Virus record (IMG/VR): IMGVR_UViG_3300028832_000112
Coordinates: 32,001 to 96,000 of that record
Length of the DNA: 64,000 nucleotides
Reading direction: 5' to 3' (one strand)
From: a virus
Taxonomy: Duplodnaviria > Caudoviricetes
Shown: positions 1-64,000 of the stretch, piece by piece
Position numbering within the stretch: the first letter of the stretch is position 1
How the letters are laid out: every line of letters starts with the position of its first letter
The notes under the pieces: model-generated
The model's input: the letters and a program-made list of their open reading frames with translations, nothing else
The model's database searches: none
Told to the model about the DNA's origin: nothing
Program-made: the position numbers and the translations under genes

Positions 1-6
1 AAGAAC

Positions 7-543
7 TTGCCGCCGATCGACCGTCTTTACAAGCTTCTGTGCCAAGACAATACGGAAAAGGCGGATCGCTATGGACGCATGCTCCGCAAGTTCCGTGAAG
101 TGAACAACATCTGGAACGAAGTGAACATCATCGACGGCCACATGTATGCCGCAACGACTGAAGAACCGTGGAAGCTCAAGCACTACGAACCGGGCATCGA
201 AAGCGACAAGTGGCTCGTGATCGACGAAAAGCGTGGCGGCGAGTGCCTTGCCAAGCTCAATAAGAACAACAAGGACTATGGTGACTATCTTGTCAAGCGA
301 TTCATGAAGCATCCGAAGCTCGGCGATGACGGCCTCGATATCCAGCCGAACCAGCCGTACCGCATGCTTACCTACGTGGGCAAGACCAAGCACGGCAATC
401 GTCCGCTGTTCGTCGTGGTGTACATCGTACATTCATCCGGCGACTTCAAGAAGGACTTGTCCAAGCTTCCGCAAGAATGGGTTCCGCTCTACGTGAACGT
501 GATGAGCATGCCCAACCGCAAGCCACCTGTAGAGGCAAAATAA
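7..543 (+). CDS. hypothetical protein (start uncertain, may extend beyond window)
   Basis: ORF with typical codon usage, abuts ligase start. Confidence 0.7.
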   Translation: MPPIDRLYKLLCQDNTEKADRYGRMLRKFREVNNIWNEVNIIDGHMYAATTEEPWKLKHYEPGIESDKWLVIDEKRGGECLAKLNKNNKDYGDYLVKRFMKHPKLGDDGLDIQPNQPYRMLTYVGKTKHGNRPLFVVVYIVHSSGDFKKDLSKLPQEWVPLYVNVMSMPNRKPPVEAK

Positions 544-2664
<2,121 letters not shown>

Positions 2665-2673
2665 CGGTTCCAG

Positions 2674-2702
2674 TTGACAGAATCGACCTCGCTTGCTATA
2701 TT
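2674..2702 (+). promoter_or_regulatory. sigma70-type early promoter
   Basis: TTGACA-N17-TATATT with extended TG (TGCTATATT). Confidence 0.8.
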
Positions 2703-2721
2703 TGCGAGCGAGGTTTTTCTT

Positions 2722-2976
2722 ATGGAATGGATACTTGTTTTGTACTTTGCGTTTAATACTGGTGGCTATCATCAGGGCGGCGGTGGCGGAATTGCGCTTG
2801 ACCACATCGAGTTCCATACCGAAGAGCAATGCAAATCGGCTGGTGAACAGATTTTGGCAAATTTCAATTCGATAAACGGTTATACCTCGGTCTACAAAGA
2901 TGGAGGCAACAAGACGAACCGCAAGTATCTCTGTATCCACCGAGAAGACCCTAACAAAACAAAGAGGAAGAAATGA
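2722..2976 (+). CDS. small hypothetical protein, hydrophobic N-terminus
   Basis: GAGG SD before ATG 2722. Confidence 0.7.
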   Translation: MEWILVLYFAFNTGGYHQGGGGGIALDHIEFHTEEQCKSAGEQILANFNSINGYTSVYKDGGNKTNRKYLCIHREDPNKTKRKK

Positions 2977-3131
2977 CTAAGAAATCATACGTAAAGCCGA
3001 ATATGGAAATTATGGATATGCCAGTTGAATGCGCCTTGCTCGCTGGTTCTGGCGAAGAAGGCAATCCGTACTGGGAAGGCCCCGGAGAAGTTCCGGAAGG
3101 CTGCCAGTCCAACTGGTGGTGTGGCAAATGA
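2973..3131 (+). CDS. 52-aa RiPP-precursor-like peptide (not in ORF track)
   Basis: MTKKSYVKPNMEIMDMPVECALLAGSGEEGNPYWEGPGEVPEGCQSNWWCGK; GAGGA SD; ATGA overlap with upstream stop; fills the gap. Confidence 0.75.
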   Translation: MTKKSYVKPNMEIMDMPVECALLAGSGEEGNPYWEGPGEVPEGCQSNWWCGK

Positions 3132-3139
3132 GGTAACTG

Positions 3140-4315
3140 ATGACAAATACTGAACAGCTTGTACGAATGAACGGAACCTTGATCATCAAGGTCATTTCCG
3201 GTTCTACTTCATTCGGTCTTAACACGCCTACGTCCGACCAAGACATCCGTGGTGTCTACATCATGCCTTGGGAAGACCGTGTAAGACAAGGTATTACAGA
3301 CCAGTACGCCGACAAGACGAACGACGAAACCTACTGGGAAATTACAAAGTTCTTCAAGGAACTGTCTAGGGCGAATCCGCAAGCCCTCGAAATGCTGTAT
3401 TCTCCGGATCGCTGCATTCTCGAAGGCAAGGAATACCTCTACAAGATCCGTAGGGAGATGGACTTCGTCACTCGCCGTTGCGAGAAGACCTTTGTCGAAT
3501 ACGCGAAGGGACAGATCTCTCGTGCGCGTGGCATGAACAAGAAGGTCTTCAAGCCGAAGCCGGAGGAACCGCCACAGGTTCTCGACTACTGCTACGTTCC
3601 GATGCCGAATGGCGGCGCGGTCAAGGTCAAGGACTGGCTCGCAACCCACAAGGACGACGAATACGGTTCAGACCAGAAATGGTACTCCATTGCGGCCATC
3701 GACCATATCGACAACGGCTTCGCTATTTACGGACAACCTAAGTCCGAGCGTGACGTGCCGGGTCAGACCGAGCACGAATGGCGCTGGGCGTACGGTATCG
3801 TTCGTAACGAGGTCACGAGCGGCGATGTCCAGCTGAACTCCATTCCGAAGGGCAAGCCAGTCCTCGGTTTCATGGTGTTCAACCGCAATGCCTACTCCAA
3901 GGAGTTCAAGGAACGCGCCGAGTACAAGGAATGGGTCGCGAAGCGCAACCCGGAAAGGTACAACACGACCATCGAGCATGGCCAAGGCTATGACGCCAAG
4001 AACATGATGCACTGCGTCCGCTTGCTGTTCACGGCTCGCGACATCGCAATGATGCACAAGGTCGTCGTCGACCGTTCTAACGAACGCGACTTCTTGCTCA
4101 ATATCAAGCAAGGCGGCTGGAAGTATGACGATATCTTGGAGTATTCCGAGAATCTGGTGAAAGAAGTCACACGTCTGTTTGCGACCTCCGACTTGTGCGA
4201 GGACGACTATTCGACTCTTGAGGTCGACAACTACGTTATCGATTTTATCAAGTATGTCGAGAAGATGGAATCTAATCCTCTAGTTCGGTTCGTTCGACGA
4301 TTGCTGAAACGCTAG
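3140..4315 (+). CDS. DNA pol-beta superfamily nucleotidyltransferase (RlaP/YcgL-like, RNA repair)
   Basis: GSTSFGLNTPTSDQDIRGVY, NPQALEML, YDAKNMMHCVRLL motifs. Confidence 0.85.
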   Translation: MTNTEQLVRMNGTLIIKVISGSTSFGLNTPTSDQDIRGVYIMPWEDRVRQGITDQYADKTNDETYWEITKFFKELSRANPQALEMLYSPDRCILEGKEYLYKIRREMDFVTRRCEKTFVEYAKGQISRARGMNKKVFKPKPEEPPQVLDYCYVPMPNGGAVKVKDWLATHKDDEYGSDQKWYSIAAIDHIDNGFAIYGQPKSERDVPGQTEHEWRWAYGIVRNEVTSGDVQLNSIPKGKPVLGFMVFNRNAYSKEFKERAEYKEWVAKRNPERYNTTIEHGQGYDAKNMMHCVRLLFTARDIAMMHKVVVDRSNERDFLLNIKQGGWKYDDILEYSENLVKEVTRLFATSDLCEDDYSTLEVDNYVIDFIKYVEKMESNPLVRFVRRLLKR

Positions 4316-4338
4316 CTACCATGAACCAAGTTGATCCG

Positions 4339-4367
4339 TTGACGGCAGTCGACGGATTTGCTATATT
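4339..4367 (+). promoter_or_regulatory. early promoter overlapping a hairpin; leaderless start at 4374
   Basis: TTGACG-N17-TATATT, ATG 6 nt downstream. Confidence 0.75.
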
Positions 4368-4373
4368 GGTGGC

Positions 4374-4580
4374 ATGTCTGAAGAAAAGAAGAAACAAGTA
4401 AGAAAGGTTTCCGTAGATATTCTGAACAACGGAAACATCGTCGGTGAAGAGGTGTACAAAGTGGTTGTCGCCCCAGATTCTACCGTAGACAAGGAAATTG
4501 CTTGGCGTCTTGCACACTTGAAGGACGAACAAGGCATGTCATGGAAAATCGACTCCGACGATTTGATTAGGGAGGTCTAA
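4374..4580 (+). CDS. hypothetical protein
   Basis: ORF directly after promoter. Confidence 0.7.
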   Translation: MSEEKKKQVRKVSVDILNNGNIVGEEVYKVVVAPDSTVDKEIAWRLAHLKDEQGMSWKIDSDDLIREV

Positions 4581-5276
4581 ATGATCAACAATTACGAAGC
4601 CATCAAGAACTTGATGCATTTTGAAATGGAAGGTGACGTTTACTTCGTCCAAGTCATGCAGCGTGGCAAGGACAAGGGGAACAACAGAGACCGCATCATT
4701 CGTGACTACCATATCCACTCGTTCGTCCAGTTCGAAAAGGATTTCAAGGATATGGTCGAGATGTGCGAGAAGTACAATGCTCGTGCGATGATTCGATTGA
4801 ACCAGCGCAGCACCCTTGACGCCAACATCCAGACACAGATTGAATGCTTGAGACAGCAGCTCGAAGCGAACCGCGTCATGCGCAAGATGATCCGCACTGG
4901 CAACACCAATGCCGGATTCCCTACACTGTTGTCTGCACAGAAGTTCTACAGCAGCGCACTCGGCACGATCTGCACCGAAGCGTCCGAAACGAAGAAGTGG
5001 ATTGTCGATATCGACCCAGCCATGGTCAATGAACTCGATCCGTGCTTCCACGACGTCGAGGCTATCGCCGACTTGTTCGAAAAGTTCATCGTCGGCGAGT
5101 GCGGCATGCGTGACAATGTTCCCAAGATTTACTGCCGTCTTCCGTCCAAGCACGGTATCCACTTGGTCACGTCCACGTTCCGCAAGGACGTGTTCAACAA
5201 CCGATTCGGAAAACCGGGCAACCAAGACCAGTACATCATGACAGACGCTAACACTAACCTCTACATTCCGGACTAA
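4581..5276 (+). CDS. AEP (primase-polymerase) fold-like protein
   Basis: WIVDID (hhhDhD) and PSKHGIHLV (SxxGxH) motifs; GGAGG SD. Confidence 0.5.
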
Positions 5277-5278
5277 TT

Positions 5279-5548
5279 ATGTACAGAACGATCACTCCAG
5301 GCAGCGTATGGCGTCACTTCAAGGGTACTACGGCCAAGGTAATCACCGTGGCCAAGCACTCCGAGACTGGCGAGGAACTTGTTATCTATCAGTGCTCCGG
5401 CAACGCGGGCAAGACTAACCATACGGACGGCACGTACGCTCGTCCGAAGGATATGTTCTTGTCCGAAGTCGACCACGAGAAGTATCCGGATGTCAAGCAG
5501 AAGTACCGACTTGAGAAGGTTGAAGATGAAACTCTCGACATTAAGTAA
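5279..5548 (+). CDS. DUF1653 family protein
   Basis: WRHFKG...[14 protein letters not shown]...[13 protein letters not shown]. Confidence 0.9.
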
Positions 5549-5717
5549 GATTTGCGCGTTCGAGCAGCTTTTGCTGCTCCTTATCAAGGAAGCCGAGAAG
5601 AAGGCGACCAGCAAGTGGAAGTCCTTCGTGAGGGGCGTGAAGACGGTTATCTACACGTTCATGGTTATCCGAATCTTGGTTGCAATTTATCTCAAGGTGA
5701 AGAACAAAGATGCCTAA
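5526..5717 (+). CDS. small membrane protein
   Basis: hydrophobic C-terminal segment; overlaps both neighbours. Confidence 0.55.
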
Positions 5718-7440
5718 GAAGCCCATCGAAGACGCAGCTGATACAGTGGTGAAAGAAGTGTCGCCGGAAGTTGCCGAAGAGGGCAACAAGAAGTCCGACG
5801 CCGATGCAATCCGCAAGGTGAAGGACGAAATTTCCAAGCTTCCGTCCATCTGGATTGCGCATCCGACGCTGAAAGAATTTTTCACCGAAATGTTCGCGCT
5901 GGATAATTTGAAAGATCGCGTGAAGCAGTATGGTATCAAGACGCTTGTCGATAATACGGTCATTCCGCGTGTTGCTCGCGAGTACATATACACGACCGAT
6001 ACGGTATTGTCCTTGCTTGCACCCAATACGGTATTCACCAAGGCGTCCAACATGATCCGCAACCTAGCGCTGATGGATTCGCTAGTCGATGACATCACTG
6101 GCAAAATTGAACGCAGCAGCGAACTGGATTGCTACAATACCATCGCGGCTGTGCTGAAGAATGTCAAGGACTGCCCGATCCGACTGAGTGAATATTACAT
6201 CGACTACTTCCATGAAGTTCCTATGGGCGGCATGTTCTTGGTGTCTATGGCAGCATATCCGGTAGGGTCTGTAGTCGAGCTTCGTTCTCGCATGTTCAAG
6301 CGCAATAAGGGTGAAACGGATACAATTCATTGCAAGCTGCTTTACCGTACGGCGATTATCGAGGAAGACAAGTATGGCTATATTATCCATGGAACTGCTT
6401 CACAATTCGCCGTTATCGTCGAAATCCAAGAATACAACATGTTGGTGTTCTTGTATTTGAATACCAGCAACGACCGCTATGACTTGTCTATCCGTCGTCT
6501 TTTCCCCGGCGCATTGCCGATCTATGGTCTGTATCGTAAGAAAGAAGACTTTTTGGGCAACAACATGAGCTGGTGTCGCGCCTTGCCGTTCTCCATGGTC
6601 GATTTCACACAGTACGTCTGCCATATTGGCCATGGCGGTATCGGTGTGTACAAACGAGAAGAACTCGAATACAAGACCCGTCATGAGGTATTCGACAAGA
6701 AGACTGAACAGCTTGTACAGCGAATCGTGAACGCCGACAAGATGGGCTGTTCTCGTTCGTATGCGCTCGTCGGAATTCCCGGTACTGGCAAGTCCTTCAT
6801 CATGAACAAGATTGTCAAGGACAACAAGGACGCTGCCGTGATTATCCCTTGCTTGCCTGACGACGGCTTGAACTGGGATTACCGTCAATATCTGCAGAAC
6901 GCCATAACGGCAATTTCGAACTCGCACATCTACATCATGCTTGACGACTTCGACAAGTGCATGTCCGATGACGAGAAGAGCGGCAAGTCGAGCCAAGAGC
7001 TTATCTTCTTCTTCGACTTCCTCCACACGGAATGCCCCGGCGGCGTTGATGCGGACGGCAATCCGAGGAAGACGTTTACCTTGGTCGCAACGATGAACAA
7101 CCCGAAGACGCTGGCCAATGCCATCATCAAGCGTTCTGAACGATTCGACGAAGTCATCGAGATCGGTCTTCCGCAGTCGTTCATTTACGGAAAGCGTCTG
7201 AACATAATCAAGGACGAGGGCGACCGTACGAACTTCGACTCGATCAAGTTCCGCCCGGTCTACTGGTACATGCGCCGCAAGGTCATCACGCTTGCCGATA
7301 TCGGAAACATCTACGCCATCATGAAGACGCACCGCAACAAGGAATGCATCAACTGCACCTATGGCGTACGCGACTTGATGTACGCGATCCGTTTTATCCA
7401 GAAGAACCGCAAGTCCGCTTCGAAGGAGTATGCTATATGA
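5710..7440 (+). CDS. AAA+ ATPase
   Basis: Walker A GIPGTGKS, Walker B IMLDDFD, sensor TMN, R-finger RSERFD. Confidence 0.88.
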   Translation: MPKKPIEDAADTVVKEVSPEVAEEGNKKSDADAIRKVKDEISKLPSIWIAHPTLKEFFTEMFALDNLKDRVKQYGIKTLVDNTVIPRVAREYIYTTDTVLSLLAPNTVFTKASNMIRNLALMDSLVDDITGKIERSSELDCYNTIAAVLKNVKDCPIRLSEYYIDYFHEVPMGGMFLVSMAAYPVGSVVELRSRMFKRNKGETDTIHCKLLYRTAIIEEDKYGYIIHGTASQFAVIVEIQEYNMLVFLYLNTSNDRYDLSIRRLFPGALPIYGLYRKKEDFLGNNMSWCRALPFSMVDFTQYVCHIGHGGIGVYKREELEYKTRHEVFDKKTEQLVQRIVNADKMGCSRSYALVGIPGTGKSFIMNKIVKDNKDAAVIIPCLPDDGLNWDYRQYLQNAITAISNSHIYIMLDDFDKCMSDDEKSGKSSQELIFFFDFLHTECPGGVDADGNPRKTFTLVATMNNPKTLANAIIKRSERFDEVIEIGLPQSFIYGKRLNIIKDEGDRTNFDSIKFRPVYWYMRRKVITLADIGNIYAIMKTHRNKECINCTYGVRDLMYAIRFIQKNRKSASKEYAI

Positions 7441-7904
7441 TGATGTTTTCTTCATGCTGCGACAAGTGCGCCACTTGCGCGTTGGGTGCTGGCCATGGTT
7501 GCTTGGCTGGCCACGGCGACGACGACTACGTACCAGCCACAAAGCAAGAGGTTATCGACCGTCTTGACGCTGGCGATTATTGCAACGACCGTCAAGCGAT
7601 GATCGATTACTTGCAGAAGCGTTATAAATACGTGTACAGACTTCCTTGTGGCGACGCTGTCAAGTATCGGAATGCGGTGATCTCGTTGCTCAAGGCCCAG
7701 TACCAGTATGAAATAAGCAGTCCGTTCGCTCTGGTCGGTTATTTCTTGGAAAATCCGACATACTTCTATTCCAAGGCATTCATGCAGCAGCACTGGCCTG
7801 ATTACAGGTCGAGACCGTTTACTGAAGCCGAACGACGCTACAATGGACTGTCTCGTGCCGATCGTCGCTATGTATTTGAACAAGTTTGGGGAAAGAACAG
7901 ATAA
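7437..7904 (+). CDS. hypothetical protein, Cys-rich N-terminus
   Basis: AGGAG SD, ATGA overlap. Confidence 0.7.
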   Translation: MMMFSSCCDKCATCALGAGHGCLAGHGDDDYVPATKQEVIDRLDAGDYCNDRQAMIDYLQKRYKYVYRLPCGDAVKYRNAVISLLKAQYQYEISSPFALVGYFLENPTYFYSKAFMQQHWPDYRSRPFTEAERRYNGLSRADRRYVFEQVWGKNR

Positions 7905-7937
7905 ACTCTATATATCACCAATAAAAAGGATTGATAT

Positions 7938-8141
7938 ATGGAAGATCAGAAGGTCTGCAACATTCTCACGAAGGTTCGTGGCATGAGCGTCAACGGACAG
8001 TCCCCAGTGGACTACATCGACGGCGTTCTCGACACGATCCCCAGCCATCACAACTTTACGCCGGAAGCTGCAGCTTGCCCTCGCAAGACGCCGATTCTGG
8101 GAGCCGATTACGGCCCTACCGACGCGAAGCCGTGCTTCTAA
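7938..8141 (+). CDS. small hypothetical protein
   Basis: AAGGA SD, ATAAACT upstream, terminator downstream. Confidence 0.7.
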   Translation: MEDQKVCNILTKVRGMSVNGQSPVDYIDGVLDTIPSHHNFTPEAAACPRKTPILGADYGPTDAKPCF

Positions 8142-8145
8142 TGAC

Positions 8146-8170
8146 AAGCCCCTCAACCGAGGGGCTTTTA
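8146..8170 (+). terminator. intrinsic terminator
   Basis: AAGCCCCTC-aacc-GAGGGGCTTTT. Confidence 0.8.
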
Positions 8171-8186
8171 ATATAATTTCATTTGC

Positions 8187-8732
8187 ATGAATACAAATGT
8201 AGATTTTAACTTGTGGTTTAGCGATGAAAACTCCGAAGGCGCTCGTCGCAAGACCGTCCTAGATGAAGAACCAGCACCAAGGCTGCCGAGCATTCCGATG
8301 CATCCAAATAGCATCCTTGTTAGCAATAGGTTCACCGTGAAGTTCATCCCAGAAAAAACTTCGGCGTGGTCGATTGACAACCTTGGTAACTACATCAAGG
8401 ATATCGACTTCAAACCGAAGGAGATTCTGTTTTCGTTCTATAACACGAAGGACTTTCAGTTCTACCGAGAGGCGAATAAGTTTGGCTGTACTGGCATAAT
8501 TGTAGTTGACATCACGTCCTATGACGGCGTCACTCCAGTAGAAACGACTCGCTACCGTGTCCGTATATCCGAACCGCCTTGGCGTTCAACTTTGTCTGCA
8601 TCTGACGAGGAATCGTTCTCGCTCACTTATGTCAAGGGAACCATTATGGCCGTCGGAGAACCGGACGAAGTCGAATGGCATGACCATACCGATATATCGG
8701 TCGGTGCCGAACGGTTCGATTCTGCATGGTAA
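8187..8732 (+). CDS. hypothetical protein (weak resemblance to tail-tube gp19 fold)
   Basis: TATAAT just upstream; NRFTVKF motif. Confidence 0.6.
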   Translation: MNTNVDFNLWFSDENSEGARRKTVLDEEPAPRLPSIPMHPNSILVSNRFTVKFIPEKTSAWSIDNLGNYIKDIDFKPKEILFSFYNTKDFQFYREANKFGCTGIIVVDITSYDGVTPVETTRYRVRISEPPWRSTLSASDEESFSLTYVKGTIMAVGEPDEVEWHDHTDISVGAERFDSAW

Positions 8733-9299
8733 TCAGCGAGCCCTCAAGGCTTTCCAGTCACTTCTAGCCCTTTCCAAGGCCGAGTCGAATTCAGACTTGG
8801 CCTTTTCCATATAGGCGGCGATGTGCTTCGATAGAAGCGCCTTGGCAACTGTCTCGTAGTCTTCGGTGTAGTAGACGTTGCATCCGTCGTCGCAGAAGCC
8901 GTAGTCGTCCACTTGGCGCAAGGACACCTCGTCCACGTCCTCCGGCATGTCGTGGGTTATTCCGTTAACCAGATCCCAGTGTAGGCAGAGTATCGTGTTG
9001 CTGGGCGTAGTGTCGAAGTCGACCGAGTGCTCGTTGCCCTGCATGTCCTCGAAAATGACGCACTTTCCACGGTTCGTGTTCGTGACGAGCTTGACTATCA
9101 TCGAATCCGGGTGCTTTTCGGAATGCTGCCCAGCGGTAGCGTCCTCGTGGTAGATCAAGTTGTGGTGGATAGGGCACAACGGAATAGTCACCTTCTTGCC
9201 GAGGCGGTTTCCGGCCTCTCTGAGGTGGATATGGTGGTATTCTATAAGCGAACGCTTGTCTGTTTCGTAATTACAGCCTGGAAAGCAGCACTTGTACAT
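8733..9299 (-). CDS. HNH endonuclease-like protein
   Basis: CCFPGC...EYHHIH...PLCPIHHNLIYH. Confidence 0.75.
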   Translation of the reverse strand: MYKCCFPGCNYETDKRSLIEYHHIHLREAGNRLGKKVTIPLCPIHHNLIYHEDATAGQHSEKHPDSMIVKLVTNTNRGKCVIFEDMQGNEHSVDFDTTPSNTILCLHWDLVNGITHDMPEDVDEVSLRQVDDYGFCDDGCNVYYTEDYETVAKALLSKHIAAYMEKAKSEFDSALERARSDWKALRAR

Positions 9300-9309
9300 G
9301 GCACCAAAC

Positions 9310-9338
9310 TTGATTGTTTGAACGAAATATACTATATT
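9310..9338 (+). promoter_or_regulatory. early promoter; leaderless start at 9346
   Basis: TTGATT-N17-TATATT, ATG 7 nt downstream. Confidence 0.7.
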
Positions 9339-9345
9339 TCAAGTC

Positions 9346-10575
9346 ATGATTCAAATTCCGCACATGTCGCGCTTTTACGAGGCGGCCAATGCTGGTCGTC
9401 TCATGTCAGATACCAGTGACGACGGTCGCTTGGTATGCTTCAAGTACACCGAGGCAACTGCCGCCAATGCGGACTGGGACGAAGTCACGCTCAATGCGCG
9501 TGGCATCGTGTTCGAGACGGCGACTGGTAAGGTGGTCGCCCGTCCGTGGCACAAGTTCTTCAACTACCATGAGCTGTTCGGCGAACACGAACTGGCCAAG
9601 AAGACTCTGGAAGCGGTCAAGAAGGCTGGCCTTCCCCTTGGCATGGACGGAATTCCGCTGATGTTCGACAAGATCGACGGCTCGCTCGGCATCGTATTCT
9701 GGTATGGCGGCAAGTGGAACGTGACCACTGGCTGCAGCTTCCATTCTCCGCAAGTCCTCTGGGGCCGCATGTGGCTCAACGACCACATGAGGAAGCTCAA
9801 GTGTCCAATCGCCGACGACGCCTACAACAAGGTCATCAAGTCGCAGACGCACTTGTTCGAAATCGTCTGGCACCTTGACAAGCATCCTATTCGTTATCCG
9901 AAGGACGAAATGGTGTACTTGGGCGCGATCGAGACCAGCACTGGCGAAGAACTTCGCTCGGTATCCATTCGCAGCGCGTTCGCGGCAATGTTCGGCACCC
10001 ACATGCCGGAAAAGTTCGATTTCTCGTCCATTGAGAAGGTCGCGGAAATCTGCAAGACGCTTCCGGCTGACCACGAAGGCTTCGTCATCACGTGGCCTAG
10101 CGGATTCAAGCTGAAGATGAAGGGCGACGCATACTTGATGATGATGGGCTACTACGACAAGTGTACCGACAAGTATTTCTGGCGAGCCTACGACCCTAAT
10201 CTCAACATCTTCCATGCGAACCTCGACGCCGAACATAACTACGCCTATATCGACGACGAACCGCTGGTCATTCCAGAGGAACTGTTCGATATCCGTAACC
10301 GCATGGAGCTGTACGTGACTCGTTTCAGCGAGGCGCTGGACTACGTCATTTCCACTGGCGACTTCATCAAGATGACGCAGCATACGATGAAGGAACGCGC
10401 CTTGTACATCCAAGAGCATTTTGGCGAGGCGCAGCAAGCTCCGTTGCTCTCCTATGTTCGCGGAGACCGCATGGAGAATGTCAAGCGCATCGTCAACAAG
10501 ACGATGATGCGTCCGGAAAAGGGCGCGTCCGACAAGAATCCTTACATCGGCTATCACGAGGACAAAGATGACTGA
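9346..10575 (+). CDS. T4 RnlA/Rnl1-family RNA ligase
   Basis: ARGIVF, KFFNY, DKIDGSLG (KxDGS), LFEIV, EGFVI, KLKMK. Confidence 0.9.
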   Translation: MIQIPHMSRFYEAANAGRLMSDTSDDGRLVCFKYTEATAANADWDEVTLNARGIVFETATGKVVARPWHKFFNYHELFGEHELAKKTLEAVKKAGLPLGMDGIPLMFDKIDGSLGIVFWYGGKWNVTTGCSFHSPQVLWGRMWLNDHMRKLKCPIADDAYNKVIKSQTHLFEIVWHLDKHPIRYPKDEMVYLGAIETSTGEELRSVSIRSAFAAMFGTHMPEKFDFSSIEKVAEICKTLPADHEGFVITWPSGFKLKMKGDAYLMMMGYYDKCTDKYFWRAYDPNLNIFHANLDAEHNYAYIDDEPLVIPEELFDIRNRMELYVTRFSEALDYVISTGDFIKMTQHTMKERALYIQEHFGEAQQAPLLSYVRGDRMENVKRIVNKTMMRPEKGASDKNPYIGYHEDKDD

Positions 10576-11041
10576 AGAAAAATTCATTTCCATTCTGCCG
10601 CTGTTCCGTGGAACGACTAAGCAAGCGAAGGCGGCGTTGGCGGCATACCCAGAAATCCAGCGCATCGACATCGGTGTAATCCGTAAGATCCTGGGATACA
10701 GCGGTACGCCTACGAAGGTACACGCCACGCCAGAACTTCTTGACAAAATGGTGGACAGATATCGCAACGGCGAGGGTACTTTGCGCGGTCTCGCCAAGGA
10801 GTACCGGGTTGCGCCCAAAACGTTCCAGCGAGCCTTGCATAAGGCTGGTTTCGACACGTCTAGGCAAGATACTTGGACGACCATCAAGGAAAAGCGTCTG
10901 CTGAACTACATTTCGCAAGGAATGACCTATACCGAGATAGCAAAGCTGTTCAACATCAGCGTATCCGCTGTCTCCCAAAAGGCTCACCGACTCGGTGTAC
11001 CCAATGTCAAACCGGGCCACCCAAACCCAAATCGCCATTAA
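10568..11041 (+). CDS. helix-turn-helix DNA-binding protein
   Basis: GMTYTEIAKLFNISVSAVSQKAHRLG. Confidence 0.75.
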   Translation: MTEEKFISILPLFRGTTKQAKAALAAYPEIQRIDIGVIRKILGYSGTPTKVHATPELLDKMVDRYRNGEGTLRGLAKEYRVAPKTFQRALHKAGFDTSRQDTWTTIKEKRLLNYISQGMTYTEIAKLFNISVSAVSQKAHRLGVPNVKPGHPNPNRH

Positions 11042-11052
11042 TGAGGTAAAAA

Positions 11053-11373
11053 ATGAACGAAGAAATTAGCATCTGCAATCCGAAACTCACCGAGTTCGAT
11101 ATCTGGAATGCCCAGCCGAGAAAGGTTGTGTGTACAACTACCGACAAATCTCCGATGAGCGCTGGGGATGAACCGACGAGTCTTGTTGCTGGTAACGAAT
11201 ACGAAGTCGAGCGTGTACAAGTGGAAAGCTGGTATACGCTCGTAAAGCTTGCTGGCGTGGACGGCTGGTACAACTCCGTGCTGTTCTCGGAACTCGATGG
11301 ATATGAACCAGTGAAAGACAGTCCGAGCAAGCGAGCTTGGCTTGGAACGCCGCAGCCGGGAGACTGGGATTAG
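11053..11373 (+). CDS. hypothetical protein
   Basis: GAGG SD, operon context. Confidence 0.7.
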   Translation: MNEEISICNPKLTEFDIWNAQPRKVVCTTTDKSPMSAGDEPTSLVAGNEYEVERVQVESWYTLVKLAGVDGWYNSVLFSELDGYEPVKDSPSKRAWLGTPQPGDWD

Positions 11374-11375
11374 TC

Positions 11376-11768
11376 ATGTGGGGTTTGCGCCTAGAATGCT
11401 GCAAGAAGTGCGGCTGTACGTTCCAGCTTCGTCAAGGCCAGTATGAAGGTTATGGCGGCTGGTATGATGAGGACGGCCTCTGCTATTGGTGCAAGCGCGA
11501 GAAAACCGTCGGCAAGGAGCAGACCGATGATGAGTTCGATGAATATTGCAAGTGCAACGACTTGGTCGGAGAAACTATAGAAGGAATGCATCATTGGTGG
11601 TGGTGGGTTCTCGTGATTATGGGTGCCGCTATATGGTGCGGTATGATCTCGACGCTATGCACTGGATGTCAAGAAATCCGCAAGGCTCAAGTAGAAAAAC
11701 TCCGGTGCGAGTCTCCAGCACCATCATGGGCTAAACCGACTGGATGTAATACAAAGGAAGCAAAATGA
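11376..11768 (+). CDS. hypothetical protein with CxxC pairs and one TM helix
   Basis: CKKCGC/CYWC; WWWWVLVIMGAAIW. Confidence 0.65.
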   Translation: MWGLRLECCKKCGCTFQLRQGQYEGYGGWYDEDGLCYWCKREKTVGKEQTDDEFDEYCKCNDLVGETIEGMHHWWWWVLVIMGAAIWCGMISTLCTGCQEIRKAQVEKLRCESPAPSWAKPTGCNTKEAK

Positions 11769-12361
11769 AAAATTTAATATTGGTTATTGGACGTTCTGGC
11801 GCTGGCAAGGATTCTCTCATCCGCCACGCCAAGGAAGTTTTCAAGGACGTGTACAACATCGTGTCCGTTCCGTCCTATACGGATAGGCCGATGCGACCGG
11901 GCGAGACCGACGGCGTGGAACATACCTTCCTCACCAAGGAAGCGTTCGACGACCTCATGAAGCGCGAGACGATGTTCGGTTACACGAAGATCGGAGAAAC
12001 TGGGTTCCGCTACTGCTCTACCGTTGAAATGCTCAACCGTCTCGAAGGCGACACCATCTTCTACACGATCGATCCGAACGGCTACGACTACTGTCTCCAG
12101 TTCAAGGACATGTTCAATTTGAAAGTAATTTATGTCACTGCGAGCGAAGATATCCGCCGGGAACGTGCGAACGCTCGCAACGGTGACACGAGTACTTGGG
12201 AAAAGCGCAAGTCCGACGAGGACGGCCAGTTCAACTGCTTCGAGGCGCGAAAGCCTTGGGACGCAATGATTACGAACGATGGCGAGCTTGTCGAAGCCGA
12301 AAACGAGTTCGTGTTCGCTGTGAGCAAACTTCTATCAGGAGACGAAGATGTCGGAAAATAG
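11765..12361 (+). CDS. gmk: guanylate kinase
   Basis: GRSGAGKDS, SYTDRPMRPGETDGVEHTF. Confidence 0.92.
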   Translation: MKNLILVIGRSGAGKDSLIRHAKEVFKDVYNIVSVPSYTDRPMRPGETDGVEHTFLTKEAFDDLMKRETMFGYTKIGETGFRYCSTVEMLNRLEGDTIFYTIDPNGYDYCLQFKDMFNLKVIYVTASEDIRRERANARNGDTSTWEKRKSDEDGQFNCFEARKPWDAMITNDGELVEAENEFVFAVSKLLSGDEDVGK

Positions 12362-12839
12362 TAAGACTCCTACGACAAATGAAATAGAACGCGAGTTCTA
12401 TTATGCAATGTTGCCAGCAAGTGGCAACGAAAGCGGCACTGGCGACCTCTATTTCTGGTTCAGCAATATGGCTCGCCGTGGAATTCCTAGTGACTACGGC
12501 TGGTCGACGATACCGGAAGATGTGAAGCATGGCTATTCGTCGTCCAAGGATTCCTTGATGGAGTTCCTTCACAATACGCTGGCTCTGGATATCGACCGAG
12601 GCACTTGGAGCATGGCGGAAGCTACTGCCGTGCAGATATTCAAGGTCACTGAAAAAGTCGTGACGACAACATCGGTAGAACCCTATCCTTCCCTCAAGGT
12701 CGAGGAGTCCGCCATAACTGAGGTCGGCGAGGAAAAGTACGGCTGGAACGACCATGAGGAAACCACCACTTGCCCAAGGTGCGGCGAAGAAGGCGTTCCG
12801 TACGGTAATTGCCCTCACTGCGGCTATGACATCCACTAA
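12348..12839 (+). CDS. hypothetical protein, C-terminal Zn ribbon
   Basis: CPRCG...CPHCG. Confidence 0.7.
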   Translation: MSENSKTPTTNEIEREFYYAMLPASGNESGTGDLYFWFSNMARRGIPSDYGWSTIPEDVKHGYSSSKDSLMEFLHNTLALDIDRGTWSMAEATAVQIFKVTEKVVTTTSVEPYPSLKVEESAITEVGEEKYGWNDHEETTTCPRCGEEGVPYGNCPHCGYDIH

Positions 12840-12878
12840 TTGCCGTTTTTGAGCGAATTTAGCGTTCCCCTTCTGAAA

Positions 12879-12912
12879 GGGCCCAGACTGGACATCCCGG
12901 TCTGGGCTTTTT
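12879..12912 (+). terminator. intrinsic terminator
   Basis: GCCCAGACTGG..CCGGTCTGGGC followed by T-tract. Confidence 0.75.
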
Positions 12913-12940
12913 GCATAAGCTCCTAGTAAGGAGGCTGGAT

Positions 12941-13465
12941 ATGGCGGAACCGATTGTTCGACTTGTGGGCGATATAGACGAGGAAGTGGTATCAGAGGTC
13001 ATCGAGAAGCTGGGTAGGCTCTCACATAACGTGGGGAAGGTCATTCTGCTTATCGACAGCGACGGCGGTTCCATAGAAGAAGGCTTCCGATTGATCGACA
13101 CCATCCGGATTCTCCAAGACAAAGGGATAACCGTCCACACGGTTGGGTCGGGAAAACTTTATTCAATGTCATTTTTTGTCTTCTGCTCAGGAAAGGAACG
13201 GACTGCCTATCCGAGCACTCGATTCATGTCGCATTGTGCTCGATATGATGGGTTGGGTGAGAACGAGGCGTATACGGCGTCTGACTTGCGCGTTTTGCTC
13301 CAGGAAATGGAATACTACGACCGCATGATGAAGTCTGTGCTGATGGACGCCGGAGTAAGTTCTGCAGATGCAGACCAGCTATTAACGAAAAAGGACGTGT
13401 ATTTCAACGTCCCTCAAGCAATACATCTTGGAATTGTCCAGAAAGAAGAACACGATATCGTCTAG
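12941..13465 (+). CDS. ClpP-family protease
   Basis: IDSDGGSI, LYSMS (catalytic Ser), FMSH (His), AIHLGIV; AAGGAGG SD. Confidence 0.88.
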   Translation: MAEPIVRLVGDIDEEVVSEVIEKLGRLSHNVGKVILLIDSDGGSIEEGFRLIDTIRILQDKGITVHTVGSGKLYSMSFFVFCSGKERTAYPSTRFMSHCARYDGLGENEAYTASDLRVLLQEMEYYDRMMKSVLMDAGVSSADADQLLTKKDVYFNVPQAIHLGIVQKEEHDIV

Positions 13466-14208
13466 GACAGCTCCACCGACATCCAGTCGTCGAAGTCGAA
13501 GAATTCGAACGGCATTTTCTGGTCTTTCATGTGGAGCCAGACATCGGTCGTGATGACGTGCGAACCGTTGAGCGCGTCTTCCACTTTCTTGTTGAGAAGC
13601 GGAATGCGGTCATCTAGGCTGCCGTCTCTTGCCGACAGTCCGTGCATCTCGATCTTGGCTTCTGGACGGTACATACCCTTGTCGTACGCTTCTAGTAGTT
13701 TGTTCTGGATACGATTGAATCGTCCGGTCGGAATGTAATTGTCGAACACGGTTCCGTCGTAAGTTAGTTGCACGAGGCGCACCTTGTAACGGCGCTGCAG
13801 CTCGCGCATTATGTGCCTACGCATGTTCATGAAGAACTGGTCGCATCGGTCGGTGAGGATGAAGTGGTCTACTTCTTGTTTCACGTTGCCGAACGAGTCG
13901 ACGAAGGTCGAGTCGCAGCGAAGCGACTTGAGGTCGATATCCAGTTCCGTCGAGAACAAGTGCAGAGACTTCTTCGAGTTGTACGCGACGTGACCGATCT
14001 CGTGGATTTCTTGGTTGTCCGGCAAGACGATGCCAGTCTCCTCTTTCAGTTCACGCTTCGCCGCTTCGAGCGGAGTCTCGCCGTTCTCGATGTGGCCCTT
14101 CGGAATGTCGTAGGCGTAATTGTAGGTATAGGGACGTCCAGTCGGATGTCCTCCAAGCACCTTATGGGTGCTCTTGTCAATGATGATAAAACCAGCTGAT
14201 AGTTCCAT
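13462..14208 (-). CDS. NUDIX hydrolase with C-terminal extension
   Basis: Nudix box PKGHIENGETPLEAAKRELKEETG. Confidence 0.92.
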   Translation of the reverse strand: MELSAGFIIIDKSTHKVLGGHPTGRPYTYNYAYDIPKGHIENGETPLEAAKRELKEETGIVLPDNQEIHEIGHVAYNSKKSLHLFSTELDIDLKSLRCDSTFVDSFGNVKQEVDHFILTDRCDQFFMNMRRHIMRELQRRYKVRLVQLTYDGTVFDNYIPTGRFNRIQNKLLEAYDKGMYRPEAKIEMHGLSARDGSLDDRIPLLNKKVEDALNGSHVITTDVWLHMKDQKMPFEFFDFDDWMSVELS

Positions 14209-14223
14209 GCCTATTAAATTAGC

Positions 14224-14427
14224 TTAATCGCAGTCCTTGTTGATTTCGTAGGGCTGCTGGGGTTCCGTTACGTCGATGCGCTTGACCGTGGTCGTCGGCG
14301 TCACCTTCTGGGCGTCCATGCCGAGGAGGACGATACGCTTCATTTCGTCATATTCCTCGTCCGTTGCGTTGTCCGGGACGAAGAACTTCTGGACTTGCTT
14401 GTATTCGCGAGTGACTTCGAACTGCAT
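14224..14427 (-). CDS. small hypothetical protein
   Basis: AGGAG SD; reverse promoter at 14468-14496. Confidence 0.65.
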   Translation of the reverse strand: MQFEVTREYKQVQKFFVPDNATDEEYDEMKRIVLLGMDAQKVTPTTTVKRIDVTEPQQPYEINKDCD

Positions 14428-14525
14428 AAGAATCTCCTTGTTTCTTACTTTTTTCTTATTTATATAAAATATAGCAATTTTCCGTGTTCTCGTCACCTAA
14501 ACTGATTGGAAAAGGAAGAAATTTT

Positions 14526-15341
14526 ATGGGTTTCAATATGCCTAAGACCAAAACAGTAGAACACGGCGAGATTACCTTAGAACAGCTCAATGAAATCAAG
14601 CGATGCGCAAGTGACTTGTCTTATTTCGCCAAGTACATAAAGCTCGAAAAGAATGGATATCCGATCAACTGGAGAGACTACCAGCTTCGCGAGTTCGACA
14701 TTCTCCAGAAGTACAACAACGTCATCCACAACTGGTGTAGGCAAGCTGGCAACCGATGGATCGAGGCCGCCTATGTGTTGTGGTACGTGACGTTCAACTC
14801 GTCTCGCTGCTGTGTGCTGTTGGATGTCAAGCATAGCATGGCCAAGGAACAGCTCGCGCTTATCAAGACGATGTACTTGAACTTGCCGTGGTGGTTGAAG
14901 AAGGAAGCCGATTTCCATAAGATATACGCCACGTTCGGTTCTGGCATAGACAAATGCACCATATTCGTTGAGGCGTACGGCCTTGGTGGATTCCGTGGTA
15001 AGACGGTTAACTTGTTCATGTGTCGGAATTTTGCATTTGTCAAGGAATCCATAGCAAACGATTTCGCGGCTTCCGTATTTCCGGTACACATGTCAGGTAA
15101 TCCGAAGAATCACCGCATGCTGATATCCTCTTGTCCAAACGGCAAGGGCAACTTGTTCCATCATCTGTGGAATAGTTGCATCCAGCTGCCCAACGTGATT
15201 CAGCCGGAATCGACGTCGTTTGTCGGTACGGAAGTGACGTACAGCAAGCAAGTCAAGCCGTACGTGAAAAAGGACATGTCGAGCTTGCTTCCGCGCCACA
15301 TCTACCTCGCCGAGTATGAATGTAAATTCGTGGACAGATAA
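14526..15341 (+). CDS. degenerate T4 gp17-like large terminase ATPase domain (no nuclease domain)
   Basis: YFAKYIK, RDYQ, CRQAGNR, RGKTVNLFMCRNFAFV, ISSCPNG.GNLFHHLW, ends at EYECKF. Confidence 0.75.
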   Translation: MGFNMPKTKTVEHGEITLEQLNEIKRCASDLSYFAKYIKLEKNGYPINWRDYQLREFDILQKYNNVIHNWCRQAGNRWIEAAYVLWYVTFNSSRCCVLLDVKHSMAKEQLALIKTMYLNLPWWLKKEADFHKIYATFGSGIDKCTIFVEAYGLGGFRGKTVNLFMCRNFAFVKESIANDFAASVFPVHMSGNPKNHRMLISSCPNGKGNLFHHLWNSCIQLPNVIQPESTSFVGTEVTYSKQVKPYVKKDMSSLLPRHIYLAEYECKFVDR

Positions 15342-15374
15342 TAAACTGTGGCTAAAGTCTCCTACGAGGAAACA

Positions 15375-15653
15375 ATGGCTAATATGAAATCTGTCGATGA
15401 AGTTATCGACGCCGAAATCGGCGGTTCTCCGATTTGCGAAGCCGTGAAGCAGATCGCTGGCACGTTGTTTGAGTCAATCGATTACAACAACGCAAGTGCC
15501 GTGTACAATGCTCTTGCAGAAGGCCAGTACTTTACTGACGCGGAACTTGAGCTTGTTACCAATGGCTGGGGCTTGAACACTGATACCTTGGACAGAATCT
15601 GCCAAGTCCGCTATGGCGGCGATGCAGACCAAGTTATTGAAGGACGTGTATGA
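15375..15653 (+). CDS. small acidic hypothetical protein
   Basis: GAGGA SD before ATG 15375; ATGA overlap with patatin. Confidence 0.7.
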   Translation: MANMKSVDEVIDAEIGGSPICEAVKQIAGTLFESIDYNNASAVYNALAEGQYFTDAELELVTNGWGLNTDTLDRICQVRYGGDADQVIEGRV

Positions 15654-16522
15654 GACCCTACCTAGCTATCAGTATCAACGGCGGCGGTGCCCTCGGCATC
15701 GGCCCTCTCGCGTTCATGGAACGTCTCGAAAGCGATGTCGGTAGAGGACTCAACGAAATCGGCGTTGCGTTTGCTGGAACTTCTACTGGCTCCATCATCG
15801 CTGGCGGTTTCGACGAAGGATATAACGCCCATGAATTACGTAAGCTGTACCGTGACAACTTGAAGAAGATTTTCACGAAGTATTCGTGGTACAAGCGCTT
15901 GCAGCCTTCTTGCCCGACCTACGACAACTCCTACTTGAAGGAACTCCTCAAGAAGAAGTTCAAGGGAAAGGTCAGCGACTGGAAGAAGCCCATTTACATT
16001 CCGACTACGCACACGAACGGTGAAAGCGTGGAGAAGGTTTGGGACTTGGGCGATACGAAGGTCGACAAGTGGTTCGCCATCTTGACAAGCACTGCGGCTC
16101 CTACATTCTTCGATGTTGTCGTTCAAGACGGCCAAAGTTTTTGTGACGGTGGTATGTGGGCGAACTCTCCGATTGCAGTCCTCAACGCTGGCTTGAAGCG
16201 TTCTGAGTACGTAGGCAAGCTCCGCATTCTTTCGTTCAACACTGGCATGGATACGCCGAACACGCTCAAGGGAAACCAGTCCCTCATCGGTTGGGCTACC
16301 TACCTCAAGGACGAATGGATCGCTCGCGCCGGAAAGAGCAACGACTACGAAGTCATCGCCGATCTCGGCGCAGAGAACGTGGCCATCGCCTCTCCGAAGC
16401 ACTCTTCAAAGATTGCGATGGACAAGACCGACGACGACACGCTCAATAAGATCGAGAAAATCTGGACGGACTACTACGATGCCAACCGTGAATATTTCAA
16501 GAAATTCGTGAAGTGCTACTAG
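15650..16522 (+). CDS. patatin-like phospholipase
   Basis: GGGALG, GTSTG nucleophile elbow, AAPTFF, DGG. Confidence 0.92.
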   Translation: MRPYLAISINGGGALGIGPLAFMERLESDVGRGLNEIGVAFAGTSTGSIIAGGFDEGYNAHELRKLYRDNLKKIFTKYSWYKRLQPSCPTYDNSYLKELLKKKFKGKVSDWKKPIYIPTTHTNGESVEKVWDLGDTKVDKWFAILTSTAAPTFFDVVVQDGQSFCDGGMWANSPIAVLNAGLKRSEYVGKLRILSFNTGMDTPNTLKGNQSLIGWATYLKDEWIARAGKSNDYEVIADLGAENVAIASPKHSSKIAMDKTDDDTLNKIEKIWTDYYDANREYFKKFVKCY

Positions 16523-16552
16523 GAACGGCTGGAAATGGATAAAAAAGGGGAT

Positions 16553-16581
16553 TTGCCAAGCAAATCCTCTTTTGCTATATT
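16553..16581 (+). promoter_or_regulatory. early promoter embedded in terminator hairpin
   Basis: TTGCCA-N17-TATATT; hairpin GGGGATTTG-ccaag-CAAATCCTC. Confidence 0.75.
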
Positions 16582-16607
16582 TAGGGCAACTTATCACTGG
16601 AATTCTC

Positions 16608-17372
16608 ATGGGAGAACTCAAACAAGCAGCTGGCATCAAGGTGGTACTCCAAGACCATTACGAAATGCCGAACCCACTTGAAACGACTTGCACCGTACTG
16701 TCATCGATCGGTATAAGCCCAGAATACTCACCGATGGCTGGCACGACGGAACTCTGGATCAACAGCGATGACGGTTCCTCGAAGTATGTTGGCTATCTTG
16801 ACTTTATCCACGATTTGCCGACTGGTCGACGTAATCTCTGGGGTCACACCGACGGCGGCAAGGCGATGCAACTCCTGACTGATAAGGACATCTTTGAATT
16901 CAAGGATATTCTCATGGCAGAAAACAACATCCAAGACAACGACGCACTCGAAATCATCGTACAGTACCAGCACGAAGACACCTACCGTCTCAAGGCTATC
17001 GAAAAGGGCAACTGGATCGACATGGCCGCCGACGAAGACGTGACTATCAAGGCTGGCGAACTCAAGCTCATCAACCTCGGAGTGGCTATGAAGCTTCCGG
17101 AAGGCTACGAAGGACACCTTGCCCCTCGTTCCTCCACGCTCAAGAAGTTCGGTGTGCTTCAGGCAAATTCAGTCGGCGTCGTCGACGATACATACTGTGG
17201 CCCTACAGACTGGTGGCGCTTCCCGGCATTCGCTACTCGCGATACCGAGATCAAGCGCGGCGAACGCATCTGCCAGTTCCGCATCATGGAAGTGCAGCCG
17301 AAGCTCCGCTTCACCGAAGGAAAGATGGTCGCCGAAGACCGAGGCGGATTCGGTTCCACCGGGACAAAGTAA
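16608..17372 (+). CDS. dut: trimeric dUTPase with ~100-aa N-terminal extension
   Basis: WIDM, PRSS, GVVDDTYCG, RICQFRI, RGGFGSTG. Confidence 0.9.
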   Translation: MGELKQAAGIKVVLQDHYEMPNPLETTCTVLSSIGISPEYSPMAGTTELWINSDDGSSKYVGYLDFIHDLPTGRRNLWGHTDGGKAMQLLTDKDIFEFKDILMAENNIQDNDALEIIVQYQHEDTYRLKAIEKGNWIDMAADEDVTIKAGELKLINLGVAMKLPEGYEGHLAPRSSTLKKFGVLQANSVGVVDDTYCGPTDWWRFPAFATRDTEIKRGERICQFRIMEVQPKLRFTEGKMVAEDRGGFGSTGTK

Positions 17373-17390
17373 TTGTTGTTAGTCCATACA

Positions 17391-17420
17391 AGATCGCCAG
17401 CGTCTGCTGGCGGTCTTTTT
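17391..17420 (+). terminator. intrinsic terminator
   Basis: AGATCGCCAGC-gtct-GCTGGCGGTCTTTTT. Confidence 0.8.
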
Positions 17421-17434
17421 CATAAACTAGGGTC

Positions 17435-17725
17435 ATGCAAGCATTTCTCCACTCGATAGCTCCTTTCCTTGGCGGTTTCGGCTCGTTTCTCTTTGCGATC
17501 GTCAACGTTCCTATCATCGTAAAAATTTATATGCAGAAGTCCACAGAAGGGACTTCTTTGCTGTTTGTGCTGATGTCGTTCTTTGCGAACATCTGCTGCG
17601 GCATGTTCGTGCTGGACAACAACCTCACTACGGGCGTATGGCAGATTCCGCTTTATTGCAACTACGGATTCGCGTTCTGCTGTTGCTGCTGGATTCTGTA
17701 CTTGTTCCATAAGTTCAAGAAATAG
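17435..17725 (+). CDS. PQ-loop/SemiSWEET-like 3-TM transporter
   Basis: three hydrophobic helices, P.IVKIY..KSTEGTS, PLYCNY. Confidence 0.7.
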   Translation: MQAFLHSIAPFLGGFGSFLFAIVNVPIIVKIYMQKSTEGTSLLFVLMSFFANICCGMFVLDNNLTTGVWQIPLYCNYGFAFCCCCWILYLFHKFKK

Positions 17726-17736
17726 AATAATTTATC

Positions 17737-19722
17737 ATGTGGAAATTCAAAACAAAAGGAACACTCCACATGTGTAATTATCCAGAAGAATCCTCACGTC
17801 CATTGTCCACGATGGAATGCCAGAACGCCTTTGACCAGCTCGTCTCTGAGACGGAACAGCCCAAGGCAGATGCTAACTATTCACCCGATCCTGAACGTAT
17901 TGCTGATATTACTAATCAGTACAAGCTGTTTGCAAAGACATTGGAACCGAAGAAGTCCGACGATATGACCGACAACGAGCCGCTGCGCATTGTCGAGCGC
18001 AAGCCTACCGCCGATCCCCACTTCGACGAGATCAAGTTCAACCGTGAACCGACATTTGCCGAAGTGAAGCAGATGTGCAGTGACGAAGGCATGTCTATCG
18101 CAGACGAGACGATTCCTACTCTCACCAAGGAAACAATCGAAAAGGCTACAGAAGCGTTTGACGACGTGCCGACGGACGAAGCTGTGGACGTAGATCTGGA
18201 CGAAGCTCCGGAAGAAGTCAACGAAGCTTCGAGCACCGAGTTCTTGGAAGAAGATGCGCCGGACGAAGGCGAAGAAGAACCCAATCCGGTCAAGGAAGCT
18301 TTCGCGAAGGTCGCCAAGGAAGTCGACCAGCAGCTGAAGGACGAATGCGAAGGCAACTGCATCAAGTGCGACAACCATTGCCACGACAAGGTTGATGTGA
18401 AGGTGCCGTCCGAAAACGACAAGTTCAGAGCGTCATGCGCGATTGAGTTCTTGCACAAAAAAGAAATTGGCCAAGACAATGTAGCTGACCACTTGGACGT
18501 TATTGACGATATCTATACGACGCTTACCGAAACACAGCTCAAGCTGGTAACGGATGAAGCTCCTTGGCTTACGGCGGTGTTCCAAGACGCCGATATTCGC
18601 AAGGCGGAACGCGAGAGCGCGGCGAGAAAAGAAGCCGAACTCGAAGCTGCCGATGAAAAGTCCAAGGCTCAAGCCGAACAGCTTACTAGCAAGCTCGAAG
18701 GAAAGACTGGCAACTGGGAAGCTGACGCACAGAAGGCCCAGTACGAGGCATGGACTGACCTAGTGAAGAAGTGGCCGACCTTGTCGAAGGATGTGCAAGA
18801 CGTTCTTGAACGCATCCCTGGGTTCACCGCATTCCGAAACTACACGCAGTCCCAGATGAATTCTGAAGCATTCAAGCAGAAGATCGACTACGATCCGGAA
18901 CAGACCGTGAAGGAAATGGCCAGAGCCCACGAGCTGGGAAACATTTCTGCCGCAGACGCCGCGAAGTTCATGGATGAACCAGACATGATCAGCAAGTTCG
19001 CTATGGGCAACAGTCCAGAATTCGACCAGCTGAACAAGGAACGCAACGAGTTCAGTACGAACAACTTCTCGAAGGCGACCAACATGTTCGAGAAGCTTCA
19101 GAATGACGGACATATTCCGCCGACGAACAAGGGTGCCGACCCTAGTCTGTTCTCAAATCAGACGTACCGCCAGTTCTGGAAGAATGCGCCTGAAGCTGAG
19201 CTCGGCAATACTCTTATCTTCGGCCCGACGCCTTGCATGTTCGATACGGTCAAGGACGGTAACGGTTTCGGAAAGGGTGACTGCACGGTTGGCGATATCT
19301 TTGAACAAGAATACGCTCGCTCCAGGAAGGTTAATGCTAGTCATCCGATCGTCCAGCCGAAGAAGCCGCTGACCCCGGAAGAGTCCTTGGCGAACCTCAT
19401 GACGGACTTGCCGAAGACGATGGTGAACAAGATTCTCGCCATTCCGAGTGACGACTGGAAGTTCAAGTTTGACGGTGAGGCGTTTGAACTTTGTTACAAT
19501 GTCGCTTCTCGTACAATCCGCTTGTCGATGTTCAAGAAGAAGCTGGTGGACAGCGACCACTTGGGTAGCGTGTTCTCGTTGAGCTTCGTCAACGATGGCC
19601 CCGGCAGCGTTCAGTACAACCGTTCTTTCAACGCATTGAAGGATATCTCCGCCGCTGGCCCCAACGCAAAGCGTCTTTACCAGTGGTTCGGTAAGATAAT
19701 TGCAACATTCTTCAGCAAATAA
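17737..19722 (+). CDS. large acidic hypothetical protein
   Basis: 661-aa ORF with D/E-rich and coiled-coil regions. Confidence 0.8.
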   Translation: MWKFKTKGTLHMCNYPEESSRPLSTMECQNAFDQLVSETEQPKADANYSPDPERIADITNQYKLFAKTLEPKKSDDMTDNEPLRIVERKPTADPHFDEIKFNREPTFAEVKQMCSDEGMSIADETIPTLTKETIEKATEAFDDVPTDEAVDVDLDEAPEEVNEASSTEFLEEDAPDEGEEEPNPVKEAFAKVAKEVDQQLKDECEGNCIKCDNHCHDKVDVKVPSENDKFRASCAIEFLHKKEIGQDNVADHLDVIDDIYTTLTETQLKLVTDEAPWLTAVFQDADIRKAERESAARKEAELEAADEKSKAQAEQLTSKLEGKTGNWEADAQKAQYEAWTDLVKKWPTLSKDVQDVLERIPGFTAFRNYTQSQMNSEAFKQKIDYDPEQTVKEMARAHELGNISAADAAKFMDEPDMISKFAMGNSPEFDQLNKERNEFSTNNFSKATNMFEKLQNDGHIPPTNKGADPSLFSNQTYRQFWKNAPEAELGNTLIFGPTPCMFDTVKDGNGFGKGDCTVGDIFEQEYARSRKVNASHPIVQPKKPLTPEESLANLMTDLPKTMVNKILAIPSDDWKFKFDGEAFELCYNVASRTIRLSMFKKKLVDSDHLGSVFSLSFVNDGPGSVQYNRSFNALKDISAAGPNAKRLYQWFGKIIATFFSK

Positions 19723-19777
19723 TGTAATTTAAAACATGGACGCGGTCTGTGGGAAGCCGTGTCCGGCATAGTGGAGT

Positions 19778-19812
19778 CGGCCACCGAGAGAAATCTTGGT
19801 GGCCGCTTTTTT
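19778..19812 (+). terminator. intrinsic terminator
   Basis: CGGCCACCGAGA-gaaa-TCTTGGTGGCCG-CTTTTTT. Confidence 0.85.
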
Positions 19813-19847
19813 GATAAACTGCGATTAGCTTGAAACGATTGGCCACT

Positions 19848-21119
19848 ATGAACGAGATTGAACAGCTGAAAGAATTTTCGGCAATACTAGAATCCATCGA
19901 AATGCCGGAGCACTTGTCGACGGCGTTGATGGAAGCGTTCACGTTTACTCACCACGACTTTGTCATTCCGCCAGACCAGCCGCTGCCTCCAGAGATCGAG
20001 GCTGAAATTAAGCGTCGCTTGGAGAAGCTTGAACAAAAGAACAAGTCTTGGGGCATCCCGTTTGATCCGGTCGAGGCTCGCCGTAAACTGGAAACCCAAG
20101 CTCGAAAGTTCCCACAGAGTTTTTCGTTGGCTACTGACGCTGCGAAGAAAGGTCGTGAACGTTACGAGCAGTATTTGGACAACATCGTCGGCATGAACAT
20201 GCGCAACTCGTCCATCAGCGTACCGAATCCGCACGAAGCTCGCCAGAACTACTACAAGGCCGCAGTGGATGTCGTTGCGAGAACTTATCAGAAATATGGA
20301 ATTCCGTTCGACGCACAGAAGAATCTCGATTACGTTATGCGCCATGACCGTGACAGCGACCACCGCGAGTTCGACCGTACCACCGCGCAGAACCTCTCGT
20401 TCCCTACATTCGATGCGGCCAATACCAACAGAATCTTGAACATGCTCAAGCTTGAGAACTCCGCGCTCCGCACGGTGCTGCAGAAGTGCTACTGGTTCCT
20501 CGTAAACCTTCAGAAGGCCCAAGAGGAAGGTTCCGTCGGCGGATACTTGATGGTTCAGAAGATGAAGTATTCGACTGACGCTGTTCCTGAAGAAGCCAAG
20601 CCAGTCGCCAAGCTTACCGAGGAAGACCAAGCCGAGTTCGACCGCAAGGAAGCCGAACGCATCGCCAAGGAGAACGCTCCGAAGGGCTACCAGCCAGTCG
20701 CCTCTAGGGTGTCTTGCATCGGTGAACTCCGAAACGTGTTCAGCCGTCTTCCGTACTACAAGCTGTACCAGCGTTACGCCCAGTCCGCGAACCCAGCGCA
20801 GCTGGAGATGACTCCGAGACCGAACGAGAAGTTCTTCCAGTTCCTATGGCGAGTCAACCGTGGCGGCATTCCGGTAGGCGCTTTCGTAGACCACCTTGCG
20901 AAGGACATGAAGGCCGCATACCCAGAGATGGACTGGAACCGCACCCTCGAATACTACATGGACAAGGTAAAGGATTTCCGGGACTTCTCAAGGCTGTCGC
21001 AGCGCGATACCGAGAATGCATTGAAACAAGGTCTTATTACCCAAGACAATGCGGCGCTCTACAAGATCTGGTCGACCTTCCAATACATAAAGCAAGCGAA
21101 AGAAGAGCTCGGACGCTAG
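19848..21119 (+). CDS. hypothetical protein (possible virion/internal protein)
   Basis: ATAAACT upstream; repeated GIPFD motif. Confidence 0.75.
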   Translation: MNEIEQLKEFSAILESIEMPEHLSTALMEAFTFTHHDFVIPPDQPLPPEIEAEIKRRLEKLEQKNKSWGIPFDPVEARRKLETQARKFPQSFSLATDAAKKGRERYEQYLDNIVGMNMRNSSISVPNPHEARQNYYKAAVDVVARTYQKYGIPFDAQKNLDYVMRHDRDSDHREFDRTTAQNLSFPTFDAANTNRILNMLKLENSALRTVLQKCYWFLVNLQKAQEEGSVGGYLMVQKMKYSTDAVPEEAKPVAKLTEEDQAEFDRKEAERIAKENAPKGYQPVASRVSCIGELRNVFSRLPYYKLYQRYAQSANPAQLEMTPRPNEKFFQFLWRVNRGGIPVGAFVDHLAKDMKAAYPEMDWNRTLEYYMDKVKDFRDFSRLSQRDTENALKQGLITQDNAALYKIWSTFQYIKQAKEELGR

Positions 21120-21126
21120 TCCTCGT

Positions 21127-21155
21127 TTGATTTTTGCTGAACTCCTTGCTATATT
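21127..21155 (+). promoter_or_regulatory. early promoter
   Basis: TTGATT-N17-TATATT. Confidence 0.7.
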
Positions 21156-21176
21156 TATGGCAAGGAGTTTTTTATT

Positions 21177-21347
21177 ATGAAAGTAATCATGCATCATCAG
21201 GTGACTGGCGGCGTCGAGAACGTCGACAAGTGGATCATGGAACAAGGACTTTCCTTGTCCGACGTCCAGATCGTGTTCATGTACAATCCGCGTGGAAGCC
21301 GCTACATGGTATTCTACGAAGCCGAAGTGGAAGACAAGAAGAAATGA
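21177..21347 (+). CDS. 56-aa hypothetical protein (not in ORF track)
   Basis: AGGAG SD, MKVIMHHQVTGG..., ATGA overlap with next gene. Confidence 0.65.
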   Translation: MKVIMHHQVTGGVENVDKWIMEQGLSLSDVQIVFMYNPRGSRYMVFYEAEVEDKKK

Positions 21348-21823
21348 GGAAATTGATGCCAGTCTTTTTCGCCGTCCTACTGGTGGTGTCCTTGGCCCGT
21401 GCGGTAAGGATGGTTAAAAAGATTGCCGCTGGCACGGCGGCTGGCATCGCTGACTTCTACTCCCAGATCAGCATAGCCGACAACTACTATGTCGGCGTTA
21501 TGGTAAATGCGTGGAGTAAAAACGGCCCGATTCGTGTCGCATATCTATGGCGAGAAACCGCCACTAGGGATCGGCAGCTCGCTGATAATGTCAAGAACTA
21601 TGTCGCTAGGCAGATTCCGTCGCTAAAGAGCGAACTGGTAGTCAAGAAGGCGTCACCAGTCAAGGATTCTGGCCGTGCGGATATGCATATAGGGTCGATG
21701 TCGATGACTCCGGGTGTAACCGCCCAAGAGAAATTTATGCTCAGGACGGCATCCGCCATATTGTCCGCTGGTAAGATACTGCGCGAGGCACTAAAGAGGA
21801 AACCGAAATGGGACGACTTGTAA
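21344..21823 (+). CDS. hypothetical protein with signal-like N-terminus
   Basis: MRKLMPVFFAVLLVVSLA. Confidence 0.55.
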   Translation: MRKLMPVFFAVLLVVSLARAVRMVKKIAAGTAAGIADFYSQISIADNYYVGVMVNAWSKNGPIRVAYLWRETATRDRQLADNVKNYVARQIPSLKSELVVKKASPVKDSGRADMHIGSMSMTPGVTAQEKFMLRTASAILSAGKILREALKRKPKWDDL

Positions 21824-22494
21824 GCATGACATCGTGGCGTGGAAGAATCCACCGTGTCGCTGACACTGTGGCTACCATACGCGCACACGCGAAAAATGCG
21901 CACATCGTCCTTACTCTTGCCGAGGACGAGTTCGAAGGCGTCGGACTGCCTGAGCTGGGCGTGGACGAAGTCATCTGGTGCCCAAGGAACATAGGCCCAT
22001 TCAAGAAGGTGCTGTACACGATGCGGCGCTATCCCGGCTGTCCAGTGCTGTCGGTCGACGACGACATTAGTTACGGACAAGTTGTCGATGCAATGTATGG
22101 CATGCACGAACGATACCCAGATGATGTTGTCAGCAACTTCCCCAATGTCAAGACTGGCGGTATCAGTCTGCCAAACGGATACGCTACTCTGTATCCGCCG
22201 AACTGTCTGGACGGCGCACTGGAGCTTCTGACGGACAGAATTGTGGCGACCAAGAACGACGATGCGTTCTATGGGCTTATTTTAATGGAAAAAGGATACA
22301 AATTCCGTTACGCAATGCGCCACGATATTGCTATATTTGACAAAGACAACGACGGTTTGCACTTGCTGATGAAGTACCACGGCAACGAAGACATCAAGGT
22401 CATCGTATCCGAGCTGTACAAGTCAGGCAAGTTCAACCCGACCGACCCAACATTCATCAGCAAATACCCAAAGGAGAAATATGTCCTACAATAA
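21808..22494 (+). CDS. GT-A fold glycosyltransferase-like protein
   Basis: VSMTSW..RI, GPFKK, SVDDDISY (DxD), DDAFY. Confidence 0.7.
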   Translation: MGRLVSMTSWRGRIHRVADTVATIRAHAKNAHIVLTLAEDEFEGVGLPELGVDEVIWCPRNIGPFKKVLYTMRRYPGCPVLSVDDDISYGQVVDAMYGMHERYPDDVVSNFPNVKTGGISLPNGYATLYPPNCLDGALELLTDRIVATKNDDAFYGLILMEKGYKFRYAMRHDIAIFDKDNDGLHLLMKYHGNEDIKVIVSELYKSGKFNPTDPTFISKYPKEKYVLQ

Positions 22495-23320
22495 TTTCAA
22501 CATCGCCGTGTTCGAAAGCACGATGAAGAAAATCAATGACACGCCGTCCATCTACAAGGCGGTGGAAGCCGCTACGGCAGCCCAGAAGTATTACTTCGGC
22601 GACGCACCAGCACCCACGGTCGACCGTTTCGAAAAGCCGTGCGAACTCCGCTTGACGCGCAACCGCACCGTCGACGCTGGCCGCAAGGTGCTGAAGGACG
22701 ATCCGACCGCCAAGGTCGCCATTCTCAACTTCGCAAGCGCCACTCGACCGGGCGGCGGAGTCACCTCTGGTTCCTCTGCACAAGAAGAGTGCATCTGCCG
22801 CGTGTCTGGCCTCTACAAGTGCCTCACTACTCCGGAAGCCGTCAAGCGCTTCTACGACTACCACAAGACGAGCGTGGGCCCTCTGCACAACGATGACATC
22901 ATCTACACGCCGAACGTCCCCGTCTTGAAGACTGACGACTACGACTTCCTCGACGAGCCAGTCTACCTCGACGTGATCACTTGTGCAGCTCCTAACCTTC
23001 GCGAGAAGAACGTCTCCCAGTACAACCAAGAACGTGAACCCGCGCCGGACATTTCCGACGACGAACTCTACAAGCTCCACGTGAGCCGCGCTCGCCAGAT
23101 CCTCAACGTCGCTGCCGCCAACGGTGCGGACGTCGTTATCCTCGGTGCATTCGGCTGCGGTGCATTCCGCAACAAGCCGGAAGTCGTCGCCAAGGCTTAC
23201 GCCGACGTCGTGCCTGACTACCTCAAGCAGTTCAAGGCTATCGAGTTCGCCATCTTCTGTCCGAAGGGCAAGCCGACCGACAACTACGACGCCTTTAAGG
23301 CTGTCTTTGGGAGAAAGTAA
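22481..23320 (+). CDS. TIGR02452/DUF2263 bacterial PARG-like macrodomain hydrolase
   Basis: LNFASATRPGGG...AQEECICR, IYTPNV, ITCAAPN, LGAFGCGAFRN. Confidence 0.93.
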   Translation: MSYNNFNIAVFESTMKKINDTPSIYKAVEAATAAQKYYFGDAPAPTVDRFEKPCELRLTRNRTVDAGRKVLKDDPTAKVAILNFASATRPGGGVTSGSSAQEECICRVSGLYKCLTTPEAVKRFYDYHKTSVGPLHNDDIIYTPNVPVLKTDDYDFLDEPVYLDVITCAAPNLREKNVSQYNQEREPAPDISDDELYKLHVSRARQILNVAAANGADVVILGAFGCGAFRNKPEVVAKAYADVVPDYLKQFKAIEFAIFCPKGKPTDNYDAFKAVFGRK

Positions 23321-23321
23321 T

Positions 23322-23774
23322 ATGGTCGAGTTCCATCCGATTGACATGTACTTGCATTGCATCGAGACTGCGCCGATATTCCTCAAGCTGTTCTTCATCG
23401 TTGGCGGTGCTTGTATCGTGCTTCTGCTTACTTCTTTGGCCCTCATGCTGATCAACATTGTTTTCGACTGTTTCTCCGTAGAACATTGCTGGGATCCGTT
23501 CAGGTTCGCCCATCTGGTGACAATCTTTCCAGTTATGCTTCTGTTCATCGTGTTCCGCTTCTACGTCCAGCGCCGCACTAAGATGACGTTCTACGTGTTC
23601 GCATTTACCCAATGGGAACGGCCAATCATCGAATGGCTTGGTTGGGGATTCTCGGAACATTACTGGACTGTTGAGTACCAGAACGCTTTCGGTGCCAAGT
23701 GGGAAGGCGCTGACCTCGATACGACCGTGTATCGCAGACCAGACGACGTAGGCGAAAAGACTATTTTTGATTGA
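23322..23774 (+). CDS. membrane protein
   Basis: two hydrophobic segments. Confidence 0.65.
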   Translation: MVEFHPIDMYLHCIETAPIFLKLFFIVGGACIVLLLTSLALMLINIVFDCFSVEHCWDPFRFAHLVTIFPVMLLFIVFRFYVQRRTKMTFYVFAFTQWERPIIEWLGWGFSEHYWTVEYQNAFGAKWEGADLDTTVYRRPDDVGEKTIFD

Positions 23775-23782
23775 GGTAGACA

Positions 23783-24577
23783 ATGAATATTACACTCCCC
23801 AAAGACCTTCAGAACACTACTGCCGTGTACAGCCATGTTCTGGATCTGTTCGACTCGATGGTTGCAGACCGAGCCGTTACTCTGTCCAAAACGGAAGAGT
23901 CTGTGACTCTGTTTGGCAAGGAACGCAAGTTTGTATTCAACATGGACTTCAGCGTAGAGCGCCGCGCCTCATTTCCGGTGCATCCAGAGGATGGCTTCAG
24001 TGGATCCCTTCCAGTCAGTTGTAGCATGCTGATGGAAGAATATGTCGCTAATTACGGCGACATTATCCAGCAAGCTATCGATTTTGTCGATCCGGACGGT
24101 GCTGGAAAGGTTCCTACAAGTGACCATGGCATCACCGAAGACGATATCCACAACTACCAGATCGACTGGAACAAGTGGCACGACACCGTCAAGGAATCCT
24201 TGGATGCGTTCGAGTTCGATAATGCCGCCGAGACTTGCAAGAAGCTTGGTCTGACTTGGTTCCAGGAATGTGACGAGGACGACCTCGAAGTGAAGGCTGG
24301 CTATCTTCGTGAAGACATCGAGCAGATTGTCGAGCGTCTGATTGCCTTGCACGAACTCAACTGGGACGGGAAGACTCTCGGCGAGGACGGCTACAAGATT
24401 TTCGACAAGTGTCACGCATATCGCGACACCGACGGGGAACTTTATGCCGGACTGAAGCTTCGCCAGACATCGAGCGAAAACTTCTTCGAGCCGCGCTTCG
24501 AAATCCGCTTGGTGAAATGCGAAAAGGACATTCCGTGGTTCAACATCAACCTGATTGCCGTAGGCCAGTTCTTTTAA
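23783..24577 (+). CDS. hypothetical protein
   Basis: GAGG SD, codon usage. Confidence 0.75.
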   Translation: MNITLPKDLQNTTAVYSHVLDLFDSMVADRAVTLSKTEESVTLFGKERKFVFNMDFSVERRASFPVHPEDGFSGSLPVSCSMLMEEYVANYGDIIQQAIDFVDPDGAGKVPTSDHGITEDDIHNYQIDWNKWHDTVKESLDAFEFDNAAETCKKLGLTWFQECDEDDLEVKAGYLREDIEQIVERLIALHELNWDGKTLGEDGYKIFDKCHAYRDTDGELYAGLKLRQTSSENFFEPRFEIRLVKCEKDIPWFNINLIAVGQFF

Positions 24578-24589
24578 AGGAGAGTATCT

Positions 24590-24934
24590 ATGACTCAAGT
24601 CCAATTCTACATGACTGTGCTTCAAGCGGTCAGCTTGATCCTTCTGTTATCTGCGGTACATGTATCCAACCTTTCCTTGAAGGAAGAAAACTTGGAGATG
24701 CGTCGTTTCCACTGTTTTGAAGTAATTTCGTTGGAAGCACTCGCAATCGCCGTGTCATTGATTTACACTATTGTAGAGTTCGCCGAAGGGTACATCGTAA
24801 TGCCGATTCTAGGTGTGCTAGAAATCGTGGCGGTGGCTGTCGGGATCTACTACATGGTTCGTTCGTATATCGGGTATGGCAAGACGATTGAGCTGATGAA
24901 GGAAGTTCCCAATGTCTCTAAGATGTCAAGCTGA
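24590..24934 (+). CDS. membrane protein
   Basis: three hydrophobic segments, AGGAG SD. Confidence 0.7.
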   Translation: MTQVQFYMTVLQAVSLILLLSAVHVSNLSLKEENLEMRRFHCFEVISLEALAIAVSLIYTIVEFAEGYIVMPILGVLEIVAVAVGIYYMVRSYIGYGKTIELMKEVPNVSKMSS

Positions 24935-25361
24935 AATGAACTGGTACGAGGTGGGCAAGGAAACGCCTCGTGAACATATCCTACTGTTTCTTGTTACCGA
25001 AGATGAGCCAGAAACTCTCTACACTGGTGTCTATACTGAAGGCGGGTTCCGTCTTAGTGGGCAACAGTGTGCGGTCTTGCCGCTTGCTGGCACGAAGTTC
25101 ACGCACTTTGCCTATGTGAATAGCAATATGCTGCCGAAGAACTGCAAGGAAGGCTGCGAAGGCAGCGGTTGGCACGTCACCAAGGACGATGTTCCTGAGA
25201 ACGACGAGCCAGTCGCCATCTATCCAAGCTTCCAAGGCCATCAGTTCGCCGTATGGAACAAGCACGAGCAGTGCTGGGATGACGAGTCTGGCGACGACTA
25301 CCTTTGCAAGAAAGACGAAGTCGCCAAGTGGTATCCAATCAACTGGGGAGGAGTCCTATGA
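24912..25361 (+). CDS. DUF551-like phage protein (tandem domains)
   Basis: WYEV..ETP / WHVT..DVP repeats, THFAY and AKWYP ends. Confidence 0.55.
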   Translation: MSLRCQAEMNWYEVGKETPREHILLFLVTEDEPETLYTGVYTEGGFRLSGQQCAVLPLAGTKFTHFAYVNSNMLPKNCKEGCEGSGWHVTKDDVPENDEPVAIYPSFQGHQFAVWNKHEQCWDDESGDDYLCKKDEVAKWYPINWGGVL

Positions 25362-25708
25362 TGTTTTTGTCTGGATTGGCCGGGTTCGCCTTGGCTTGGA
25401 TTATCGTCGGTATAGTGCATGCGGTAAAGACTCGCAAGAGTAAGAAACGGTACGAGTGGCTTGCCGAGGTCGACGGCGTTACGTTCGTGATCGATACGTA
25501 TGTGGTTGAATTGCTGTCCAAGGGTACTTTCGACGACTACTGCGACCGCCGCATCATCTTGAACAACATGCTGCAGTATTGCTATGGCATGATGGATGGC
25601 GGATGGAAGTCCGAGCATAAGGAAAAGGCGGCTCGTTGTGGCATAACCGTCGATACGGAGAACGAATCGCTCTCGTTCACGCTTTCGCCGTTGAATTTGT
25701 CTGAATAA
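25358..25708 (+). CDS. hypothetical protein, N-terminal TM
   Basis: GGAGGAG SD. Confidence 0.7.
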   Translation: MMFLSGLAGFALAWIIVGIVHAVKTRKSKKRYEWLAEVDGVTFVIDTYVVELLSKGTFDDYCDRRIILNNMLQYCYGMMDGGWKSEHKEKAARCGITVDTENESLSFTLSPLNLSE

Positions 25709-25727
25709 TATTTCGTCTCATAATAGG

Positions 25728-25756
25728 AAAGGGCCGGACAATGTCCGACCCTTTTT
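25728..25756. terminator. bidirectional terminator between convergent genes
   Basis: AAAGGGCCGGACA-a-TGTCCGACCCTTTTT. Confidence 0.75.
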
Positions 25757-25774
25757 GTTTGATTCAAGAAGAAC

Positions 25775-26533
25775 TTACTTGAGATAACTCGACAAGAACT
25801 CGTTGTGTTCTTGTTCGATCTTGATGGTTTCGTTGTTCTGGTCGATCATCTTCTGGATTTCTTCCTTGTCGTATTCGAGGAAGGATTCTTCGATGAAGCG
25901 AGCAATAAAGCGGTCGATGGCGTCGCCGTCGAAATCTTCGATCTTGTCGGCAGTGAGAACCAGAAGTCCGTCGCAGATGTCCAAGTTCGTCGGATAGATG
26001 TCGATCGAGTAGACGAACTTGCGCATGTACTCGTTGTAGATAAGCGATTCGTACAACGATACCTTGTTGTAGTCTTTGGACATGTAGTCACCGAGCTTGG
26101 GGCTGCGTACGCAAAGTTCGGTCTCGTTGCTGTAGACCTTGTCGGAGAACCCGGCTTCCGGCTTGACGATGAACGGCATCTTCATGAAGTAGTTGGTGCC
26201 CTTGACTGGACGGAATCCGCCCTTGTTGTAGATGGACTGTCTGGTCTGCTCGTAGCATTCTTGCGTGTGCTTGCGCTTGGCGTCCATTTCTTCCTTCAGC
26301 TTGCCTTCCTTAGCCAGTTCGATCTTGTGTTCGATGTCGTTCACGATTTTGATCATTTCGGCCTCGTACTTGGCCTTCCATGTCTTCTCGCGCCAGAGGA
26401 AAAAGACCTCGTAAAGTTCGGAACAGACAGTGGAACAGCGGATAGCCGTGTCCATTCCCCATTGTCCGTCGGCGGCTCGTTCGTTGCACCATGCGCTGAA
26501 CTGCTTGAAGGTCATTGATTCGTATTTGCTCAT
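25775..26533 (-). CDS. hypothetical protein
   Basis: GGAG SD, codon usage. Confidence 0.8.
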   Translation of the reverse strand: MSKYESMTFKQFSAWCNERAADGQWGMDTAIRCSTVCSELYEVFFLWREKTWKAKYEAEMIKIVNDIEHKIELAKEGKLKEEMDAKRKHTQECYEQTRQSIYNKGGFRPVKGTNYFMKMPFIVKPEAGFSDKVYSNETELCVRSPKLGDYMSKDYNKVSLYESLIYNEYMRKFVYSIDIYPTNLDICDGLLVLTADKIEDFDGDAIDRFIARFIEESFLEYDKEEIQKMIDQNNETIKIEQEHNEFLSSYLK

Positions 26534-27261
26534 TTGTTAGTCTCCTTGACTTTGTTGGGTTTCTTTTGGGCGAGTTTCTTCTTCGGCTTTTCGATGGCAT
26601 GCAGCTGCTCGTAGATTTCGTGGAGGAATCCCTTGATGGTATCCACGCAGCTCTGCTCGGTCATTAGGCCGAACTCCAGCGTAGTCGCGGTCTCGTCGCT
26701 GGAAAGGATGAAGTGCGAAGGGTCGTCGAGGTCGCGGAAGTGTATTCCGCGCAGCGATGTCTTGTAGGTGAACTGCGCCACGCCGCTGTGCGAATATGCG
26801 GCGAATGCGTCGCTGTTGCGCTGCATGTAGTTCGGATAAAGACCTTGGATGAAAAGACGGTCGTTGATGATTTCTACGGAAGTGACTACTCCGAAGAACG
26901 ACTTGCCGACGTTGAACGAGAACTTGACTGTCTTTCCGATGCCGTTGTCCTTGAGGTACTTCAGCTTGCCTTCAATGAACGCCTTTGCGGCCTTGTCAGC
27001 TTGCTCGATGGCCAAGTCGGAGATACGGCTGTCAAGCAAGGACAGCGTATTGGTTAGTTTGTCCTTGAGTATCTTCAGTCGTTCAAGGTCTAGTTCGCCA
27101 GTGCCTTCGGACAAGATGTTGTCGACGTTGCTCACCCAAGTAGTGGCGAGCTTTCCGTTGGCCATGGGGAACACGACCATTCCGTCGTCGCGCTGGATTT
27201 CCTTCCTCGCGTGTACCCGCTTGCCGAGTCTAACTGTTTTCTGTTTCGAGACTTGAGCCAC
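26530..27261 (-). CDS. hypothetical protein
   Basis: GGAGG SD before GTG 27261. Confidence 0.75.
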   Translation of the reverse strand: MAQVSKQKTVRLGKRVHARKEIQRDDGMVVFPMANGKLATTWVSNVDNILSEGTGELDLERLKILKDKLTNTLSLLDSRISDLAIEQADKAAKAFIEGKLKYLKDNGIGKTVKFSFNVGKSFFGVVTSVEIINDRLFIQGLYPNYMQRNSDAFAAYSHSGVAQFTYKTSLRGIHFRDLDDPSHFILSSDETATTLEFGLMTEQSCVDTIKGFLHEIYEQLHAIEKPKKKLAQKKPNKVKETNK

Positions 27262-27299
27262 GTTGCATGCCTCCAAGTTAGTAAAGTTTAATTTGCATT

Positions 27300-27695
27300 T
27301 CAACCGAAGAAGGCGAGTAATGCGCCCACGCCGCAGCCAATCAGGAATGCGATGATGTACTGTCCGATATTCTTCCAGTCGAGCTTTTGTTTGTACGGCT
27401 CGGCTTCGTCACCAGCTCCCCAGTAGTCGAACGCGAGGATGACGCCGTCTGGGTTAGGGCCTTGCGCGACGATGGTCTGCACGGCAAATTCCATATCGTC
27501 CGCCGAGAAAGTCGCCTCGAAGATTTCATTCAACCAGCCAGCCTCGTCTTCGTGTGACTTGTTAAGAATGTCTTCGATCTGCGGAATGACTTGCGTACGG
27601 AACGCTGGTATTGCACGAGAAACGCCGGGTGTGGATTCGGCGTCGTCGATAAGGGTCGCGGTCTTTTTCTTGGGGTCGATTTTTACTTTCAGCAT
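27300..27695 (-). CDS. hypothetical protein, C-terminal TM anchor
   Basis: GAGGA SD; reverse promoter upstream. Confidence 0.7.
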   Translation of the reverse strand: MLKVKIDPKKKTATLIDDAESTPGVSRAIPAFRTQVIPQIEDILNKSHEDEAGWLNEIFEATFSADDMEFAVQTIVAQGPNPDGVILAFDYWGAGDEAEPYKQKLDWKNIGQYIIAFLIGCGVGALLAFFG

Positions 27696-27719
27696 AAGTG
27701 TCCTCGATAATTTGACCGA

Positions 27720-27782
27720 AATATAGCAATATAACGAAATTATGGCAAACGCATTGCCAACATTTTGCAATATTGCTATATT
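27720..27782. promoter_or_regulatory. back-to-back divergent early promoters
   Basis: TTGCCA-N17-TATATT on both strands. Confidence 0.8.
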
Positions 27783-27787
27783 GAAGG

Positions 27788-29192
27788 CAAACTTTTCATA
27801 AACACAGCCGTCATTCAAGATACGAATGATAATAAACTTTATTATAGAATAAGTTAGTGGTATTTCTTGTTCTGATAAAAGAGTTTTTCGGTGCTCCGGT
27901 GACGTTAAATACCACAATAGGCGTTACCGGAGCACTTCTTGTTTGTATGATAACGACCGCCCAGAAGATAATGTTGATAGTCGATAGCAAAACGGCAAGC
28001 GCGTTGAATCGCGCATGCGGCTGTGCTCGCTATGCATACAACTGGGCTAGGGATGCATGGTTTGCCAAGAAGGCCGCTGGGCAAAAAGTTGTGACGTGTG
28101 CAGAACTCCGCAAGGAGTTTAACGCACAGAAGTCTGACTGGATGTACGAGAGTCCAAAGGGCTCTATGGATCAAGCTATCAAGAACTTCGTTCTTGCCAA
28201 GAAACGGCATTACGAGAATCCAGAATTGTTCGGGTTTCCCAAGCGAAAGAAATACAAGTCAAACCGCTCATTCTACATAGAGAACGATAAAGCGAAGTTA
28301 ATGGATGAATACCACATCAAGCTTCCCAAAATACCGAATCCAGTTAGACTGGCAGAGTCAGTACGACCAGAATGCCTATCCGGTAAGATAAACAACTTCG
28401 TCGTATCTAAGGGAAGCAACGACCGTTGGTACATCTCGATATCCTATACTTACGATGACACAAATAGTTTGTACGGAACTGGTGAGAATGGCCTTGTTGG
28501 CATAGACATTGGCGTTAAGACGCTGATGCAACTATCTACCAGCGAATGCGTCTCCAACGAGCATATCAACAAACGGCATTATAAGCGACTTAAACGATAT
28601 CAAAGGATGATGTCCCGCCGTACATACAATTCAGTCCACTACAAGGACATCAAGAAGACTTTTAATAAGAAGAATACTTATATAAAGAACTACCGTAAGG
28701 ACTTGATACATAAGGCTACTACAGAGATAGTCAAGCATAATATGGTCGTGGCCATAGAAGACTTGAATGTAAAGGGTATGATGTCCAACCACAAGTTGGC
28801 GTCTGCAATTTCGGACTGCGGATTCGGCATGATCCGTAGGTTCCTAGAGTATAAAAGTGCCAAGTACGGAACGCTGCTCTTAAAAGTCGGGAGGTTCTTT
28901 CCGTCTTCAAAGAAATGTTCCGGATGCGGACATGTGAAAGAAAACCTTTCATTGTCCGAACGAGAGTTTATTTGCGAGGAATGCGGACTGGCTATCGACC
29001 GCGATACCAACGCCGCAATCAACATACTCGCCGAAGCCTTGTTCAATGAACTAAATAAGAGATTCAATACCGACATTGCCCGTCGGAAATTCACGCCAGC
29101 GGACTTGGTAGCTCTGGCCTCTTCCCTTTCGGGAACTGGTGAACCTACCGAGGTCGATGCTCATCGTCTACTTACCAGAGATGGTAGGACGG
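27788..29192 (+). mobile_element. non-autonomous IS607/IS200-605 superfamily TnpB element
   Basis: tnpB without tnpA; GG at both junctions; excision restores promoter-7nt-ATG. Confidence 0.65.
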
Positions 29193-29263
29193 CTATGGTG
29201 GACGATTTCTTTAATCGTCTATGGAACCAAGTTGCCAACGCAACCATAAATTGCTATATTTAA
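27947..29263 (+). CDS. tnpB: RNA-guided endonuclease TnpB
   Basis: GCARYAYNW, GIDIGVK, IEDLNVKGM, FPSSKKCSGCG..CEECG, DRDTNAAINI. Confidence 0.95.
   Translation: MITTAQKIMLIVDSKTASALNRACGCARYAYNWARDAWFAKKAAGQKVVTCAELRKEFNAQKSDWMYESPKGSMDQAIKNFVLAKKRHYENPELFGFPKRKKYKSNRSFYIENDKAKLMDEYHIKLPKIPNPVRLAESVRPECLSGKINNFVVSKGSNDRWYISISYTYDDTNSLYGTGENGLVGIDIGVKTLMQLSTSECVSNEHINKRHYKRLKRYQRMMSRRTYNSVHYKDIKKTFNKKNTYIKNYRKDLIHKATTEIVKHNMVVAIEDLNVKGMMSNHKLASAISDCGFGMIRRFLEYKSAKYGTLLLKVGRFFPSSKKCSGCGHVKENLSLSEREFICEECGLAIDRDTNAAINILAEALFNELNKRFNTDIARRKFTPADLVALASSLSGTGEPTEVDAHRLLTRDGRTAMVDDFFNRLWNQVANATINCYI
29076..29212 (+). ncRNA. putative TnpB omegaRNA scaffold plus guide
   Basis: structured region after the RuvC-III codons, terminal hairpin CGTC..TTACCA-gaga-TGGTAG-GACG. 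Confidence 0.5.
29232..29260 (+). promoter_or_regulatory. early promoter
   Basis: TTGCCA-N17-TATATT. Confidence 0.75.
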
Positions 29264-29316
29264 GACCTAGACAATACAGTCTATATCTTTATATACTTTT
29301 TAGGAGGCAGCCTATC

Positions 29317-29514
29317 ATGGGTGTTATTGAAATCTGGACTCTCGTATCCATCATCCTTCACTTCGCTGGCGTGGAAAACTTCAAGGACTGGCCAGTCATC
29401 GCATGGCCGACCACTTGGTCTTGCATGTGCCTTGAACTCTGGATGCTCATCGTCTACGCTGTAATCATCGTCGGCGTTGTCATTACGGCAATCTTCGCCG
29501 CGAGAAAGCGATAA
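29317..29514 (+). CDS. small membrane protein
   Basis: AGGAGG SD, two TM segments. Confidence 0.7.
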   Translation: MGVIEIWTLVSIILHFAGVENFKDWPVIAWPTTWSCMCLELWMLIVYAVIIVGVVITAIFAARKR

Positions 29515-29789
29515 TGGCTGATTACTTTAAGACATTTACTCCAGTTATCGACGGCAACTATACTGCGATTGTCGACGATAACGGAGTAGAAGTATTCCGC
29601 TATAATCATGTACAGGTGGCGATGATGCTTACCCCAGAGGAAATACAGCATGCCACAACACTTTGCCTCCAAGATCGCATACGCGGCGGCTGGAGAGGCG
29701 ATATCCTTCATCCGGAGCCTTACAATGTCACAGAAGCTAACGATGACGCTGTTCCGCGAATTCTTCCAGAACAAGGTCAAGAACATTGA
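29514..29789 (+). CDS. hypothetical protein
   Basis: TAATG coupling; overlaps next ORF by 140 nt. Confidence 0.5.
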   Translation: MADYFKTFTPVIDGNYTAIVDDNGVEVFRYNHVQVAMMLTPEEIQHATTLCLQDRIRGGWRGDILHPEPYNVTEANDDAVPRILPEQGQEH

Positions 29790-30105
29790 GTGGCCGTCGT
29801 TCAACATGATGAAGTCCTCTGGACGAATCGTGGTGGACATCGCCGAGCCGCTTTCCTATGGTGCGACGGACGAGCCGTACCACGGAATGTTCACGATCAG
29901 CTATGACACGAAAACCAAGTATGCCAAAGTCGTAGGGGAAATGTCCGACCTTCCGGACAGTCCCAAGAACCTCGACACGGTTGAAGACCTCGACAACTTC
30001 TATACCGAGTTCTACAACAAGCTGAAGTCTCGCGTCGTAAGCGTCAACTGCCACCTCGAAATGGACACCTACTGCATGCACGGCGTCGAAAAGGACTACA
30101 CATGA
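29650..30105 (+). CDS. hypothetical protein
   Basis: GAGGA SD, good codon usage. Confidence 0.7.
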   Translation: MPQHFASKIAYAAAGEAISFIRSLTMSQKLTMTLFREFFQNKVKNIEWPSFNMMKSSGRIVVDIAEPLSYGATDEPYHGMFTISYDTKTKYAKVVGEMSDLPDSPKNLDTVEDLDNFYTEFYNKLKSRVVSVNCHLEMDTYCMHGVEKDYT

Positions 30106-30869
30106 TCATCCGATTCTACTCTCCGATGACGGTGAAGTGCGAAACTCCGCGCTACGTCATCCCTGGCGAACTGGTGTCCGTTCTGGACTCGCTTCCGGTC
30201 AAGTGCCAGAAGCATTTCGACGACATCGCCGAGTTTTTCGGCGAGCACTATCTCATGGAAACCCACGAGAAGAACTACGCAGTACATTCGGTAGTTCCGA
30301 TGCCTTGCATCCACAACGCGCTTCCGTACATCTGCTGGCTCGTCGCCGTCGAAGTCAAGTTCAATCCAGACTACAAGCCGTTCGACGTGCAGCAGTGCAT
30401 ATTGGAACTCCGAAAGGCCATCGACGGTCAGATCTCTGACGGCTGGGGAGAAGGCTTGGAACAGGAGCACATCAATCTTCAAGGCGACGTGTATTCCGTA
30501 CGCTGCAGCGCCGTCGACAGAGTCGCTTGGCCGGGAATCTGGTGTGACGGAACTACCTTGTTGCCGTGTACCGATACGCTGTATGGAAAGGCTGGCGTCC
30601 GTCCTACGATGATGCGCCACGGCTGGCTCGATCCGGAAGCGTTCGACTATCTCTGTGCCGACATTCTCCGCTGGGTTCAGTCTACGGATGCAGTACGCAA
30701 GTGCGTCAAGACCGTGGACTCGCTGATCGAGAACTACAAGGTCGACGCACCTTACATCCAGTCCACGATCGACTGGCTCCGCAAGCGGACTAATGACACT
30801 GATCGTATCAAACAATATACAAAGGTGTACGACAAGATGGAAAGGGTACGCCATGAAGGAATAAAGTAA
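30102..30869 (+). CDS. DGQISDGWGE-motif protein (paralog of 50765-51622)
   Basis: shared motif and N-terminal IRF.SP/AP. Confidence 0.75.
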   Translation: MIIRFYSPMTVKCETPRYVIPGELVSVLDSLPVKCQKHFDDIAEFFGEHYLMETHEKNYAVHSVVPMPCIHNALPYICWLVAVEVKFNPDYKPFDVQQCILELRKAIDGQISDGWGEGLEQEHINLQGDVYSVRCSAVDRVAWPGIWCDGTTLLPCTDTLYGKAGVRPTMMRHGWLDPEAFDYLCADILRWVQSTDAVRKCVKTVDSLIENYKVDAPYIQSTIDWLRKRTNDTDRIKQYTKVYDKMERVRHEGIK

Positions 30870-30976
30870 TGTCAAAGAAAAAGATGATTTTGTGCGCCGC
30901 TGGCGTTGTCATCGGTGTCCTCGGTATCGGTTTGGCGAACGCCACCATGTACTGGATCACTGCCACTAAGGAGTAA
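30869..30976 (+). CDS. 35-aa membrane peptide (not in ORF track)
   Basis: MSKKKMILCAAGVVIGVLGIGLANATMYWITATKE; TAATG coupling. Confidence 0.55.
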   Translation: MSKKKMILCAAGVVIGVLGIGLANATMYWITATKE

Positions 30977-30978
30977 AC

Positions 30979-31416
30979 ATGTCTCGTAAACACATCTTCA
31001 CATACGTTATCGGAATCATTGTCGGTTTCCTCGTATTCTGCGCTGTCGATACGGCAATTCACTACAATTCGACGCTTGACGTAAACGTCCAGTGCTTCCA
31101 GCTCAAGGTTGACGAAGGCGCGAAGCCGAAGGCTGTCGTGTACGAGCCATCCAACGGCATCGCTGAAGTCTGGAAGGGCGTCTGCGAAACTGACGTGCTT
31201 CCCAAGGCAAGCAAGGAGAAGTGGACTAACTTGCATCCGCTAGAAACCCTCGTTGCTGGATTGCTGGCGGTCGCAGCGCTTTTCGTGGGCCTCATGGTTA
31301 TTTTGTTCTATTTAATCATTGGGGTTCTTGTTAGTTTGTACAGATGGGCGTTCAATCCGCTATATGACGACCAGTCTATTATCAGCGTCTACATCGACTT
31401 CGTCAAACACCCGTAG
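30979..31416 (+). CDS. membrane protein
   Basis: AGGAG SD, two TM segments. Confidence 0.75.
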   Translation: MSRKHIFTYVIGIIVGFLVFCAVDTAIHYNSTLDVNVQCFQLKVDEGAKPKAVVYEPSNGIAEVWKGVCETDVLPKASKEKWTNLHPLETLVAGLLAVAALFVGLMVILFYLIIGVLVSLYRWAFNPLYDDQSIISVYIDFVKHP

Positions 31417-31424
31417 GAGACAAA

Positions 31425-32288
31425 ATGGCCTATAAGATTTTGCAACTTTCTGATATCCACCTCGGTTCCGACTACGAAGGAAACTTGGACACCAAGAAGC
31501 AGTGGAAGGCTGTCCTCAAGGACGCCAAGATCACTGGCGGATATGATGCCGTCATCATCACTGGCGACTTGCTTGACGACAAGGTAAATGTCGATCCGGC
31601 TAACAACGCCAAAAGCGGCAAGGAACTTACTGACGAAGGTAAGCTCGGCAAGTACAAGGACATTCTCTACGATGCCAAGAGTTTGTGCGGATCTAGCGGC
31701 AAGCTGCTCGTGACACCGGGCAACCACGACAACCGCAAGCTTCTTGCGAAGGCCGCCGTCAGCATGGGCGTTGACAACGCTCGCGAGGATATGTTCGATA
31801 AACCGGGCGAGCACATCCAGTTTGCTCATATAGGTTCAAGAACCATCGTCTTGATTGACTCTGGCAACGGAGAACCGTACAAGGCCCTCGCCGAACTCGC
31901 ATATATGGCAAACCGCAACAAAGATTGGAAGCGTGACATGACGATGATCTTTACGCACAAGCCGTTCCAGTCTCCGAACTTGTACCACCGATTCATGAAG
32001 GACAACATGCTGCCGATCGATGTTTGCCATCATGCGGTTCAGTATGCGTCCGAATACTTCTGTGGCCATCTGCACCACTATGCATCGGTTCACGCAAGGC
32101 TTGCCGACAACGATTTCTGCATGACGGTCGCCCCTGGCATCCAGTGCCAGATCGACCCCTATTCTGCAAAGTGCAACGCGGTTCCGCTTCCGGGCTACTT
32201 GACCATCACGTTCAACAACTACGATTCCATTGTCGAGAAGCGTATCCATATCGTTGAGAACTGGCAAGAACTCGCAGAACAGAATTAA
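31425..32288 (+). CDS. calcineurin-like metallophosphoesterase (CpdA/Icc-like)
   Basis: SDIH, TGDL, PGNHD, TH, CGHLH. Confidence 0.9.
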   Translation: MAYKILQLSDIHLGSDYEGNLDTKKQWKAVLKDAKITGGYDAVIITGDLLDDKVNVDPANNAKSGKELTDEGKLGKYKDILYDAKSLCGSSGKLLVTPGNHDNRKLLAKAAVSMGVDNAREDMFDKPGEHIQFAHIGSRTIVLIDSGNGEPYKALAELAYMANRNKDWKRDMTMIFTHKPFQSPNLYHRFMKDNMLPIDVCHHAVQYASEYFCGHLHHYASVHARLADNDFCMTVAPGIQCQIDPYSAKCNAVPLPGYLTITFNNYDSIVEKRIHIVENWQELAEQN

Positions 32289-32310
32289 CGCGAACTTTGG
32301 TTCCGAAAAG

Positions 32311-32351
32311 ACAAGCCGCTGGTTGACAGTCGGCTTGTTTTTTGTTATATT
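32311..32351 (+). promoter_or_regulatory. terminator-promoter fusion
   Basis: hairpin ACAAGCCG..CGGCTTGT plus T-tract with TTGACA(32323) in loop, TATATT 17 nt later. Confidence 0.75.
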
Positions 32352-32414
32352 TCCCTTACAAAAACGATAAACTAGAGGCAAATTGTAAACAATATGAAAC
32401 AAAGAGGACACAGC

Positions 32415-35400
32415 ATGAAATACTGGTTGACTTTCATCCTCGCTCTGGCCATGTCGGTATTCGCTGCCGACTTGAGACCGTTCCATTTCGACAAGGTGGC
32501 GGACGACCACGAGGCGCAGCAAGAGGAATTCGAATACATGCTCAAGTACAAGCTCTTCGGACGCGACTACTTGACTATGGGCCGCCGTGTCATCATTCCA
32601 GACAAGTCTGGCTGGAACGGTAGCGCCAACGACATCACGTCGGCTGAACAGCTGTCAATCGGTGGCCCGACCCTCGCTGGCGGTTCGATCTCCGTAGGCG
32701 ACGGATGCAAGTTCACCACGGGCCCTATCCGAGCCACGTCCATGACGGCTGGCAATGACAATGGCGCACACTACTTCGCTGGAACCGTATGCTTGGCCAA
32801 TACGGCGGTTTCCAATGCCGTACAGACTGGTATCAACCGCGCACAAGGCACTCTCACCAGTACATGCCCAGAAGTGCCAGCGGCACCGACTAACTTGTCC
32901 ATACCGACGGTTCCGTGGCCGACGACCGGATACCAAGACGATATCATCATCGACCAGAACTACGGCGTCGCCTACATCGACGTGCCGGACGGAACCGACC
33001 AGTATGACCTCTATTACGACAAGATTCACTTAAACCGAGAGAGCAAGAACGCACCGGGCAAGGAAGGCGCTACTTTGTACATCCGCATGCAAGACGGCGG
33101 TCGTCTGACTCGTATCTTCGTGCATGACCTACAGATCGGAAACCACACGTCCATCCGAGTCGTGTACCGTACGGCCAACGGAGATTCCATCTTGCCGCAA
33201 GACGAATACCGTGGTAACGTGCTTATCTATTCCGACGGCGACATTTCGTTTGTAAATACAGACAACACGCCAATACAAGGTTCGTTCCTCAGCACGGCGG
33301 AAATCTCGCTGCAGTGCAACCTCGACTTCTCTGGACAGCTGCTTGCGAACAAGCTGTACATCGGTGACGACTTCAAGGGAGACCACTTCCACTTCGTCAT
33401 CTATGACCCGGACACGCTCGATATCGACCCTACGCTCAACAAGGACGGCGGACTTCGCGAGAACGACTCTACGGTGGTTCTCCCTATCCAGCTTTCCGAT
33501 ACGGCGACCGTCGACGTGTTCTTCAAGTTCTGCTTTGACCTGAAGGACGGCGTCACCGTCGATGACTTCAACATGGTTACGGATTTCCCTATCTGTGGAA
33601 CCGACTCGCCGAAGACCCTAGTCATCCCTACTGGCAAGAAGGTTCCCACCGAGCTGATCAAGGTAAACGTAAAGAAAGATACATTGACCGAGCCGAACGA
33701 CTACCTCGTATTGAAAATCTCCATTGAGTCTGGAGCTGTCCTTCCGAACAACAAGACGGACGGCGAACTCCGCGTGAAGATTATCGACGCCGACGTGGCC
33801 AAGAAGCTCTCGTTCGACACTACCGCCGTGTACACCGAGAAGGAAAACTACACTGGCATTGTGGACAACATAAAGATTGTCAACTATTCCGATGATGTGA
33901 AGTTCTATCTGGACTCCGCGTTCACTGGCCGTTACTCCATCGACGAGACCACTGGCGTCATTACTCTGCTGACTCCGGTCGACTACGAGACGACTCCTAT
34001 CGACACCATCAAGGTGACTGTCAAGGACACTGGCGACGTGGCAATTACTGGCTATATCCCCATTTCCGTAATCGACATCAACGAGAAGCCGATACTCAAC
34101 GATACCACGCTCGTATTCAGCGAGAATACTCCGATACCGACTATCGTGGGCGTTCTGAAGGCTACCGACGAGGACACCAATCCGAACTATAGCAAGAACG
34201 AATATTCCATCATGGAAGGCAGCAGCCACTTCGTCATCGATTCGAAGACTGGCCGCATCACCACGTCCAAGGTTTTCGACTACGAGACCGATACCACCGA
34301 GTTCGTGCTCAAGGTATTGGTGGCCGACATTGGACAGCCGACCGTGCTCTACGACACCGCCTTCGTGACTATCCGCGTGAAGGACGTGAACGAGGTTCCG
34401 ACGGTCAAGAACCAGACGTTCCATATTCCAGAAAACGTTATCGACACCGTAGGCAAGGTAAGCGGCGTCGATCCGGAAGGTAATAAGCTGACGTATGTAA
34501 TCACCAACGACGTTCCGTTCAAGATCGACTCGAACGGAGTCATTACAAACACAAAGCCGTTCGACTACGAGACCAGGAAGGATTACTTGGTGAAGGTCGA
34601 CGTATCGGACGGAACCTACATCATACCGATTGAAGTCAAGGTAATCGTCGACGACGTGGACGAGCCAGTGCATGCGCACGACACTACGCTCACCGTGGAC
34701 GAACGCCAGACTGGCCCCATCGGCAAGGTGACTGGAGAGGACGAAGATGGAAAGCCTGTTAAATTTAGTGGAAGTGATACTCTACATTATAATATTCATC
34801 CTACTACTGGTGTGGTGGAAGTGGTAAAGCCGTTCGACTACGAGACGACCAAGGTCGATACCTTGCTCGTGTTCGTGGAGGACGTGAACGGCAACATCGA
34901 CACCGCTACAGTCGTGGTCAAGGTGAACAACGTAAACGACCCGCCGAAGCTGCAGCCGAACGATTCATTGACTGTGCCGGAAAACTGCAAGAATTGCATC
35001 GTGGGCATCATTACGGCGACTGACCCAGACAAGGATCATATCAAGTACGAAGTGGCCGAGAAGGGCTTCACCATCGACTCCAGCGGCGTACTGAAGCTTA
35101 CCGACCCGGTCGACTACGAGAAGACGCCGACAGTGAAGGTGACTGTAATCGCATCCGATCCGTCTGGCGCTGCTGACACCATGACCTATACGGTGAAGGT
35201 GACTGACATCAACGAGCCAGTCCATGTGAAGGACACCACTTGCTCCGTCGCCGAGAATGTCACTGGGCCGACTGGCTGCAAGGTGACTGCTTGGGACGAG
35301 GACAAGACTACTCCGAAGTTCACCGTGACCGACACTACTCGTTTCGGCATCGACTCCACTGGCGAAATCATCGTCAAGCAGCCGTACGACTACGAGAAGA

Positions 35401-37235
35401 AGACCAAGGACACAGTGACCGTCATCGTTACGGACGGCGAGTTCTCTGACACGGCCACTGTCGTTATCAAGGTTATCGACGTTCCAGAAAAGACCGAGAT
35501 TACCGAGGTAGATGACCAGCCGAAGCAAGACACCATCAGGACGAACGATCCAGACCACAAGATCGACTACAAGATCTGTGAGGACAAGAAGTGCATCGTT
35601 GACAGCATCCCGGTGACGACCCACAAGGACACCGTGGTCAAGGTATGCAACGAGAAGAAGACTTCTTGCGACCAAGTGGTTATCTTGTTCAGTGACGCTC
35701 CTCCGGTGGTCATCCTCAAGAATACCGAGAATACCACGGCCTTGATCGACTACATCACCATCGAGGAAAAGAAGGACGACCACATCTATGTGAACAAGAA
35801 GGACAACGCTCTCCAAGTGACCGTCAAGGACACCGTCCACAAGACGGAAAAGCACTTCGATATCGACGTCAAGCTTGATACCGTGTCCGTGAAGACGTCC
35901 CACGTCAAGGACTACAGCTATCTGGTAGACGAGAGCAATGCCACCGTTACGCCCATAGGCGGCGGTCTGGCGGAAGTCTCCGAGACTATCAAGGTGGATG
36001 GCGTCAAGGTGACTATCACGAAGGTCGTCAATGCCAAGACGATGGATCCAGTGGACACGACGCAGACGGTGTCTTACAAGACCACCGAAGGCGGCAAGGA
36101 AGTCACGATTACCTACACTACGGACAACCTCACTGGTCAGCGCATTTCCGACTACCATGTTTCGTACAACATTGATTCTTGCACCACGGTCTCCTATGAC
36201 CTCGATGACAAGAAGAAGGTCGTGAAGAACAAGGAAGGAAACGTCGCTTATACGGTCAAGTACGACTACACCGACGAGTATGGCAACAAGGCTTCTGCCG
36301 AAGTCGAAATCGTATTCGACGACATTCCGCCGAAGGTCGAGATCCGTACGCCGAACTCGATGGAACGCTTCAACACGAACGCCATCAAGGTCGAGTGGAC
36401 TGTCAACGGAGTAACCCAGGATACGCTTAATCTGCAGCGTCTTGAGAAGGGCTTGAACTACGTAATCCGCCGTTACGTGGACAAGGCTGGAAACGTGGCC
36501 GCCGATACTGTAGCGGTATTCATGGCCGAGGCGAAGGATATCGACATTTCCATCATCAACCCGGTCACCAAGGTTGACCAAGACAAGGTTGACGAATACT
36601 ATGCCGACCACAAGTACGACGCCAAGAATCCGTACAGCATCCAGTTCACCGATCCGGACTCCAGTAAGTTGCCTGAGACCATCGGCATCGGCTTCAAGAT
36701 CGACATCGTGCTTCCTAGCGTTTCTGCAACTGGCGGACTCGCTACGCTTGACGATATCGTGAAGAATGGCCAGATCCCAGTCGACGACAAGGGCAACATC
36801 GTGGGCGCTTCCACGAAGGGAATCCCGGTCGACCAGTATGTGGAAGAACACTGCACCGACGAGTTCAAGAAGGATTACAAGAAGCACGGTCTCGACATTC
36901 CTCTGTATGACGTGACCTACAACCTTCACCTCTGGGTGTTTACCACGCAAGCCAACTACGTGAACGACTTCCGCGTCGAATACAAGCTCAATGACCAAGC
37001 CAAGGTGACGGACGCCGGAACTGTCCAGATGGTTCTTGACTGGCTGACCGACAAGGAAGGCAACGTGAAGGCCAAGAACGGTCACGCCATGGGCACTGGA
37101 GCCTATATCACCAAGCTTGAGTCCAAGTCCATCGCCAAGCACCGCTGCGACTACAAGGAGCAGAAGAAGGGCGACAAGACGGTCAAGAAGGAAGACGACA
37201 TGACTACGTTCGGCTACAAGAGGCCGACAAAGTAA
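32415..37235 (+). CDS. secreted cadherin-repeat surface protein, Fibrobacter-type
   Basis: signal peptide MKYWLTFILALAMSVFA; six DYE(T/K)...D(I/V)NE.P cadherin repeats; C-terminal GTGAYI...FGYKRP. Confidence 0.85.
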   Translation: MKYWLTFILALAMSVFAADLRPFHFDKVADDHEAQQEEFEYMLKYKLFGRDYLTMGRRVIIPDKSGWNGSANDITSAEQLSIGGPTLAGGSISVGDGCKFTTGPIRATSMTAGNDNGAHYFAGTVCLANTAVSNAVQTGINRAQGTLTSTCPEVPAAPTNLSIPTVPWPTTGYQDDIIIDQNYGVAYIDVPDGTDQYDLYYDKIHLNRESKNAPGKEGATLYIRMQDGGRLTRIFVHDLQIGNHTSIRVVYRTANGDSILPQDEYRGNVLIYSDGDISFVNTDNTPIQGSFLSTAEISLQCNLDFSGQLLANKLYIGDDFKGDHFHFVIYDPDTLDIDPTLNKDGGLRENDSTVVLPIQLSDTATVDVFFKFCFDLKDGVTVDDFNMVTDFPICGTDSPKTLVIPTGKKVPTELIKVNVKKDTLTEPNDYLVLKISIESGAVLPNNKTDGELRVKIIDADVAKKLSFDTTAVYTEKENYTGIVDNIKIVNYSDDVKFYLDSAFTGRYSIDETTGVITLLTPVDYETTPIDTIKVTVKDTGDVAITGYIPISVIDINEKPILNDTTLVFSENTPIPTIVGVLKATDEDTNPNYSKNEYSIMEGSSHFVIDSKTGRITTSKVFDYETDTTEFVLKVLVADIGQPTVLYDTAFVTIRVKDVNEVPTVKNQTFHIPENVIDTVGKVSGVDPEGNKLTYVITNDVPFKIDSNGVITNTKPFDYETRKDYLVKVDVSDGTYIIPIEVKVIVDDVDEPVHAHDTTLTVDERQTGPIGKVTGEDEDGKPVKFSGSDTLHYNIHPTTGVVEVVKPFDYETTKVDTLLVFVEDVNGNIDTATVVVKVNNVNDPPKLQPNDSLTVPENCKNCIVGIITATDPDKDHIKYEVAEKGFTIDSSGVLKLTDPVDYEKTPTVKVTVIASDPSGAADTMTYTVKVTDINEPVHVKDTTCSVAENVTGPTGCKVTAWDEDKTTPKFTVTDTTRFGIDSTGEIIVKQPYDYEKKTKDTVTVIVTDGEFSDTATVVIKVIDVPEKTEITEVDDQPKQDTIRTNDPDHKIDYKICEDKKCIVDSIPVTTHKDTVVKVCNEKKTSCDQVVILFSDAPPVVILKNTENTTALIDYITIEEKKDDHIYVNKKDNALQVTVKDTVHKTEKHFDIDVKLDTVSVKTSHVKDYSYLVDESNATVTPIGGGLAEVSETIKVDGVKVTITKVVNAKTMDPVDTTQTVSYKTTEGGKEVTITYTTDNLTGQRISDYHVSYNIDSCTTVSYDLDDKKKVVKNKEGNVAYTVKYDYTDEYGNKASAEVEIVFDDIPPKVEIRTPNSMERFNTNAIKVEWTVNGVTQDTLNLQRLEKGLNYVIRRYVDKAGNVAADTVAVFMAEAKDIDISIINPVTKVDQDKVDEYYADHKYDAKNPYSIQFTDPDSSKLPETIGIGFKIDIVLPSVSATGGLATLDDIVKNGQIPVDDKGNIVGASTKGIPVDQYVEEHCTDEFKKDYKKHGLDIPLYDVTYNLHLWVFTTQANYVNDFRVEYKLNDQAKVTDAGTVQMVLDWLTDKEGNVKAKNGHAMGTGAYITKLESKSIAKHRCDYKEQKKGDKTVKKEDDMTTFGYKRPTK

Positions 37236-37252
37236 TCGAACGGAGAATTGAC

Positions 37253-37291
37253 AAAGGCTGCCTAGACAATAGGCGGCCTTTTTGCTATATT
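37253..37291 (+). promoter_or_regulatory. terminator-promoter fusion; leaderless start at 37299
   Basis: AAAGGCTGCCT..AGGCGGCCTTT with TAGACA-N17-TATATT. Confidence 0.75.
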
Positions 37292-37298
37292 ATGCATT

Positions 37299-37835
37299 AT
37301 GAAGCCTCATATCTACAGTTCGTACGAAATCTTCCATGCCGAAAATGTCGGCTGGGGAGTAGACGACCATCTGCGTAATAACCAGTTCGTCAAGCTTTCG
37401 GAATATGATGAGAAGGTAGCTGAACTTACTGGCGACCAGCGGCTCAATTTCGAAATGTTCTTTGACGAGCGTGAGGATAATCGGTATTTGAGGCAACGTG
37501 TAGACCAGCTGGAACGTGAAAACGCCGCTCTCGTTGAACAGCTCCGCAAGGCGGTAGAAAACCAGTTGCCATGGATTCCGTGTTCGCTCAAGATACCCGA
37601 ACGTGGAGAATTCGTTTTCGTCAATGGCAGCCAAGGAGTAGAGGTTCGATGCTGGGATACGATGGATGACACCGACGACTATGACGGACATCCTATCAGC
37701 TGGGACGCTTGGTTCAAAGAGACCGAGGTGGACGGCGATCCTTACTTCTGGATAGATTTTGACGATGTGAAAGCCTGGATGCCTATTCCGAAGGATCCAG
37801 AGGAACCTAAAAAAGACGAGGAACAACATGTATGA
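37299..37835 (+). CDS. DUF551-like phage protein
   Basis: WIPCSLKIPE...VKAWMPIP. Confidence 0.7.
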   Translation: MKPHIYSSYEIFHAENVGWGVDDHLRNNQFVKLSEYDEKVAELTGDQRLNFEMFFDEREDNRYLRQRVDQLERENAALVEQLRKAVENQLPWIPCSLKIPERGEFVFVNGSQGVEVRCWDTMDDTDDYDGHPISWDAWFKETEVDGDPYFWIDFDDVKAWMPIPKDPEEPKKDEEQHV

Positions 37836-38085
37836 TGATTACATTCCCAATGATATGTTTGGCTGTGTCGTTTACTTGATTTTCGGCATCATTGCCATTG
37901 CTCTCATCGTATGGATGTGCGTTGGCAAGGATGAACAAGGTACGCTGTACATGGTAGGAAGCGACGACCCGGTCTGCACTGGTACGCTTCACACGACGTA
38001 CAACGGATACGGTAGCGATACGCACACGTTCCATTGCGACGATGGCCGTGTCATTAAGGAAGTTACGAACTTTATCTTGAAGTAG
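37828..38085 (+). CDS. small membrane-anchored protein
   Basis: one TM helix, GAGGA SD. Confidence 0.65.
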   Translation: MYDDYIPNDMFGCVVYLIFGIIAIALIVWMCVGKDEQGTLYMVGSDDPVCTGTLHTTYNGYGSDTHTFHCDDGRVIKEVTNFILK

Positions 38086-38093
38086 GAACAGTT

Positions 38094-38840
38094 ATGCCGA
38101 CCGAAGAAATTAAAGAACTGATCAACGCCAAGGACGCTGCCGACATTTCGTCGAAGAAAGTTATCAAGTCTTTCATGAAGGATGTCAACAAGGCTATTCG
38201 CTCGGCATCCAAGGAAGGCGCATACGAGGTTTCCATTGATAACTATGGTACTGGCGGAACTATAATCAAGACAAAACCGCTGGCAAATTCGATCGAGCTC
38301 ATGCTGCAGATTGCCGGGTATAAGGTTGACTGCTTGTTTGATGACGATTTCTGCTGCTATCGTTTCTATATCGACTGGACTCCGCAAGAAACCGCATTGC
38401 CAGTATTCCCTACCGACAAGGAATTGGACGAGGCTCGCAAGAGGTTTTCCGTAGCTCAACACGATGCACGAAAAATCCATCCAGTGGGACAGCAGCGTGA
38501 TCCGTTCGCTGACTACGACCGAGAACGCTTCGCTCGCGAGCTCAAGGATGCTAACTTTTTGCTGTCTGGCTGGCTTGAGGAAGAAACCAAGCTGCGTAAC
38601 CAGATTGTCGCCTTGATGAACCAAGTCACTTGGTATAAGGGCGGCCAAATTCCGGGACGGCTCGACGTCGCCATCTTGAAGGATGGAAAGACTGTTATCG
38701 GAGTTCCGAACAAGGACGGCTCGTTCGATATCAAGTATGTCATTATGAAGAACTCGCCAGATTGTAAGGTTGAGAACTTGTCTGTATCCCAAGACGATGT
38801 CGTCATGTGGAAGCATGCAAATGTACCGCCGGAGAAGTAG
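38094..38840 (+). CDS. hypothetical protein
   Basis: operon context. Confidence 0.75.
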   Translation: MPTEEIKELINAKDAADISSKKVIKSFMKDVNKAIRSASKEGAYEVSIDNYGTGGTIIKTKPLANSIELMLQIAGYKVDCLFDDDFCCYRFYIDWTPQETALPVFPTDKELDEARKRFSVAQHDARKIHPVGQQRDPFADYDRERFARELKDANFLLSGWLEEETKLRNQIVALMNQVTWYKGGQIPGRLDVAILKDGKTVIGVPNKDGSFDIKYVIMKNSPDCKVENLSVSQDDVVMWKHANVPPEK

Positions 38841-38842
38841 CT

Positions 38843-39451
38843 ATGCAAGGTGATACCTACTGTTATACAATCAAGCAGATCGACGACTATCTGGCGACGA
38901 CTGGATTAACCGGGTTTGCGCTAGAAAACGAACGTCATCGGCTTATCGACCGTCTTTCTGTTCGTCTCAGTGGTACGGTCGATCCAGAGTCCGACGTGTT
39001 CTCTGGACATGACAAGGCTCAGTCGTTGATGAAAGCTGGGTTCGAACGGTATGAAATGATGATCGAGTTCATGAAGGCTCGTCGTGAAGGCGAATACGAC
39101 GTCGAGGAATACAAGGCTGTCCCCGCGCCTACAGCTATCAACGACGGCTTCTTGGACATGGCTGCCTTGCTGTTCGACCGTGGCACCGAAATACATAATG
39201 CAAAGTTTGTGTACTGCAGCGAGTCCATAGAAATGAAGTTCGACTCGGTTCCGGGCTTGAAGTTCGGTATCGAGATCTTCTACGATACGCCAGACTTGAT
39301 GTATGTGGATGCCACCGTCGATACGACTACCGAGAACTACGTTGCCAATCCGGACAATACGAAGTTCTACGTGAGCGAGATGCCAGCGTACGACGTGAAT
39401 TCATTGGCTAGCTATATCGACCAGCATGTCAAGTACTGGAAGGAAAGATGA
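38843..39451 (+). CDS. hypothetical protein
   Basis: operon context. Confidence 0.75.
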   Translation: MQGDTYCYTIKQIDDYLATTGLTGFALENERHRLIDRLSVRLSGTVDPESDVFSGHDKAQSLMKAGFERYEMMIEFMKARREGEYDVEEYKAVPAPTAINDGFLDMAALLFDRGTEIHNAKFVYCSESIEMKFDSVPGLKFGIEIFYDTPDLMYVDATVDTTTENYVANPDNTKFYVSEMPAYDVNSLASYIDQHVKYWKER

Positions 39452-39564
39452 GTTTTCTCGGCTATCTCTGCTTTGCGGCTATAATGCTAGAAATGGTGAT
39501 CGTTTGGCCACCATTTCTTATAGTCTTTGTTATTTTCTGTATAATCGGAATTTGCTTTTGCTGA
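39448..39564 (+). CDS. 38-aa hydrophobic peptide (not in ORF track)
   Basis: MSFLGYLCFAAIMLEMVIVWPPFLIVFVIFCIIGICFC; ATGA overlap. Confidence 0.5.
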   Translation: MSFLGYLCFAAIMLEMVIVWPPFLIVFVIFCIIGICFC

Positions 39565-39565
39565 A

Positions 39566-40051
39566 CTATTCCGGCTCGTTCTCGCAAAACGCGCTGCATT
39601 CTGGGCATCTTGAACGGTAGTTGCCAGCTGGCATGCTTGTACAGTATTGCCGCGATATGGCGAACTCGCAACCGCACTGGCAAACGAAGTGAAGTTTCCT
39701 TCCGTGCTTGAGTATGACCATATCCGTCTGGTTTAGCGGTGCCGTCTGGGCTAACAACCGCTTTTTGCATTCGGCTTCTTGGCGACGATACCGTTCCTCT
39801 GGGGACATCTTGCCTTGCTTGTAGGATTGTGTTCCTGGGTCGCCTTCTTTTATTGCGCCAGCATTGAGTAGTTCTTTAGTTTCGCACGAAGTCTGCGTGT
39901 CATTGAGGAATGTGACACCGTACCAGTCTCTGTCGGTAAGGTAATTTAGCGCCTTGATCGTGCTGACGTCGTGGATTTGAAACGCATGGTCTTTGAATAC
40001 GCCGTCGGTGTGTATGAGTCGTTCGCGGTCGACTGCAACTGAAATAAGCAT
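39566..40051 (-). CDS. hypothetical protein, Zn ribbon
   Basis: CQCGCEF...CPEC; AGGAG SD. Confidence 0.7.
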   Translation of the reverse strand: MLISVAVDRERLIHTDGVFKDHAFQIHDVSTIKALNYLTDRDWYGVTFLNDTQTSCETKELLNAGAIKEGDPGTQSYKQGKMSPEERYRRQEAECKKRLLAQTAPLNQTDMVILKHGRKLHFVCQCGCEFAISRQYCTSMPAGNYRSRCPECSAFCENEPE

Positions 40052-40060
40052 TTGGTCTCC

Positions 40061-40465
40061 TTATAGGTCTGCTGCGGTAAGACGCTCGTCCGTATTGCAC
40101 TCGAATACTTTGTTCTTGAACGTCTCGTTTGTGTCCCAAGACATATTGGACAAATGAAGAAGCTCATTGCTGTCATACGAGGCTACTTGGAACGAGTCGA
40201 GACGGTTTGGCAACCCCTTCTTTCCGTTCAGCTGGTCGGCTTGTTCGGCTACCGTGTAGGATTCCTTTCGGTCGGCGTAGGAATAGTTGCCATCATCGTC
40301 CTTGACGATAAATCCGTACCAAGTAGGCTCGTTGTTGCACTTCCACTCGCACCGTTCCTTGTCTGAGTCCAGCGTGAACGACGCTTTACCGTGGTCGGTT
40401 CCTACCGCCCACGGCAATTCGAAGTTCGGCGCGTAGCCGACGAATGCTGCCACTACGGTTTTCAT
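40061..40465 (-). CDS. hypothetical protein
   Basis: operon context. Confidence 0.7.
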   Translation of the reverse strand: MKTVVAAFVGYAPNFELPWAVGTDHGKASFTLDSDKERCEWKCNNEPTWYGFIVKDDDGNYSYADRKESYTVAEQADQLNGKKGLPNRLDSFQVASYDSNELLHLSNMSWDTNETFKNKVFECNTDERLTAADL

Positions 40466-40467
40466 GG

Positions 40468-41127
40468 CTATCCCGCATTGTATGACGAACAAATTACCTT
40501 CGCCTTGGTGTCACGGTACATTTCTCCGGAGTAGACGCCGATTTCGGTGATGGATTCCACTCGCTGGCACTCGTGGATGTTGAACGACTGGTCGAAGATG
40601 ATGTCGTAGTCGTTGTACTGGCGATAACGGTTGAACTTCGACTTGCAGATTTCTTCCAATGTAGCCTTGTCCACGCATGCGATTACTGCCGAGTCGTAGC
40701 TGTCGTATCCGTCGTCGGAGAGCTTTACCATGAACAGACGGAACTGTCCGTGCTCGACGAGGTCTTGGCGGCGTTGTTCAATCAATGCACCTACCTTGCG
40801 GTCGAAGTCGTCAGTGTCTACGCAAGTGTACATCTGCCAAGGCATATCGCTCAATACCTTGTTGCCACTATTGTCCTTGATCCAGCTGGATACACGGAGG
40901 AGCCCATTATGGTTCTTGAAGTGCTGGATCATGCCGACACAGACGTCGGAACCCTCGATGTAGAACTTCACACCACAGTCAGCATAGGCCGTGTAGTCGA
41001 TTTCGAGTCTCGGAACTCCCTTGATGGATACCCACGTCTCGAATTTCGGTACGAGGTGGTGTTTCTGTATGATGGGTTCGAGACCCAGTTTCTTGATTTC
41101 TTGCGCTATGAGTTCATCTGCTATCAT
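40468..41127 (-). CDS. hypothetical protein (leaderless)
   Basis: ATG 7 nt after reverse TATATT. Confidence 0.75.
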   Translation of the reverse strand: MIADELIAQEIKKLGLEPIIQKHHLVPKFETWVSIKGVPRLEIDYTAYADCGVKFYIEGSDVCVGMIQHFKNHNGLLRVSSWIKDNSGNKVLSDMPWQMYTCVDTDDFDRKVGALIEQRRQDLVEHGQFRLFMVKLSDDGYDSYDSAVIACVDKATLEEICKSKFNRYRQYNDYDIIFDQSFNIHECQRVESITEIGVYSGEMYRDTKAKVICSSYNAG

Positions 41128-41134
41128 GTGAATA

Positions 41135-41192
41135 AATATAGCAATTTGTCCATGCCGTGTCTATTGACCGCATCAGTGTATTTTACTATATT
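41135..41192. promoter_or_regulatory. divergent early promoters, both leaderless
   Basis: TAGACA-N17-TATATT (-) and TTGACC-N17-TATATT (+). Confidence 0.8.
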
Positions 41193-41199
41193 GGAAACC

Positions 41200-41754
41200 A
41201 TGAGACCGCTATGTGGAAAAGTAATGTGCGACGATGACGACGATGACGTCGTCGATAGATGTTTTGAACGCAGACGCCTTTGGCGTTGGCGTGAATTTGA
41301 CAGTAAATTCTGGGATGAAAGATACCGTCGTAAGATCGAGCTGAAGCTGGATGCCGACGGCAAGCCTATCTACGACGAAGATGCATGGGGAATGTCCATC
41401 GAGACCCAGAAGGAAATCGATGCGTGGAAGTATCCGACGCCGATAGAGATTATCGAAGTCGTTGCGTTCCTTTGTCTGAGAAATATTCCGTACGAGCAAC
41501 AGCATTATGCAGACAGATTCCCTTGGCGAGCGGTTAACAACTGGGGTGATGATACTGGCCGTTACCGCGATTGCCGTAACAAGTACGAGTACAAGGAAGA
41601 AAGACACTGGTGCTGGCTCCGTATTCCGATGCCGGAAATGCTTTCGATGAACGGAATCCAGTTCGACGGTAAGACTTTCACTGTCGGCGCGATGAAGTAT
41701 GAACTTATCGACGTGATGAAGCGTGTCAGCGTGGAATGCGCCGAGTTTTTGTGA
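41200..41754 (+). CDS. hypothetical protein (leaderless)
   Basis: ATG 7 nt after TATATT. Confidence 0.7.
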   Translation: MRPLCGKVMCDDDDDDVVDRCFERRRLWRWREFDSKFWDERYRRKIELKLDADGKPIYDEDAWGMSIETQKEIDAWKYPTPIEIIEVVAFLCLRNIPYEQQHYADRFPWRAVNNWGDDTGRYRDCRNKYEYKEERHWCWLRIPMPEMLSMNGIQFDGKTFTVGAMKYELIDVMKRVSVECAEFL

Positions 41755-41761
41755 GGTAGGT

Positions 41762-42040
41762 ATGGCTCAAGATTCTTATGAATATGCCCATTGTAAGACG
41801 TGCTGCTGGGAGCCGACTGGCTATTGCCCAGTAAGCACGAATTTCGGCTGCGTTATCAAGAATGGCCAGTGTCAAGGCTCTTTGGAAGATATTTCCCAAG
41901 ATATGTCGTATCCACCGTCAGTCCGTAAGAAGGCGGATAGTGAAATGACGAAAGAAACATTCATTGCCCACGGAACCACCTTTTGGGGCGACGGCGAGCC
42001 GTGGGAAATCGCTAAAGACCATGCTAGGGGAAGGTCGTAA
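41762..42040 (+). CDS. small Cys-rich hypothetical protein
   Basis: GAGG SD. Confidence 0.6.
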   Translation: MAQDSYEYAHCKTCCWEPTGYCPVSTNFGCVIKNGQCQGSLEDISQDMSYPPSVRKKADSEMTKETFIAHGTTFWGDGEPWEIAKDHARGRS

Positions 42041-42258
42041 TGCTTTACAGAGAATTTCATTCCTATACAGGAGAGCTTCACAACATCGTGGCTGTGGACG
42101 AAGCCGACATGCACAAGCAGATGATGCTTATTGACCGCATGGAAGGATGTCCGGACGAAAAGAATCGATGGATCGAGTGCTACAACGAAGACATGAAGCT
42201 GAAGAACCGAATTGCGCGGTCGATGAGGGCCGTCATGGATAGAATATGTCTAAGATAG
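42040..42258 (+). CDS. small hypothetical protein
   Basis: TAATG coupling. Confidence 0.6.
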   Translation: MLYREFHSYTGELHNIVAVDEADMHKQMMLIDRMEGCPDEKNRWIECYNEDMKLKNRIARSMRAVMDRICLR

Positions 42259-43391
42259 AATCCGAAGTGCTCCCTTGGGAGACCATCCGTGAACGAATCT
42301 ACGGTTCGTTGACAAATCCGGTAGGCTACAGACTGTTGGCCGACCTCTACGCTAACTTGCCGAAGTATTTCGACGAGACGAAGCTTCAAGAAATGCTCGA
42401 CAATATGCCGTGGAAGCCGCACAACGAACTCCTTGCCGGAAAGCTGACCGACCGCTTGCTCGACTTGCTGGGTGCAGCGAAAGAATACACGGTAAGAGAC
42501 CCTTGGTACAGCGTTCTTTCCGTAAAGCTCGTGCTTCCTAGCAAGTGCCAAGCGAATTGCGCCTTCTGCTACAACAAGCACGGCGTCTATGGTCGACAAG
42601 TCGCAAGCACCGTCGATTACACGGCCATGGTGAACACATTGCTTGCCGTGTTGCGTATTGCAATGGGCCGTCCGATCAGTGTCGAGATTACTGGAGGCGA
42701 GCCGACGTCCGAACCGTATATTCTGGACAAACTTCTGGATAAGATGGTCATGGGCGGCATCACCAGAAATGACCAAGTCAAGCGCATCACCATGACTTCC
42801 AACGGATATCATCTGTACGAATGCATGAGTGGACTTGCTGGCAGGGTGAAGTACGTGAACCTTTCCTTGCACTCTACCGACTTCGAGGAACGCACGAAAA
42901 TTTTCGGCACGAGGAGCATCCCCAACAACGAGGAAATCGTCATCTTGACCGAGGAAGCTGCAAGGGAAGGCATCGACATGTCCGGCGTGTTTGTCGTGGA
43001 CGACTTCTCGATGGATATGGAGAAGTTCGACCGTACGAACGAATGGTGCGAGAAGCACGGCCTCGTGTCCACCCGCTGGCGTTCGAACGTGTTCGAGAAG
43101 AACAAGGTAGGCGTAAAGGAATTTGCCGAGAAGCTTACCGACAATCCTTCGTACAAGCTTGTCGTGTACGAGGAAGCCGTCGACAGCTGCTACGCTATCC
43201 TTACGCGCAACGGATCCCACTTGGTCTACTTACTTGACGGCGTGGAAGACGCTACCCAGACTTCGCTTGGCGTGTCTGTCGTTATCCGTGGCGACGGCAA
43301 GATGTTCCACGACGCTTCTTGCCGCATGCCAGTGCTTAATTGGGGGCAGACCGGGTTCTTGCCCTTGAAGTATGTTTACGACAAGAAATAA
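42246..43391 (+). CDS. radical SAM protein
   Basis: CQANCAFC, ITGGEPT, TSNG, VNLSLH. Confidence 0.9.
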   Translation: MSKIESEVLPWETIRERIYGSLTNPVGYRLLADLYANLPKYFDETKLQEMLDNMPWKPHNELLAGKLTDRLLDLLGAAKEYTVRDPWYSVLSVKLVLPSKCQANCAFCYNKHGVYGRQVASTVDYTAMVNTLLAVLRIAMGRPISVEITGGEPTSEPYILDKLLDKMVMGGITRNDQVKRITMTSNGYHLYECMSGLAGRVKYVNLSLHSTDFEERTKIFGTRSIPNNEEIVILTEEAAREGIDMSGVFVVDDFSMDMEKFDRTNEWCEKHGLVSTRWRSNVFEKNKVGVKEFAEKLTDNPSYKLVVYEEAVDSCYAILTRNGSHLVYLLDGVEDATQTSLGVSVVIRGDGKMFHDASCRMPVLNWGQTGFLPLKYVYDKK

Positions 43392-43402
43392 AGGACACAA
43401 CA

Positions 43403-43909
43403 ATGATTACACCCAAATTCTTTGAAAGCTACTGTAACAAGCTCTTTGATGACAACTGCGACATCAAGACTGAACAGAGCTATCCCATGGAACTTCTCAT
43501 CAGGTGCTACTACAAGGGTCGCTTGGTGGCCAGACTTCGCGTCCGTAACAACATGACGACCGAAGTCAGTGTCTACACGCCAGACCAGTGTTCTACGGAT
43601 ACGAGGTTCAAGTGGCGATTTAAGCATTTGCTGAAGAAGTACACCTATGTTGATCGTCACAAGATTGAAGTCATCAAGGAAATTACCAAGATGGTCAATT
43701 CCAAGTTCTACGCCCACTCGGACGACATCTGGGAACTCATTGACCAAATTACGGACGACGTATTCGCGATCGATGTTAGTGGCATTGGAGAACGCCTTAT
43801 GGACAAGGCCGACCTTCTTCGCTACGGATCAATCAAGTGGCGTTCAAAGACACATGAACAAGATCCCCAACCGACCAAGGATGCTGACAATGCCAAAACT
43901 GATGATTAA
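43403..43909 (+). CDS. hypothetical protein
   Basis: AAGGA SD. Confidence 0.7.
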   Translation: MITPKFFESYCNKLFDDNCDIKTEQSYPMELLIRCYYKGRLVARLRVRNNMTTEVSVYTPDQCSTDTRFKWRFKHLLKKYTYVDRHKIEVIKEITKMVNSKFYAHSDDIWELIDQITDDVFAIDVSGIGERLMDKADLLRYGSIKWRSKTHEQDPQPTKDADNAKTDD

Positions 43910-44840
43910 CGGAAAGAAGGCAAGCCGCAGTCTGAAGCGCAAGTGGACGATTTACCAGCTGACTCACAAGTGGACTGTCGAGGAATGGCTGTACCGTCTG
44001 CAGCTTGTCCAGTACAATCTCACGGAACGCAAGGGAATCTATTATTACGGAAAGGAAAGCGTCGAGGTGACGTTCCGCCGTTTCTACTACCACGGATTCC
44101 TCATCGCCGAGTTTGCTGTGTGGAATCCGGAGAACGTGATGCTGACGAAGCTGAACCGCGTTCGCTGTTCGTTCTTCGGGTGCAAGGATCCGACCAACAA
44201 CGAATTTCCATGCAGAGGCATCTATGGCCAGCAGATTCTGGACTTGACCTACTGGTATGAAATGGAGCTGGTGTGCGGTTGCGAGAAGGAACCGAACTTC
44301 CCTCAGCATTGGAAGAAGGGAACCCTTGGCTGGCTCCTTATTCGAACAAACGAGGCTGTAGACAGGTTCATTTGTTCGGTTCACCAGTCCATGATGCTTG
44401 CCGAGTTCCACGACTTCGACACGAAGAAGCATTCGTACACTGCCGATCTTTACTGGAGCAGCTGGAAGATTCTACGTGACTCGCTCAAGCGCCCGGTATG
44501 GGCTAACCACTTGATCCGCAGCATGGAGAAGACCAGCTTGAAGGACAAGTTCTACAAGCACTACCATGCATGGCACGACCGTTATGCCGTGTCCGCTACG
44601 ATGAAGTTCGATGGAGACCCAGATTTCGATGCGATAGTAAAGATGGACGAGGCTGCTGTTCCGTTCATCTACAAGATCATCAAGGAGAAACCGGATCCCA
44701 TCGTGAGGGTCTTGGACGTTATCTACAAGGGCACCGTGACGTACGAGGGTACGGTTTCGCTGAAGGACGTATGCTCCGCGTGGGAGACCTTGCTGCCGCT
44801 CTGTAGCAACGTGATTCCAAGAACAGAAAAGCCAGCTTAA
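43890..44840 (+). CDS. hypothetical protein (start uncertain: 43854 or 43890)
   Basis: long ORF, codon usage. Confidence 0.7.
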   Translation: MPKLMINGKKASRSLKRKWTIYQLTHKWTVEEWLYRLQLVQYNLTERKGIYYYGKESVEVTFRRFYYHGFLIAEFAVWNPENVMLTKLNRVRCSFFGCKDPTNNEFPCRGIYGQQILDLTYWYEMELVCGCEKEPNFPQHWKKGTLGWLLIRTNEAVDRFICSVHQSMMLAEFHDFDTKKHSYTADLYWSSWKILRDSLKRPVWANHLIRSMEKTSLKDKFYKHYHAWHDRYAVSATMKFDGDPDFDAIVKMDEAAVPFIYKIIKEKPDPIVRVLDVIYKGTVTYEGTVSLKDVCSAWETLLPLCSNVIPRTEKPA

Positions 44841-44854
44841 AGCTGGCTTTTTTT
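44827..44854. terminator. bidirectional terminator
   Basis: AAAAGCCAGCTT-a-AAGCTGGCTTTT. Confidence 0.8.
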
Positions 44855-44929
44855 ATTCTGTCTTTAACCGCGATTCAAGTCCTTTTATGTGCTTAAAGGC
44901 GTATTCGGCGATTTCGGTGGTAAGGCTCA

Positions 44930-45556
44930 TTACGCCTCCTTGGCTTGCGGCGGAGGATTGCGCTCTTCGTCCGGCAGAAGGGCGAGATACTTGTCCTCGT
45001 AGTAACGTTTCCAGTAGTTCGATTTGGCCAGTTCTTCACGCAACGTACAGTCCAAGTTGAGGTCGAACGAGAATGCCCCGGTCTCCTTGTTGCCCATCAT
45101 TGACTTTACGAAGCCAGCATCGTAGAGCCGCTGGAATTCCTTTTCCACGCACTTTTCGGTCATCTGCTTGTATCGACGGAGCTGCGCCAGTTCTCTCAGC
45201 AAATCCGGTGCTACGATTTCCTTGCTGTTGTCGAATTTCCAGCTCCAGTAGAGGTTGTTCACAAGGCGCTTGTACTGTCCGTTGAGGTGGCCGCTTGTCA
45301 TTGCCGTCCAGTCGCAGAAGGACGGATACGCAGCCATCGGAATAGCGTTTTCGGCCAGCGTTTTCACGCCAAGGGTATCGTCTTCCTCGACGGTTCCGAT
45401 TACATAGGCGTGTCCACGTCCTACTTGCTTCGGATACAACGCAATAGCGTCATCTGGGGTTTCGGCGTCGATGAGTTTAGGGCATTCGAGTTCGGGGATT
45501 TCGGCTTCGTAGACGGCGAAGTATCCCCATGCGACTAAGTAGTGCTTCGTATTCAT
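44930..45556 (-). CDS. hypothetical protein
   Basis: AAGGA SD before ATG 45556. Confidence 0.7.
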   Translation of the reverse strand: MNTKHYLVAWGYFAVYEAEIPELECPKLIDAETPDDAIALYPKQVGRGHAYVIGTVEEDDTLGVKTLAENAIPMAAYPSFCDWTAMTSGHLNGQYKRLVNNLYWSWKFDNSKEIVAPDLLRELAQLRRYKQMTEKCVEKEFQRLYDAGFVKSMMGNKETGAFSFDLNLDCTLREELAKSNYWKRYYEDKYLALLPDEERNPPPQAKEA

Positions 45557-46452
45557 TTGATTTCCTTTCCGGCGAGGAGCTTTTCGCTCCATGCGTTGAC
45601 TTCGTTGCCGCGTTCGGTGTGGGTGACATGATCCGAGTTGACATATTCTTCCAGCTTCTGCAAGAGTTCGTCTTCCATCTTCAGTACGCCGTCGGCCAGC
45701 GAGGCGATCCATACATGGAACGGAGTGCATGTTGCATCGGCGTACAGCAACATTTTCATGTTCGGATAGTCGTGCTTTCCGTTGGTCTCGGTGAGCACGA
45801 GGCCCATATCGTCCTTGTCAGAGTATCGCTTTCCGTGAATATAATTATGACGATACGGAAATTCTACGGCTGCGATATAGTCTGGATGGTTGTCCGAGTA
45901 GATATAGATGGTGAAGTCGCAGTTGGCGATGCCTTCGTATTCATCCTTGTACATCGATTCGGGGACATTCCAGATGCGTTCCTTCATTTCGACGTGGGCG
46001 TCTGTGAGGTGCATCTTGAGGACATAGTAGTCCGGCTTTGTCGGTTCGATAATCTTACCGAAAGTCTTGAACGGATGCCTAAAGGAAAATCCGGATGTGG
46101 TTTCATTGATCATGTAGCGTAGGCCACTGTACTTGTTTTCATAGAAGCTGGCATAAGGTTTCATCGCATCGGCAAGCATCTTGCTGGTCGTCTCGTCAAA
46201 GCGGGTCGGTTCGGTTGAATATGAGAATCTGCGGAGACGGTCTAGCATCAGAGATTGTTCGAATTCTTTTACGAACGGGTTGCCGTCGCTCAGATCATCG
46301 GAATGCTCCTTGACCAGCGCGAGAATCTTGTTGCGCGTGGGTGTCGGGTTCCACAGCTGCTTGCGCCAGATGGTTTCTGCTTTATTGAATGCGTCGGCGT
46401 ATTCGCTGCGCTGGCATTGTGCATAGTATTCTGCAAACGGATTGCTACTCAA
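45553..46452 (-). CDS. hypothetical protein
   Basis: GAGG SD before TTG start. Confidence 0.75.
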   Translation of the reverse strand: MSSNPFAEYYAQCQRSEYADAFNKAETIWRKQLWNPTPTRNKILALVKEHSDDLSDGNPFVKEFEQSLMLDRLRRFSYSTEPTRFDETTSKMLADAMKPYASFYENKYSGLRYMINETTSGFSFRHPFKTFGKIIEPTKPDYYVLKMHLTDAHVEMKERIWNVPESMYKDEYEGIANCDFTIYIYSDNHPDYIAAVEFPYRHNYIHGKRYSDKDDMGLVLTETNGKHDYPNMKMLLYADATCTPFHVWIASLADGVLKMEDELLQKLEEYVNSDHVTHTERGNEVNAWSEKLLAGKEIK

Positions 46453-46530
46453 TTTCTACCTCTTGGTTGTTGGTTCGATGGGCTTAATATAACTTTTAAA
46501 TTGAGTTGTGTCAAGAGATATTTTAAAAAT

Positions 46531-47004
46531 TTATCGATAAAGACAGAGTCGCGACGTACCCAGTGCGTTCAGCACGAGCTTGCTGTCGAGTTCCAGCTGT
46601 TTGATGCGCTTGTCCAGTTCCTTCTTCTGGGCCTTGTATGCCCTGATGAACGGCTGGATTTCCTTCATCGGTATCTGTCTGTAGATGTAGACCGTGGCGT
46701 CCGTGCTGCTGCCTACCGAGACTGTCTTGCAGCAGTCCACGCCAGTCGTGTACATGCGGTCTCCGCTGAACTCGTATCGGACGATGTGGTCGACGTCGAG
46801 TACGAGTTCTCCTTTGTCCGAGAGAAATGCTAGGCTAGGCTTGACGATGGTGTAGGTGTTCCACGACGCCGTGTCGTCTCTCCAGTGTTCCACGATTTTG
46901 ACGAAACAGGGGTCTGCGTGGGCGATGGCCTCGGCGATGGTCGCCATCGGTTTATTGTCGCCTTGGCTGATTTCAAATGTTGCTAAAAGGTTTCTGTTTT
47001 TCAT
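46531..47004 (-). CDS. hypothetical protein (leaderless)
   Basis: ATG 7 nt after reverse TATATT. Confidence 0.7.
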   Translation of the reverse strand: MKNRNLLATFEISQGDNKPMATIAEAIAHADPCFVKIVEHWRDDTASWNTYTIVKPSLAFLSDKGELVLDVDHIVRYEFSGDRMYTTGVDCCKTVSVGSSTDATVYIYRQIPMKEIQPFIRAYKAQKKELDKRIKQLELDSKLVLNALGTSRLCLYR

Positions 47005-47011
47005 GCTGTCC

Positions 47012-47054
47012 AATATAGCAAAAGTTTGACACCGCGTCAGCGCTTTGCTATATT
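47012..47054. promoter_or_regulatory. interlocked divergent early promoters
   Basis: TTGACA-N17-TATATT (+), CTGACG-N17-TATATT (-). Confidence 0.82.
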
Positions 47055-47061
47055 TAGCACT

Positions 47062-47601
47062 ATGATAATCGACAACTTAATAGACCAGATGGTCAAGTTG
47101 CGCAAGGCGTACGGCCCTATCGAAGTGGACTTCTGCGATACGCAATGCTTCGGCGCTCTGCACGACCAGGTGGCAATCCGCATTGATGAATTTGGCGACG
47201 TCCTCGCCGTCCTCCAGTCCGCTTACCGCAAGAAGAAGTACAAGTTCAACAAGGTCATGCAGAATGACTCGTGGCTCCAGTTCAAGGAACCGAATACCAG
47301 CGACAAGGAAGCCAAGCGACGCTGGGCGGAAGCCGGAAAGCCGAGCAAGATGCATCCGGTCGTCATCAAGGACTCCGTTGACACTAGACCTCTGATTGGC
47401 TATGCGGTTATCTGGGGACAGTACAGCCTCAACTTGAACCGTTTCGAGACAACGGAAGTGTATATGGAGTCTCGGAACACTGGCGAGGATCTGCTGAATG
47501 ACGCTCACAACACGATTCCCCGTATTTGCTGTGGATGGAAGTTCATCAACTTGGTCAACCTCGGCGAAGTGAAGGTAGGCAATGAAAAGACAAGCGATTA
47601 A
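47062..47601 (+). CDS. hypothetical protein (leaderless)
   Basis: ATG 7 nt after TATATT. Confidence 0.7.
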   Translation: MIIDNLIDQMVKLRKAYGPIEVDFCDTQCFGALHDQVAIRIDEFGDVLAVLQSAYRKKKYKFNKVMQNDSWLQFKEPNTSDKEAKRRWAEAGKPSKMHPVVIKDSVDTRPLIGYAVIWGQYSLNLNRFETTEVYMESRNTGEDLLNDAHNTIPRICCGWKFINLVNLGEVKVGNEKTSD

Positions 47602-48061
47602 GATTTTCTCGCGAGACGACTTTAAGTTCGTCCAGTCCGCTGCGAATAAGTTCCTTGAGTCGATCAGTCCGGAAGACGTCGTATCGATAACCAATACTCA
47701 AGTAGACCACGACATGCGAGGAACTGGGCTGCGCTCGCAAGACTTCTATGTTATCTACACGATAACGATAGTTTACATGTACGACTACACACAAGCTAAA
47801 ATCGAAGAGGAAATCAACGCGCTTAATGCGACCATCGCCAAGCTTGTGAATGACGCCGAATCGACCAGCTGCGACCGAATCTATCTCGGTGAGTATGAAC
47901 GTTTCTTGCCAGTGAAGCTCGTCTGGGGAGCGTCGAAGGTAGATGTCATCAACAACGTGTTCGAGACTGAGGAATACAAGACGCTGCGGCAAGAAATCGT
48001 GGACAAGTGGTACGCCAAGGATACCGACTACAACAAGACGTTTGTCGCCGAGGAGGATTAG
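47582..48061 (+). CDS. hypothetical protein
   Basis: operon context. Confidence 0.7.
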   Translation: MKRQAIKIFSRDDFKFVQSAANKFLESISPEDVVSITNTQVDHDMRGTGLRSQDFYVIYTITIVYMYDYTQAKIEEEINALNATIAKLVNDAESTSCDRIYLGEYERFLPVKLVWGASKVDVINNVFETEEYKTLRQEIVDKWYAKDTDYNKTFVAEED

Positions 48062-48064
48062 GTT

Positions 48065-48436
48065 ATGAATTATCAGTCATTCCGGACTTGCGTCCGTTCG
48101 TATTTTCCAAACATCCGTTTTTATGACAACCTAATTTATCTGTTTCCGAACGATCTTACCAAGTGTCGCGGCAATAGCGACGTCCTCATACAGCTTTGCA
48201 AGGAATTCAATCTTCCGTATGATCGCATCTTGATTAAGAATTTCTGGAAGTCGCAGAACCTCGTGATCGGATATACCGACTGGACGAACGCTTGGGAGAC
48301 CGAAGAGCATGGCGGTGCCGACTACAGCTATTCATTCAGTGGGAATACCCACGTGCTGGAGGTCGAAGAACGGTTGCTCCGCCTATTGAAGCTGGCACAC
48401 GATTCAAACTGCTTCCACTACAACAAGGTTAAGTGA
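48065..48436 (+). CDS. hypothetical protein
   Basis: operon context. Confidence 0.65.
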   Translation: MNYQSFRTCVRSYFPNIRFYDNLIYLFPNDLTKCRGNSDVLIQLCKEFNLPYDRILIKNFWKSQNLVIGYTDWTNAWETEEHGGADYSYSFSGNTHVLEVEERLLRLLKLAHDSNCFHYNKVK

Positions 48437-49185
48437 TGAAATACGTCGGCATTACAGAGACTTATGACCCGTGCTTCGTTCCGGACTGGGAGACCAGACT
48501 CCTCGAAGCCAACGTCGTCATATCCAAGGAGCTATCGGATGAGATGGTCGAAAAGCTCCTTATCGTACAGAACCGGGTGATATTCCATCACACGGTCACT
48601 GGACAAGGCGGTTCCGTGTTGGAACCCAATGTCAAGACGCCAGAACACGAATTCGACCAGTTCAAGAAACTCGTCGAACGTGGGTTCGACACCACGCACT
48701 ACGTCCTCCGTCTGGATCCGATCGTTCTGCTGAACAAGGAATGCCAGGACAACATATACAAGGTTCTTGATATGTGGAGCGGCTACGCAAAGGAGCATGG
48801 GATTGTGCTCCGATGCCGCGTATCGGTAGTCGACTTGTATCCTCATGCGGTGGATCGCATGAGGAACAAGGGCGTTACCCTTCTGTGGAAGAGTTTCAAG
48901 GCTCCGAAGGCGGTGTTCCACCGTACCGAGTCCATCCTTGGCAAGTACACGGAATGGTTCCACTTCGAGAGCTGCGCCGAGACCGACTTTACCGCCGACT
49001 TCATCGACAAGATGGGATGCGTGAGCTACAAGGACTTGCGTCTGCTTAACATCAAGGACGCCCAGTACACTGCACCGCTTACGAAGCAGCGAGAAAATTG
49101 CATGTGCTTGGCGAAGCGCCAGATTCTTGGCATACGTCCTCGACGTTGTCCGCACGGATGCCTTTACTGTTTTTGGGAGGATTGA
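48433..49185 (+). CDS. DUF1848-like radical-SAM-related protein
   Basis: TVTG.G..VLEPNV, RLDPI, ESCAE, QRENCMC, C-terminal CPHGCLYC. Confidence 0.8.
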   Translation: MMKYVGITETYDPCFVPDWETRLLEANVVISKELSDEMVEKLLIVQNRVIFHHTVTGQGGSVLEPNVKTPEHEFDQFKKLVERGFDTTHYVLRLDPIVLLNKECQDNIYKVLDMWSGYAKEHGIVLRCRVSVVDLYPHAVDRMRNKGVTLLWKSFKAPKAVFHRTESILGKYTEWFHFESCAETDFTADFIDKMGCVSYKDLRLLNIKDAQYTAPLTKQRENCMCLAKRQILGIRPRRCPHGCLYCFWED

Positions 49186-49188
49186 CCC

Positions 49189-49464
49189 ATGATGCTCTAT
49201 TACCTTGTCAACAGCGTGGAGACCAAGAACCACAAGTATTTCCGCAACGGAAGCGATATGGGCGGCGAACGATATGACGGAACCAACCGTCTTCTCGACG
49301 CTCGCTTCTTTACTTCGGAGGACGAAGCCAAGTCCTATATCAAGACGGCCAACAGCTGGTGGACGAAGTACGACTTCCACGTATGCACCATCACGTCGGA
49401 CGAGCTGATGGACTTGATGGTGGCACAGAAACTGAAATCATTTATCTTATCGGACATGTGCTAG
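49189..49464 (+). CDS. small hypothetical protein
   Basis: GGAGG SD. Confidence 0.65.
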   Translation: MMLYYLVNSVETKNHKYFRNGSDMGGERYDGTNRLLDARFFTSEDEAKSYIKTANSWWTKYDFHVCTITSDELMDLMVAQKLKSFILSDMC

Positions 49465-49467
49465 ACT

Positions 49468-49740
49468 ATGATCATTCGTTTGTTTGACTACGAACTGCGT
49501 ATAAACGTGTCTCTCGTTAATACGAAGGCCAAGCTGTATTACATCCGCGCCACTTGGACGGACGGCACTGTCGGCTATTACGGCATCGGGCAGAACGTCA
49601 AGGGCGACATCTGGTATCCGGTATGCAACAAGCAGTATGCCATGTGCTATTACCGCAAGGAAGCCAAGAAGCAGCTGAAGATGCTGCGCTATCTGTTCCG
49701 CAAGGATACTTCGATGTCGCTTGCCTTAGAGGAAGTATGA
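49468..49740 (+). CDS. small hypothetical protein
   Basis: operon context. Confidence 0.6.
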   Translation: MIIRLFDYELRINVSLVNTKAKLYYIRATWTDGTVGYYGIGQNVKGDIWYPVCNKQYAMCYYRKEAKKQLKMLRYLFRKDTSMSLALEEV

Positions 49741-50147
49741 AGTACGAATTTATCTTCAAGGTGTTCAAGGACTACTACTGTTCCAAGTACGTCCATTCGC
49801 ATCTTGTAGGCTACTTCAGGAGCGAAGCCTCTGCCGATCGAGAAATTTCCTATCTGAAAAAGCACGAGTTCGAACTCGGTCACCGGGTCGAGTATCGTAT
49901 TGAAAAGGAATCGGCTACTCTGTATCCGAACATGGTGGCCGACTGGGAGGCGGAAGACCGCGAGGCAGAACTAGAAGAACAACGTGCATTCGCTCCTATT
50001 CCGCTTCCGAGAGTACGCAAGCGGTTTCCGTCCTTGCTGGCACAGTCGGCAATGGAATTCAATATCGAGGAGTTCCATCAAAAAACGGCGAACAACATGA
50101 TGTCGTTCGTCCGTTCAATGCAAAAGCATCGCCGTCACCGCCGCTAG
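49737..50147 (+). CDS. hypothetical protein, paralog of 52378-52935
   Basis: shared GYFRS, ADWE.E.RE and RFP.L motifs. Confidence 0.7.
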   Translation: MKYEFIFKVFKDYYCSKYVHSHLVGYFRSEASADREISYLKKHEFELGHRVEYRIEKESATLYPNMVADWEAEDREAELEEQRAFAPIPLPRVRKRFPSLLAQSAMEFNIEEFHQKTANNMMSFVRSMQKHRRHRR

Positions 50148-50761
50148 CGAAGTATCTCCCGTTTTGTCGTGCTTTCATGTACGAACTTGACCGCTTCCAT
50201 GATGTAGCGAGTATAGACGGGAACTTTATCATTTAGTATCTTCACGACATCATCTTCTTCGAGGACGTCGGCCTTCAGTTCGCTCATTTTTGTCAACGAG
50301 GCCAGCTTGACCTTGTGGTTCTCGCTGCAATTCGCCACGTTTGGCGCAAGCAATCCGGACAGCACGACGGACGGCCCAGAAATGTAGAGCAGCGCGTTGT
50401 AAGGGTCGATCTCGACCGCTTTCACGTAATACGCCGTGCGGACGATTCCTTCATTCACCGCAATCCAGTGCTGCAGAAGATCTCCGCTGATCGCTTGAAG
50501 GATCGGCGGTACACTTTGCTCCAACAGATTCTTGATGTCTTCTGGTTCGACGATCGATTCTTTCTGTTCTTCGCGTAGTTCCTTCATCAGCGTACACATC
50601 GCCGCCGACGGCGACGGAAATGCCGACAGCCGTTCAAGCAGTTCGTTCTTTTCGCAACTGAACGTGCATCGTACATTGTCCTTGAACTGACGGTAAAGTC
50701 GTTCGAAAGCGTCCAGCGCGACGTTGACGTCGTATGACATTAGGTTGAGTGGCGTTTCCAT
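50144..50761 (-). CDS. hypothetical protein
   Basis: operon context. Confidence 0.7.
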   Translation of the reverse strand: METPLNLMSYDVNVALDAFERLYRQFKDNVRCTFSCEKNELLERLSAFPSPSAAMCTLMKELREEQKESIVEPEDIKNLLEQSVPPILQAISGDLLQHWIAVNEGIVRTAYYVKAVEIDPYNALLYISGPSVVLSGLLAPNVANCSENHKVKLASLTKMSELKADVLEEDDVVKILNDKVPVYTRYIMEAVKFVHESTTKREILR

Positions 50762-50764
50762 TTA

Positions 50765-51622
50765 CTATAGTTCCTTGATATATTCGAGTAGTTCCTGGAC
50801 TTCCTTGTTCTTCTTTGCGTCCTTGCCCAAGAAAGTCATTGTGTGCAATGCCATATTCTTGGCGAATGTTTCAGACGTGCCGTACCAGCTGTTAAGGTTG
50901 TCGGAAATCTCGTCGAATGCCCTACGACCGTCGCTCGCCCACCTATCGTCTGCGACGAGCGGCTTCCATACCTTGTAGTACATTTCCATCTTTTGATTGC
51001 TAGAATCACTACGCCCGATGAGAAAACCGTCCTTGAACAAGTTTCCGTTGTATACATCTTTATAGTCGGATCCGCCCCATAAAGGAATAACGATGGAGGA
51101 ATGAGGCTTTCCCTTGCTGTCATAGGCAAGTCCGTTCACTTCTGCGAAGTGTACAGAAGCGGGTTTCAGTGAAATGCCTTCATCGTCGTAGTCGACTTCC
51201 TTCAGTCCGCCGTGGTCGAAGTTGAACTTCAGTGAGAAGTTTTCTCCCCAGCCGTCGGAAATCTGTCCGTCCAAGTCTTCTTTGAGACCATCAAGGTAGG
51301 GACGGATCGTTTTCTTGTTCATCAAGTCACTGGGCTTTCCGCAGCATAGCTGTTCGTCGATCGTCGCCATGAAGCAGACATATAGCTTTCCGTCCCTAAC
51401 GGTCACGTGCTGCGTGATGTCGATGACGTGAGCTCGCAAGTCCGGCAGCAAGTGGTGGAGACATTTTGCAAGGGACAGCTCCGTGTCGAATTCGAACACG
51501 GCCAGCTTTGTCTCGATTATGTCGATTAGCTTGACAGTCTGCTCGGCGGTAAGGTCTACCGGATATCCGTCCTCGTCTTCGATGTAAAACGGTGCTAGGA
51601 ATCTGATTTGGGTGTGGAACAT
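50765..51622 (-). CDS. DGQISDGWGE-motif protein (paralog of 30102-30869)
   Basis: shared motif; GAGG SD. Confidence 0.75.
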   Translation of the reverse strand: MFHTQIRFLAPFYIEDEDGYPVDLTAEQTVKLIDIIETKLAVFEFDTELSLAKCLHHLLPDLRAHVIDITQHVTVRDGKLYVCFMATIDEQLCCGKPSDLMNKKTIRPYLDGLKEDLDGQISDGWGENFSLKFNFDHGGLKEVDYDDEGISLKPASVHFAEVNGLAYDSKGKPHSSIVIPLWGGSDYKDVYNGNLFKDGFLIGRSDSSNQKMEMYYKVWKPLVADDRWASDGRRAFDEISDNLNSWYGTSETFAKNMALHTMTFLGKDAKKNKEVQELLEYIKEL

Positions 51623-51639
51623 ATTGGCCTCGTTATTGC

Positions 51640-52044
51640 TTACTCGTTGAGTTCATACGGGTTTTCGTAGCTTTCGTCACCGTGGTACAAGCGCAGCCAG
51701 CGAAGGGTTTCTTCCATGTCGACGTCAGGATAGTACTTCTTCCACGTATCGTATGCGTCCAGCGGCTTGTCTGGCTTCGTGCGTCTGGCGCATTCCCAGT
51801 CGAGGGCGGCTTCGAACTTGTTCTTGATGTCGCCGTTGCGGTAGTGGTGGCCAGACCATGCTAGGTGGAGCTTCTTGGTCAGCTTGAGACCGAGGATCGG
51901 ATAGAGGATTATCTTGTCCATGTCGTGAAACGGAAAGTAGAATCCCTTGTACAAGGCAAGCTGGTTCAGTGCCTTGCGATGGGCCCACGTGTACTTGACA
52001 TGGTCGATTCGTGCTTTGAAGATATTATTGATTGTCTTGAACAT
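51640..52044 (-). CDS. HD-domain (DUF5662-like) protein, leaderless
   Basis: H...FHDMDK...HHY...DWECAR; ATG 7 nt after reverse TATATT. Confidence 0.7.
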   Translation of the reverse strand: MFKTINNIFKARIDHVKYTWAHRKALNQLALYKGFYFPFHDMDKIILYPILGLKLTKKLHLAWSGHHYRNGDIKNKFEAALDWECARRTKPDKPLDAYDTWKKYYPDVDMEETLRWLRLYHGDESYENPYELNE

Positions 52045-52051
52045 GTCACCA

Positions 52052-52095
52052 AATATAGCAAATAAATTGACTTGTGTAATTGTTTTTGCTATATT
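52052..52095. promoter_or_regulatory. interlocked divergent early promoters
   Basis: TTGACT-N17-TATATT (+); reverse TGCTATATT with weak -35. Confidence 0.8.
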
Positions 52096-52102
52096 TGCTT
52101 GC

Positions 52103-52378
52103 ATGAATAAGAACTTCTGGATATTCTTTCTACGATACTTATGGGGTTGCTGCATCTCCTTTCTGTCGATGGCGTTCGTGATTTTATACGGAATTGCGTG
52201 GCTGGCTACGGTGCTGATGATTGCGGTCGCCGTCGTGCCCGATCTGATCGGCCAAGGACTTCGCTGGCTAATCTGCAGCATATACAGATTCTTTGGGCCG
52301 ACTTGCCGCGAAGGCGAGGACTTGAGGAATCCGTTGTCTCGATTCAGTAAATGGTTTCTGGAAAAGGTTAAGCTCTGA
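52103..52378 (+). CDS. small membrane protein (leaderless)
   Basis: long hydrophobic stretch. Confidence 0.65.
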   Translation: MNKNFWIFFLRYLWGCCISFLSMAFVILYGIAWLATVLMIAVAVVPDLIGQGLRWLICSIYRFFGPTCREGEDLRNPLSRFSKWFLEKVKL

Positions 52379-52935
52379 TGGGTGTAAAAATTATAGAATA
52401 CAAGGGAGCCAAGCTCCACTACAAGGAACGCTGCTACGAGCTTTACCGTATCTATCCTAGCGGCAAGGAATGGTTCTGCGGCTACTTCCGTAGTCAAGAA
52501 GACTACGAGATCGAGCTGGCTCGCTGCAAGAACGAGGAAGCTGGCCCAGATGAATATGTCATCAAGGAAGTTCCTTCCGCTGGTATTCCTGTAGCCAAGA
52601 TACACGACGTCGTCGAGGAGCGCAAGCGCCGCAACAAGGAAGCACGACAACGAGCCATCGAAGCCAGAAAGTGGGCCGAAGAGCGCAAGAAACTCATAGC
52701 AGACTGGGAACGCGAGGAGCGCGAATGGCGCGAGAAGCATCCCGGCCAAGCAAGACGGCTGATCGACCGTAGGTTTCCTCCGCTGTTCGATTGTCATGCG
52801 CTTCCGCCAGTTTGCACAACCCCAGACGGCATCTACAAGGCGCTTCGGTATCTTTATCCGGACTCCGTCAAGAAGTTCGTTAAGTCGACCGACTTTGCCA
52901 AGACGATCAAACCTCGTAGGAGGAAGAAACGATGA
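52378..52935 (+). CDS. hypothetical protein with capsid-N-terminal-like C-terminal motif
   Basis: LIDRRFPPL...TPDGIYKALRYLY. Confidence 0.7.
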   Translation: MGVKIIEYKGAKLHYKERCYELYRIYPSGKEWFCGYFRSQEDYEIELARCKNEEAGPDEYVIKEVPSAGIPVAKIHDVVEERKRRNKEARQRAIEARKWAEERKKLIADWEREEREWREKHPGQARRLIDRRFPPLFDCHALPPVCTTPDGIYKALRYLYPDSVKKFVKSTDFAKTIKPRRRKKR

Positions 52936-53405
52936 GCAGTGCTGGAATAGCGGCGGCGAACTGTGCGCTTGCGGCCATACATGCGCAGAAACGCCGAGCG
53001 GAAGAGGAAGCGGAAGAGGCTGCCAAGAAGTCGAACGGCAATCCGGAGCGGCATAACTGGTATGCTTCCTATAACGAGAGGATTGCTCAAGCTGGGTCGA
53101 TGATTTCTGGTATCGACAAGGAAATCCAGAATGAAACGGATCCCCACATGATCGAGTTCTTGAACATGCGCAAGGAATACTGGGAGCGACAAGCGAAATC
53201 GTCCATGCGTCAGCGCGACCAGATGATTAAGTGGGAACATGAACGCTGGGAACGAGAACGCAAGGAGATGGAACGGTTCCATCGTATACAAGCAATCGTC
53301 GACCCGATCGTTAATGTTGGATTTTGGATACTGGGGATTGGTAGTTTGTTTGGAATCGGTGTATTTATTTACTTTATGTTGAGGCCACTATGGACACACC
53401 TATAA
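52932..53405 (+). CDS. coiled-coil protein with C-terminal TM
   Basis: AGGAGG SD. Confidence 0.7.
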   Translation: MSSAGIAAANCALAAIHAQKRRAEEEAEEAAKKSNGNPERHNWYASYNERIAQAGSMISGIDKEIQNETDPHMIEFLNMRKEYWERQAKSSMRQRDQMIKWEHERWERERKEMERFHRIQAIVDPIVNVGFWILGIGSLFGIGVFIYFMLRPLWTHL

Positions 53406-54028
53406 TAATTGGACATCAGCCAGTAGGCCGCCGTATCGACAGCGTCACGATGGCGATGATCGACACTTATATGAAAAGCTACGAAGGCATCGACGCCAAG
53501 TACGACAAGCTAAAGCAAGGTACGGTGACTGCAAGCCGTGTAAAGCTTCGTGACACCTTGGCCGCAATTCCGCTGCATGAACGAACTCCGGAAGAAGAAC
53601 AGATGCTGGTTCGGCTGTATAACAGCGACATTTCCATTTACAAGCACCAAGAGGATAAGTTCAAGGAGTACGACGAGGTGTCGGAGAAGATTCGCAAGCT
53701 CGTCGAGGACGCCGTTCTGCACAAGTTCATCCGTCCGTTCGACCGGGAACATGAGTACATGTACGTTCAGCGTGTCTATATGGTTCGTTCGGCTGCAGCG
53801 CCTTCTCCGTACGAGTCTCTGTGGCTGGAAGGGCCGATGCTCCGTGTCAACAGTGTCGGCCATAAGGATCAAGCGGTAGTCGCAAACTTCCATTATCACC
53901 ACACTCAGCTGACACTTATCAGCATAGTCGACATCGAGGCAATCGAGAAGGACTTCAAGGACTACTGTGGCAACGTAATGTCTAACATCGACATCTTCAA
54001 GGTGTTGTGCGGAGGCGAAAATGAGTAA
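53390..54028 (+). CDS. hypothetical protein
   Basis: GAGG SD. Confidence 0.7.
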   Translation: MDTPIIIGHQPVGRRIDSVTMAMIDTYMKSYEGIDAKYDKLKQGTVTASRVKLRDTLAAIPLHERTPEEEQMLVRLYNSDISIYKHQEDKFKEYDEVSEKIRKLVEDAVLHKFIRPFDREHEYMYVQRVYMVRSAAAPSPYESLWLEGPMLRVNSVGHKDQAVVANFHYHHTQLTLISIVDIEAIEKDFKDYCGNVMSNIDIFKVLCGGENE

Positions 54029-54518
54029 GTGCGTATATGTACCAATCTACAACAAGATGTCTTCTGACATGGGAGACACCGGACTGCCGTTGATGGCTAC
54101 CAATCTTGACGACATAGGCTTGTTCTACATGCTGAAATCGGGGAATACGGTTGATGCAAAGACGGTGCCAGTCGTTACTGCCGAAAAACTTAGTGATAGA
54201 TTCATTCGTGGCCGCAACAACTATATCATCCAGAAGGAACTTCCCGAAGGCGAGATGGCAGATGCGCTGATTAAAAAGGTCGAGGAGTTCTGGGATGACT
54301 TTGGTGAACAGTTGAAGCAAGAGCTGATTAAGAAGATGCAAGACCAACTGTCTGAACTGTCGTCTGGTCGAAAGACGGCGACGAAGAAGACTGCCAAGAA
54401 GACGACTGCCAAGAAGGCGACCAAGAAAGTGTCGAGTAAGCCTCGTGCCGAGGAAGTCGACGATGATGGTAATGACTCGGAACCAGAAATCGACTTGAGT
54501 GAAATTCATTTGTCGTAA
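54021..54518 (+). CDS. hypothetical protein with histone-H1-like K/T/A repeats
   Basis: KTATKKTAKKTTAKKATKK followed by acidic tail. Confidence 0.75.
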   Translation: MSKCVYVPIYNKMSSDMGDTGLPLMATNLDDIGLFYMLKSGNTVDAKTVPVVTAEKLSDRFIRGRNNYIIQKELPEGEMADALIKKVEEFWDDFGEQLKQELIKKMQDQLSELSSGRKTATKKTAKKTTAKKATKKVSSKPRAEEVDDDGNDSEPEIDLSEIHLS

Positions 54519-54529
54519 GGAGGCTGATT

Positions 54530-54781
54530 ATGTTCGGAATCAAAGCAAAGGAACTGAAAGACGCATTGAAGGACGTGCCGGACGATTACGTTGTCCGTCT
54601 CGATGCTCAAGAAGGCTCGATTGCCATACCGGACTGCTATGACCGTATCGGTCGTACGTACAACCGAGGTGCTTACCAGCTTGACACGCGCTTGAGCGAA
54701 GTCAAGGGAGTCTCCGTGGATAACGACATGCAAGAAGTCGTGCTGGACGTGTATATCAACTTGGAGGAGACGAATGGCTGA
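54530..54781 (+). CDS. small hypothetical protein
   Basis: AAGGAGG SD. Confidence 0.7.
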   Translation: MFGIKAKELKDALKDVPDDYVVRLDAQEGSIAIPDCYDRIGRTYNRGAYQLDTRLSEVKGVSVDNDMQEVVLDVYINLEETNG

Positions 54782-55154
54782 TGATACGGCTGACCAGCTG
54801 ATCGAGGTAGAATTCAAGAATCTCAATGAGACCTTTATTTCTACTAAAGGTTCGGCCAAGGAAAAGATCGACGCGGTATTCGCCAAGTATCTCGGATTCC
54901 CCATCATGAGCGAGGCGGAATTCTGGAAGCACATGGCGTACAGCGTCGGCGAAAAGCTTGATACTGCGTGGCAATCGATGAGGCACGAACATGACAAGTT
55001 CTTGGCGTACCATCACGCTCTCGGAACGATGGCTAAATCATGCGATGTCGAGGAGCCCACACCGACGATTGTCCAGGGTGCTTGGGAAGAATGTAAGGTG
55101 GCGCGTCTAGCTCGTTATGATGCGCTTCGTAAACGAAAGGATGAAGAAGAATGA
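54774..55154 (+). CDS. hypothetical protein
   Basis: GGAGG SD. Confidence 0.7.
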   Translation: MADDTADQLIEVEFKNLNETFISTKGSAKEKIDAVFAKYLGFPIMSEAEFWKHMAYSVGEKLDTAWQSMRHEHDKFLAYHHALGTMAKSCDVEEPTPTIVQGAWEECKVARLARYDALRKRKDEEE

Positions 55155-55381
55155 AAGAGTTTGTTAGGAATCTAGGACGTAATTTGGGCTGGTTATTACT
55201 TATCACGCTCGCTTGCGTATTGGTTGCGGCTGTAGCCATGTTGCCGTTGGAAATCATGGGAATACTGACGACGTATTTCGGCGTTGAGTTTTCCGATGCG
55301 ACGTGGTTTGTTGCTTTGATGGTATGGTGGTGGATCCTTGGAGGAACCATCATGACCGTCGATAAAATGGACAAGAGGTAA
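55151..55381 (+). CDS. small 2-TM membrane protein
   Basis: two hydrophobic segments. Confidence 0.65.
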   Translation: MKEFVRNLGRNLGWLLLITLACVLVAAVAMLPLEIMGILTTYFGVEFSDATWFVALMVWWWILGGTIMTVDKMDKR

Positions 55382-55383
55382 AC

Positions 55384-56001
55384 ATGAAGAACACGTTAAT
55401 AGTTAACTTGTACGGTGGCCCAGGGACAGGCAAGTCGAGCGGCGCTGCATACATCTTCTCGAAGCTGAAGATGGCTGGTATCGACGCGGAATACGTGACC
55501 GAGTTCGCGAAGGACAAGGTCTGGGAGAACAACATAGAGGCGTTCAAGTGCCAGTTCTACATTTCTGGCAAGCAATCGTTCCGTATATCACGCTGCTTCG
55601 GCAAGGTCGATGTAATCATCACCGACTCACCGATCGTATTGGGCAAGATATACGCCGATTTGATTGGCCGTCCGCAGCTCGGATTAGCTTGTCTGGAAGA
55701 GGCTGACCAGTATCCGGCTGGCAGTACGATCGAAATCTTCTTGAGACGAGTGAAGCCGTATAATACCAATGGCCGCAACCAGACAGAGGAAGAGGCCAAG
55801 AAGATCGACGAGACGGTCAAGGAGCTATTGAGGGAACGCTCTAAGACCAAGCATTACGATGTGATGGAGTATGACGGCGACCAAGAAGGTTACGACCGTA
55901 TTTACCTATTCATCAAGGATTTGCTGGAAACTCGCGAATTGGTGCGTGTCGAAGGCGAACGCCATTCTAAGGAATGGGCCGACATAGGAGCATGCGGATG
56001 A
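55384..56001 (+). CDS. NadR-like/AAA_28 P-loop kinase
   Basis: GGPGTGKS, EYVTEFAKD, IITDSPI, GRNQT. Confidence 0.82.
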   Translation: MKNTLIVNLYGGPGTGKSSGAAYIFSKLKMAGIDAEYVTEFAKDKVWENNIEAFKCQFYISGKQSFRISRCFGKVDVIITDSPIVLGKIYADLIGRPQLGLACLEEADQYPAGSTIEIFLRRVKPYNTNGRNQTEEEAKKIDETVKELLRERSKTKHYDVMEYDGDQEGYDRIYLFIKDLLETRELVRVEGERHSKEWADIGACG

Positions 56002-56180
56002 ATAGGGTGATTGTCGACGGAAAGGAATACATGGTGACGAAGTCTGGCAAGTTGTTTCCGACTCCGCTACCACGTCTGAGTTGGCCGGACAGTCCTCGGA
56101 AGAAGACCGACGATGACGACCGAGAGAACCCATACGTTGTCAACCCATCATTTGTTCCAGTGGTGGATCCGGTGGAATAG
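55998..56180 (+). CDS. small hypothetical protein
   Basis: AGGAG SD. Confidence 0.55.
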   Translation: MNRVIVDGKEYMVTKSGKLFPTPLPRLSWPDSPRKKTDDDDRENPYVVNPSFVPVVDPVE

Positions 56181-56181
56181 G

Positions 56182-56206
56182 AAAAGGCGACCGAAAGGCC
56201 GCCTTT
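56182..56206. terminator. bidirectional terminator
   Basis: AAAAGGCG.CC-gaaa-GG.CGCCTTT. Confidence 0.7.
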
Positions 56207-56227
56207 ATTGTATTCTGGTATTGAAAC

Positions 56228-56683
56228 TTACTTGCCGTAGCCTTCCGGCATCGGCTGTTCTTCGATGATGACCGTCATTGGCTTGTTCATAGCACGTACT
56301 CGCTCGATATTGCACTTCACGCCGTACGAGTAGCCGTTCCAGAAGGCGATTGCCTCGTCGCACTCGTTGCACATGGCCTTGTCCTTCACTTGGTAGAAGT
56401 CCTCGCCAGTCTTGCCTTGCGATTCAGCCCACATGGACTTTACGCTGGGGAACTCGCACTTGCGCGGCTTCTCGGTGGAACAGTAGACCGTCACGTCGGA
56501 GAAGCCGTTCTTCTTGAGGTACATCTGAGCCAAGTGGTCGATACCGAAGCAGTCGCCCACTATCACTCGTACGTCCCTCTGCATGAGGGCGTCGAGGCAC
56601 TTCTTCATTTCGTCGTTGAGCTTCTTGATGCGTGACGAACCGGAAATGAACACGGTCGTCTTGTGCGGTGCCAAGTTAATCAT
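56228..56683 (-). CDS. SLOG superfamily (YspA/DprA-like Rossmann) protein
   Basis: VFISGS, IVGDCFGID.LAQ, KDKAM..CDEAIAFWNGYS.G. Confidence 0.75.
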   Translation of the reverse strand: MINLAPHKTTVFISGSSRIKKLNDEMKKCLDALMQRDVRVIVGDCFGIDHLAQMYLKKNGFSDVTVYCSTEKPRKCEFPSVKSMWAESQGKTGEDFYQVKDKAMCNECDEAIAFWNGYSYGVKCNIERVRAMNKPMTVIIEEQPMPEGYGK

Positions 56684-57047
56684 TGTTCGTATTCCATTCC
56701 TTCGAGTCGGCGAAGTACGGAGCCATCTGCTGTACTTCGTAGCACATCGGACGGTCGTTTTCCGACGCATTCTTTTTGCACTGGTTGTAGTATTCCGGGT
56801 CGTAGCGTCGAGCATGCTTGCGGAATCTGAGATAGAAGATTTCCACGAGAAGCTGGTACGCATGCATGCCGTCCTTGCCCTGCTTTTTCTTGACGCCGAT
56901 CTGGTAGTTCAAGCAGCGGCTGAGCTTCTTCGGATTTTCTTCTTGGAGATACTTGGAGCACTGCTCGTACTGTCCGCACATGAGCAACTTGCCGATTTTG
57001 CCGAGCGGTTCCATGTCTGGTTTGAAAAGGAAAGAAAAGAGTCCCAT
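56676..57047 (-). CDS. hypothetical protein
   Basis: GAGG SD. Confidence 0.65.
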   Translation of the reverse strand: MGLFSFLFKPDMEPLGKIGKLLMCGQYEQCSKYLQEENPKKLSRCLNYQIGVKKKQGKDGMHAYQLLVEIFYLRFRKHARRYDPEYYNQCKKNASENDRPMCYEVQQMAPYFADSKEWNTNND

Positions 57048-57077
57048 TGTATACCTCGTTGTTAAGTGTTTGACAAC

Positions 57078-57120
57078 AATATAGCAAAAAGATGACAAGC
57101 GGTCAACGATTTGCTATATT
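57078..57120. promoter_or_regulatory. interlocked divergent early promoters
   Basis: ATGACA-N17-TATATT (+), TTGACC-N17-TATATT (-). Confidence 0.82.
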
Positions 57121-57127
57121 TGTCTGC

Positions 57128-57670
57128 ATGAGCGATTATCAATTAACCATGCTGATTATCGGCATTATCATATTTATAGGCGTTGCCGTCATCGTCGGAA
57201 AGATTCTGTTCGATCGTTACTGCGACCGCAAGGCTCGCGATTGGCACATTAAGAACTTGTGCTGGCCTTACCGAGTCGTCCAGCTGGGCGGCGGCAAGTA
57301 TGGTCTGGAGCATTATTGCGTTCGGCATGTTCCTGGCCATACTGACCCAGACTATTCTCTGCTCGATGTCGAATGGACTCTGGTCAAGAAGTTTGATTTT
57401 CGCGCCGACGCCATGGTGGCGATGGATGAGGCCATGGCCGCAGTTATTGCCGAACGCGCCAGGGTCGCGTACAAGGAATGCAAGGACTTAATCAAGGCTG
57501 CGGAGAATGAAGTTGTCCGTGTTCTTGATTACAAGCCGACATACGCCTCGATCATCGAGGAGACCAAGACCATTGACTGTCCGTCGGTCGACGCCAGCAT
57601 GATTGACCGAGTGTGCAGTCCGAAATTCATGTCAAGACCAGATATCATGACGAAGAAGGGGCTAGTATGA
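57128..57670 (+). CDS. membrane-anchored hypothetical protein (leaderless)
   Basis: ATG 7 nt after TATATT; N-terminal TM. Confidence 0.7.
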   Translation: MSDYQLTMLIIGIIIFIGVAVIVGKILFDRYCDRKARDWHIKNLCWPYRVVQLGGGKYGLEHYCVRHVPGHTDPDYSLLDVEWTLVKKFDFRADAMVAMDEAMAAVIAERARVAYKECKDLIKAAENEVVRVLDYKPTYASIIEETKTIDCPSVDASMIDRVCSPKFMSRPDIMTKKGLV

Positions 57671-58116
57671 ACGAATACGAAGAACTGTTCAACAAGGTCA
57701 ACGAGCTTGGCGCTCAAGGCAAGTTTGTATTCATCGTGGACGCCGTTCACGAAATTACCGACGATGTCTTGCGTCAGAACGTAAAGGGCTGCCAGTTCCA
57801 GCTGTTCCACTTTACGACCATAGAAGAGACCTTCCAGTGGCTGACAAGGCTTATCGAACAGTGTACGGACGACGCGAAGTCGAAAATGGCTATCGTCCTT
57901 TACTATCTGGAACAGCTGGTCTCCATCCCGGTTCTGATCAACGCGCAGAAAGTCAACACCATCATGCGCATGATCATGACTCCGAACGGAGCTATCAGCG
58001 AGCAGAAGCACGCCACCATGGCCAAGCGCATGCTTGAGAATGTTCTCTCCCAAGCCGAAGCCGCTGGCGTGACTGTCGAACACATTTTTGATTATAAGGA
58101 GATTTCCAATGGCTGA
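57667..58116 (+). CDS. hypothetical protein
   Basis: ATGA coupling. Confidence 0.7.
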   Translation: MNEYEELFNKVNELGAQGKFVFIVDAVHEITDDVLRQNVKGCQFQLFHFTTIEETFQWLTRLIEQCTDDAKSKMAIVLYYLEQLVSIPVLINAQKVNTIMRMIMTPNGAISEQKHATMAKRMLENVLSQAEAAGVTVEHIFDYKEISNG

Positions 58117-58393
58117 TGAATCCAAGCAGCTTTCCGCTGACAATCCTATCGTAAAGATTGACTGGAACGAATTCCGCGAAACCGGATTGTTCCGCTTCGT
58201 CAATTCATTCCTTCACATCTTCGGCTACGTGATCGTAATTGAAGTCGGAGACGACGGTAAGGTCAACTCCGTCTATCCGGCCAAGACCATCTGGCGAGGT
58301 TTCCCCCAAGAGGCCATGACCAACTCGTACATAAAGGTCGCCGAGCTCATGCACCGCGACCACGAGGAAATCCTCAAGTTCGCCAAGGAATAG
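58109..58393 (+). CDS. hypothetical phage protein
   Basis: AAGGAG SD. Confidence 0.7.
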   Translation: MADESKQLSADNPIVKIDWNEFRETGLFRFVNSFLHIFGYVIVIEVGDDGKVNSVYPAKTIWRGFPQEAMTNSYIKVAELMHRDHEEILKFAKE

Positions 58394-58842
58394 TGATGAC
58401 GCCGTTCTTCGACTACGAGCGCGACCCGGTGCTCCGTGCGCTGACCGAGCACATCTGCCGTATACGAGTGGCTTGCTACAATGCGGCCACGCACGGCGGC
58501 ATTGATACGGATATCGATGCGCATAGGCGGTACATAGATATGTTCAACGCGACGGCGGATCCGTATTACCGGATGATGACGATGTACGTCGCGACGAGAC
58601 CAGGCTCGACGTACATTATGTCGGACGAGGAATTGAAACAAGTTAATAATGCCGAACGGACGTTTGCTCGCATAGCCGACGACTGCGGCAAGAGGATCGA
58701 AGATGAACTTTCTAGCAGAACTCAAGAGCCTACCGAATCCGGCGAAGTACCGTCAGGGAAGAGCCATTCGCTGTATCGAAGACTTAAAGAAGGCGTTGGA
58801 CGATGGGTACTATCTTTACTGGATAGATACCGAAGGAAATGA
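58393..58842 (+). CDS. hypothetical protein
   Basis: coupled to upstream stop; overlaps next ORF by 140 nt. Confidence 0.6.
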   Translation: MMTPFFDYERDPVLRALTEHICRIRVACYNAATHGGIDTDIDAHRRYIDMFNATADPYYRMMTMYVATRPGSTYIMSDEELKQVNNAERTFARIADDCGKRIEDELSSRTQEPTESGEVPSGKSHSLYRRLKEGVGRWVLSLLDRYRRK

Positions 58843-58990
58843 CTATCTCCGCCAGTTCGACTATGTCGGCACGTTTGGCCACACCAAGGCCGATGATGCC
58901 AAGCTGCACGAGATCGAGGAACATATCGCTCTTGTCAGCAAGCTGCACGAGATGCACACCCAGATAGCGAACGTGAGGATTGACAAATAG
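58703..58990 (+). pseudogene. 5' half of a gene interrupted by the TnpB element
   Basis: joins in frame with 60440 onward when the element is removed. Confidence 0.65.
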
Positions 58991-60439
58991 GCGGTCGCAA
59001 GCTCACACCCTTTAGGGTGTGGGTAAGACCCGCAGTAACAAATGTAAGAAATAAATAACATTAGAAAGCCTCACAATTATTGTATATTTGAGTTAAGATA
59101 CTATAAACTTTAATTGAAGTCAAGAAATTTAACATGGAAGCGATAAGAAGCGAAGATACGAAGGCTAAGATACGGGCGAGCATGTCCGCAACGAAGGCCA
59201 GACGGCAGACACAAGTCTGCCGAGTATTCGAGCTTAAAGTTTCCATACGGCACAACCCGAAATCGGTGTTCGATAAGATGTCCCAATGCTTCAAGGAAGC
59301 GAAATGGGTAATTAACGACATGCTGTCGCTATCCAAGGATAATCCCGACAACAGTATGTTCGACTACAAGTACACCGACCATAAGGATGTTGTTCATTAT
59401 GACAAGGACAAGAATGCGGTCACGTCGTCAATCACCTTGCCTTCCGTCCTCCATCGAGCGACAGTTGCCCAGAAGAAGACCGACATAGTGAACTTGGCCA
59501 AGGCAAAGTCACATGGCCGAAAGATTGGCGCATTGAAGTTCAAGCGACAAGTGGACTGCATACCCATTATCACTGGTTTCACACAGATTATTGATGGTTG
59601 TCGTATAACTATTCCTGGGTTCAAGAAAATCCGTGTAAACGGGTTAAACCAGCTTCACCAGTTCGAAACATTTGAACTAGCCGATGCCAAGCTGGTTCGC
59701 AAGGCATCTGGCTATTATGTAAAGATTAGCATAATGCTTCCGAAATCATCAAGGAAACCTACCAACCGAGAGGTTGGTCTTGATTTCGGAATAAAGGATT
59801 CCATAACGACATCAAACGGCGACAAGTACAACTGCAAAGTGCAAGAATCGGAACACCTGAAGTACCTTTCAAAAATGTTGAACAGGCACAAGACAGAGAA
59901 GGGTTCCAAGCGGCGTTGGAGATGTAAGTGTCAACTGGCTAGGGAATATGAACATTTGGCAAATATACGAAAGGATATTGCCAACAAGATATACAACAGG
60001 CTAGTAACCGATTATGATGTTATCTACTTCCAAGATGAGCAGATTAAGAACTGGCAGAAAGGGTTGTTCGGCAAGTCCGTACAGTCTTCCTGTCTAGGTT
60101 CGTTGAAACAACGACTTGTCGCTCTCGAAGCGAGTGGACGTAGTTTCAAAATCTCAAAGTGGGAACCTACCACCAAGCTATGTCCGATGTGTGGTTGCAT
60201 AAACCACCCGACACTTGCAGACCGAATCTACAAGTGCGATTGCGGATATACGATGGACAGGGACATCCATTCTGCTCGCGTAGTCTTGATGATTGGCTCG
60301 TCTAAAAGAGCCGAGTGCATGGAACATGCCTCCGCTGAGGTAGCCGCCTCTATGCCTCCCAGTTCTACTGGGTTAGCACAAGTGGCTCCGTCGAAGCGAA
60401 AACTCGAAGCTCACAGCCTTTAGGCTGTGGGTAGTTCAC
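58984..60439 (+). mobile_element. IS200/IS605-family (IS1341-like, tnpB only) element
   Basis: paired subterminal hairpins AAGCTCACACCCTTTAGGGTGTGGGTA / AAGCTCACAGCCTTTAGGCTGTGGGTAGTTCAC; TTGA(C) target; no TSD. Confidence 0.85.
59134..60423 (+). CDS. tnpB: TnpB with atypical RuvC-II
   Basis: GLDFGIKD, YFQDEQ, PTTKLCPMCG..CDCG, DRDIHSA. Confidence 0.88.
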   Translation: MEAIRSEDTKAKIRASMSATKARRQTQVCRVFELKVSIRHNPKSVFDKMSQCFKEAKWVINDMLSLSKDNPDNSMFDYKYTDHKDVVHYDKDKNAVTSSITLPSVLHRATVAQKKTDIVNLAKAKSHGRKIGALKFKRQVDCIPIITGFTQIIDGCRITIPGFKKIRVNGLNQLHQFETFELADAKLVRKASGYYVKISIMLPKSSRKPTNREVGLDFGIKDSITTSNGDKYNCKVQESEHLKYLSKMLNRHKTEKGSKRRWRCKCQLAREYEHLANIRKDIANKIYNRLVTDYDVIYFQDEQIKNWQKGLFGKSVQSSCLGSLKQRLVALEASGRSFKISKWEPTTKLCPMCGCINHPTLADRIYKCDCGYTMDRDIHSARVVLMIGSSKRAECMEHASAEVAASMPPSSTGLAQVAPSKRKLEAHSL

Positions 60440-60458
60440 CAAGGAAGCACGATACAAG

Positions 60459-60815
60459 ATGCTTGAGGACTCTTTCAAGGAGAGTCTTGAAGGTGACTGG
60501 CGAGGGAATCCGCCAGTCGAAGCCGATTTCCGAAAGTTGTTCGACGAAATGGCACCGAAGCTGTCCGAGATCGAGTTTAATGACTGTTTCGTAGACATTT
60601 CGGTCGTTCGGCAGTGGTTGGACTTCAACTTGTGTTGCCCCGATGAGTTGACGATCACCGCATGCCGTGCTGTCGGTCAAGAGGACGACTCCGTGATGTA
60701 CAGCGTGTCGCACCACAAGACAACGCTGATTATTCATCATAACCAGACGGTAGATAGCCTAGTGGAGGCTGCGAATAAGGCCATCAAGCTGGTTACTGAA
60801 GAAAAAGTTACATAA
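60459..60815 (+). pseudogene. 3' half of the interrupted gene (may restart at ATG 60459)
   Basis: open frame continues upstream to the element's right end. Confidence 0.6.
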
Positions 60816-60820
60816 ACCAC

Positions 60821-60849
60821 TTGACAAACTCGAAAATAAGAGTTATATT
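60821..60849 (+). promoter_or_regulatory. early promoter
   Basis: TTGACA-N17-TATATT. Confidence 0.8.
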
Positions 60850-60869
60850 TTCTGTACAAACCAAACAAC

Positions 60870-62738
60870 ATGAAGGTACAGATGAAACCGAGAACCATTG
60901 ACAACAGCAAACTCGTCAGAAAGCCAGTCGACATCACTGGCTGCCCAGAAGCACTCGACTACGTGACCGATCTGCAGCTCGCCGAGTTCGAGGAGACCTT
61001 GCTGGCTAAGCGCGTTGAGGAACTTCCTATCGCCATGCTCATGTCGTTCGTTGGCCACCAATGGTGGTCTCGCATGATTGCGACTCGCGCTTGCTTTTAC
61101 GGATTCGTGGACTACTGCAAGGAAGTCACCGACAAGATGATTCTCGACAACCGAGTGTTCACTGGCTTCATGTGCGATGCTGGCGGCTGCTGGACTGACC
61201 CCACTGGTATCGTGGCTATCGACTGGGTGCGTGAAAAGGTCATTCTCGGCCCCAAGGAAACTTCCTTTGCCAAGATGACCGTCAGCGAGTTTGCCGACTT
61301 GCTGTCAAGCAAAGATGCGTCCATCTATTGGATTCCCGGTACTGGGGAACGTTATCCGACCTCACCGTCCGACTGGACTTCGTGGTACGGCAAGTACAAC
61401 CTTGGTGGCATTTCCCGCGACCATTACTATCGTGTCAGCAGCCATACCTTGGGTGACGGCGCTTGCGATAACATTATGGACAAGGCCAGACCGTGGTTCC
61501 TCCTGAAGGAAGAATGGGAAGAAATTCTCCGCAGACGAGCCAAGATCACCAGACCCAATACGCTTGCCGAAAAGAAGGCCGCAATGGCTTCTCAGAAGGG
61601 CATCTACATAATGAAGTGGATCGACACGAGAAACGAAGCCGAGCCGAGAGCCAACATCCGTCGTATCGACTCCGTGAAGGTCGTTCCGTTTACCGATGCC
61701 ATCAAGAAAGACCGTAGTGCAGACACTTCCAGACTCATGGAAGATGTCTATGACGAAAAGCGTATGAGAAGACTCACCGACTGGGTGAAGGACAAGCAAG
61801 TTGTCAAGGTGGATTGCAGTGAAGTGTCAGCCGACTTCGGTTATATCGAAGCCAGACATGCCGTCGAGTATTTCCGTCTGGGTACTTGGATTCCGTTCGA
61901 CGATCCGGCGATCATGCGCCGAACATACTGTCCTACCGAAAAGATGCCGATGGAAAGAGTCACCGAGTACAGCACGGCAACGACCGAGTGGTTCACTTGC
62001 AAGAAGGAACTCGTCGAACAGCTGTACCAGAAGTATCTGAGCATGGATCCGTCGAAAACGGTGTCGGATCGCTTTGCCGAAGTCGAGAAGATGCTGCGCA
62101 AGGCCGACAAGAAATCGAAGGTTGAGCTTCCAGAGCGCGTGTTCGATTGTGACCGTAAAGTTCCGTACATCTATAGCGACCACGCTGGCAACTTGATTGT
62201 ATACACAGCCAACTGGAACGATAAGCATGTCAAGTGCAGCCCTTATTCCAAGAAGGTCGCCGACCAGTTCTACAAGACGATCAAGTCGATGTACGAAGGC
62301 AAGTGGGTATGGAACAGAGAACGTGTCGTCCGTATCGACCGAGTGGTAATGGAAGAAAAGTGCCACCGCACATCGGTATTCAAGAAGGAACTCGATGGTG
62401 ACTACATGTGGCCGGAAATCACAATGTATGGCCGCGAGATTGATATATCCAACATGCGTCCGAGGGAAAACGAACACTATTCGACTACCGTTGAAATGAG
62501 AGATAGCTATGACATGAAGAAGATCACCCTCGACAATGCGTTGAAGGAACAAGCAAAACGCATGACGGTGACCACTATCGACGAGATTGTCGACCGTTGC
62601 AAGAAATCTGGCCAGAACGCATCCAGCATCATGCGCCACTGCTATGACGAGTTCGTCAAGGGTCTCCGCGACTTGATCGACGGCAAGTCACCAAAATTCA
62701 ATATTAAGTATCCTTCGGATACTCTCAAGGGAGAATAA
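60870..62738 (+). CDS. large hypothetical protein
   Basis: 622-aa ORF after promoter. Confidence 0.8.
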   Translation: MKVQMKPRTIDNSKLVRKPVDITGCPEALDYVTDLQLAEFEETLLAKRVEELPIAMLMSFVGHQWWSRMIATRACFYGFVDYCKEVTDKMILDNRVFTGFMCDAGGCWTDPTGIVAIDWVREKVILGPKETSFAKMTVSEFADLLSSKDASIYWIPGTGERYPTSPSDWTSWYGKYNLGGISRDHYYRVSSHTLGDGACDNIMDKARPWFLLKEEWEEILRRRAKITRPNTLAEKKAAMASQKGIYIMKWIDTRNEAEPRANIRRIDSVKVVPFTDAIKKDRSADTSRLMEDVYDEKRMRRLTDWVKDKQVVKVDCSEVSADFGYIEARHAVEYFRLGTWIPFDDPAIMRRTYCPTEKMPMERVTEYSTATTEWFTCKKELVEQLYQKYLSMDPSKTVSDRFAEVEKMLRKADKKSKVELPERVFDCDRKVPYIYSDHAGNLIVYTANWNDKHVKCSPYSKKVADQFYKTIKSMYEGKWVWNRERVVRIDRVVMEEKCHRTSVFKKELDGDYMWPEITMYGREIDISNMRPRENEHYSTTVEMRDSYDMKKITLDNALKEQAKRMTVTTIDEIVDRCKKSGQNASSIMRHCYDEFVKGLRDLIDGKSPKFNIKYPSDTLKGE

Positions 62739-63409
62739 TGATGGAACGGAAATATGATTACTCGGCTGTGAGAGCCGCATACGAGGCGGAAATCCCTCGG
62801 CTTAATGAATTGATCCAGCCGTATGGTCTGGAGGCGTCTACATGCGGTGTGTATTTTTACCCAGGCGATGACAAGGTCAAGATAACCATATATGACAAAA
62901 TCGCATACAATGGTATACTTTATATGTGGCTTCCTCCAGAGCCGATGTCCGCAGAGAAGATTTTCGAGGACAGCGTTATTGTCGAGGCCATCCAGCAATA
63001 CAAGGACAATGTGGCTTATATCGAGAAGTTCCAAGCGGAAACCGGAATCATTGTCAAGAATAAGCCGAGCGTGACCATGGACACGCAAGATCGGTACGAC
63101 AATCTGTGGTACGACGAACGTGCGATGGGGCTTATCAAGCTATGGATCACCATGGCAGACCTTGCCAAGTACCTCGACCAGCTGAAGGACAGACCGGAGT
63201 TCAAGACCTACAAGCACTACATCCTCGACATCATCCGCCGTGGGTATTCTGGCCGAACTGGCGCACCGTCTCCGACTACGGAAATCATGGTCGCTCCGTT
63301 CGACAAGTTCGTCGAACGCTGCTACAACAAGAAGCTGGAACAGAAGTACAATGACATGGCCGTAGACTTGATCCAAGAGGCGCTTGGATCAAAACACAAG
63401 GGGAAATAG
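62738..63409 (+). CDS. hypothetical protein
   Basis: TAATG coupling, GGAG SD. Confidence 0.75.
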   Translation: MMERKYDYSAVRAAYEAEIPRLNELIQPYGLEASTCGVYFYPGDDKVKITIYDKIAYNGILYMWLPPEPMSAEKIFEDSVIVEAIQQYKDNVAYIEKFQAETGIIVKNKPSVTMDTQDRYDNLWYDERAMGLIKLWITMADLAKYLDQLKDRPEFKTYKHYILDIIRRGYSGRTGAPSPTTEIMVAPFDKFVERCYNKKLEQKYNDMAVDLIQEALGSKHKGK

Positions 63410-63410
63410 T

Positions 63411-63896
63411 ATGGACGTAGGATCACAGAACGCATATCCGTCTTGTTCGTTGAGCAACTTCGCGGCGCACGAGTTCGTCATCGACGGCGTACGATGCGCT
63501 TCTATGGAAGGCTTCTTGCAGTCGCTGAAGTTCTCCAATCCGGACATGCAAGAATATGTATGCTCCCTTATCGGCATAGCCGCCAAACGCGCCGGAAAGG
63601 GCAAGAACTGGCAGAAGAAGCAGACGCTGTACTGGCGTGGTGAAAAGATCGGACGACGTTCCAAGGAATACCAAGACCTTCTCGACCGTGCCTATCTGGC
63701 GCTGTTCCAGAACCCCGGATTCCGCTGTGCGCTCCGTGCCGCCGGAAATGCCACTTTCACGCATAGCGTGGGCAAGCGCAAGGAAGGCGAGACCGTGCTT
63801 ACTATTCAGGAATTCTGCCACCGTCTGAACTGGCTCCGTGACATGCTGCCGTCTACCGAGGCCGACAGCGTGGAAGCGGTCAAGAAGCTGTGGTAA
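63411..63896 (+). CDS. T4 gp30.3-like NADAR-superfamily protein
   Basis: LSNFA.H.F.IDG..CASMEGFLQSLKF, QTLYWRG, FTHSVG, TVLT..EFC.RL. Confidence 0.85.
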   Translation: MDVGSQNAYPSCSLSNFAAHEFVIDGVRCASMEGFLQSLKFSNPDMQEYVCSLIGIAAKRAGKGKNWQKKQTLYWRGEKIGRRSKEYQDLLDRAYLALFQNPGFRCALRAAGNATFTHSVGKRKEGETVLTIQEFCHRLNWLRDMLPSTEADSVEAVKKLW

Positions 63897-63905
63897 GGAG
63901 GCTGT

Positions 63906-64000
63906 ATGAATGGGTCAGAAATGATGATTGCCGTGTTGATTGTCGGTGCCTTGTTGTTCTTATTTTGCTGGTGGTCTACTAGGGAACCGGAAATAAAGCT
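63906..64000 (+). CDS. partial membrane protein (runs off window)
   Basis: AAGGAGG SD, hydrophobic N-terminus. Confidence 0.55.
   Translation, partial: MNGSEMMIAVLIVGALLFLFCWWSTREPEIK

Follow-up and report, generated by a model that had tools for sequence, protein, structure and literature searches.

Candidate binding-only look-alikes of terminase, capsid and tail tube proteins in the accessory arm of a very large T4-related phage

Introduction

The non-structural arm of a T4-related phage of about 450 kb from the bovine rumen carries four small genes whose products look like parts of virion morphogenesis proteins. These look-alikes belong to three independent families that are either derived from such proteins or shaped like them. 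We give an even chance to the reading that they are binding-only proteins, each of which titrates a partner of its parent. This proposal builds on what the sequences and models show: homology or a shared fold, lost motifs, purifying selection, conserved synteny and a patchy occurrence among relatives. We infer that each look-alike acts by binding and not by catalysis; it would present one interaction surface of the parent protein and thereby occupy or titrate the parent's partner. Virion proteins are the targets of many defences and are hard to mutate, and look-alikes that are kept by selection allow a test of whether phages mimic the triggers of those defences. Another possibility is that the look-alikes regulate assembly or host translation. 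The genes and their relevant parts, all within the window (the whole stretch of 64,000 nucleotides analysed), are as follows.

8187..8732, + strand: 181-aa protein with a disordered N-terminus of ~45 residues, then a tail-tube/Hcp-fold core (residues 46-160), from an AlphaFold model
14526..15341, + strand: TerL ATPase-domain paralogue of 271 aa, by sequence homology
49189..49740, + strand: two small ORFs of 91 and 90 aa, in the same orientation upstream of the 136-aa gene, from the sequence and the same arrangement called in relatives
49737..50147, + strand: 136-aa protein whose N-terminal domain is of the GYFRS type and whose tail is basic, by homology
49998..50051, + strand: residues 88-105 of the 136-aa protein, weakly similar to the capsid N-arm motif, first half only (BLASTP, hhalign)
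51947..52378, + strand: 143-aa ORF upstream of the 185-aa gene and translationally coupled to it, from the stop/start overlap
52378..52935, + strand: 185-aa protein with a capsid-like segment, by sequence homology and an AlphaFold model
52747..52875, + strand: capsid N-arm/Gol-like segment, residues 124-166 of the 185-aa protein (hhalign, profile, contig scan)

Genomic setting

The arm is composed of repair, nucleotide metabolism and accessory genes, and the immediate surroundings of the four look-alikes include ligases, ClpP, NUDIX, patatin, dUTPase, PARG and TnpB. An earlier sequence-only reading had placed the four ORFs outside any structural module, which agrees with their position among repair and metabolic genes. 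Several neighbours (Rnl1, NAD ligase, PARG and NUDIX) are of repair or counter-defence type, and this neighbourhood favours a role in host conflict over a purely internal regulatory role. PADLOC models gave no match to the look-alike proteins.

A terminase ATPase domain without its catalytic residues

The 271-aa protein is translated from an ATG with an AAGGAAG ribosome-binding site, in a frame that is already open from a GTG at 14484. It can be aligned residue by residue with the ATPase-domain structures of T4 gp17 (PDB 2o0h/3cpe; E 3e-11), and it matches terminase PHROG families (1e-17) and, by tblastn, 2089 phage terminase genes. Its identity to the real TerL of the lineage is 32% (E 3e-35). 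The Walker A motif reads GNR opposite the GKT of gp17 and the GKS of the real TerL; in Walker B, RN replaces DE (RH in one relative), and part of the coupling motif is also replaced. The C-terminus reads EYECKF and the protein stops five residues past EYEC, at a point where the real TerL has EYECEF and goes on to its nuclease domain. The RNase H-like nuclease domain is thus absent, and Terminase_6C has no match anywhere in the contig. The earlier description of a dead, nuclease-less terminase ATPase is therefore borne out by the gp17 homology, the Walker losses and the end before the nuclease, with the word "dead" drawn from the motifs: their loss implies that the protein is catalytically inactive and no longer hydrolyses ATP. 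Related megaphages have three more TerL-like paralogues, short or of middle length, in which the P-loop lysine is also gone. Candidate partners for such a pseudo-ATPase would be the small terminase, the portal and the TerL ring.

A capsid segment in a small protein

In the 185-aa protein, residues 1-66 form a small beta-beta-beta-alpha-beta domain with a GYFRS motif and residues 78-120 a long charged helix; the capsid N-arm/Gol-like segment and a basic tail follow. For this protein, AlphaFold predicts a small beta domain with a long helix, and only the 43-column segment is capsid-like; a full-length match to the Gp23 family (PF07068) and the HK97 fold are both absent, and neither this protein nor the 136-aa protein has any Pfam hit. 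Residues 124-166 have their homologous counterpart at positions 65-108 of the lineage's major capsid protein. Family-to-capsid comparison by hhalign supports this assignment (probability 95.8, E 6.7e-9, 43 columns), as does BLASTP of the single sequences (E 1e-3). In an unbiased phmmer scan, the 185-aa protein came top among the contig's 1398 six-frame ORFs (E 2e-5), and in all 17 of 17 related records the capsid gene was the sole match to the family profile (E 1e-5 to 8e-8). The invariant columns within the family are the residues it has in common with the capsid segment, which in its turn hardly varies among 64 capsid proteins that are 65-100% identical.

The segment is 44% identical to the stretch of its own capsid protein at the protein level. 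At the DNA level, identity is only 51% (shared codons: 9 of 19), which makes the relationship an old one. Similarity confined to the protein level further indicates that the capsid-like motif was maintained by selection and not recently copied. The ten homologues (61-91% identity) are all found in the same phage clade, and dN/dS of the gene is 0.20. Its start codon and the stop codon of the + strand ORF ahead of it overlap in TGATG; the relative L032 has a + strand ORF at the equivalent position, and the upstream ORF has no Pfam or PADLOC match.

Residues 128-160 align with residues 98-131 of T4 gp23, the Gol region, at a pairwise E of 0.065, a far weaker match than that to the lineage's own capsid protein. 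In T4, this region, the best conserved of gp23, binds domains II-III of EF-Tu; the Gol peptide inhibits the GTPase of EF-Tu, to which it binds in the GDP form, and authors cited in that review proposed binding to host EF-Tu as a property of gp23 in all T4-related phages (PMC3014915). In a host take-over directed at EF-Tu, the 185-aa protein would bind this factor through its Gol-like segment and modulate translation independently of defence. Colinearity of the segment with the Gol region is in keeping with this role, but only 12 of 35 residues (~34%) are common to T4 gp23, and the explanation covers only one of the four proteins; we consider it distinctly improbable. Under the binding-only reading, the candidate partners of the 185-aa protein would be EF-Tu, the scaffold, portal or neighbouring capsid subunits with which the N-arm is in contact, or a host sensor that reads the motif. 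It is also the clearest entry point for further work, as a small, readily expressed protein with a 43-residue stretch that matches the most conserved part of the capsid protein.

Gol-like motifs had been read in two small proteins. The hhalign and profile results uphold that of the 185-aa protein; in the 136-aa protein, the resemblance is weak and limited to the first half of the motif. This protein matches the capsid protein by BLASTP (E 1e-4) and by hhalign (P 1e-3 over 18 columns), but its profile matched no capsid gene in a genome-wide scan of 17 related records, and the resemblance may be due to chance. Comparison with the 185-aa family by hhalign points to weak paralogy (P 6.5e-4), and each of the two proteins is the other's second-best hit in the contig (E 0.2-0.7); the 136-aa protein is possibly a distant paralogue of the 185-aa protein, as judged from these alignments. 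It has 18 homologues and a dN/dS of 0.26. The start of its gene overlaps the stop of the ORF at 49468-49740, so that the second of the two small upstream ORFs is coupled to it; neither of these ORFs has a Pfam match. In the RNA data, the two small genes are overlapped only by small contigs of one library, which may hold DNA and gives no timing.

A tube fold outside the tail module

The core of the 181-aa protein is modelled with a pLDDT of ~88. Superposed with VIA, it matches chain BG of the T4 structure 5iv5 (5iv5_BG; Z 8.8), the P1 tube (8.4) and the phiCD508 tube (8.4), over 97-113 aligned residues at an rmsd of 3.0-3.5, and 49 of the 50 top rows of structure matches are tube-type proteins (tail tube, Hcp or tube initiator). 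Match strength is moderate, with Z below 9. Foldseek likewise gives a probability of ~1.0 for tube proteins, with E above 1e-3 against the PDB. The protein has no Pfam or PHROG family match, BLASTP against T4 gp19 is not significant, and PF06841 (Phage_T4_gp19) has no match in the contig. The suggestion of a tail-tube-like ORF thus holds for the modelled fold, with the sequence family unmatched. Taken together, three of the four ORFs bear out the proposed homology or fold, which is weak for the 136-aa protein.

A terminator-like hairpin precedes the gene, which is a transcription unit of its own and has a dN/dS of 0.27-0.30. Its neighbours are an AAA ATPase and an RNA ligase; it is not beside sheath or baseplate genes. 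Because sequence searches did not reveal the genuine tail tube gene, a structural role for this protein is possible, and some tube-fold proteins are true minor structural parts.

Such a role can be extended to all of the look-alikes as virion-associated accessory parts. The capsid-like segment would dock the small basic proteins on the scaffold or capsid as internal or decoration proteins, the tube-fold protein would be a minor tail or baseplate component, and the pseudo-ATPase would be an accessory of the packaging motor. Very large phages often have dispersed structural genes, the basic C-terminal tails are suited to DNA contact, and the top tube-fold match is a chain of the T4 baseplate-tube complex. 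In T4, the gp23 stretch equivalent to the segment is turned to the scaffold in proheads and afterwards makes inter-capsomer contacts and contacts the portal whisker; the gp23 residues N-terminal to L106 likewise face the prohead scaffold and become the N-arm later (PMC9546572). Distribution and context argue against this explanation, and we consider it improbable. The tube-fold family is absent from both of the two complete related genomes (419 and 422 kb), one of which also lacks the capsid-like family; the neighbouring genes are metabolic or repair genes; and the relatives of the tube-fold domain are parts of 400-500-aa proteins that lie outside tail modules, where homing endonucleases and small accessory ORFs surround them.

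Selection and distribution among relatives

Loss of the catalytic motifs and nuclease domain from the pseudo-ATPase, together with the very long, fast-evolving stem (2.0 changes per site) that leads to its clade, might be expected of decaying duplicates, that is, neutral remnants of duplicated morphogenesis genes heading to loss. The sequence-only reading had offered decay as an alternative, and the evolutionary evidence contradicts it. Values of dN/dS for all four ORFs (0.08-0.30, with 0.08-0.16 for the pseudo-ATPase gene) are like those of neighbouring genes and indicate purifying selection, and the frames are intact in every relative examined. The substituted Walker residues are themselves conserved across relatives within the close family. 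The pseudo-ATPase gene is syntenic between the NUDIX and patatin genes in contigs of 436 and 468 kb, and synteny persists between contigs in which 8-25% of the residues differ between copies. The capsid-like motif was also retained as protein although synonymous sites diverged. In light of these observations, decay is hardly credible.

Intact parent genes were expected elsewhere in the genome, and relatives of 89-98% DNA identity do contain a real TerL with intact GKS and DE, as well as a T4-type portal-capsid-protease module; the contig that carries this TerL also matches the studied contig at 94-96%. The expectation is thus supported for TerL and the capsid gene and is left without its third member, the tail tube gene. 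The look-alikes themselves are patchily distributed. Pseudo-ATPases of TerL are found in 4 of 17 related records and the capsid-like family in only 1 of the 17; the 136-aa family occurs in two other records of the 17 and the tube-fold family in one other. Because these distributions differ, the families are not one co-inherited system, and the notion of a single set is not sustained. Under the binding-only reading, the families would have been gained and kept separately and would not form one coordinated system.

Trigger mimicry as a possible role

The sequence-only reading had proposed that the proteins form a set of decoys. In this explanation, the look-alikes would mimic features of terminase, capsid and tube that are read by Avs/STAND, Lit, CapRel or DSR2-type sensors, would be made before the real virion proteins, and would act as antagonists that occupy the sensors or blunt them. 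The Gol peptide of gp23 activates the Lit protease, and the mimicked capsid stretch is the equivalent of Gol. One MAG that carries this phage belongs to a bacterial family in which 3 of 151 genomes encode Lit-family peptidases. Like many anti-defence genes, the look-alike genes are accessory and patchy, and they lie in an arm rich in genes of repair or counter-defence type. Each of the three parents is a documented trigger: short motifs of the capsid protein are recognised by Lit and CapRel, and TerL, capsid and tail tube by Avs families (bioRxiv 10.64898/2026.01.04.697583). On the other hand, a faithful mimic of a trigger should set off the sensor and not block it, and the look-alike families do not co-occur in relatives. 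Avs3 contacts the catalytic pockets of TerL, and those residues are lost in the 271-aa protein. A decoy role for all of the look-alikes is consequently unlikely. A narrower version, which claims trigger mimicry for at least the capsid-segment protein and the pseudo-ATPase, is doubtful; these two would bind sensors without activating them and so blunt the sensing of the essential virion proteins.

A catalogue of 268 anti-defence proteins describes no trigger mimic of a structural protein, so the decoy idea lacks a precedent and would be new. If true, trigger mimicry would be an undescribed anti-defence principle, perhaps used repeatedly by very large phages.

Comparison with known systems

The closest conceptual likeness to trigger mimicry is DSAD1, a phage inhibitor of DSR2, which counteracts a sensor triggered by the tail tube protein; in the part of the source that was available (PMC11087589), we found no evidence that DSAD1 resembles the tube protein.

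The modelled core of the 181-aa protein resembles T4 gp19, the gp48/gp54 initiators, the P1 tube and T6SS Hcp in its beta-sandwich, long hairpin and flanking helix (Z 7-8.8, ~100-113 residues superposed). Unlike tube and Hcp proteins, it has an extra disordered N-terminus, and its family is absent from the complete related genomes.

The 271-aa protein is homologous to T4 gp17-type TerL and to the TerL of the lineage (P0062/P0064) across the whole ATPase domain. It keeps the adenine-binding DYQ, the SRQ/CRQ arginine and the domain-end EYEC of gp17-type enzymes. In contrast to them, it lacks the lysine of Walker A, the acidic pair of Walker B and the nuclease, and its gene does not adjoin packaging or head genes.

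Compared with the Gol region of T4 gp23, the segment of the 185-aa protein lies in a small non-capsid protein without the HK97 fold, yet it is colinear with gp23 residues ~98-131 and matches the near-invariant stretch of the phage's own capsid protein.

Genomic context of the look-alike genes

The sequence-only reading placed four look-alikes of phage morphogenesis proteins outside any structural module, and the window indeed lacks a head, tail or packaging module. Searches of the contig for Terminase_6N, Terminase_6C and Gp23 gave no match. The four genes are the following.

8187-8732, +, protein of 181 aa with a predicted tail-tube fold
14526-15341, +, putatively dead terminase copy of 271 aa
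49737-50147, +, small protein of 136 aa
52378-52935, +, capsid-like protein of 185 aa

Other annotated genes of the window include these.

544-2664, NAD-dependent DNA ligase
3140-4315, RlaP-type nucleotidyltransferase
9346-10575, T4 Rnl1-type RNA ligase (RNA ligase 1)
13462-14208, NUDIX hydrolase
22481-23320, PARG-like protein
27857-29263 and 59134-60423, two TnpB genes (OrfB_IS605 plus Cas12f-like TNB)
32394-37235, +, protein of 1613 aa with at least four cadherin repeats

The clustering of repair and counter-defence-type genes (ligase, RlaP, Rnl1, NUDIX and PARG-like) suggests a genome arm devoted to host conflict. Further recognisable genes encode an AAA ATPase, guanylate kinase, ClpP, patatin, dUTPase, DUF1848, AAA_28 and a radical-SAM protein. 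Among the window's products, only the cadherin-repeat protein is a candidate for a surface or virion-decorating role. A promoter-like motif, TTGCCA followed after 15-19 bases by GCTATATT, recurs at 16553, 27754 and 29232 (+) and at 27748 (-), and two copies of it bracket one tnpB gene. In relatives, two TnpB copies (L003:6068-7420 and 8665-9705) directly adjoin the dead terminase gene, in place of the ClpP region.

The parent IMG/VR contig, of which the window covers bases 32001-96000, comprises 105,680 bp and is 26% complete by CheckV. Relatives lie on contigs of 436,655 and 468,552 bp, and terminal repeats are present in two related records from IMG/VR, of 419 and 422 kb; the phage genome is therefore roughly 420-470 kb. 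Sequencing runs containing the window sequence are bovine gut metagenomes, and DNA 89-98% identical to the contig occurs in two rumen MAGs, labelled Prevotella and Fibrobacter. No phage record matched the window by megablast. A 348-kb IMG/VR record has the terminase (TerL) of this lineage near one end and a capsid protein identical to that of both MAGs; we infer that this record and the 105-kb contig, together ~453 kb, are probably two complementary pieces of one phage type.

A terminase copy with replaced catalytic motifs

The product of 14526-15341 matches the T4 gp17 ATPase-domain structure (E 3e-11) and terminase PHROGs (1e-17), and shares ~30% identity with terminase genes in 2089 phage records. 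In residue alignments its Walker A motif reads GNR, as opposed to GKT in gp17 and GKS in the real TerL of the lineage, its Walker B motif reads RN where both of these have DE, and its coupling motif is changed. The DYQ motif and the arginine ahead of the P-loop are kept. The copy ends 5 residues past EYEC, where the real TerL has EYECEF and then its nuclease domain. Judged by these motifs, with Walker A and B residues replaced and the nuclease domain absent, the protein is probably the dead, nuclease-less terminase ATPase that had been proposed.

The substitutions are kept in homologues of 74-85% identity, the NUDIX-patatin neighbourhood is retained in the large contigs of 436,655 and 468,552 bp, and pairwise dN/dS (0.08-0.16) matches the low values of the patatin and RNA ligase genes. 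The possibility that the copy is half of an intron- or intein-split gene was discarded because the catalytic residues themselves are replaced. A search of IMG/VR by sequence pattern gave no instance of the dead terminase.

Other TerL-like paralogues in related megaphages are 259-262 and 480-484 aa long. All of them lack the P-loop lysine (GST, GFT, GYT) and keep Walker B, and the shorter class stops at the same alignment column as the terminase copy. In a maximum-likelihood tree, the terminase-copy family groups with megaphage TerLs (support 87/90, stem of 2.0 changes per site). Because the remaining paralogues sit elsewhere on long branches, a placement flagged as unreliable, a single origin of all short terminase paralogues is not claimed. 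A further homologue, P0008 (298 aa), is a distant TerL N-fragment (32%) with intact Walker A and B; its ~30-residue tail, from CVHGDT, resembles the short N-piece of an atypically split intein, and the Cys of CVHGDT falls on the EYEC column, at which the window's copy stops.

Genuine terminase and capsid genes in relatives

In one rumen MAG the TerL frame spans at least 521 aa, with intact motifs, and is cut by the contig end. The second MAG encodes the same TerL with an apparent LAGLIDADG intein, 997 aa in total (L022:2539-5532, -, contig G002:C21), and TerL frames of 996 and 1015 aa, likewise with an insert, occur in L122 and L126. The in-frame insert of ~440 aa, with LAGLIDADG motifs, lies within the coupling motif, after ...IITS, and TerL resumes with TPQG...; the apparent intein seems to have Gln rather than Asn as its last residue. 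A further relative, L011, has the same TerL without the insert. The 37-kb contig that encodes the intein-bearing TerL also matches, ~21 kb away, bases 14394-17555 of the window's contig at 94-96% identity; therefore, an intact TerL lies just past the contig's left end in a near-identical phage.

Both MAGs encode one T4-type capsid protein (PF07068, 214 bits), whose gene is part of a portal-capsid-protease module on contigs of up to 348 kb. Intact counterparts of the look-alikes are thus present in relatives for TerL and capsid, but the real tail tube was found neither by a PF06841 search nor by a PHROG scan and BLASTP of an ORF of 256 aa flanked by the portal gene and a 723-aa ORF.

Capsid-like segments in two small proteins

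Pfam, PHROGs, NCBIfam and PADLOC returned nothing for the 8187, 49737 and 52378 ORFs. The suggested likeness of the 185-aa protein to the Gol region of gp23 is upheld: its best local match to T4 gp23 is residues 98-131 (BLASTP, pairwise E 0.065), and pairwise comparison with the lineage's capsid protein gives 16/36 identities (E 1e-3). Among 1398 six-frame contig ORFs, this gene is the capsid protein's top match (phmmer E 2e-5, first 130 residues; BLASTP 35 bits). With hhalign, the 11-member family matches 64 capsid proteins (probability 95.8, E 6.7e-9), residues 124-166, the Gol-like segment, falling on capsid residues 65-108. In each of 17 whole related records, the family profile matches the capsid gene at this position (E 1e-5 to 8e-8 per genome), and its sole additional match is a true orthologue in one record.

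This capsid stretch is almost invariant among capsid proteins that are just 65% identical overall, and the invariant columns of the 185-aa family are the residues shared with it. At the DNA level, stretch and segment are 51% identical, 9 of 19 codons are shared at identical residues, and blastn finds no significant match between them; the similarity is therefore old and is maintained at the level of the protein. The dN/dS of the gene is 0.20. The AlphaFold model predicts a beta-beta-beta-alpha-beta domain (1-66), a helix (78-120), a capsid-like part of low confidence and a basic tail; a shorter orthologue stops directly after the motif, with a basic tail. Foldseek and VIA matched only generic long helices to the model, and a language-model search with the N-terminal domain gave scores below 0.8. 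Co-variation of Tyr/Phe between capsid motif and copy was dropped, as close relatives vary and their capsid proteins are constant. A 385-aa open frame at 51640-52797 (-) overlaps the 143-aa and 185-aa + strand genes and is probably for the most part a shadow ORF, because the overlapped genes have conserved, selected orthologues.

The second candidate for a Gol-like protein, of 136 aa, is weaker. It has a GYFRS-type N-terminus in common with the 185-aa family (hhalign P 6.5e-4) but of the capsid motif only the initial half (BLASTP E 1e-4; hhalign over 18 columns, P 1e-3), and no capsid gene of the 17 related records is matched by its family profile. In DNA contigs from one bovine gut run, 50136/50147 is joined directly to 52022/52045; therefore, some relatives lack the two - strand genes between the GYFRS-type genes (window ~50140-52040). 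RNA-library contigs overlap each of the two small genes partly and at low depth, a coverage that demonstrates neither transcription nor timing.

A predicted tail-tube fold in an accessory protein

The 8187-8732 protein has no sequence-family match, and its proposed likeness to a tail tube stands at the level of predicted fold. The AlphaFold core (residues 46-160, pLDDT ~88) superposes on a T4 baseplate-tube complex chain (Z 8.8) and on the P1 and phiCD508 tubes (8.4 each). Tube, Hcp and hub-type proteins make up 49 of the 50 best-ranked structural rows, and Foldseek agrees on a tube-type fold with modest E-values. A terminator-like hairpin and a TATAAT-like box lie upstream of the gene, which has a dN/dS of 0.27-0.30.

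Homologues are few; beyond orthologues, the core domain occurs within proteins of 400-500 aa without Pfam domains, one of them encoded among small ORFs and homing endonucleases on another rumen phage contig. In P0054, P0056 and P0057 and at L140:6001-7506, the domain is mid-protein, in an accessory region of another rumen phage contig, and by eye the N-termini resemble ribbon-helix-helix DNA-binding domains. Because just 1 of 17 related records has the family, and both complete genomes lack it, the protein is accessory and no core tail part.

Probable separate acquisition and possible modes of action

The look-alikes had been proposed to form a set of immune decoys. The closest relatives have all four. 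In the set of 17 related records the families are distributed differently: one record contains the 185-aa family, two others contain the 136-aa family, a further one contains the tube-fold family, and TerL pseudo-ATPases are present in four. The genes are spread over different transcription units, at distances of 6-38 kb. Such a pattern is consistent with accessory genes that were acquired separately. The alternative that they are decaying duplicates is excluded by dN/dS values of 0.08-0.30.

Their common denominator would be that the parent protein's interaction surface is kept and its activity is gone. For this reason, the most likely mode of action, to which we give an even chance, is that they act by binding only, titrating a viral or host partner. 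That they instead form a decoy set directed at host immune sensors is quite improbable: a Lit-type sensor is at least present in a candidate host group, since Lit-family peptidases occur in 3 of 151 genomes of the bacterial family of the Fibrobacter-labelled MAG, but a genuine mimic would be expected to switch a sensor on. No mimic of a structural trigger appears among the 268 proteins of an anti-defence catalogue, and trigger decoys of structural proteins go unmentioned in a survey of Avs sensors from 2026 (bioRxiv 10.64898/2026.01.04.697583). It is likewise unlikely that the capsid-like protein and the pseudo-ATPase, at least, are sensor antagonists.

In T4, the 29-residue Gol region of gp23 binds domains II-III of EF-Tu, allowing Lit to cleave EF-Tu. 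No part of gp23 is better conserved, and on this ground it was proposed that every T4-type capsid protein binds EF-Tu (PMC3014915). The gp23 residues before L106 are disordered in the unexpanded head, probably on the scaffold, and later form the N-arm and N-fist, with Met98 in contact with the portal whisker (PMC9546572). By analogy with these roles, a protein displaying a Gol-like stretch could meet EF-Tu, assembly partners or a sensor that reads the motif.

Follow-up and report, generated by a model that had tools for sequence, protein, structure and literature searches.

We report that ORF Q of a rumen jumbo phage encodes a stand-alone homolog of the ATPase domain found in the T4 gp17-type large terminase (TerL), in which the catalytic residues have been replaced and the fold is kept. 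The gene is maintained by strong selection and is distinct from the complete terL of the same phage type. We consider it most likely, with considerable reserve, that Q is a catalytically inert look-alike of TerL that acts as an accessory 'conflict' gene by titrating or blocking a TerL-binding factor. Among the proteins of tailed phages TerL is the most conserved, and it is a main target of bacterial pattern-recognition immunity; truncated terminase paralogs of jumbo phages have been remarked on in the literature and never explained.

The DNA analysed (the window, 64,000 nucleotides) corresponds to bases 32001-96000 of a 105,680-bp IMG/VR virus record, whose coding density is 92% under the standard code (code 11). 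CheckV puts the completeness of the record at 26%, so that the rumen jumbo phage from which it comes would have a genome of about 400 kb. Features of the locus and the orthologs of Q are collected in Table 1.

Table 1. Features at the Q locus (window positions) and orthologs of Q
Feature	Position	Strand	Remark
Q, stand-alone TerL ATPase-domain paralog (putative pseudo-ATPase), 271 aa	14526-15341 (incl. stop)	+	ORF call, homology, AlphaFold2 fold
Q 5' leader, non-coding, conserved, with Shine-Dalgarno AAGGAAG	14490-14525	+	Kept even in the 48%-identical L004 allele
Degenerate Walker A CRQAGNRW (K76N, T77R; P-loop R72, Q73, G75 kept)	14736-14759	+	Versus SRQxGK[TS]
Degenerate Walker B LFMCRNFAF (D167R, E168N)	15012-15038	+	Versus hhhhDEFAF
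Degenerate coupling motif III LISSCPNG (T203C)	15120-15143	+	Versus IIxSTPNG
ATPase-domain end EYECKFVDR and double stop TAATAA	15312-15344	+	Full TerLs run on here into hinge and nuclease domain
g47, divergent small ORF, 67 aa	14224-14427	-	TG-extended -10 promoter at 14496-14468 on the minus strand
g49, small ORF, 92 aa, no family	15375-15653	+	Stop overlaps patatin start (ATGA)
Patatin-like phospholipase (CBASS-effector-like)	15650-16522	+	Right-hand neighbour of Q in every sufficiently long ortholog context
Terminator-like hairpin closing the Q-g49-patatin unit	16543-16573	+	Promoter-like site of next gene overlaps hairpin
Orthologs L007, L071			89% identity to Q
Ortholog L008 (fragment)			88% identity to Q
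Ortholog P0151			83% identity to Q
Ortholog P0152 / L006			82% identity to Q
Ortholog P0153 / L060			74% identity to Q
Ortholog P0001 / L004			48% identity to Q

Fold and motifs of Q

An earlier note on this DNA had called an ORF of about 270 aa at 14526-15341, which was recovered with exactly these limits on the + strand, and had read colinear gp17-like motifs in its translation. The homology of Q with the T4 gp17-type TerL ATPase domain is confirmed far beyond chance. A phmmer search against the PDB matched a single protein, T4 gp17 (E 9e-11, query residues 15-228), which the profile of the Q family also matched (E 2.2e-14), and PHROG terL families matched Q at E 1e-17. No Pfam family was found for Q at E<=1, so the gathering score of Terminase_6N is not reached. 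In an exhaustive search of 1.84 billion representatives, essentially all of the 1980 matches at E<=1e-3 were T4-type TerLs, at about 30-38% identity, and tblastn of Q matched 2089 of 50,697 phage records, always at the annotated terL.

The AlphaFold2 model of Q, built from 102 sequences (pLDDT 92.8, pTM 0.90), has the ASCE ATPase fold of the gp17 N-terminal domain. In Foldseek its top PDB matches were two entries of the gp17 ATPase domain, 2o0h and 3cpe (E 1.6e-14, TMq 0.80-0.81; TM 0.80 for 2o0h); after them came the ATPase domains of the TerLs from P74-26, D6E, Sf6 and HK97. It should be noted that 2o0h is a D255E/E256D mutant; the wild-type T4 Walker B, MIYIDE, is seen in 3ezk. Residues 19-269 of Q are colinear with residues 21-273 of the TerL of the phage's family (P0004), beginning at the N-terminus and ending with the ATPase domain's last strand.

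From the motifs CRQAGNR and LFMCRNFAF, the earlier note had concluded that the catalytic K/T and D/E were lost, and the alignment with TerLs bears this out at each of the four positions. Instead of the Walker A GK[ST], Q carries GNR, which is invariant in five close orthologs; the Walker B Asp and the catalytic Glu, 100% conserved in 84 intact TerLs, are replaced (CRN); and SSC stands in place of the (S/T)T of the coupling motif. Q keeps 28 of the 38 positions that are at least 80% conserved among these 84 TerLs, among them those of the YQ adenine motif, of the P-loop R-Q-x-G and of the RG motif that precedes Walker B, together with P204/G206. K76N, D167R, E168N, T203C, N139S and T151Y are among the ten that are lost. 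That most conserved positions are kept but the catalytic ones lost shows that the active site was selectively removed and the scaffold preserved.

The protein had also been described as nuclease-less, with a stop right after EYECKF, and indeed EYECKFVDR is followed by TAATAA where the nuclease domain would begin. We considered stop-codon recoding, or readthrough from Q into the in-frame ORF downstream; readthrough is ruled out by the double stop, and the coding density of the record under code 11 also stands against recoding. The ORF after Q shares the frame of Q by chance. At the other end of the gene, the Shine-Dalgarno lies 8 nt ahead of the ATG, and the 35-nt leader is nearly unchanged in the L004 allele. 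Indels of +1 and -4 nt among the orthologs show the leader to be non-coding. An upstream in-frame GTG at 14484 was rejected as the start of Q, since these indels break the frame and the Shine-Dalgarno precedes the ATG. No second copy of the leader, as would be expected of a repeated regulatory motif, was found in the record.

The phage's own terminase and the orthologs of Q

Neither another TerL ATPase domain nor a nuclease domain was found in the 105-kb record, the latter by searches for Terminase_6C (PF17289) and by tblastn with TerL C-terminal domains. The lack of another TerL in the record would fit a split gene in which Q is the only terminase ATPase of the phage and the nuclease is encoded elsewhere. 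Such a nuclease within the record itself was rejected for want of any match, and the reading as a whole is already refuted by a complete TerL that is physically linked to this genome type. Q moreover has other residues in place of the Lys/Thr of Walker A, the Asp/Glu of Walker B and the Thr of the coupling motif, and we attach next to no probability to this reading.

The intact terL, which the earlier note had wanted located, was found in two rumen metagenome bins, G001 and G002, which include contigs 91-98% identical in nucleotides (about 96%) to window positions 5001-25000. Each bin contains exactly one T4-type full-length TerL plus an ortholog of Q. In G002 this TerL is encoded at 7038-10031 of a 37-kb contig (G002:C21) and is a protein of 997 aa, whose motif III contains a LAGLIDADG intein. 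The contig overlaps the left end of the record colinearly (bases 14394-17555 at 94-96% and 2459-6725 at 78% identity), which places the intact terL about 11-14 kb past this end and about 57 kb from Q; Q is hence not immediately upstream of terL. In the syntenic relative G003, terL likewise lies 53 kb from the patatin locus. The TerL type of this phage aligns with gp17 over both domains (E 5.5e-61) and is present on contigs of up to 467 kb. As a separate complete TerL occurs in the same phage type, Q is a paralog and not a split terminase.

The origin of this paralog was addressed with two trees, a quick one of 75 rows and a careful one of 43 rows (LG+C20). In them, the Q family forms a clade with 100% support and a long stem of 1.36-1.59 changes per site, which joins the basal polytomy of this TerL radiation, outside the supported clade that contains the own TerL of the phage family. 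The basal polytomy of the careful tree neither supports nor contradicts a recent duplication of the phage's own TerL, and a sister relationship of Q to that TerL was not rejected by the AU test (p 0.78). Q may thus have arisen either from an old duplication or from a fast-evolving one.

Six orthologs of Q are intact, seven copies or fragments are open in frame, and in IMG/VR no ortholog was found beyond the record itself. The orthologs are of equal length and share the terminal motif EYEC[KE]FV. GNR, CR[NH] and SSC are present in all the close ones (74-89% identical), and the 48%-identical P0001 has GKR, CHD and AST, with R77 retained. From the GKR and CHD of P0001 it follows that the Q family inherited both the T>R change and the missing Walker B Asp from its ancestor. 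Since this allele keeps the Walker A Lys, Q might still bind ATP without hydrolysing it. The dN/dS of Q is 0.13-0.16 in pairs with unsaturated dS (0.44-0.47) and 0.05-0.07 in deeper pairs, in the same range as that of the neighbouring patatin (0.09-0.17) and Nudix (0.10-0.16) genes. These ratios show strong purifying selection, as strong as that on the neighbouring enzymes.

These data bear on the view that Q has no function and is what decay has so far left of a partial terL duplication, or of gene conversion mediated by a homing endonuclease. An HNH homing endonuclease is indeed encoded about 100-400 nt away in three relatives, and the end of Q coincides with a known intein/intron hot spot of terL. 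A remnant would however be at odds with seven open copies or fragments, with the low dN/dS and with the conservation of the very residues that replaced the catalytic ones; the ribosome-binding site and leader are conserved and the predicted fold is confident. With intact orthologs and dN/dS of 0.05-0.16, Q is not a decaying relic, a pseudogene being refuted as far as sequence evidence goes, and we regard this view as very improbable. The relatives thus give no sign of pseudogenisation. The catalytic residues lost, the missing nuclease, the intact orthologs, the low dN/dS and the separate TerL all support the proposal of the earlier note that Q would be a retained pseudo-enzyme paralog.

The locus and the function of Q

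The genes around Q encode, in order, a guanylate-kinase-like protein, ClpP, a Nudix protein (- strand), the 67-aa ORF (- strand), Q, the 92-aa ORF, a patatin-like phospholipase and a dUTPase. The short gap between Q and g49, the ATGA overlap of g49 with the patatin gene and the hairpin downstream suggest that Q, g49 and patatin form a single transcription unit, and g49 is probably co-transcribed with Q. Upstream of Q we found no strong or consensus promoter, no T4-type late promoter and no early promoter of the phage. Wherever the sequence around an ortholog extends far enough to show it, the order is again Nudix, Q, small ORF and patatin.

Relatives from IMG/VR show that the locus can do without Q. 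In G003 (355 kb, 93% complete) and G004 (81% complete) the locus is syntenic and the patatin is 71-72% identical, and a search with the Q-family HMM found no Q homolog between the Nudix/ClpP genes and patatin, the slot being occupied by unrelated ORFs. Q is also absent from G005 (91% complete). Its lack in these three genomes indicates that Q is accessory and belongs to one sub-lineage. That Q and patatin are functionally linked was considered and is not supported, as relatives keep the g49-like and patatin genes without Q.

The region is also unusually variable. Among the bins of about 96% identity, identity is 87% over g47-Q-g49 and 78-91% over patatin, versus 96-98% in the flanks, and the drop starts exactly at the site, between g47 and the Nudix gene, where L006, L007 and L008 carry an inserted gene for an HNH (RRXRR) homing endonuclease. 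Q thus sits in a hypervariable, homing-endonuclease-associated island of auxiliary genes. In L004 the Q allele is only 48% identical though the adjacent patatin is 80% identical, which suggests that evolution or exchange is much faster in Q than in the flanks; this fast divergence is seen in a single diverged allele.

The dispensability of Q in syntenic relatives, its position in a hypervariable island, the diverged allele and the distance from the packaging genes favour a role in conflict. The nucleotide site of Q has been rebuilt (GKT>GNR, DE>RN, ST>SC), and the rebuilt site is itself conserved. The protein is predicted to be unable to hydrolyse ATP and would instead work by binding, taking up a site that is normally filled by a TerL ATPase domain. 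Its target could be a host sensor, or a packaging component of a rival phage or satellite, and it would rather not be a core part of the motor of its own phage.

Elsewhere, dead ATPase-only paralogs lie directly upstream of terL, one of them with a ribbon-helix-helix (RHH) DNA-binding domain, an observation that goes against the conflict reading and suggests a packaging role for such proteins in general. Q could accordingly be a regulatory or adaptor subunit of its own packaging machine, a pseudo-ATPase that docks on TerL, the portal or DNA and acts like a small terminase or as an assembly or timing factor. The dead paralogs upstream of terL (in L005, and BF gp272 and CBB_274) fill the slot of the small terminase, no small terminase of the T4 gp16 type was found in the phage family, and the P-loop Arg is still present in Q, as is the conserved RG motif. 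The syntenic relatives that are 81-93% complete, however, have the same TerL type without Q, which itself lies about 57 kb from terL among auxiliary genes, has no DNA-binding extension and is apart from the terL-adjacent paralogs in the tree. We consider a packaging role possible and on the whole unlikely.

Among conflict roles, Q could be a non-activating decoy for the terminase-sensing receptors (Avs1-3, Upx) that shields the real TerL. The TerL ATPase domain alone is a ligand of EcAvs2 and Upx, and the stand-alone T4 protein vs.8 triggers EcAvs2 (PMC13601566). In support of a decoy, Q is accessory, lies in a variable island, has a fast-diverging allele and is close to genes of counter-defence type. 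EcAvs2 and SeAvs3, however, make contacts with the ATP that the terminase binds, with its Mg2+ and with residues of the active site (PMC13601566). Because these features are erased in Q, a simple decoy for Avs2/3 is not favoured, and the erased nucleotide site looks less like mimicry of a ligand than like the way in which a protein that has to be expressed would escape recognition. Upx is triggered by the ATPase core whether catalytically active or not (PMC13601566), and binding of Q would be expected to trigger this receptor, not to block it. Q had no match to PADLOC or anti-defence families, and no terminase decoy of this kind was found in the literature searched. The decoy put forward in the earlier note thus seems rather doubtful.

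The same note had offered a second possibility, that of a dominant-negative poison. As an inert subunit in the TerL ring or on the portal, Q would jam the packaging motors of co-infecting phages or satellites. Ring ATPases in general are sensitive to inert subunits. In favour of a poison, Q has kept the fold and most of the non-catalytic residues conserved in TerLs and is predicted to have lost catalysis, and its gene is accessory and variable in distribution. Against this possibility, nothing indicates how Q would spare the motor of its own phage, Q has diverged from TerLs in the subdomain II region (VPGRDExW in the latter), and we know of no experimental precedent for a phage-encoded poison that mimics TerL. 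We hold a motor poison to be distinctly improbable.

Returning to the favoured reading, a conflict gene that engages a TerL-binding factor, a bolder form of it may be mentioned, to which we give a rather low probability: Q, and perhaps the dead TerL-ATPase paralogs of jumbo phages generally, may be non-activating mimics that either block Avs/Upx-like sensors or sequester terminase-hijacking factors of satellites or rivals. If a conflict reading based on TerL mimicry were true, Q would be the first phage counter-measure made from the immune system's own target.

Related paralogs and known systems

Q is not the only TerL paralog of this kind. In 13 of its 150 best matches the Walker A lysine and/or the catalytic Glu is degenerate; these proteins are mostly about 260-330 aa long and belong to several clades. 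In L005, a putative pseudo-ATPase with an RHH domain (320 aa; GLS, DL), another without it (270 aa; GIS, SS) and a normal TerL (563 aa) stand in a row. G003 and G006 have a paralog of 445-480 aa with a Walker A K>Y replacement and no counterpart in G004, G005 or G007, and P0005 is a tandem fusion of two such ATPase domains. To judge from their motifs, catalytically inactivated TerL paralogs appear to have arisen several times, which makes them a definable class of phage pseudo-ATPases. Within it, the Q family represents new, Pfam-invisible truncated terminase paralogs that have lost the catalytic residues, are under selection and are unlinked from terL. The case of Q suggests that an extra terminase copy can be a true pseudo-enzyme, its active site dismantled residue by residue and its fold kept. 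Such paralogs can mislead phage phylogeny, binning and calls of genome completeness that are based on terL.

Compared with the ATPase domain of T4 gp17 itself (2o0h, 3cpe; Terminase_6N), Q has the same fold and is colinear from the YQ adenine motif to the last strand. It differs from gp17 in lacking the Walker A Lys/Thr, the Walker B Asp/Glu, the coupling Thr and the nuclease, in its distance from the packaging genes and in being dispensable in relatives. The inactivated paralogs P0031/P0140, L005_320/P0067 (with the RHH domain), P0071/P0122, G003/G006 and P0005 share with Q a preserved fold in which another residue stands for the Walker A Lys and/or the catalytic Glu; they fall outside the clade of Q, and several adjoin terL or carry extra domains.

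The early T4 protein vs.8 (219 aa), which is TerL-ATPase-like and activates EcAvs2 (PMC13601566), is stand-alone like Q and is encoded among early, non-essential genes of a T4-type phage. In contrast to Q, its Walker A (GRQSGKS) and Walker B (IIDE) are intact; no significant sequence similarity was found between the two proteins (BLASTP E 0.44).

A 'truncated terminase-like protein' has been described in the Rak2-like jumbo phages (CBB_274; Serratia phage BF gp272) and in the Sinorhizobium phages phiM12/phiN3 (PMC5259590, PMC7760394). Like Q, these truncated terminases are stand-alone, nuclease-less TerL ATPase paralogs that occur besides a full TerL in jumbo phages of the T4 superfamily. BF gp272 has a degenerate Walker A, HRECGITL (GIT), and a degenerate catalytic Glu, FFDD (DD). 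Structurally, CBB_274 is among the neighbours of Q. In the tree, Q stands as a long-stem clade of its own in a basal polytomy, and BF gp272 is too short to be placed there. The described truncated terminases are encoded immediately upstream of terL and are constant in their genus, whereas Q lies about 57 kb away from terL, in an auxiliary island, and is found in one sub-lineage only.

The leader of Q and the drop in identity

The 35-nt leader of Q, the stand-alone paralog of the terminase ATPase domain, remained nearly unchanged even upstream of the allele whose protein is just 48% identical, and it occurs once in the 105-kb record. Possible roles for this leader are those of a translational operator or of a recombination boundary. 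In three relatives, an RRXRR/HNH homing-endonuclease gene, absent from the window, lies between the Nudix gene and the 67-aa ORF g47. When the window was compared with its ~96%-identical relatives, nucleotide identity was 87% over g47, Q and the 92-aa ORF g49, a drop that starts exactly at the insertion point of the homing-endonuclease gene and extends rightwards. This drop resembles a tract of co-conversion or recombination.

Near-identical phage fragments from two of the relatives (L007 and L008) were binned in MAGs whose labels, Prevotella sp. and Fibrobacter sp., name two different phyla; such labels are unusable for host assignment.

Coordinates of the features discussed in this part
Feature	Location	Strand	Remark
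Q leader, 35 nt, begins TCGTCACCTAAACTGATTGGAAAAGGAAG	window 14490-14525	+	near-invariant among alleles
Patatin-like phospholipase gene	window 15650-16522	+	motifs and PADLOC model match
Hairpin, 14-bp stem	window 16543-16581		terminator-like on both strands
dUTPase gene	window 16608-17372	+	
RRXRR/HNH homing-endonuclease gene	L006:8282-9568	-	corresponds to window ~14213
RRXRR/HNH homing-endonuclease gene	L007:330-1490	-	corresponds to window ~14213
TerL with LAGLIDADG intein	L070:1039-4032 (G002:C21)		
TerL with LAGLIDADG intein	G005:C1 ~8.6-11.6 kb		
Second TerL-like paralog, 445-480 aa	L053:1462-2799 = G003:C1:2193-3527		
Second TerL-like paralog, 445-480 aa	G006:C1:234530-235903		
Three consecutive terminase-derived genes	L005:8057-11512		contig of related T4-like phage

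The patatin-like phospholipase and dUTPase genes

The start of the patatin-like phospholipase gene overlaps the stop of the preceding 92-aa ORF (ATGA). The GGGxxG, GxSxG and DGG motifs of its product are all intact, the PADLOC CBASS-type 'Effector: Phospholipase' models match it end to end (E 2e-36), and it is kept at 58-80% identity throughout the phage family. The hairpin that follows overlaps the predicted TG-extended promoter of the dUTPase gene (TTGCCA-17-TATATT). This 254-aa dUTPase carries an N-terminal extension of ~135 aa, the Pfam dUTPase domain being confined to residues 138-252.

Other terminase proteins in relatives

In the true TerL of two close relatives (G002:C21 and G005), a LAGLIDADG intein interrupts the coupling motif (IITS|C...), which lengthens the ORFs to ~997 aa; the TerL of the metagenome bin G001 and the family TerL P0004 are without intein.

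The 445-480-aa protein present in G003 and G006, and missing from G004, G005 and G007, is a second TerL-like paralog, different from Q. Its Walker A lysine is replaced by tyrosine, DE is intact, motif III is degenerate and the C-terminal region of ~170 aa is dissimilar to the nuclease; the two copies are 36% identical. The metagenomic protein P0005 (612 aa) has no nuclease and is built from a tandem pair of TerL ATPase domains, one at residues 40-288 and the other at 323-577; in the latter, both Walker motifs (A and B) are degenerate.

On the L005 contig, a 320-aa protein combining an RHH domain (RHH_1, E 1e-7) with a pseudo-ATPase is followed by a 270-aa pseudo-ATPase and then by a full TerL of 563 aa. 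The first two genes fill the position of the small terminase in T4.
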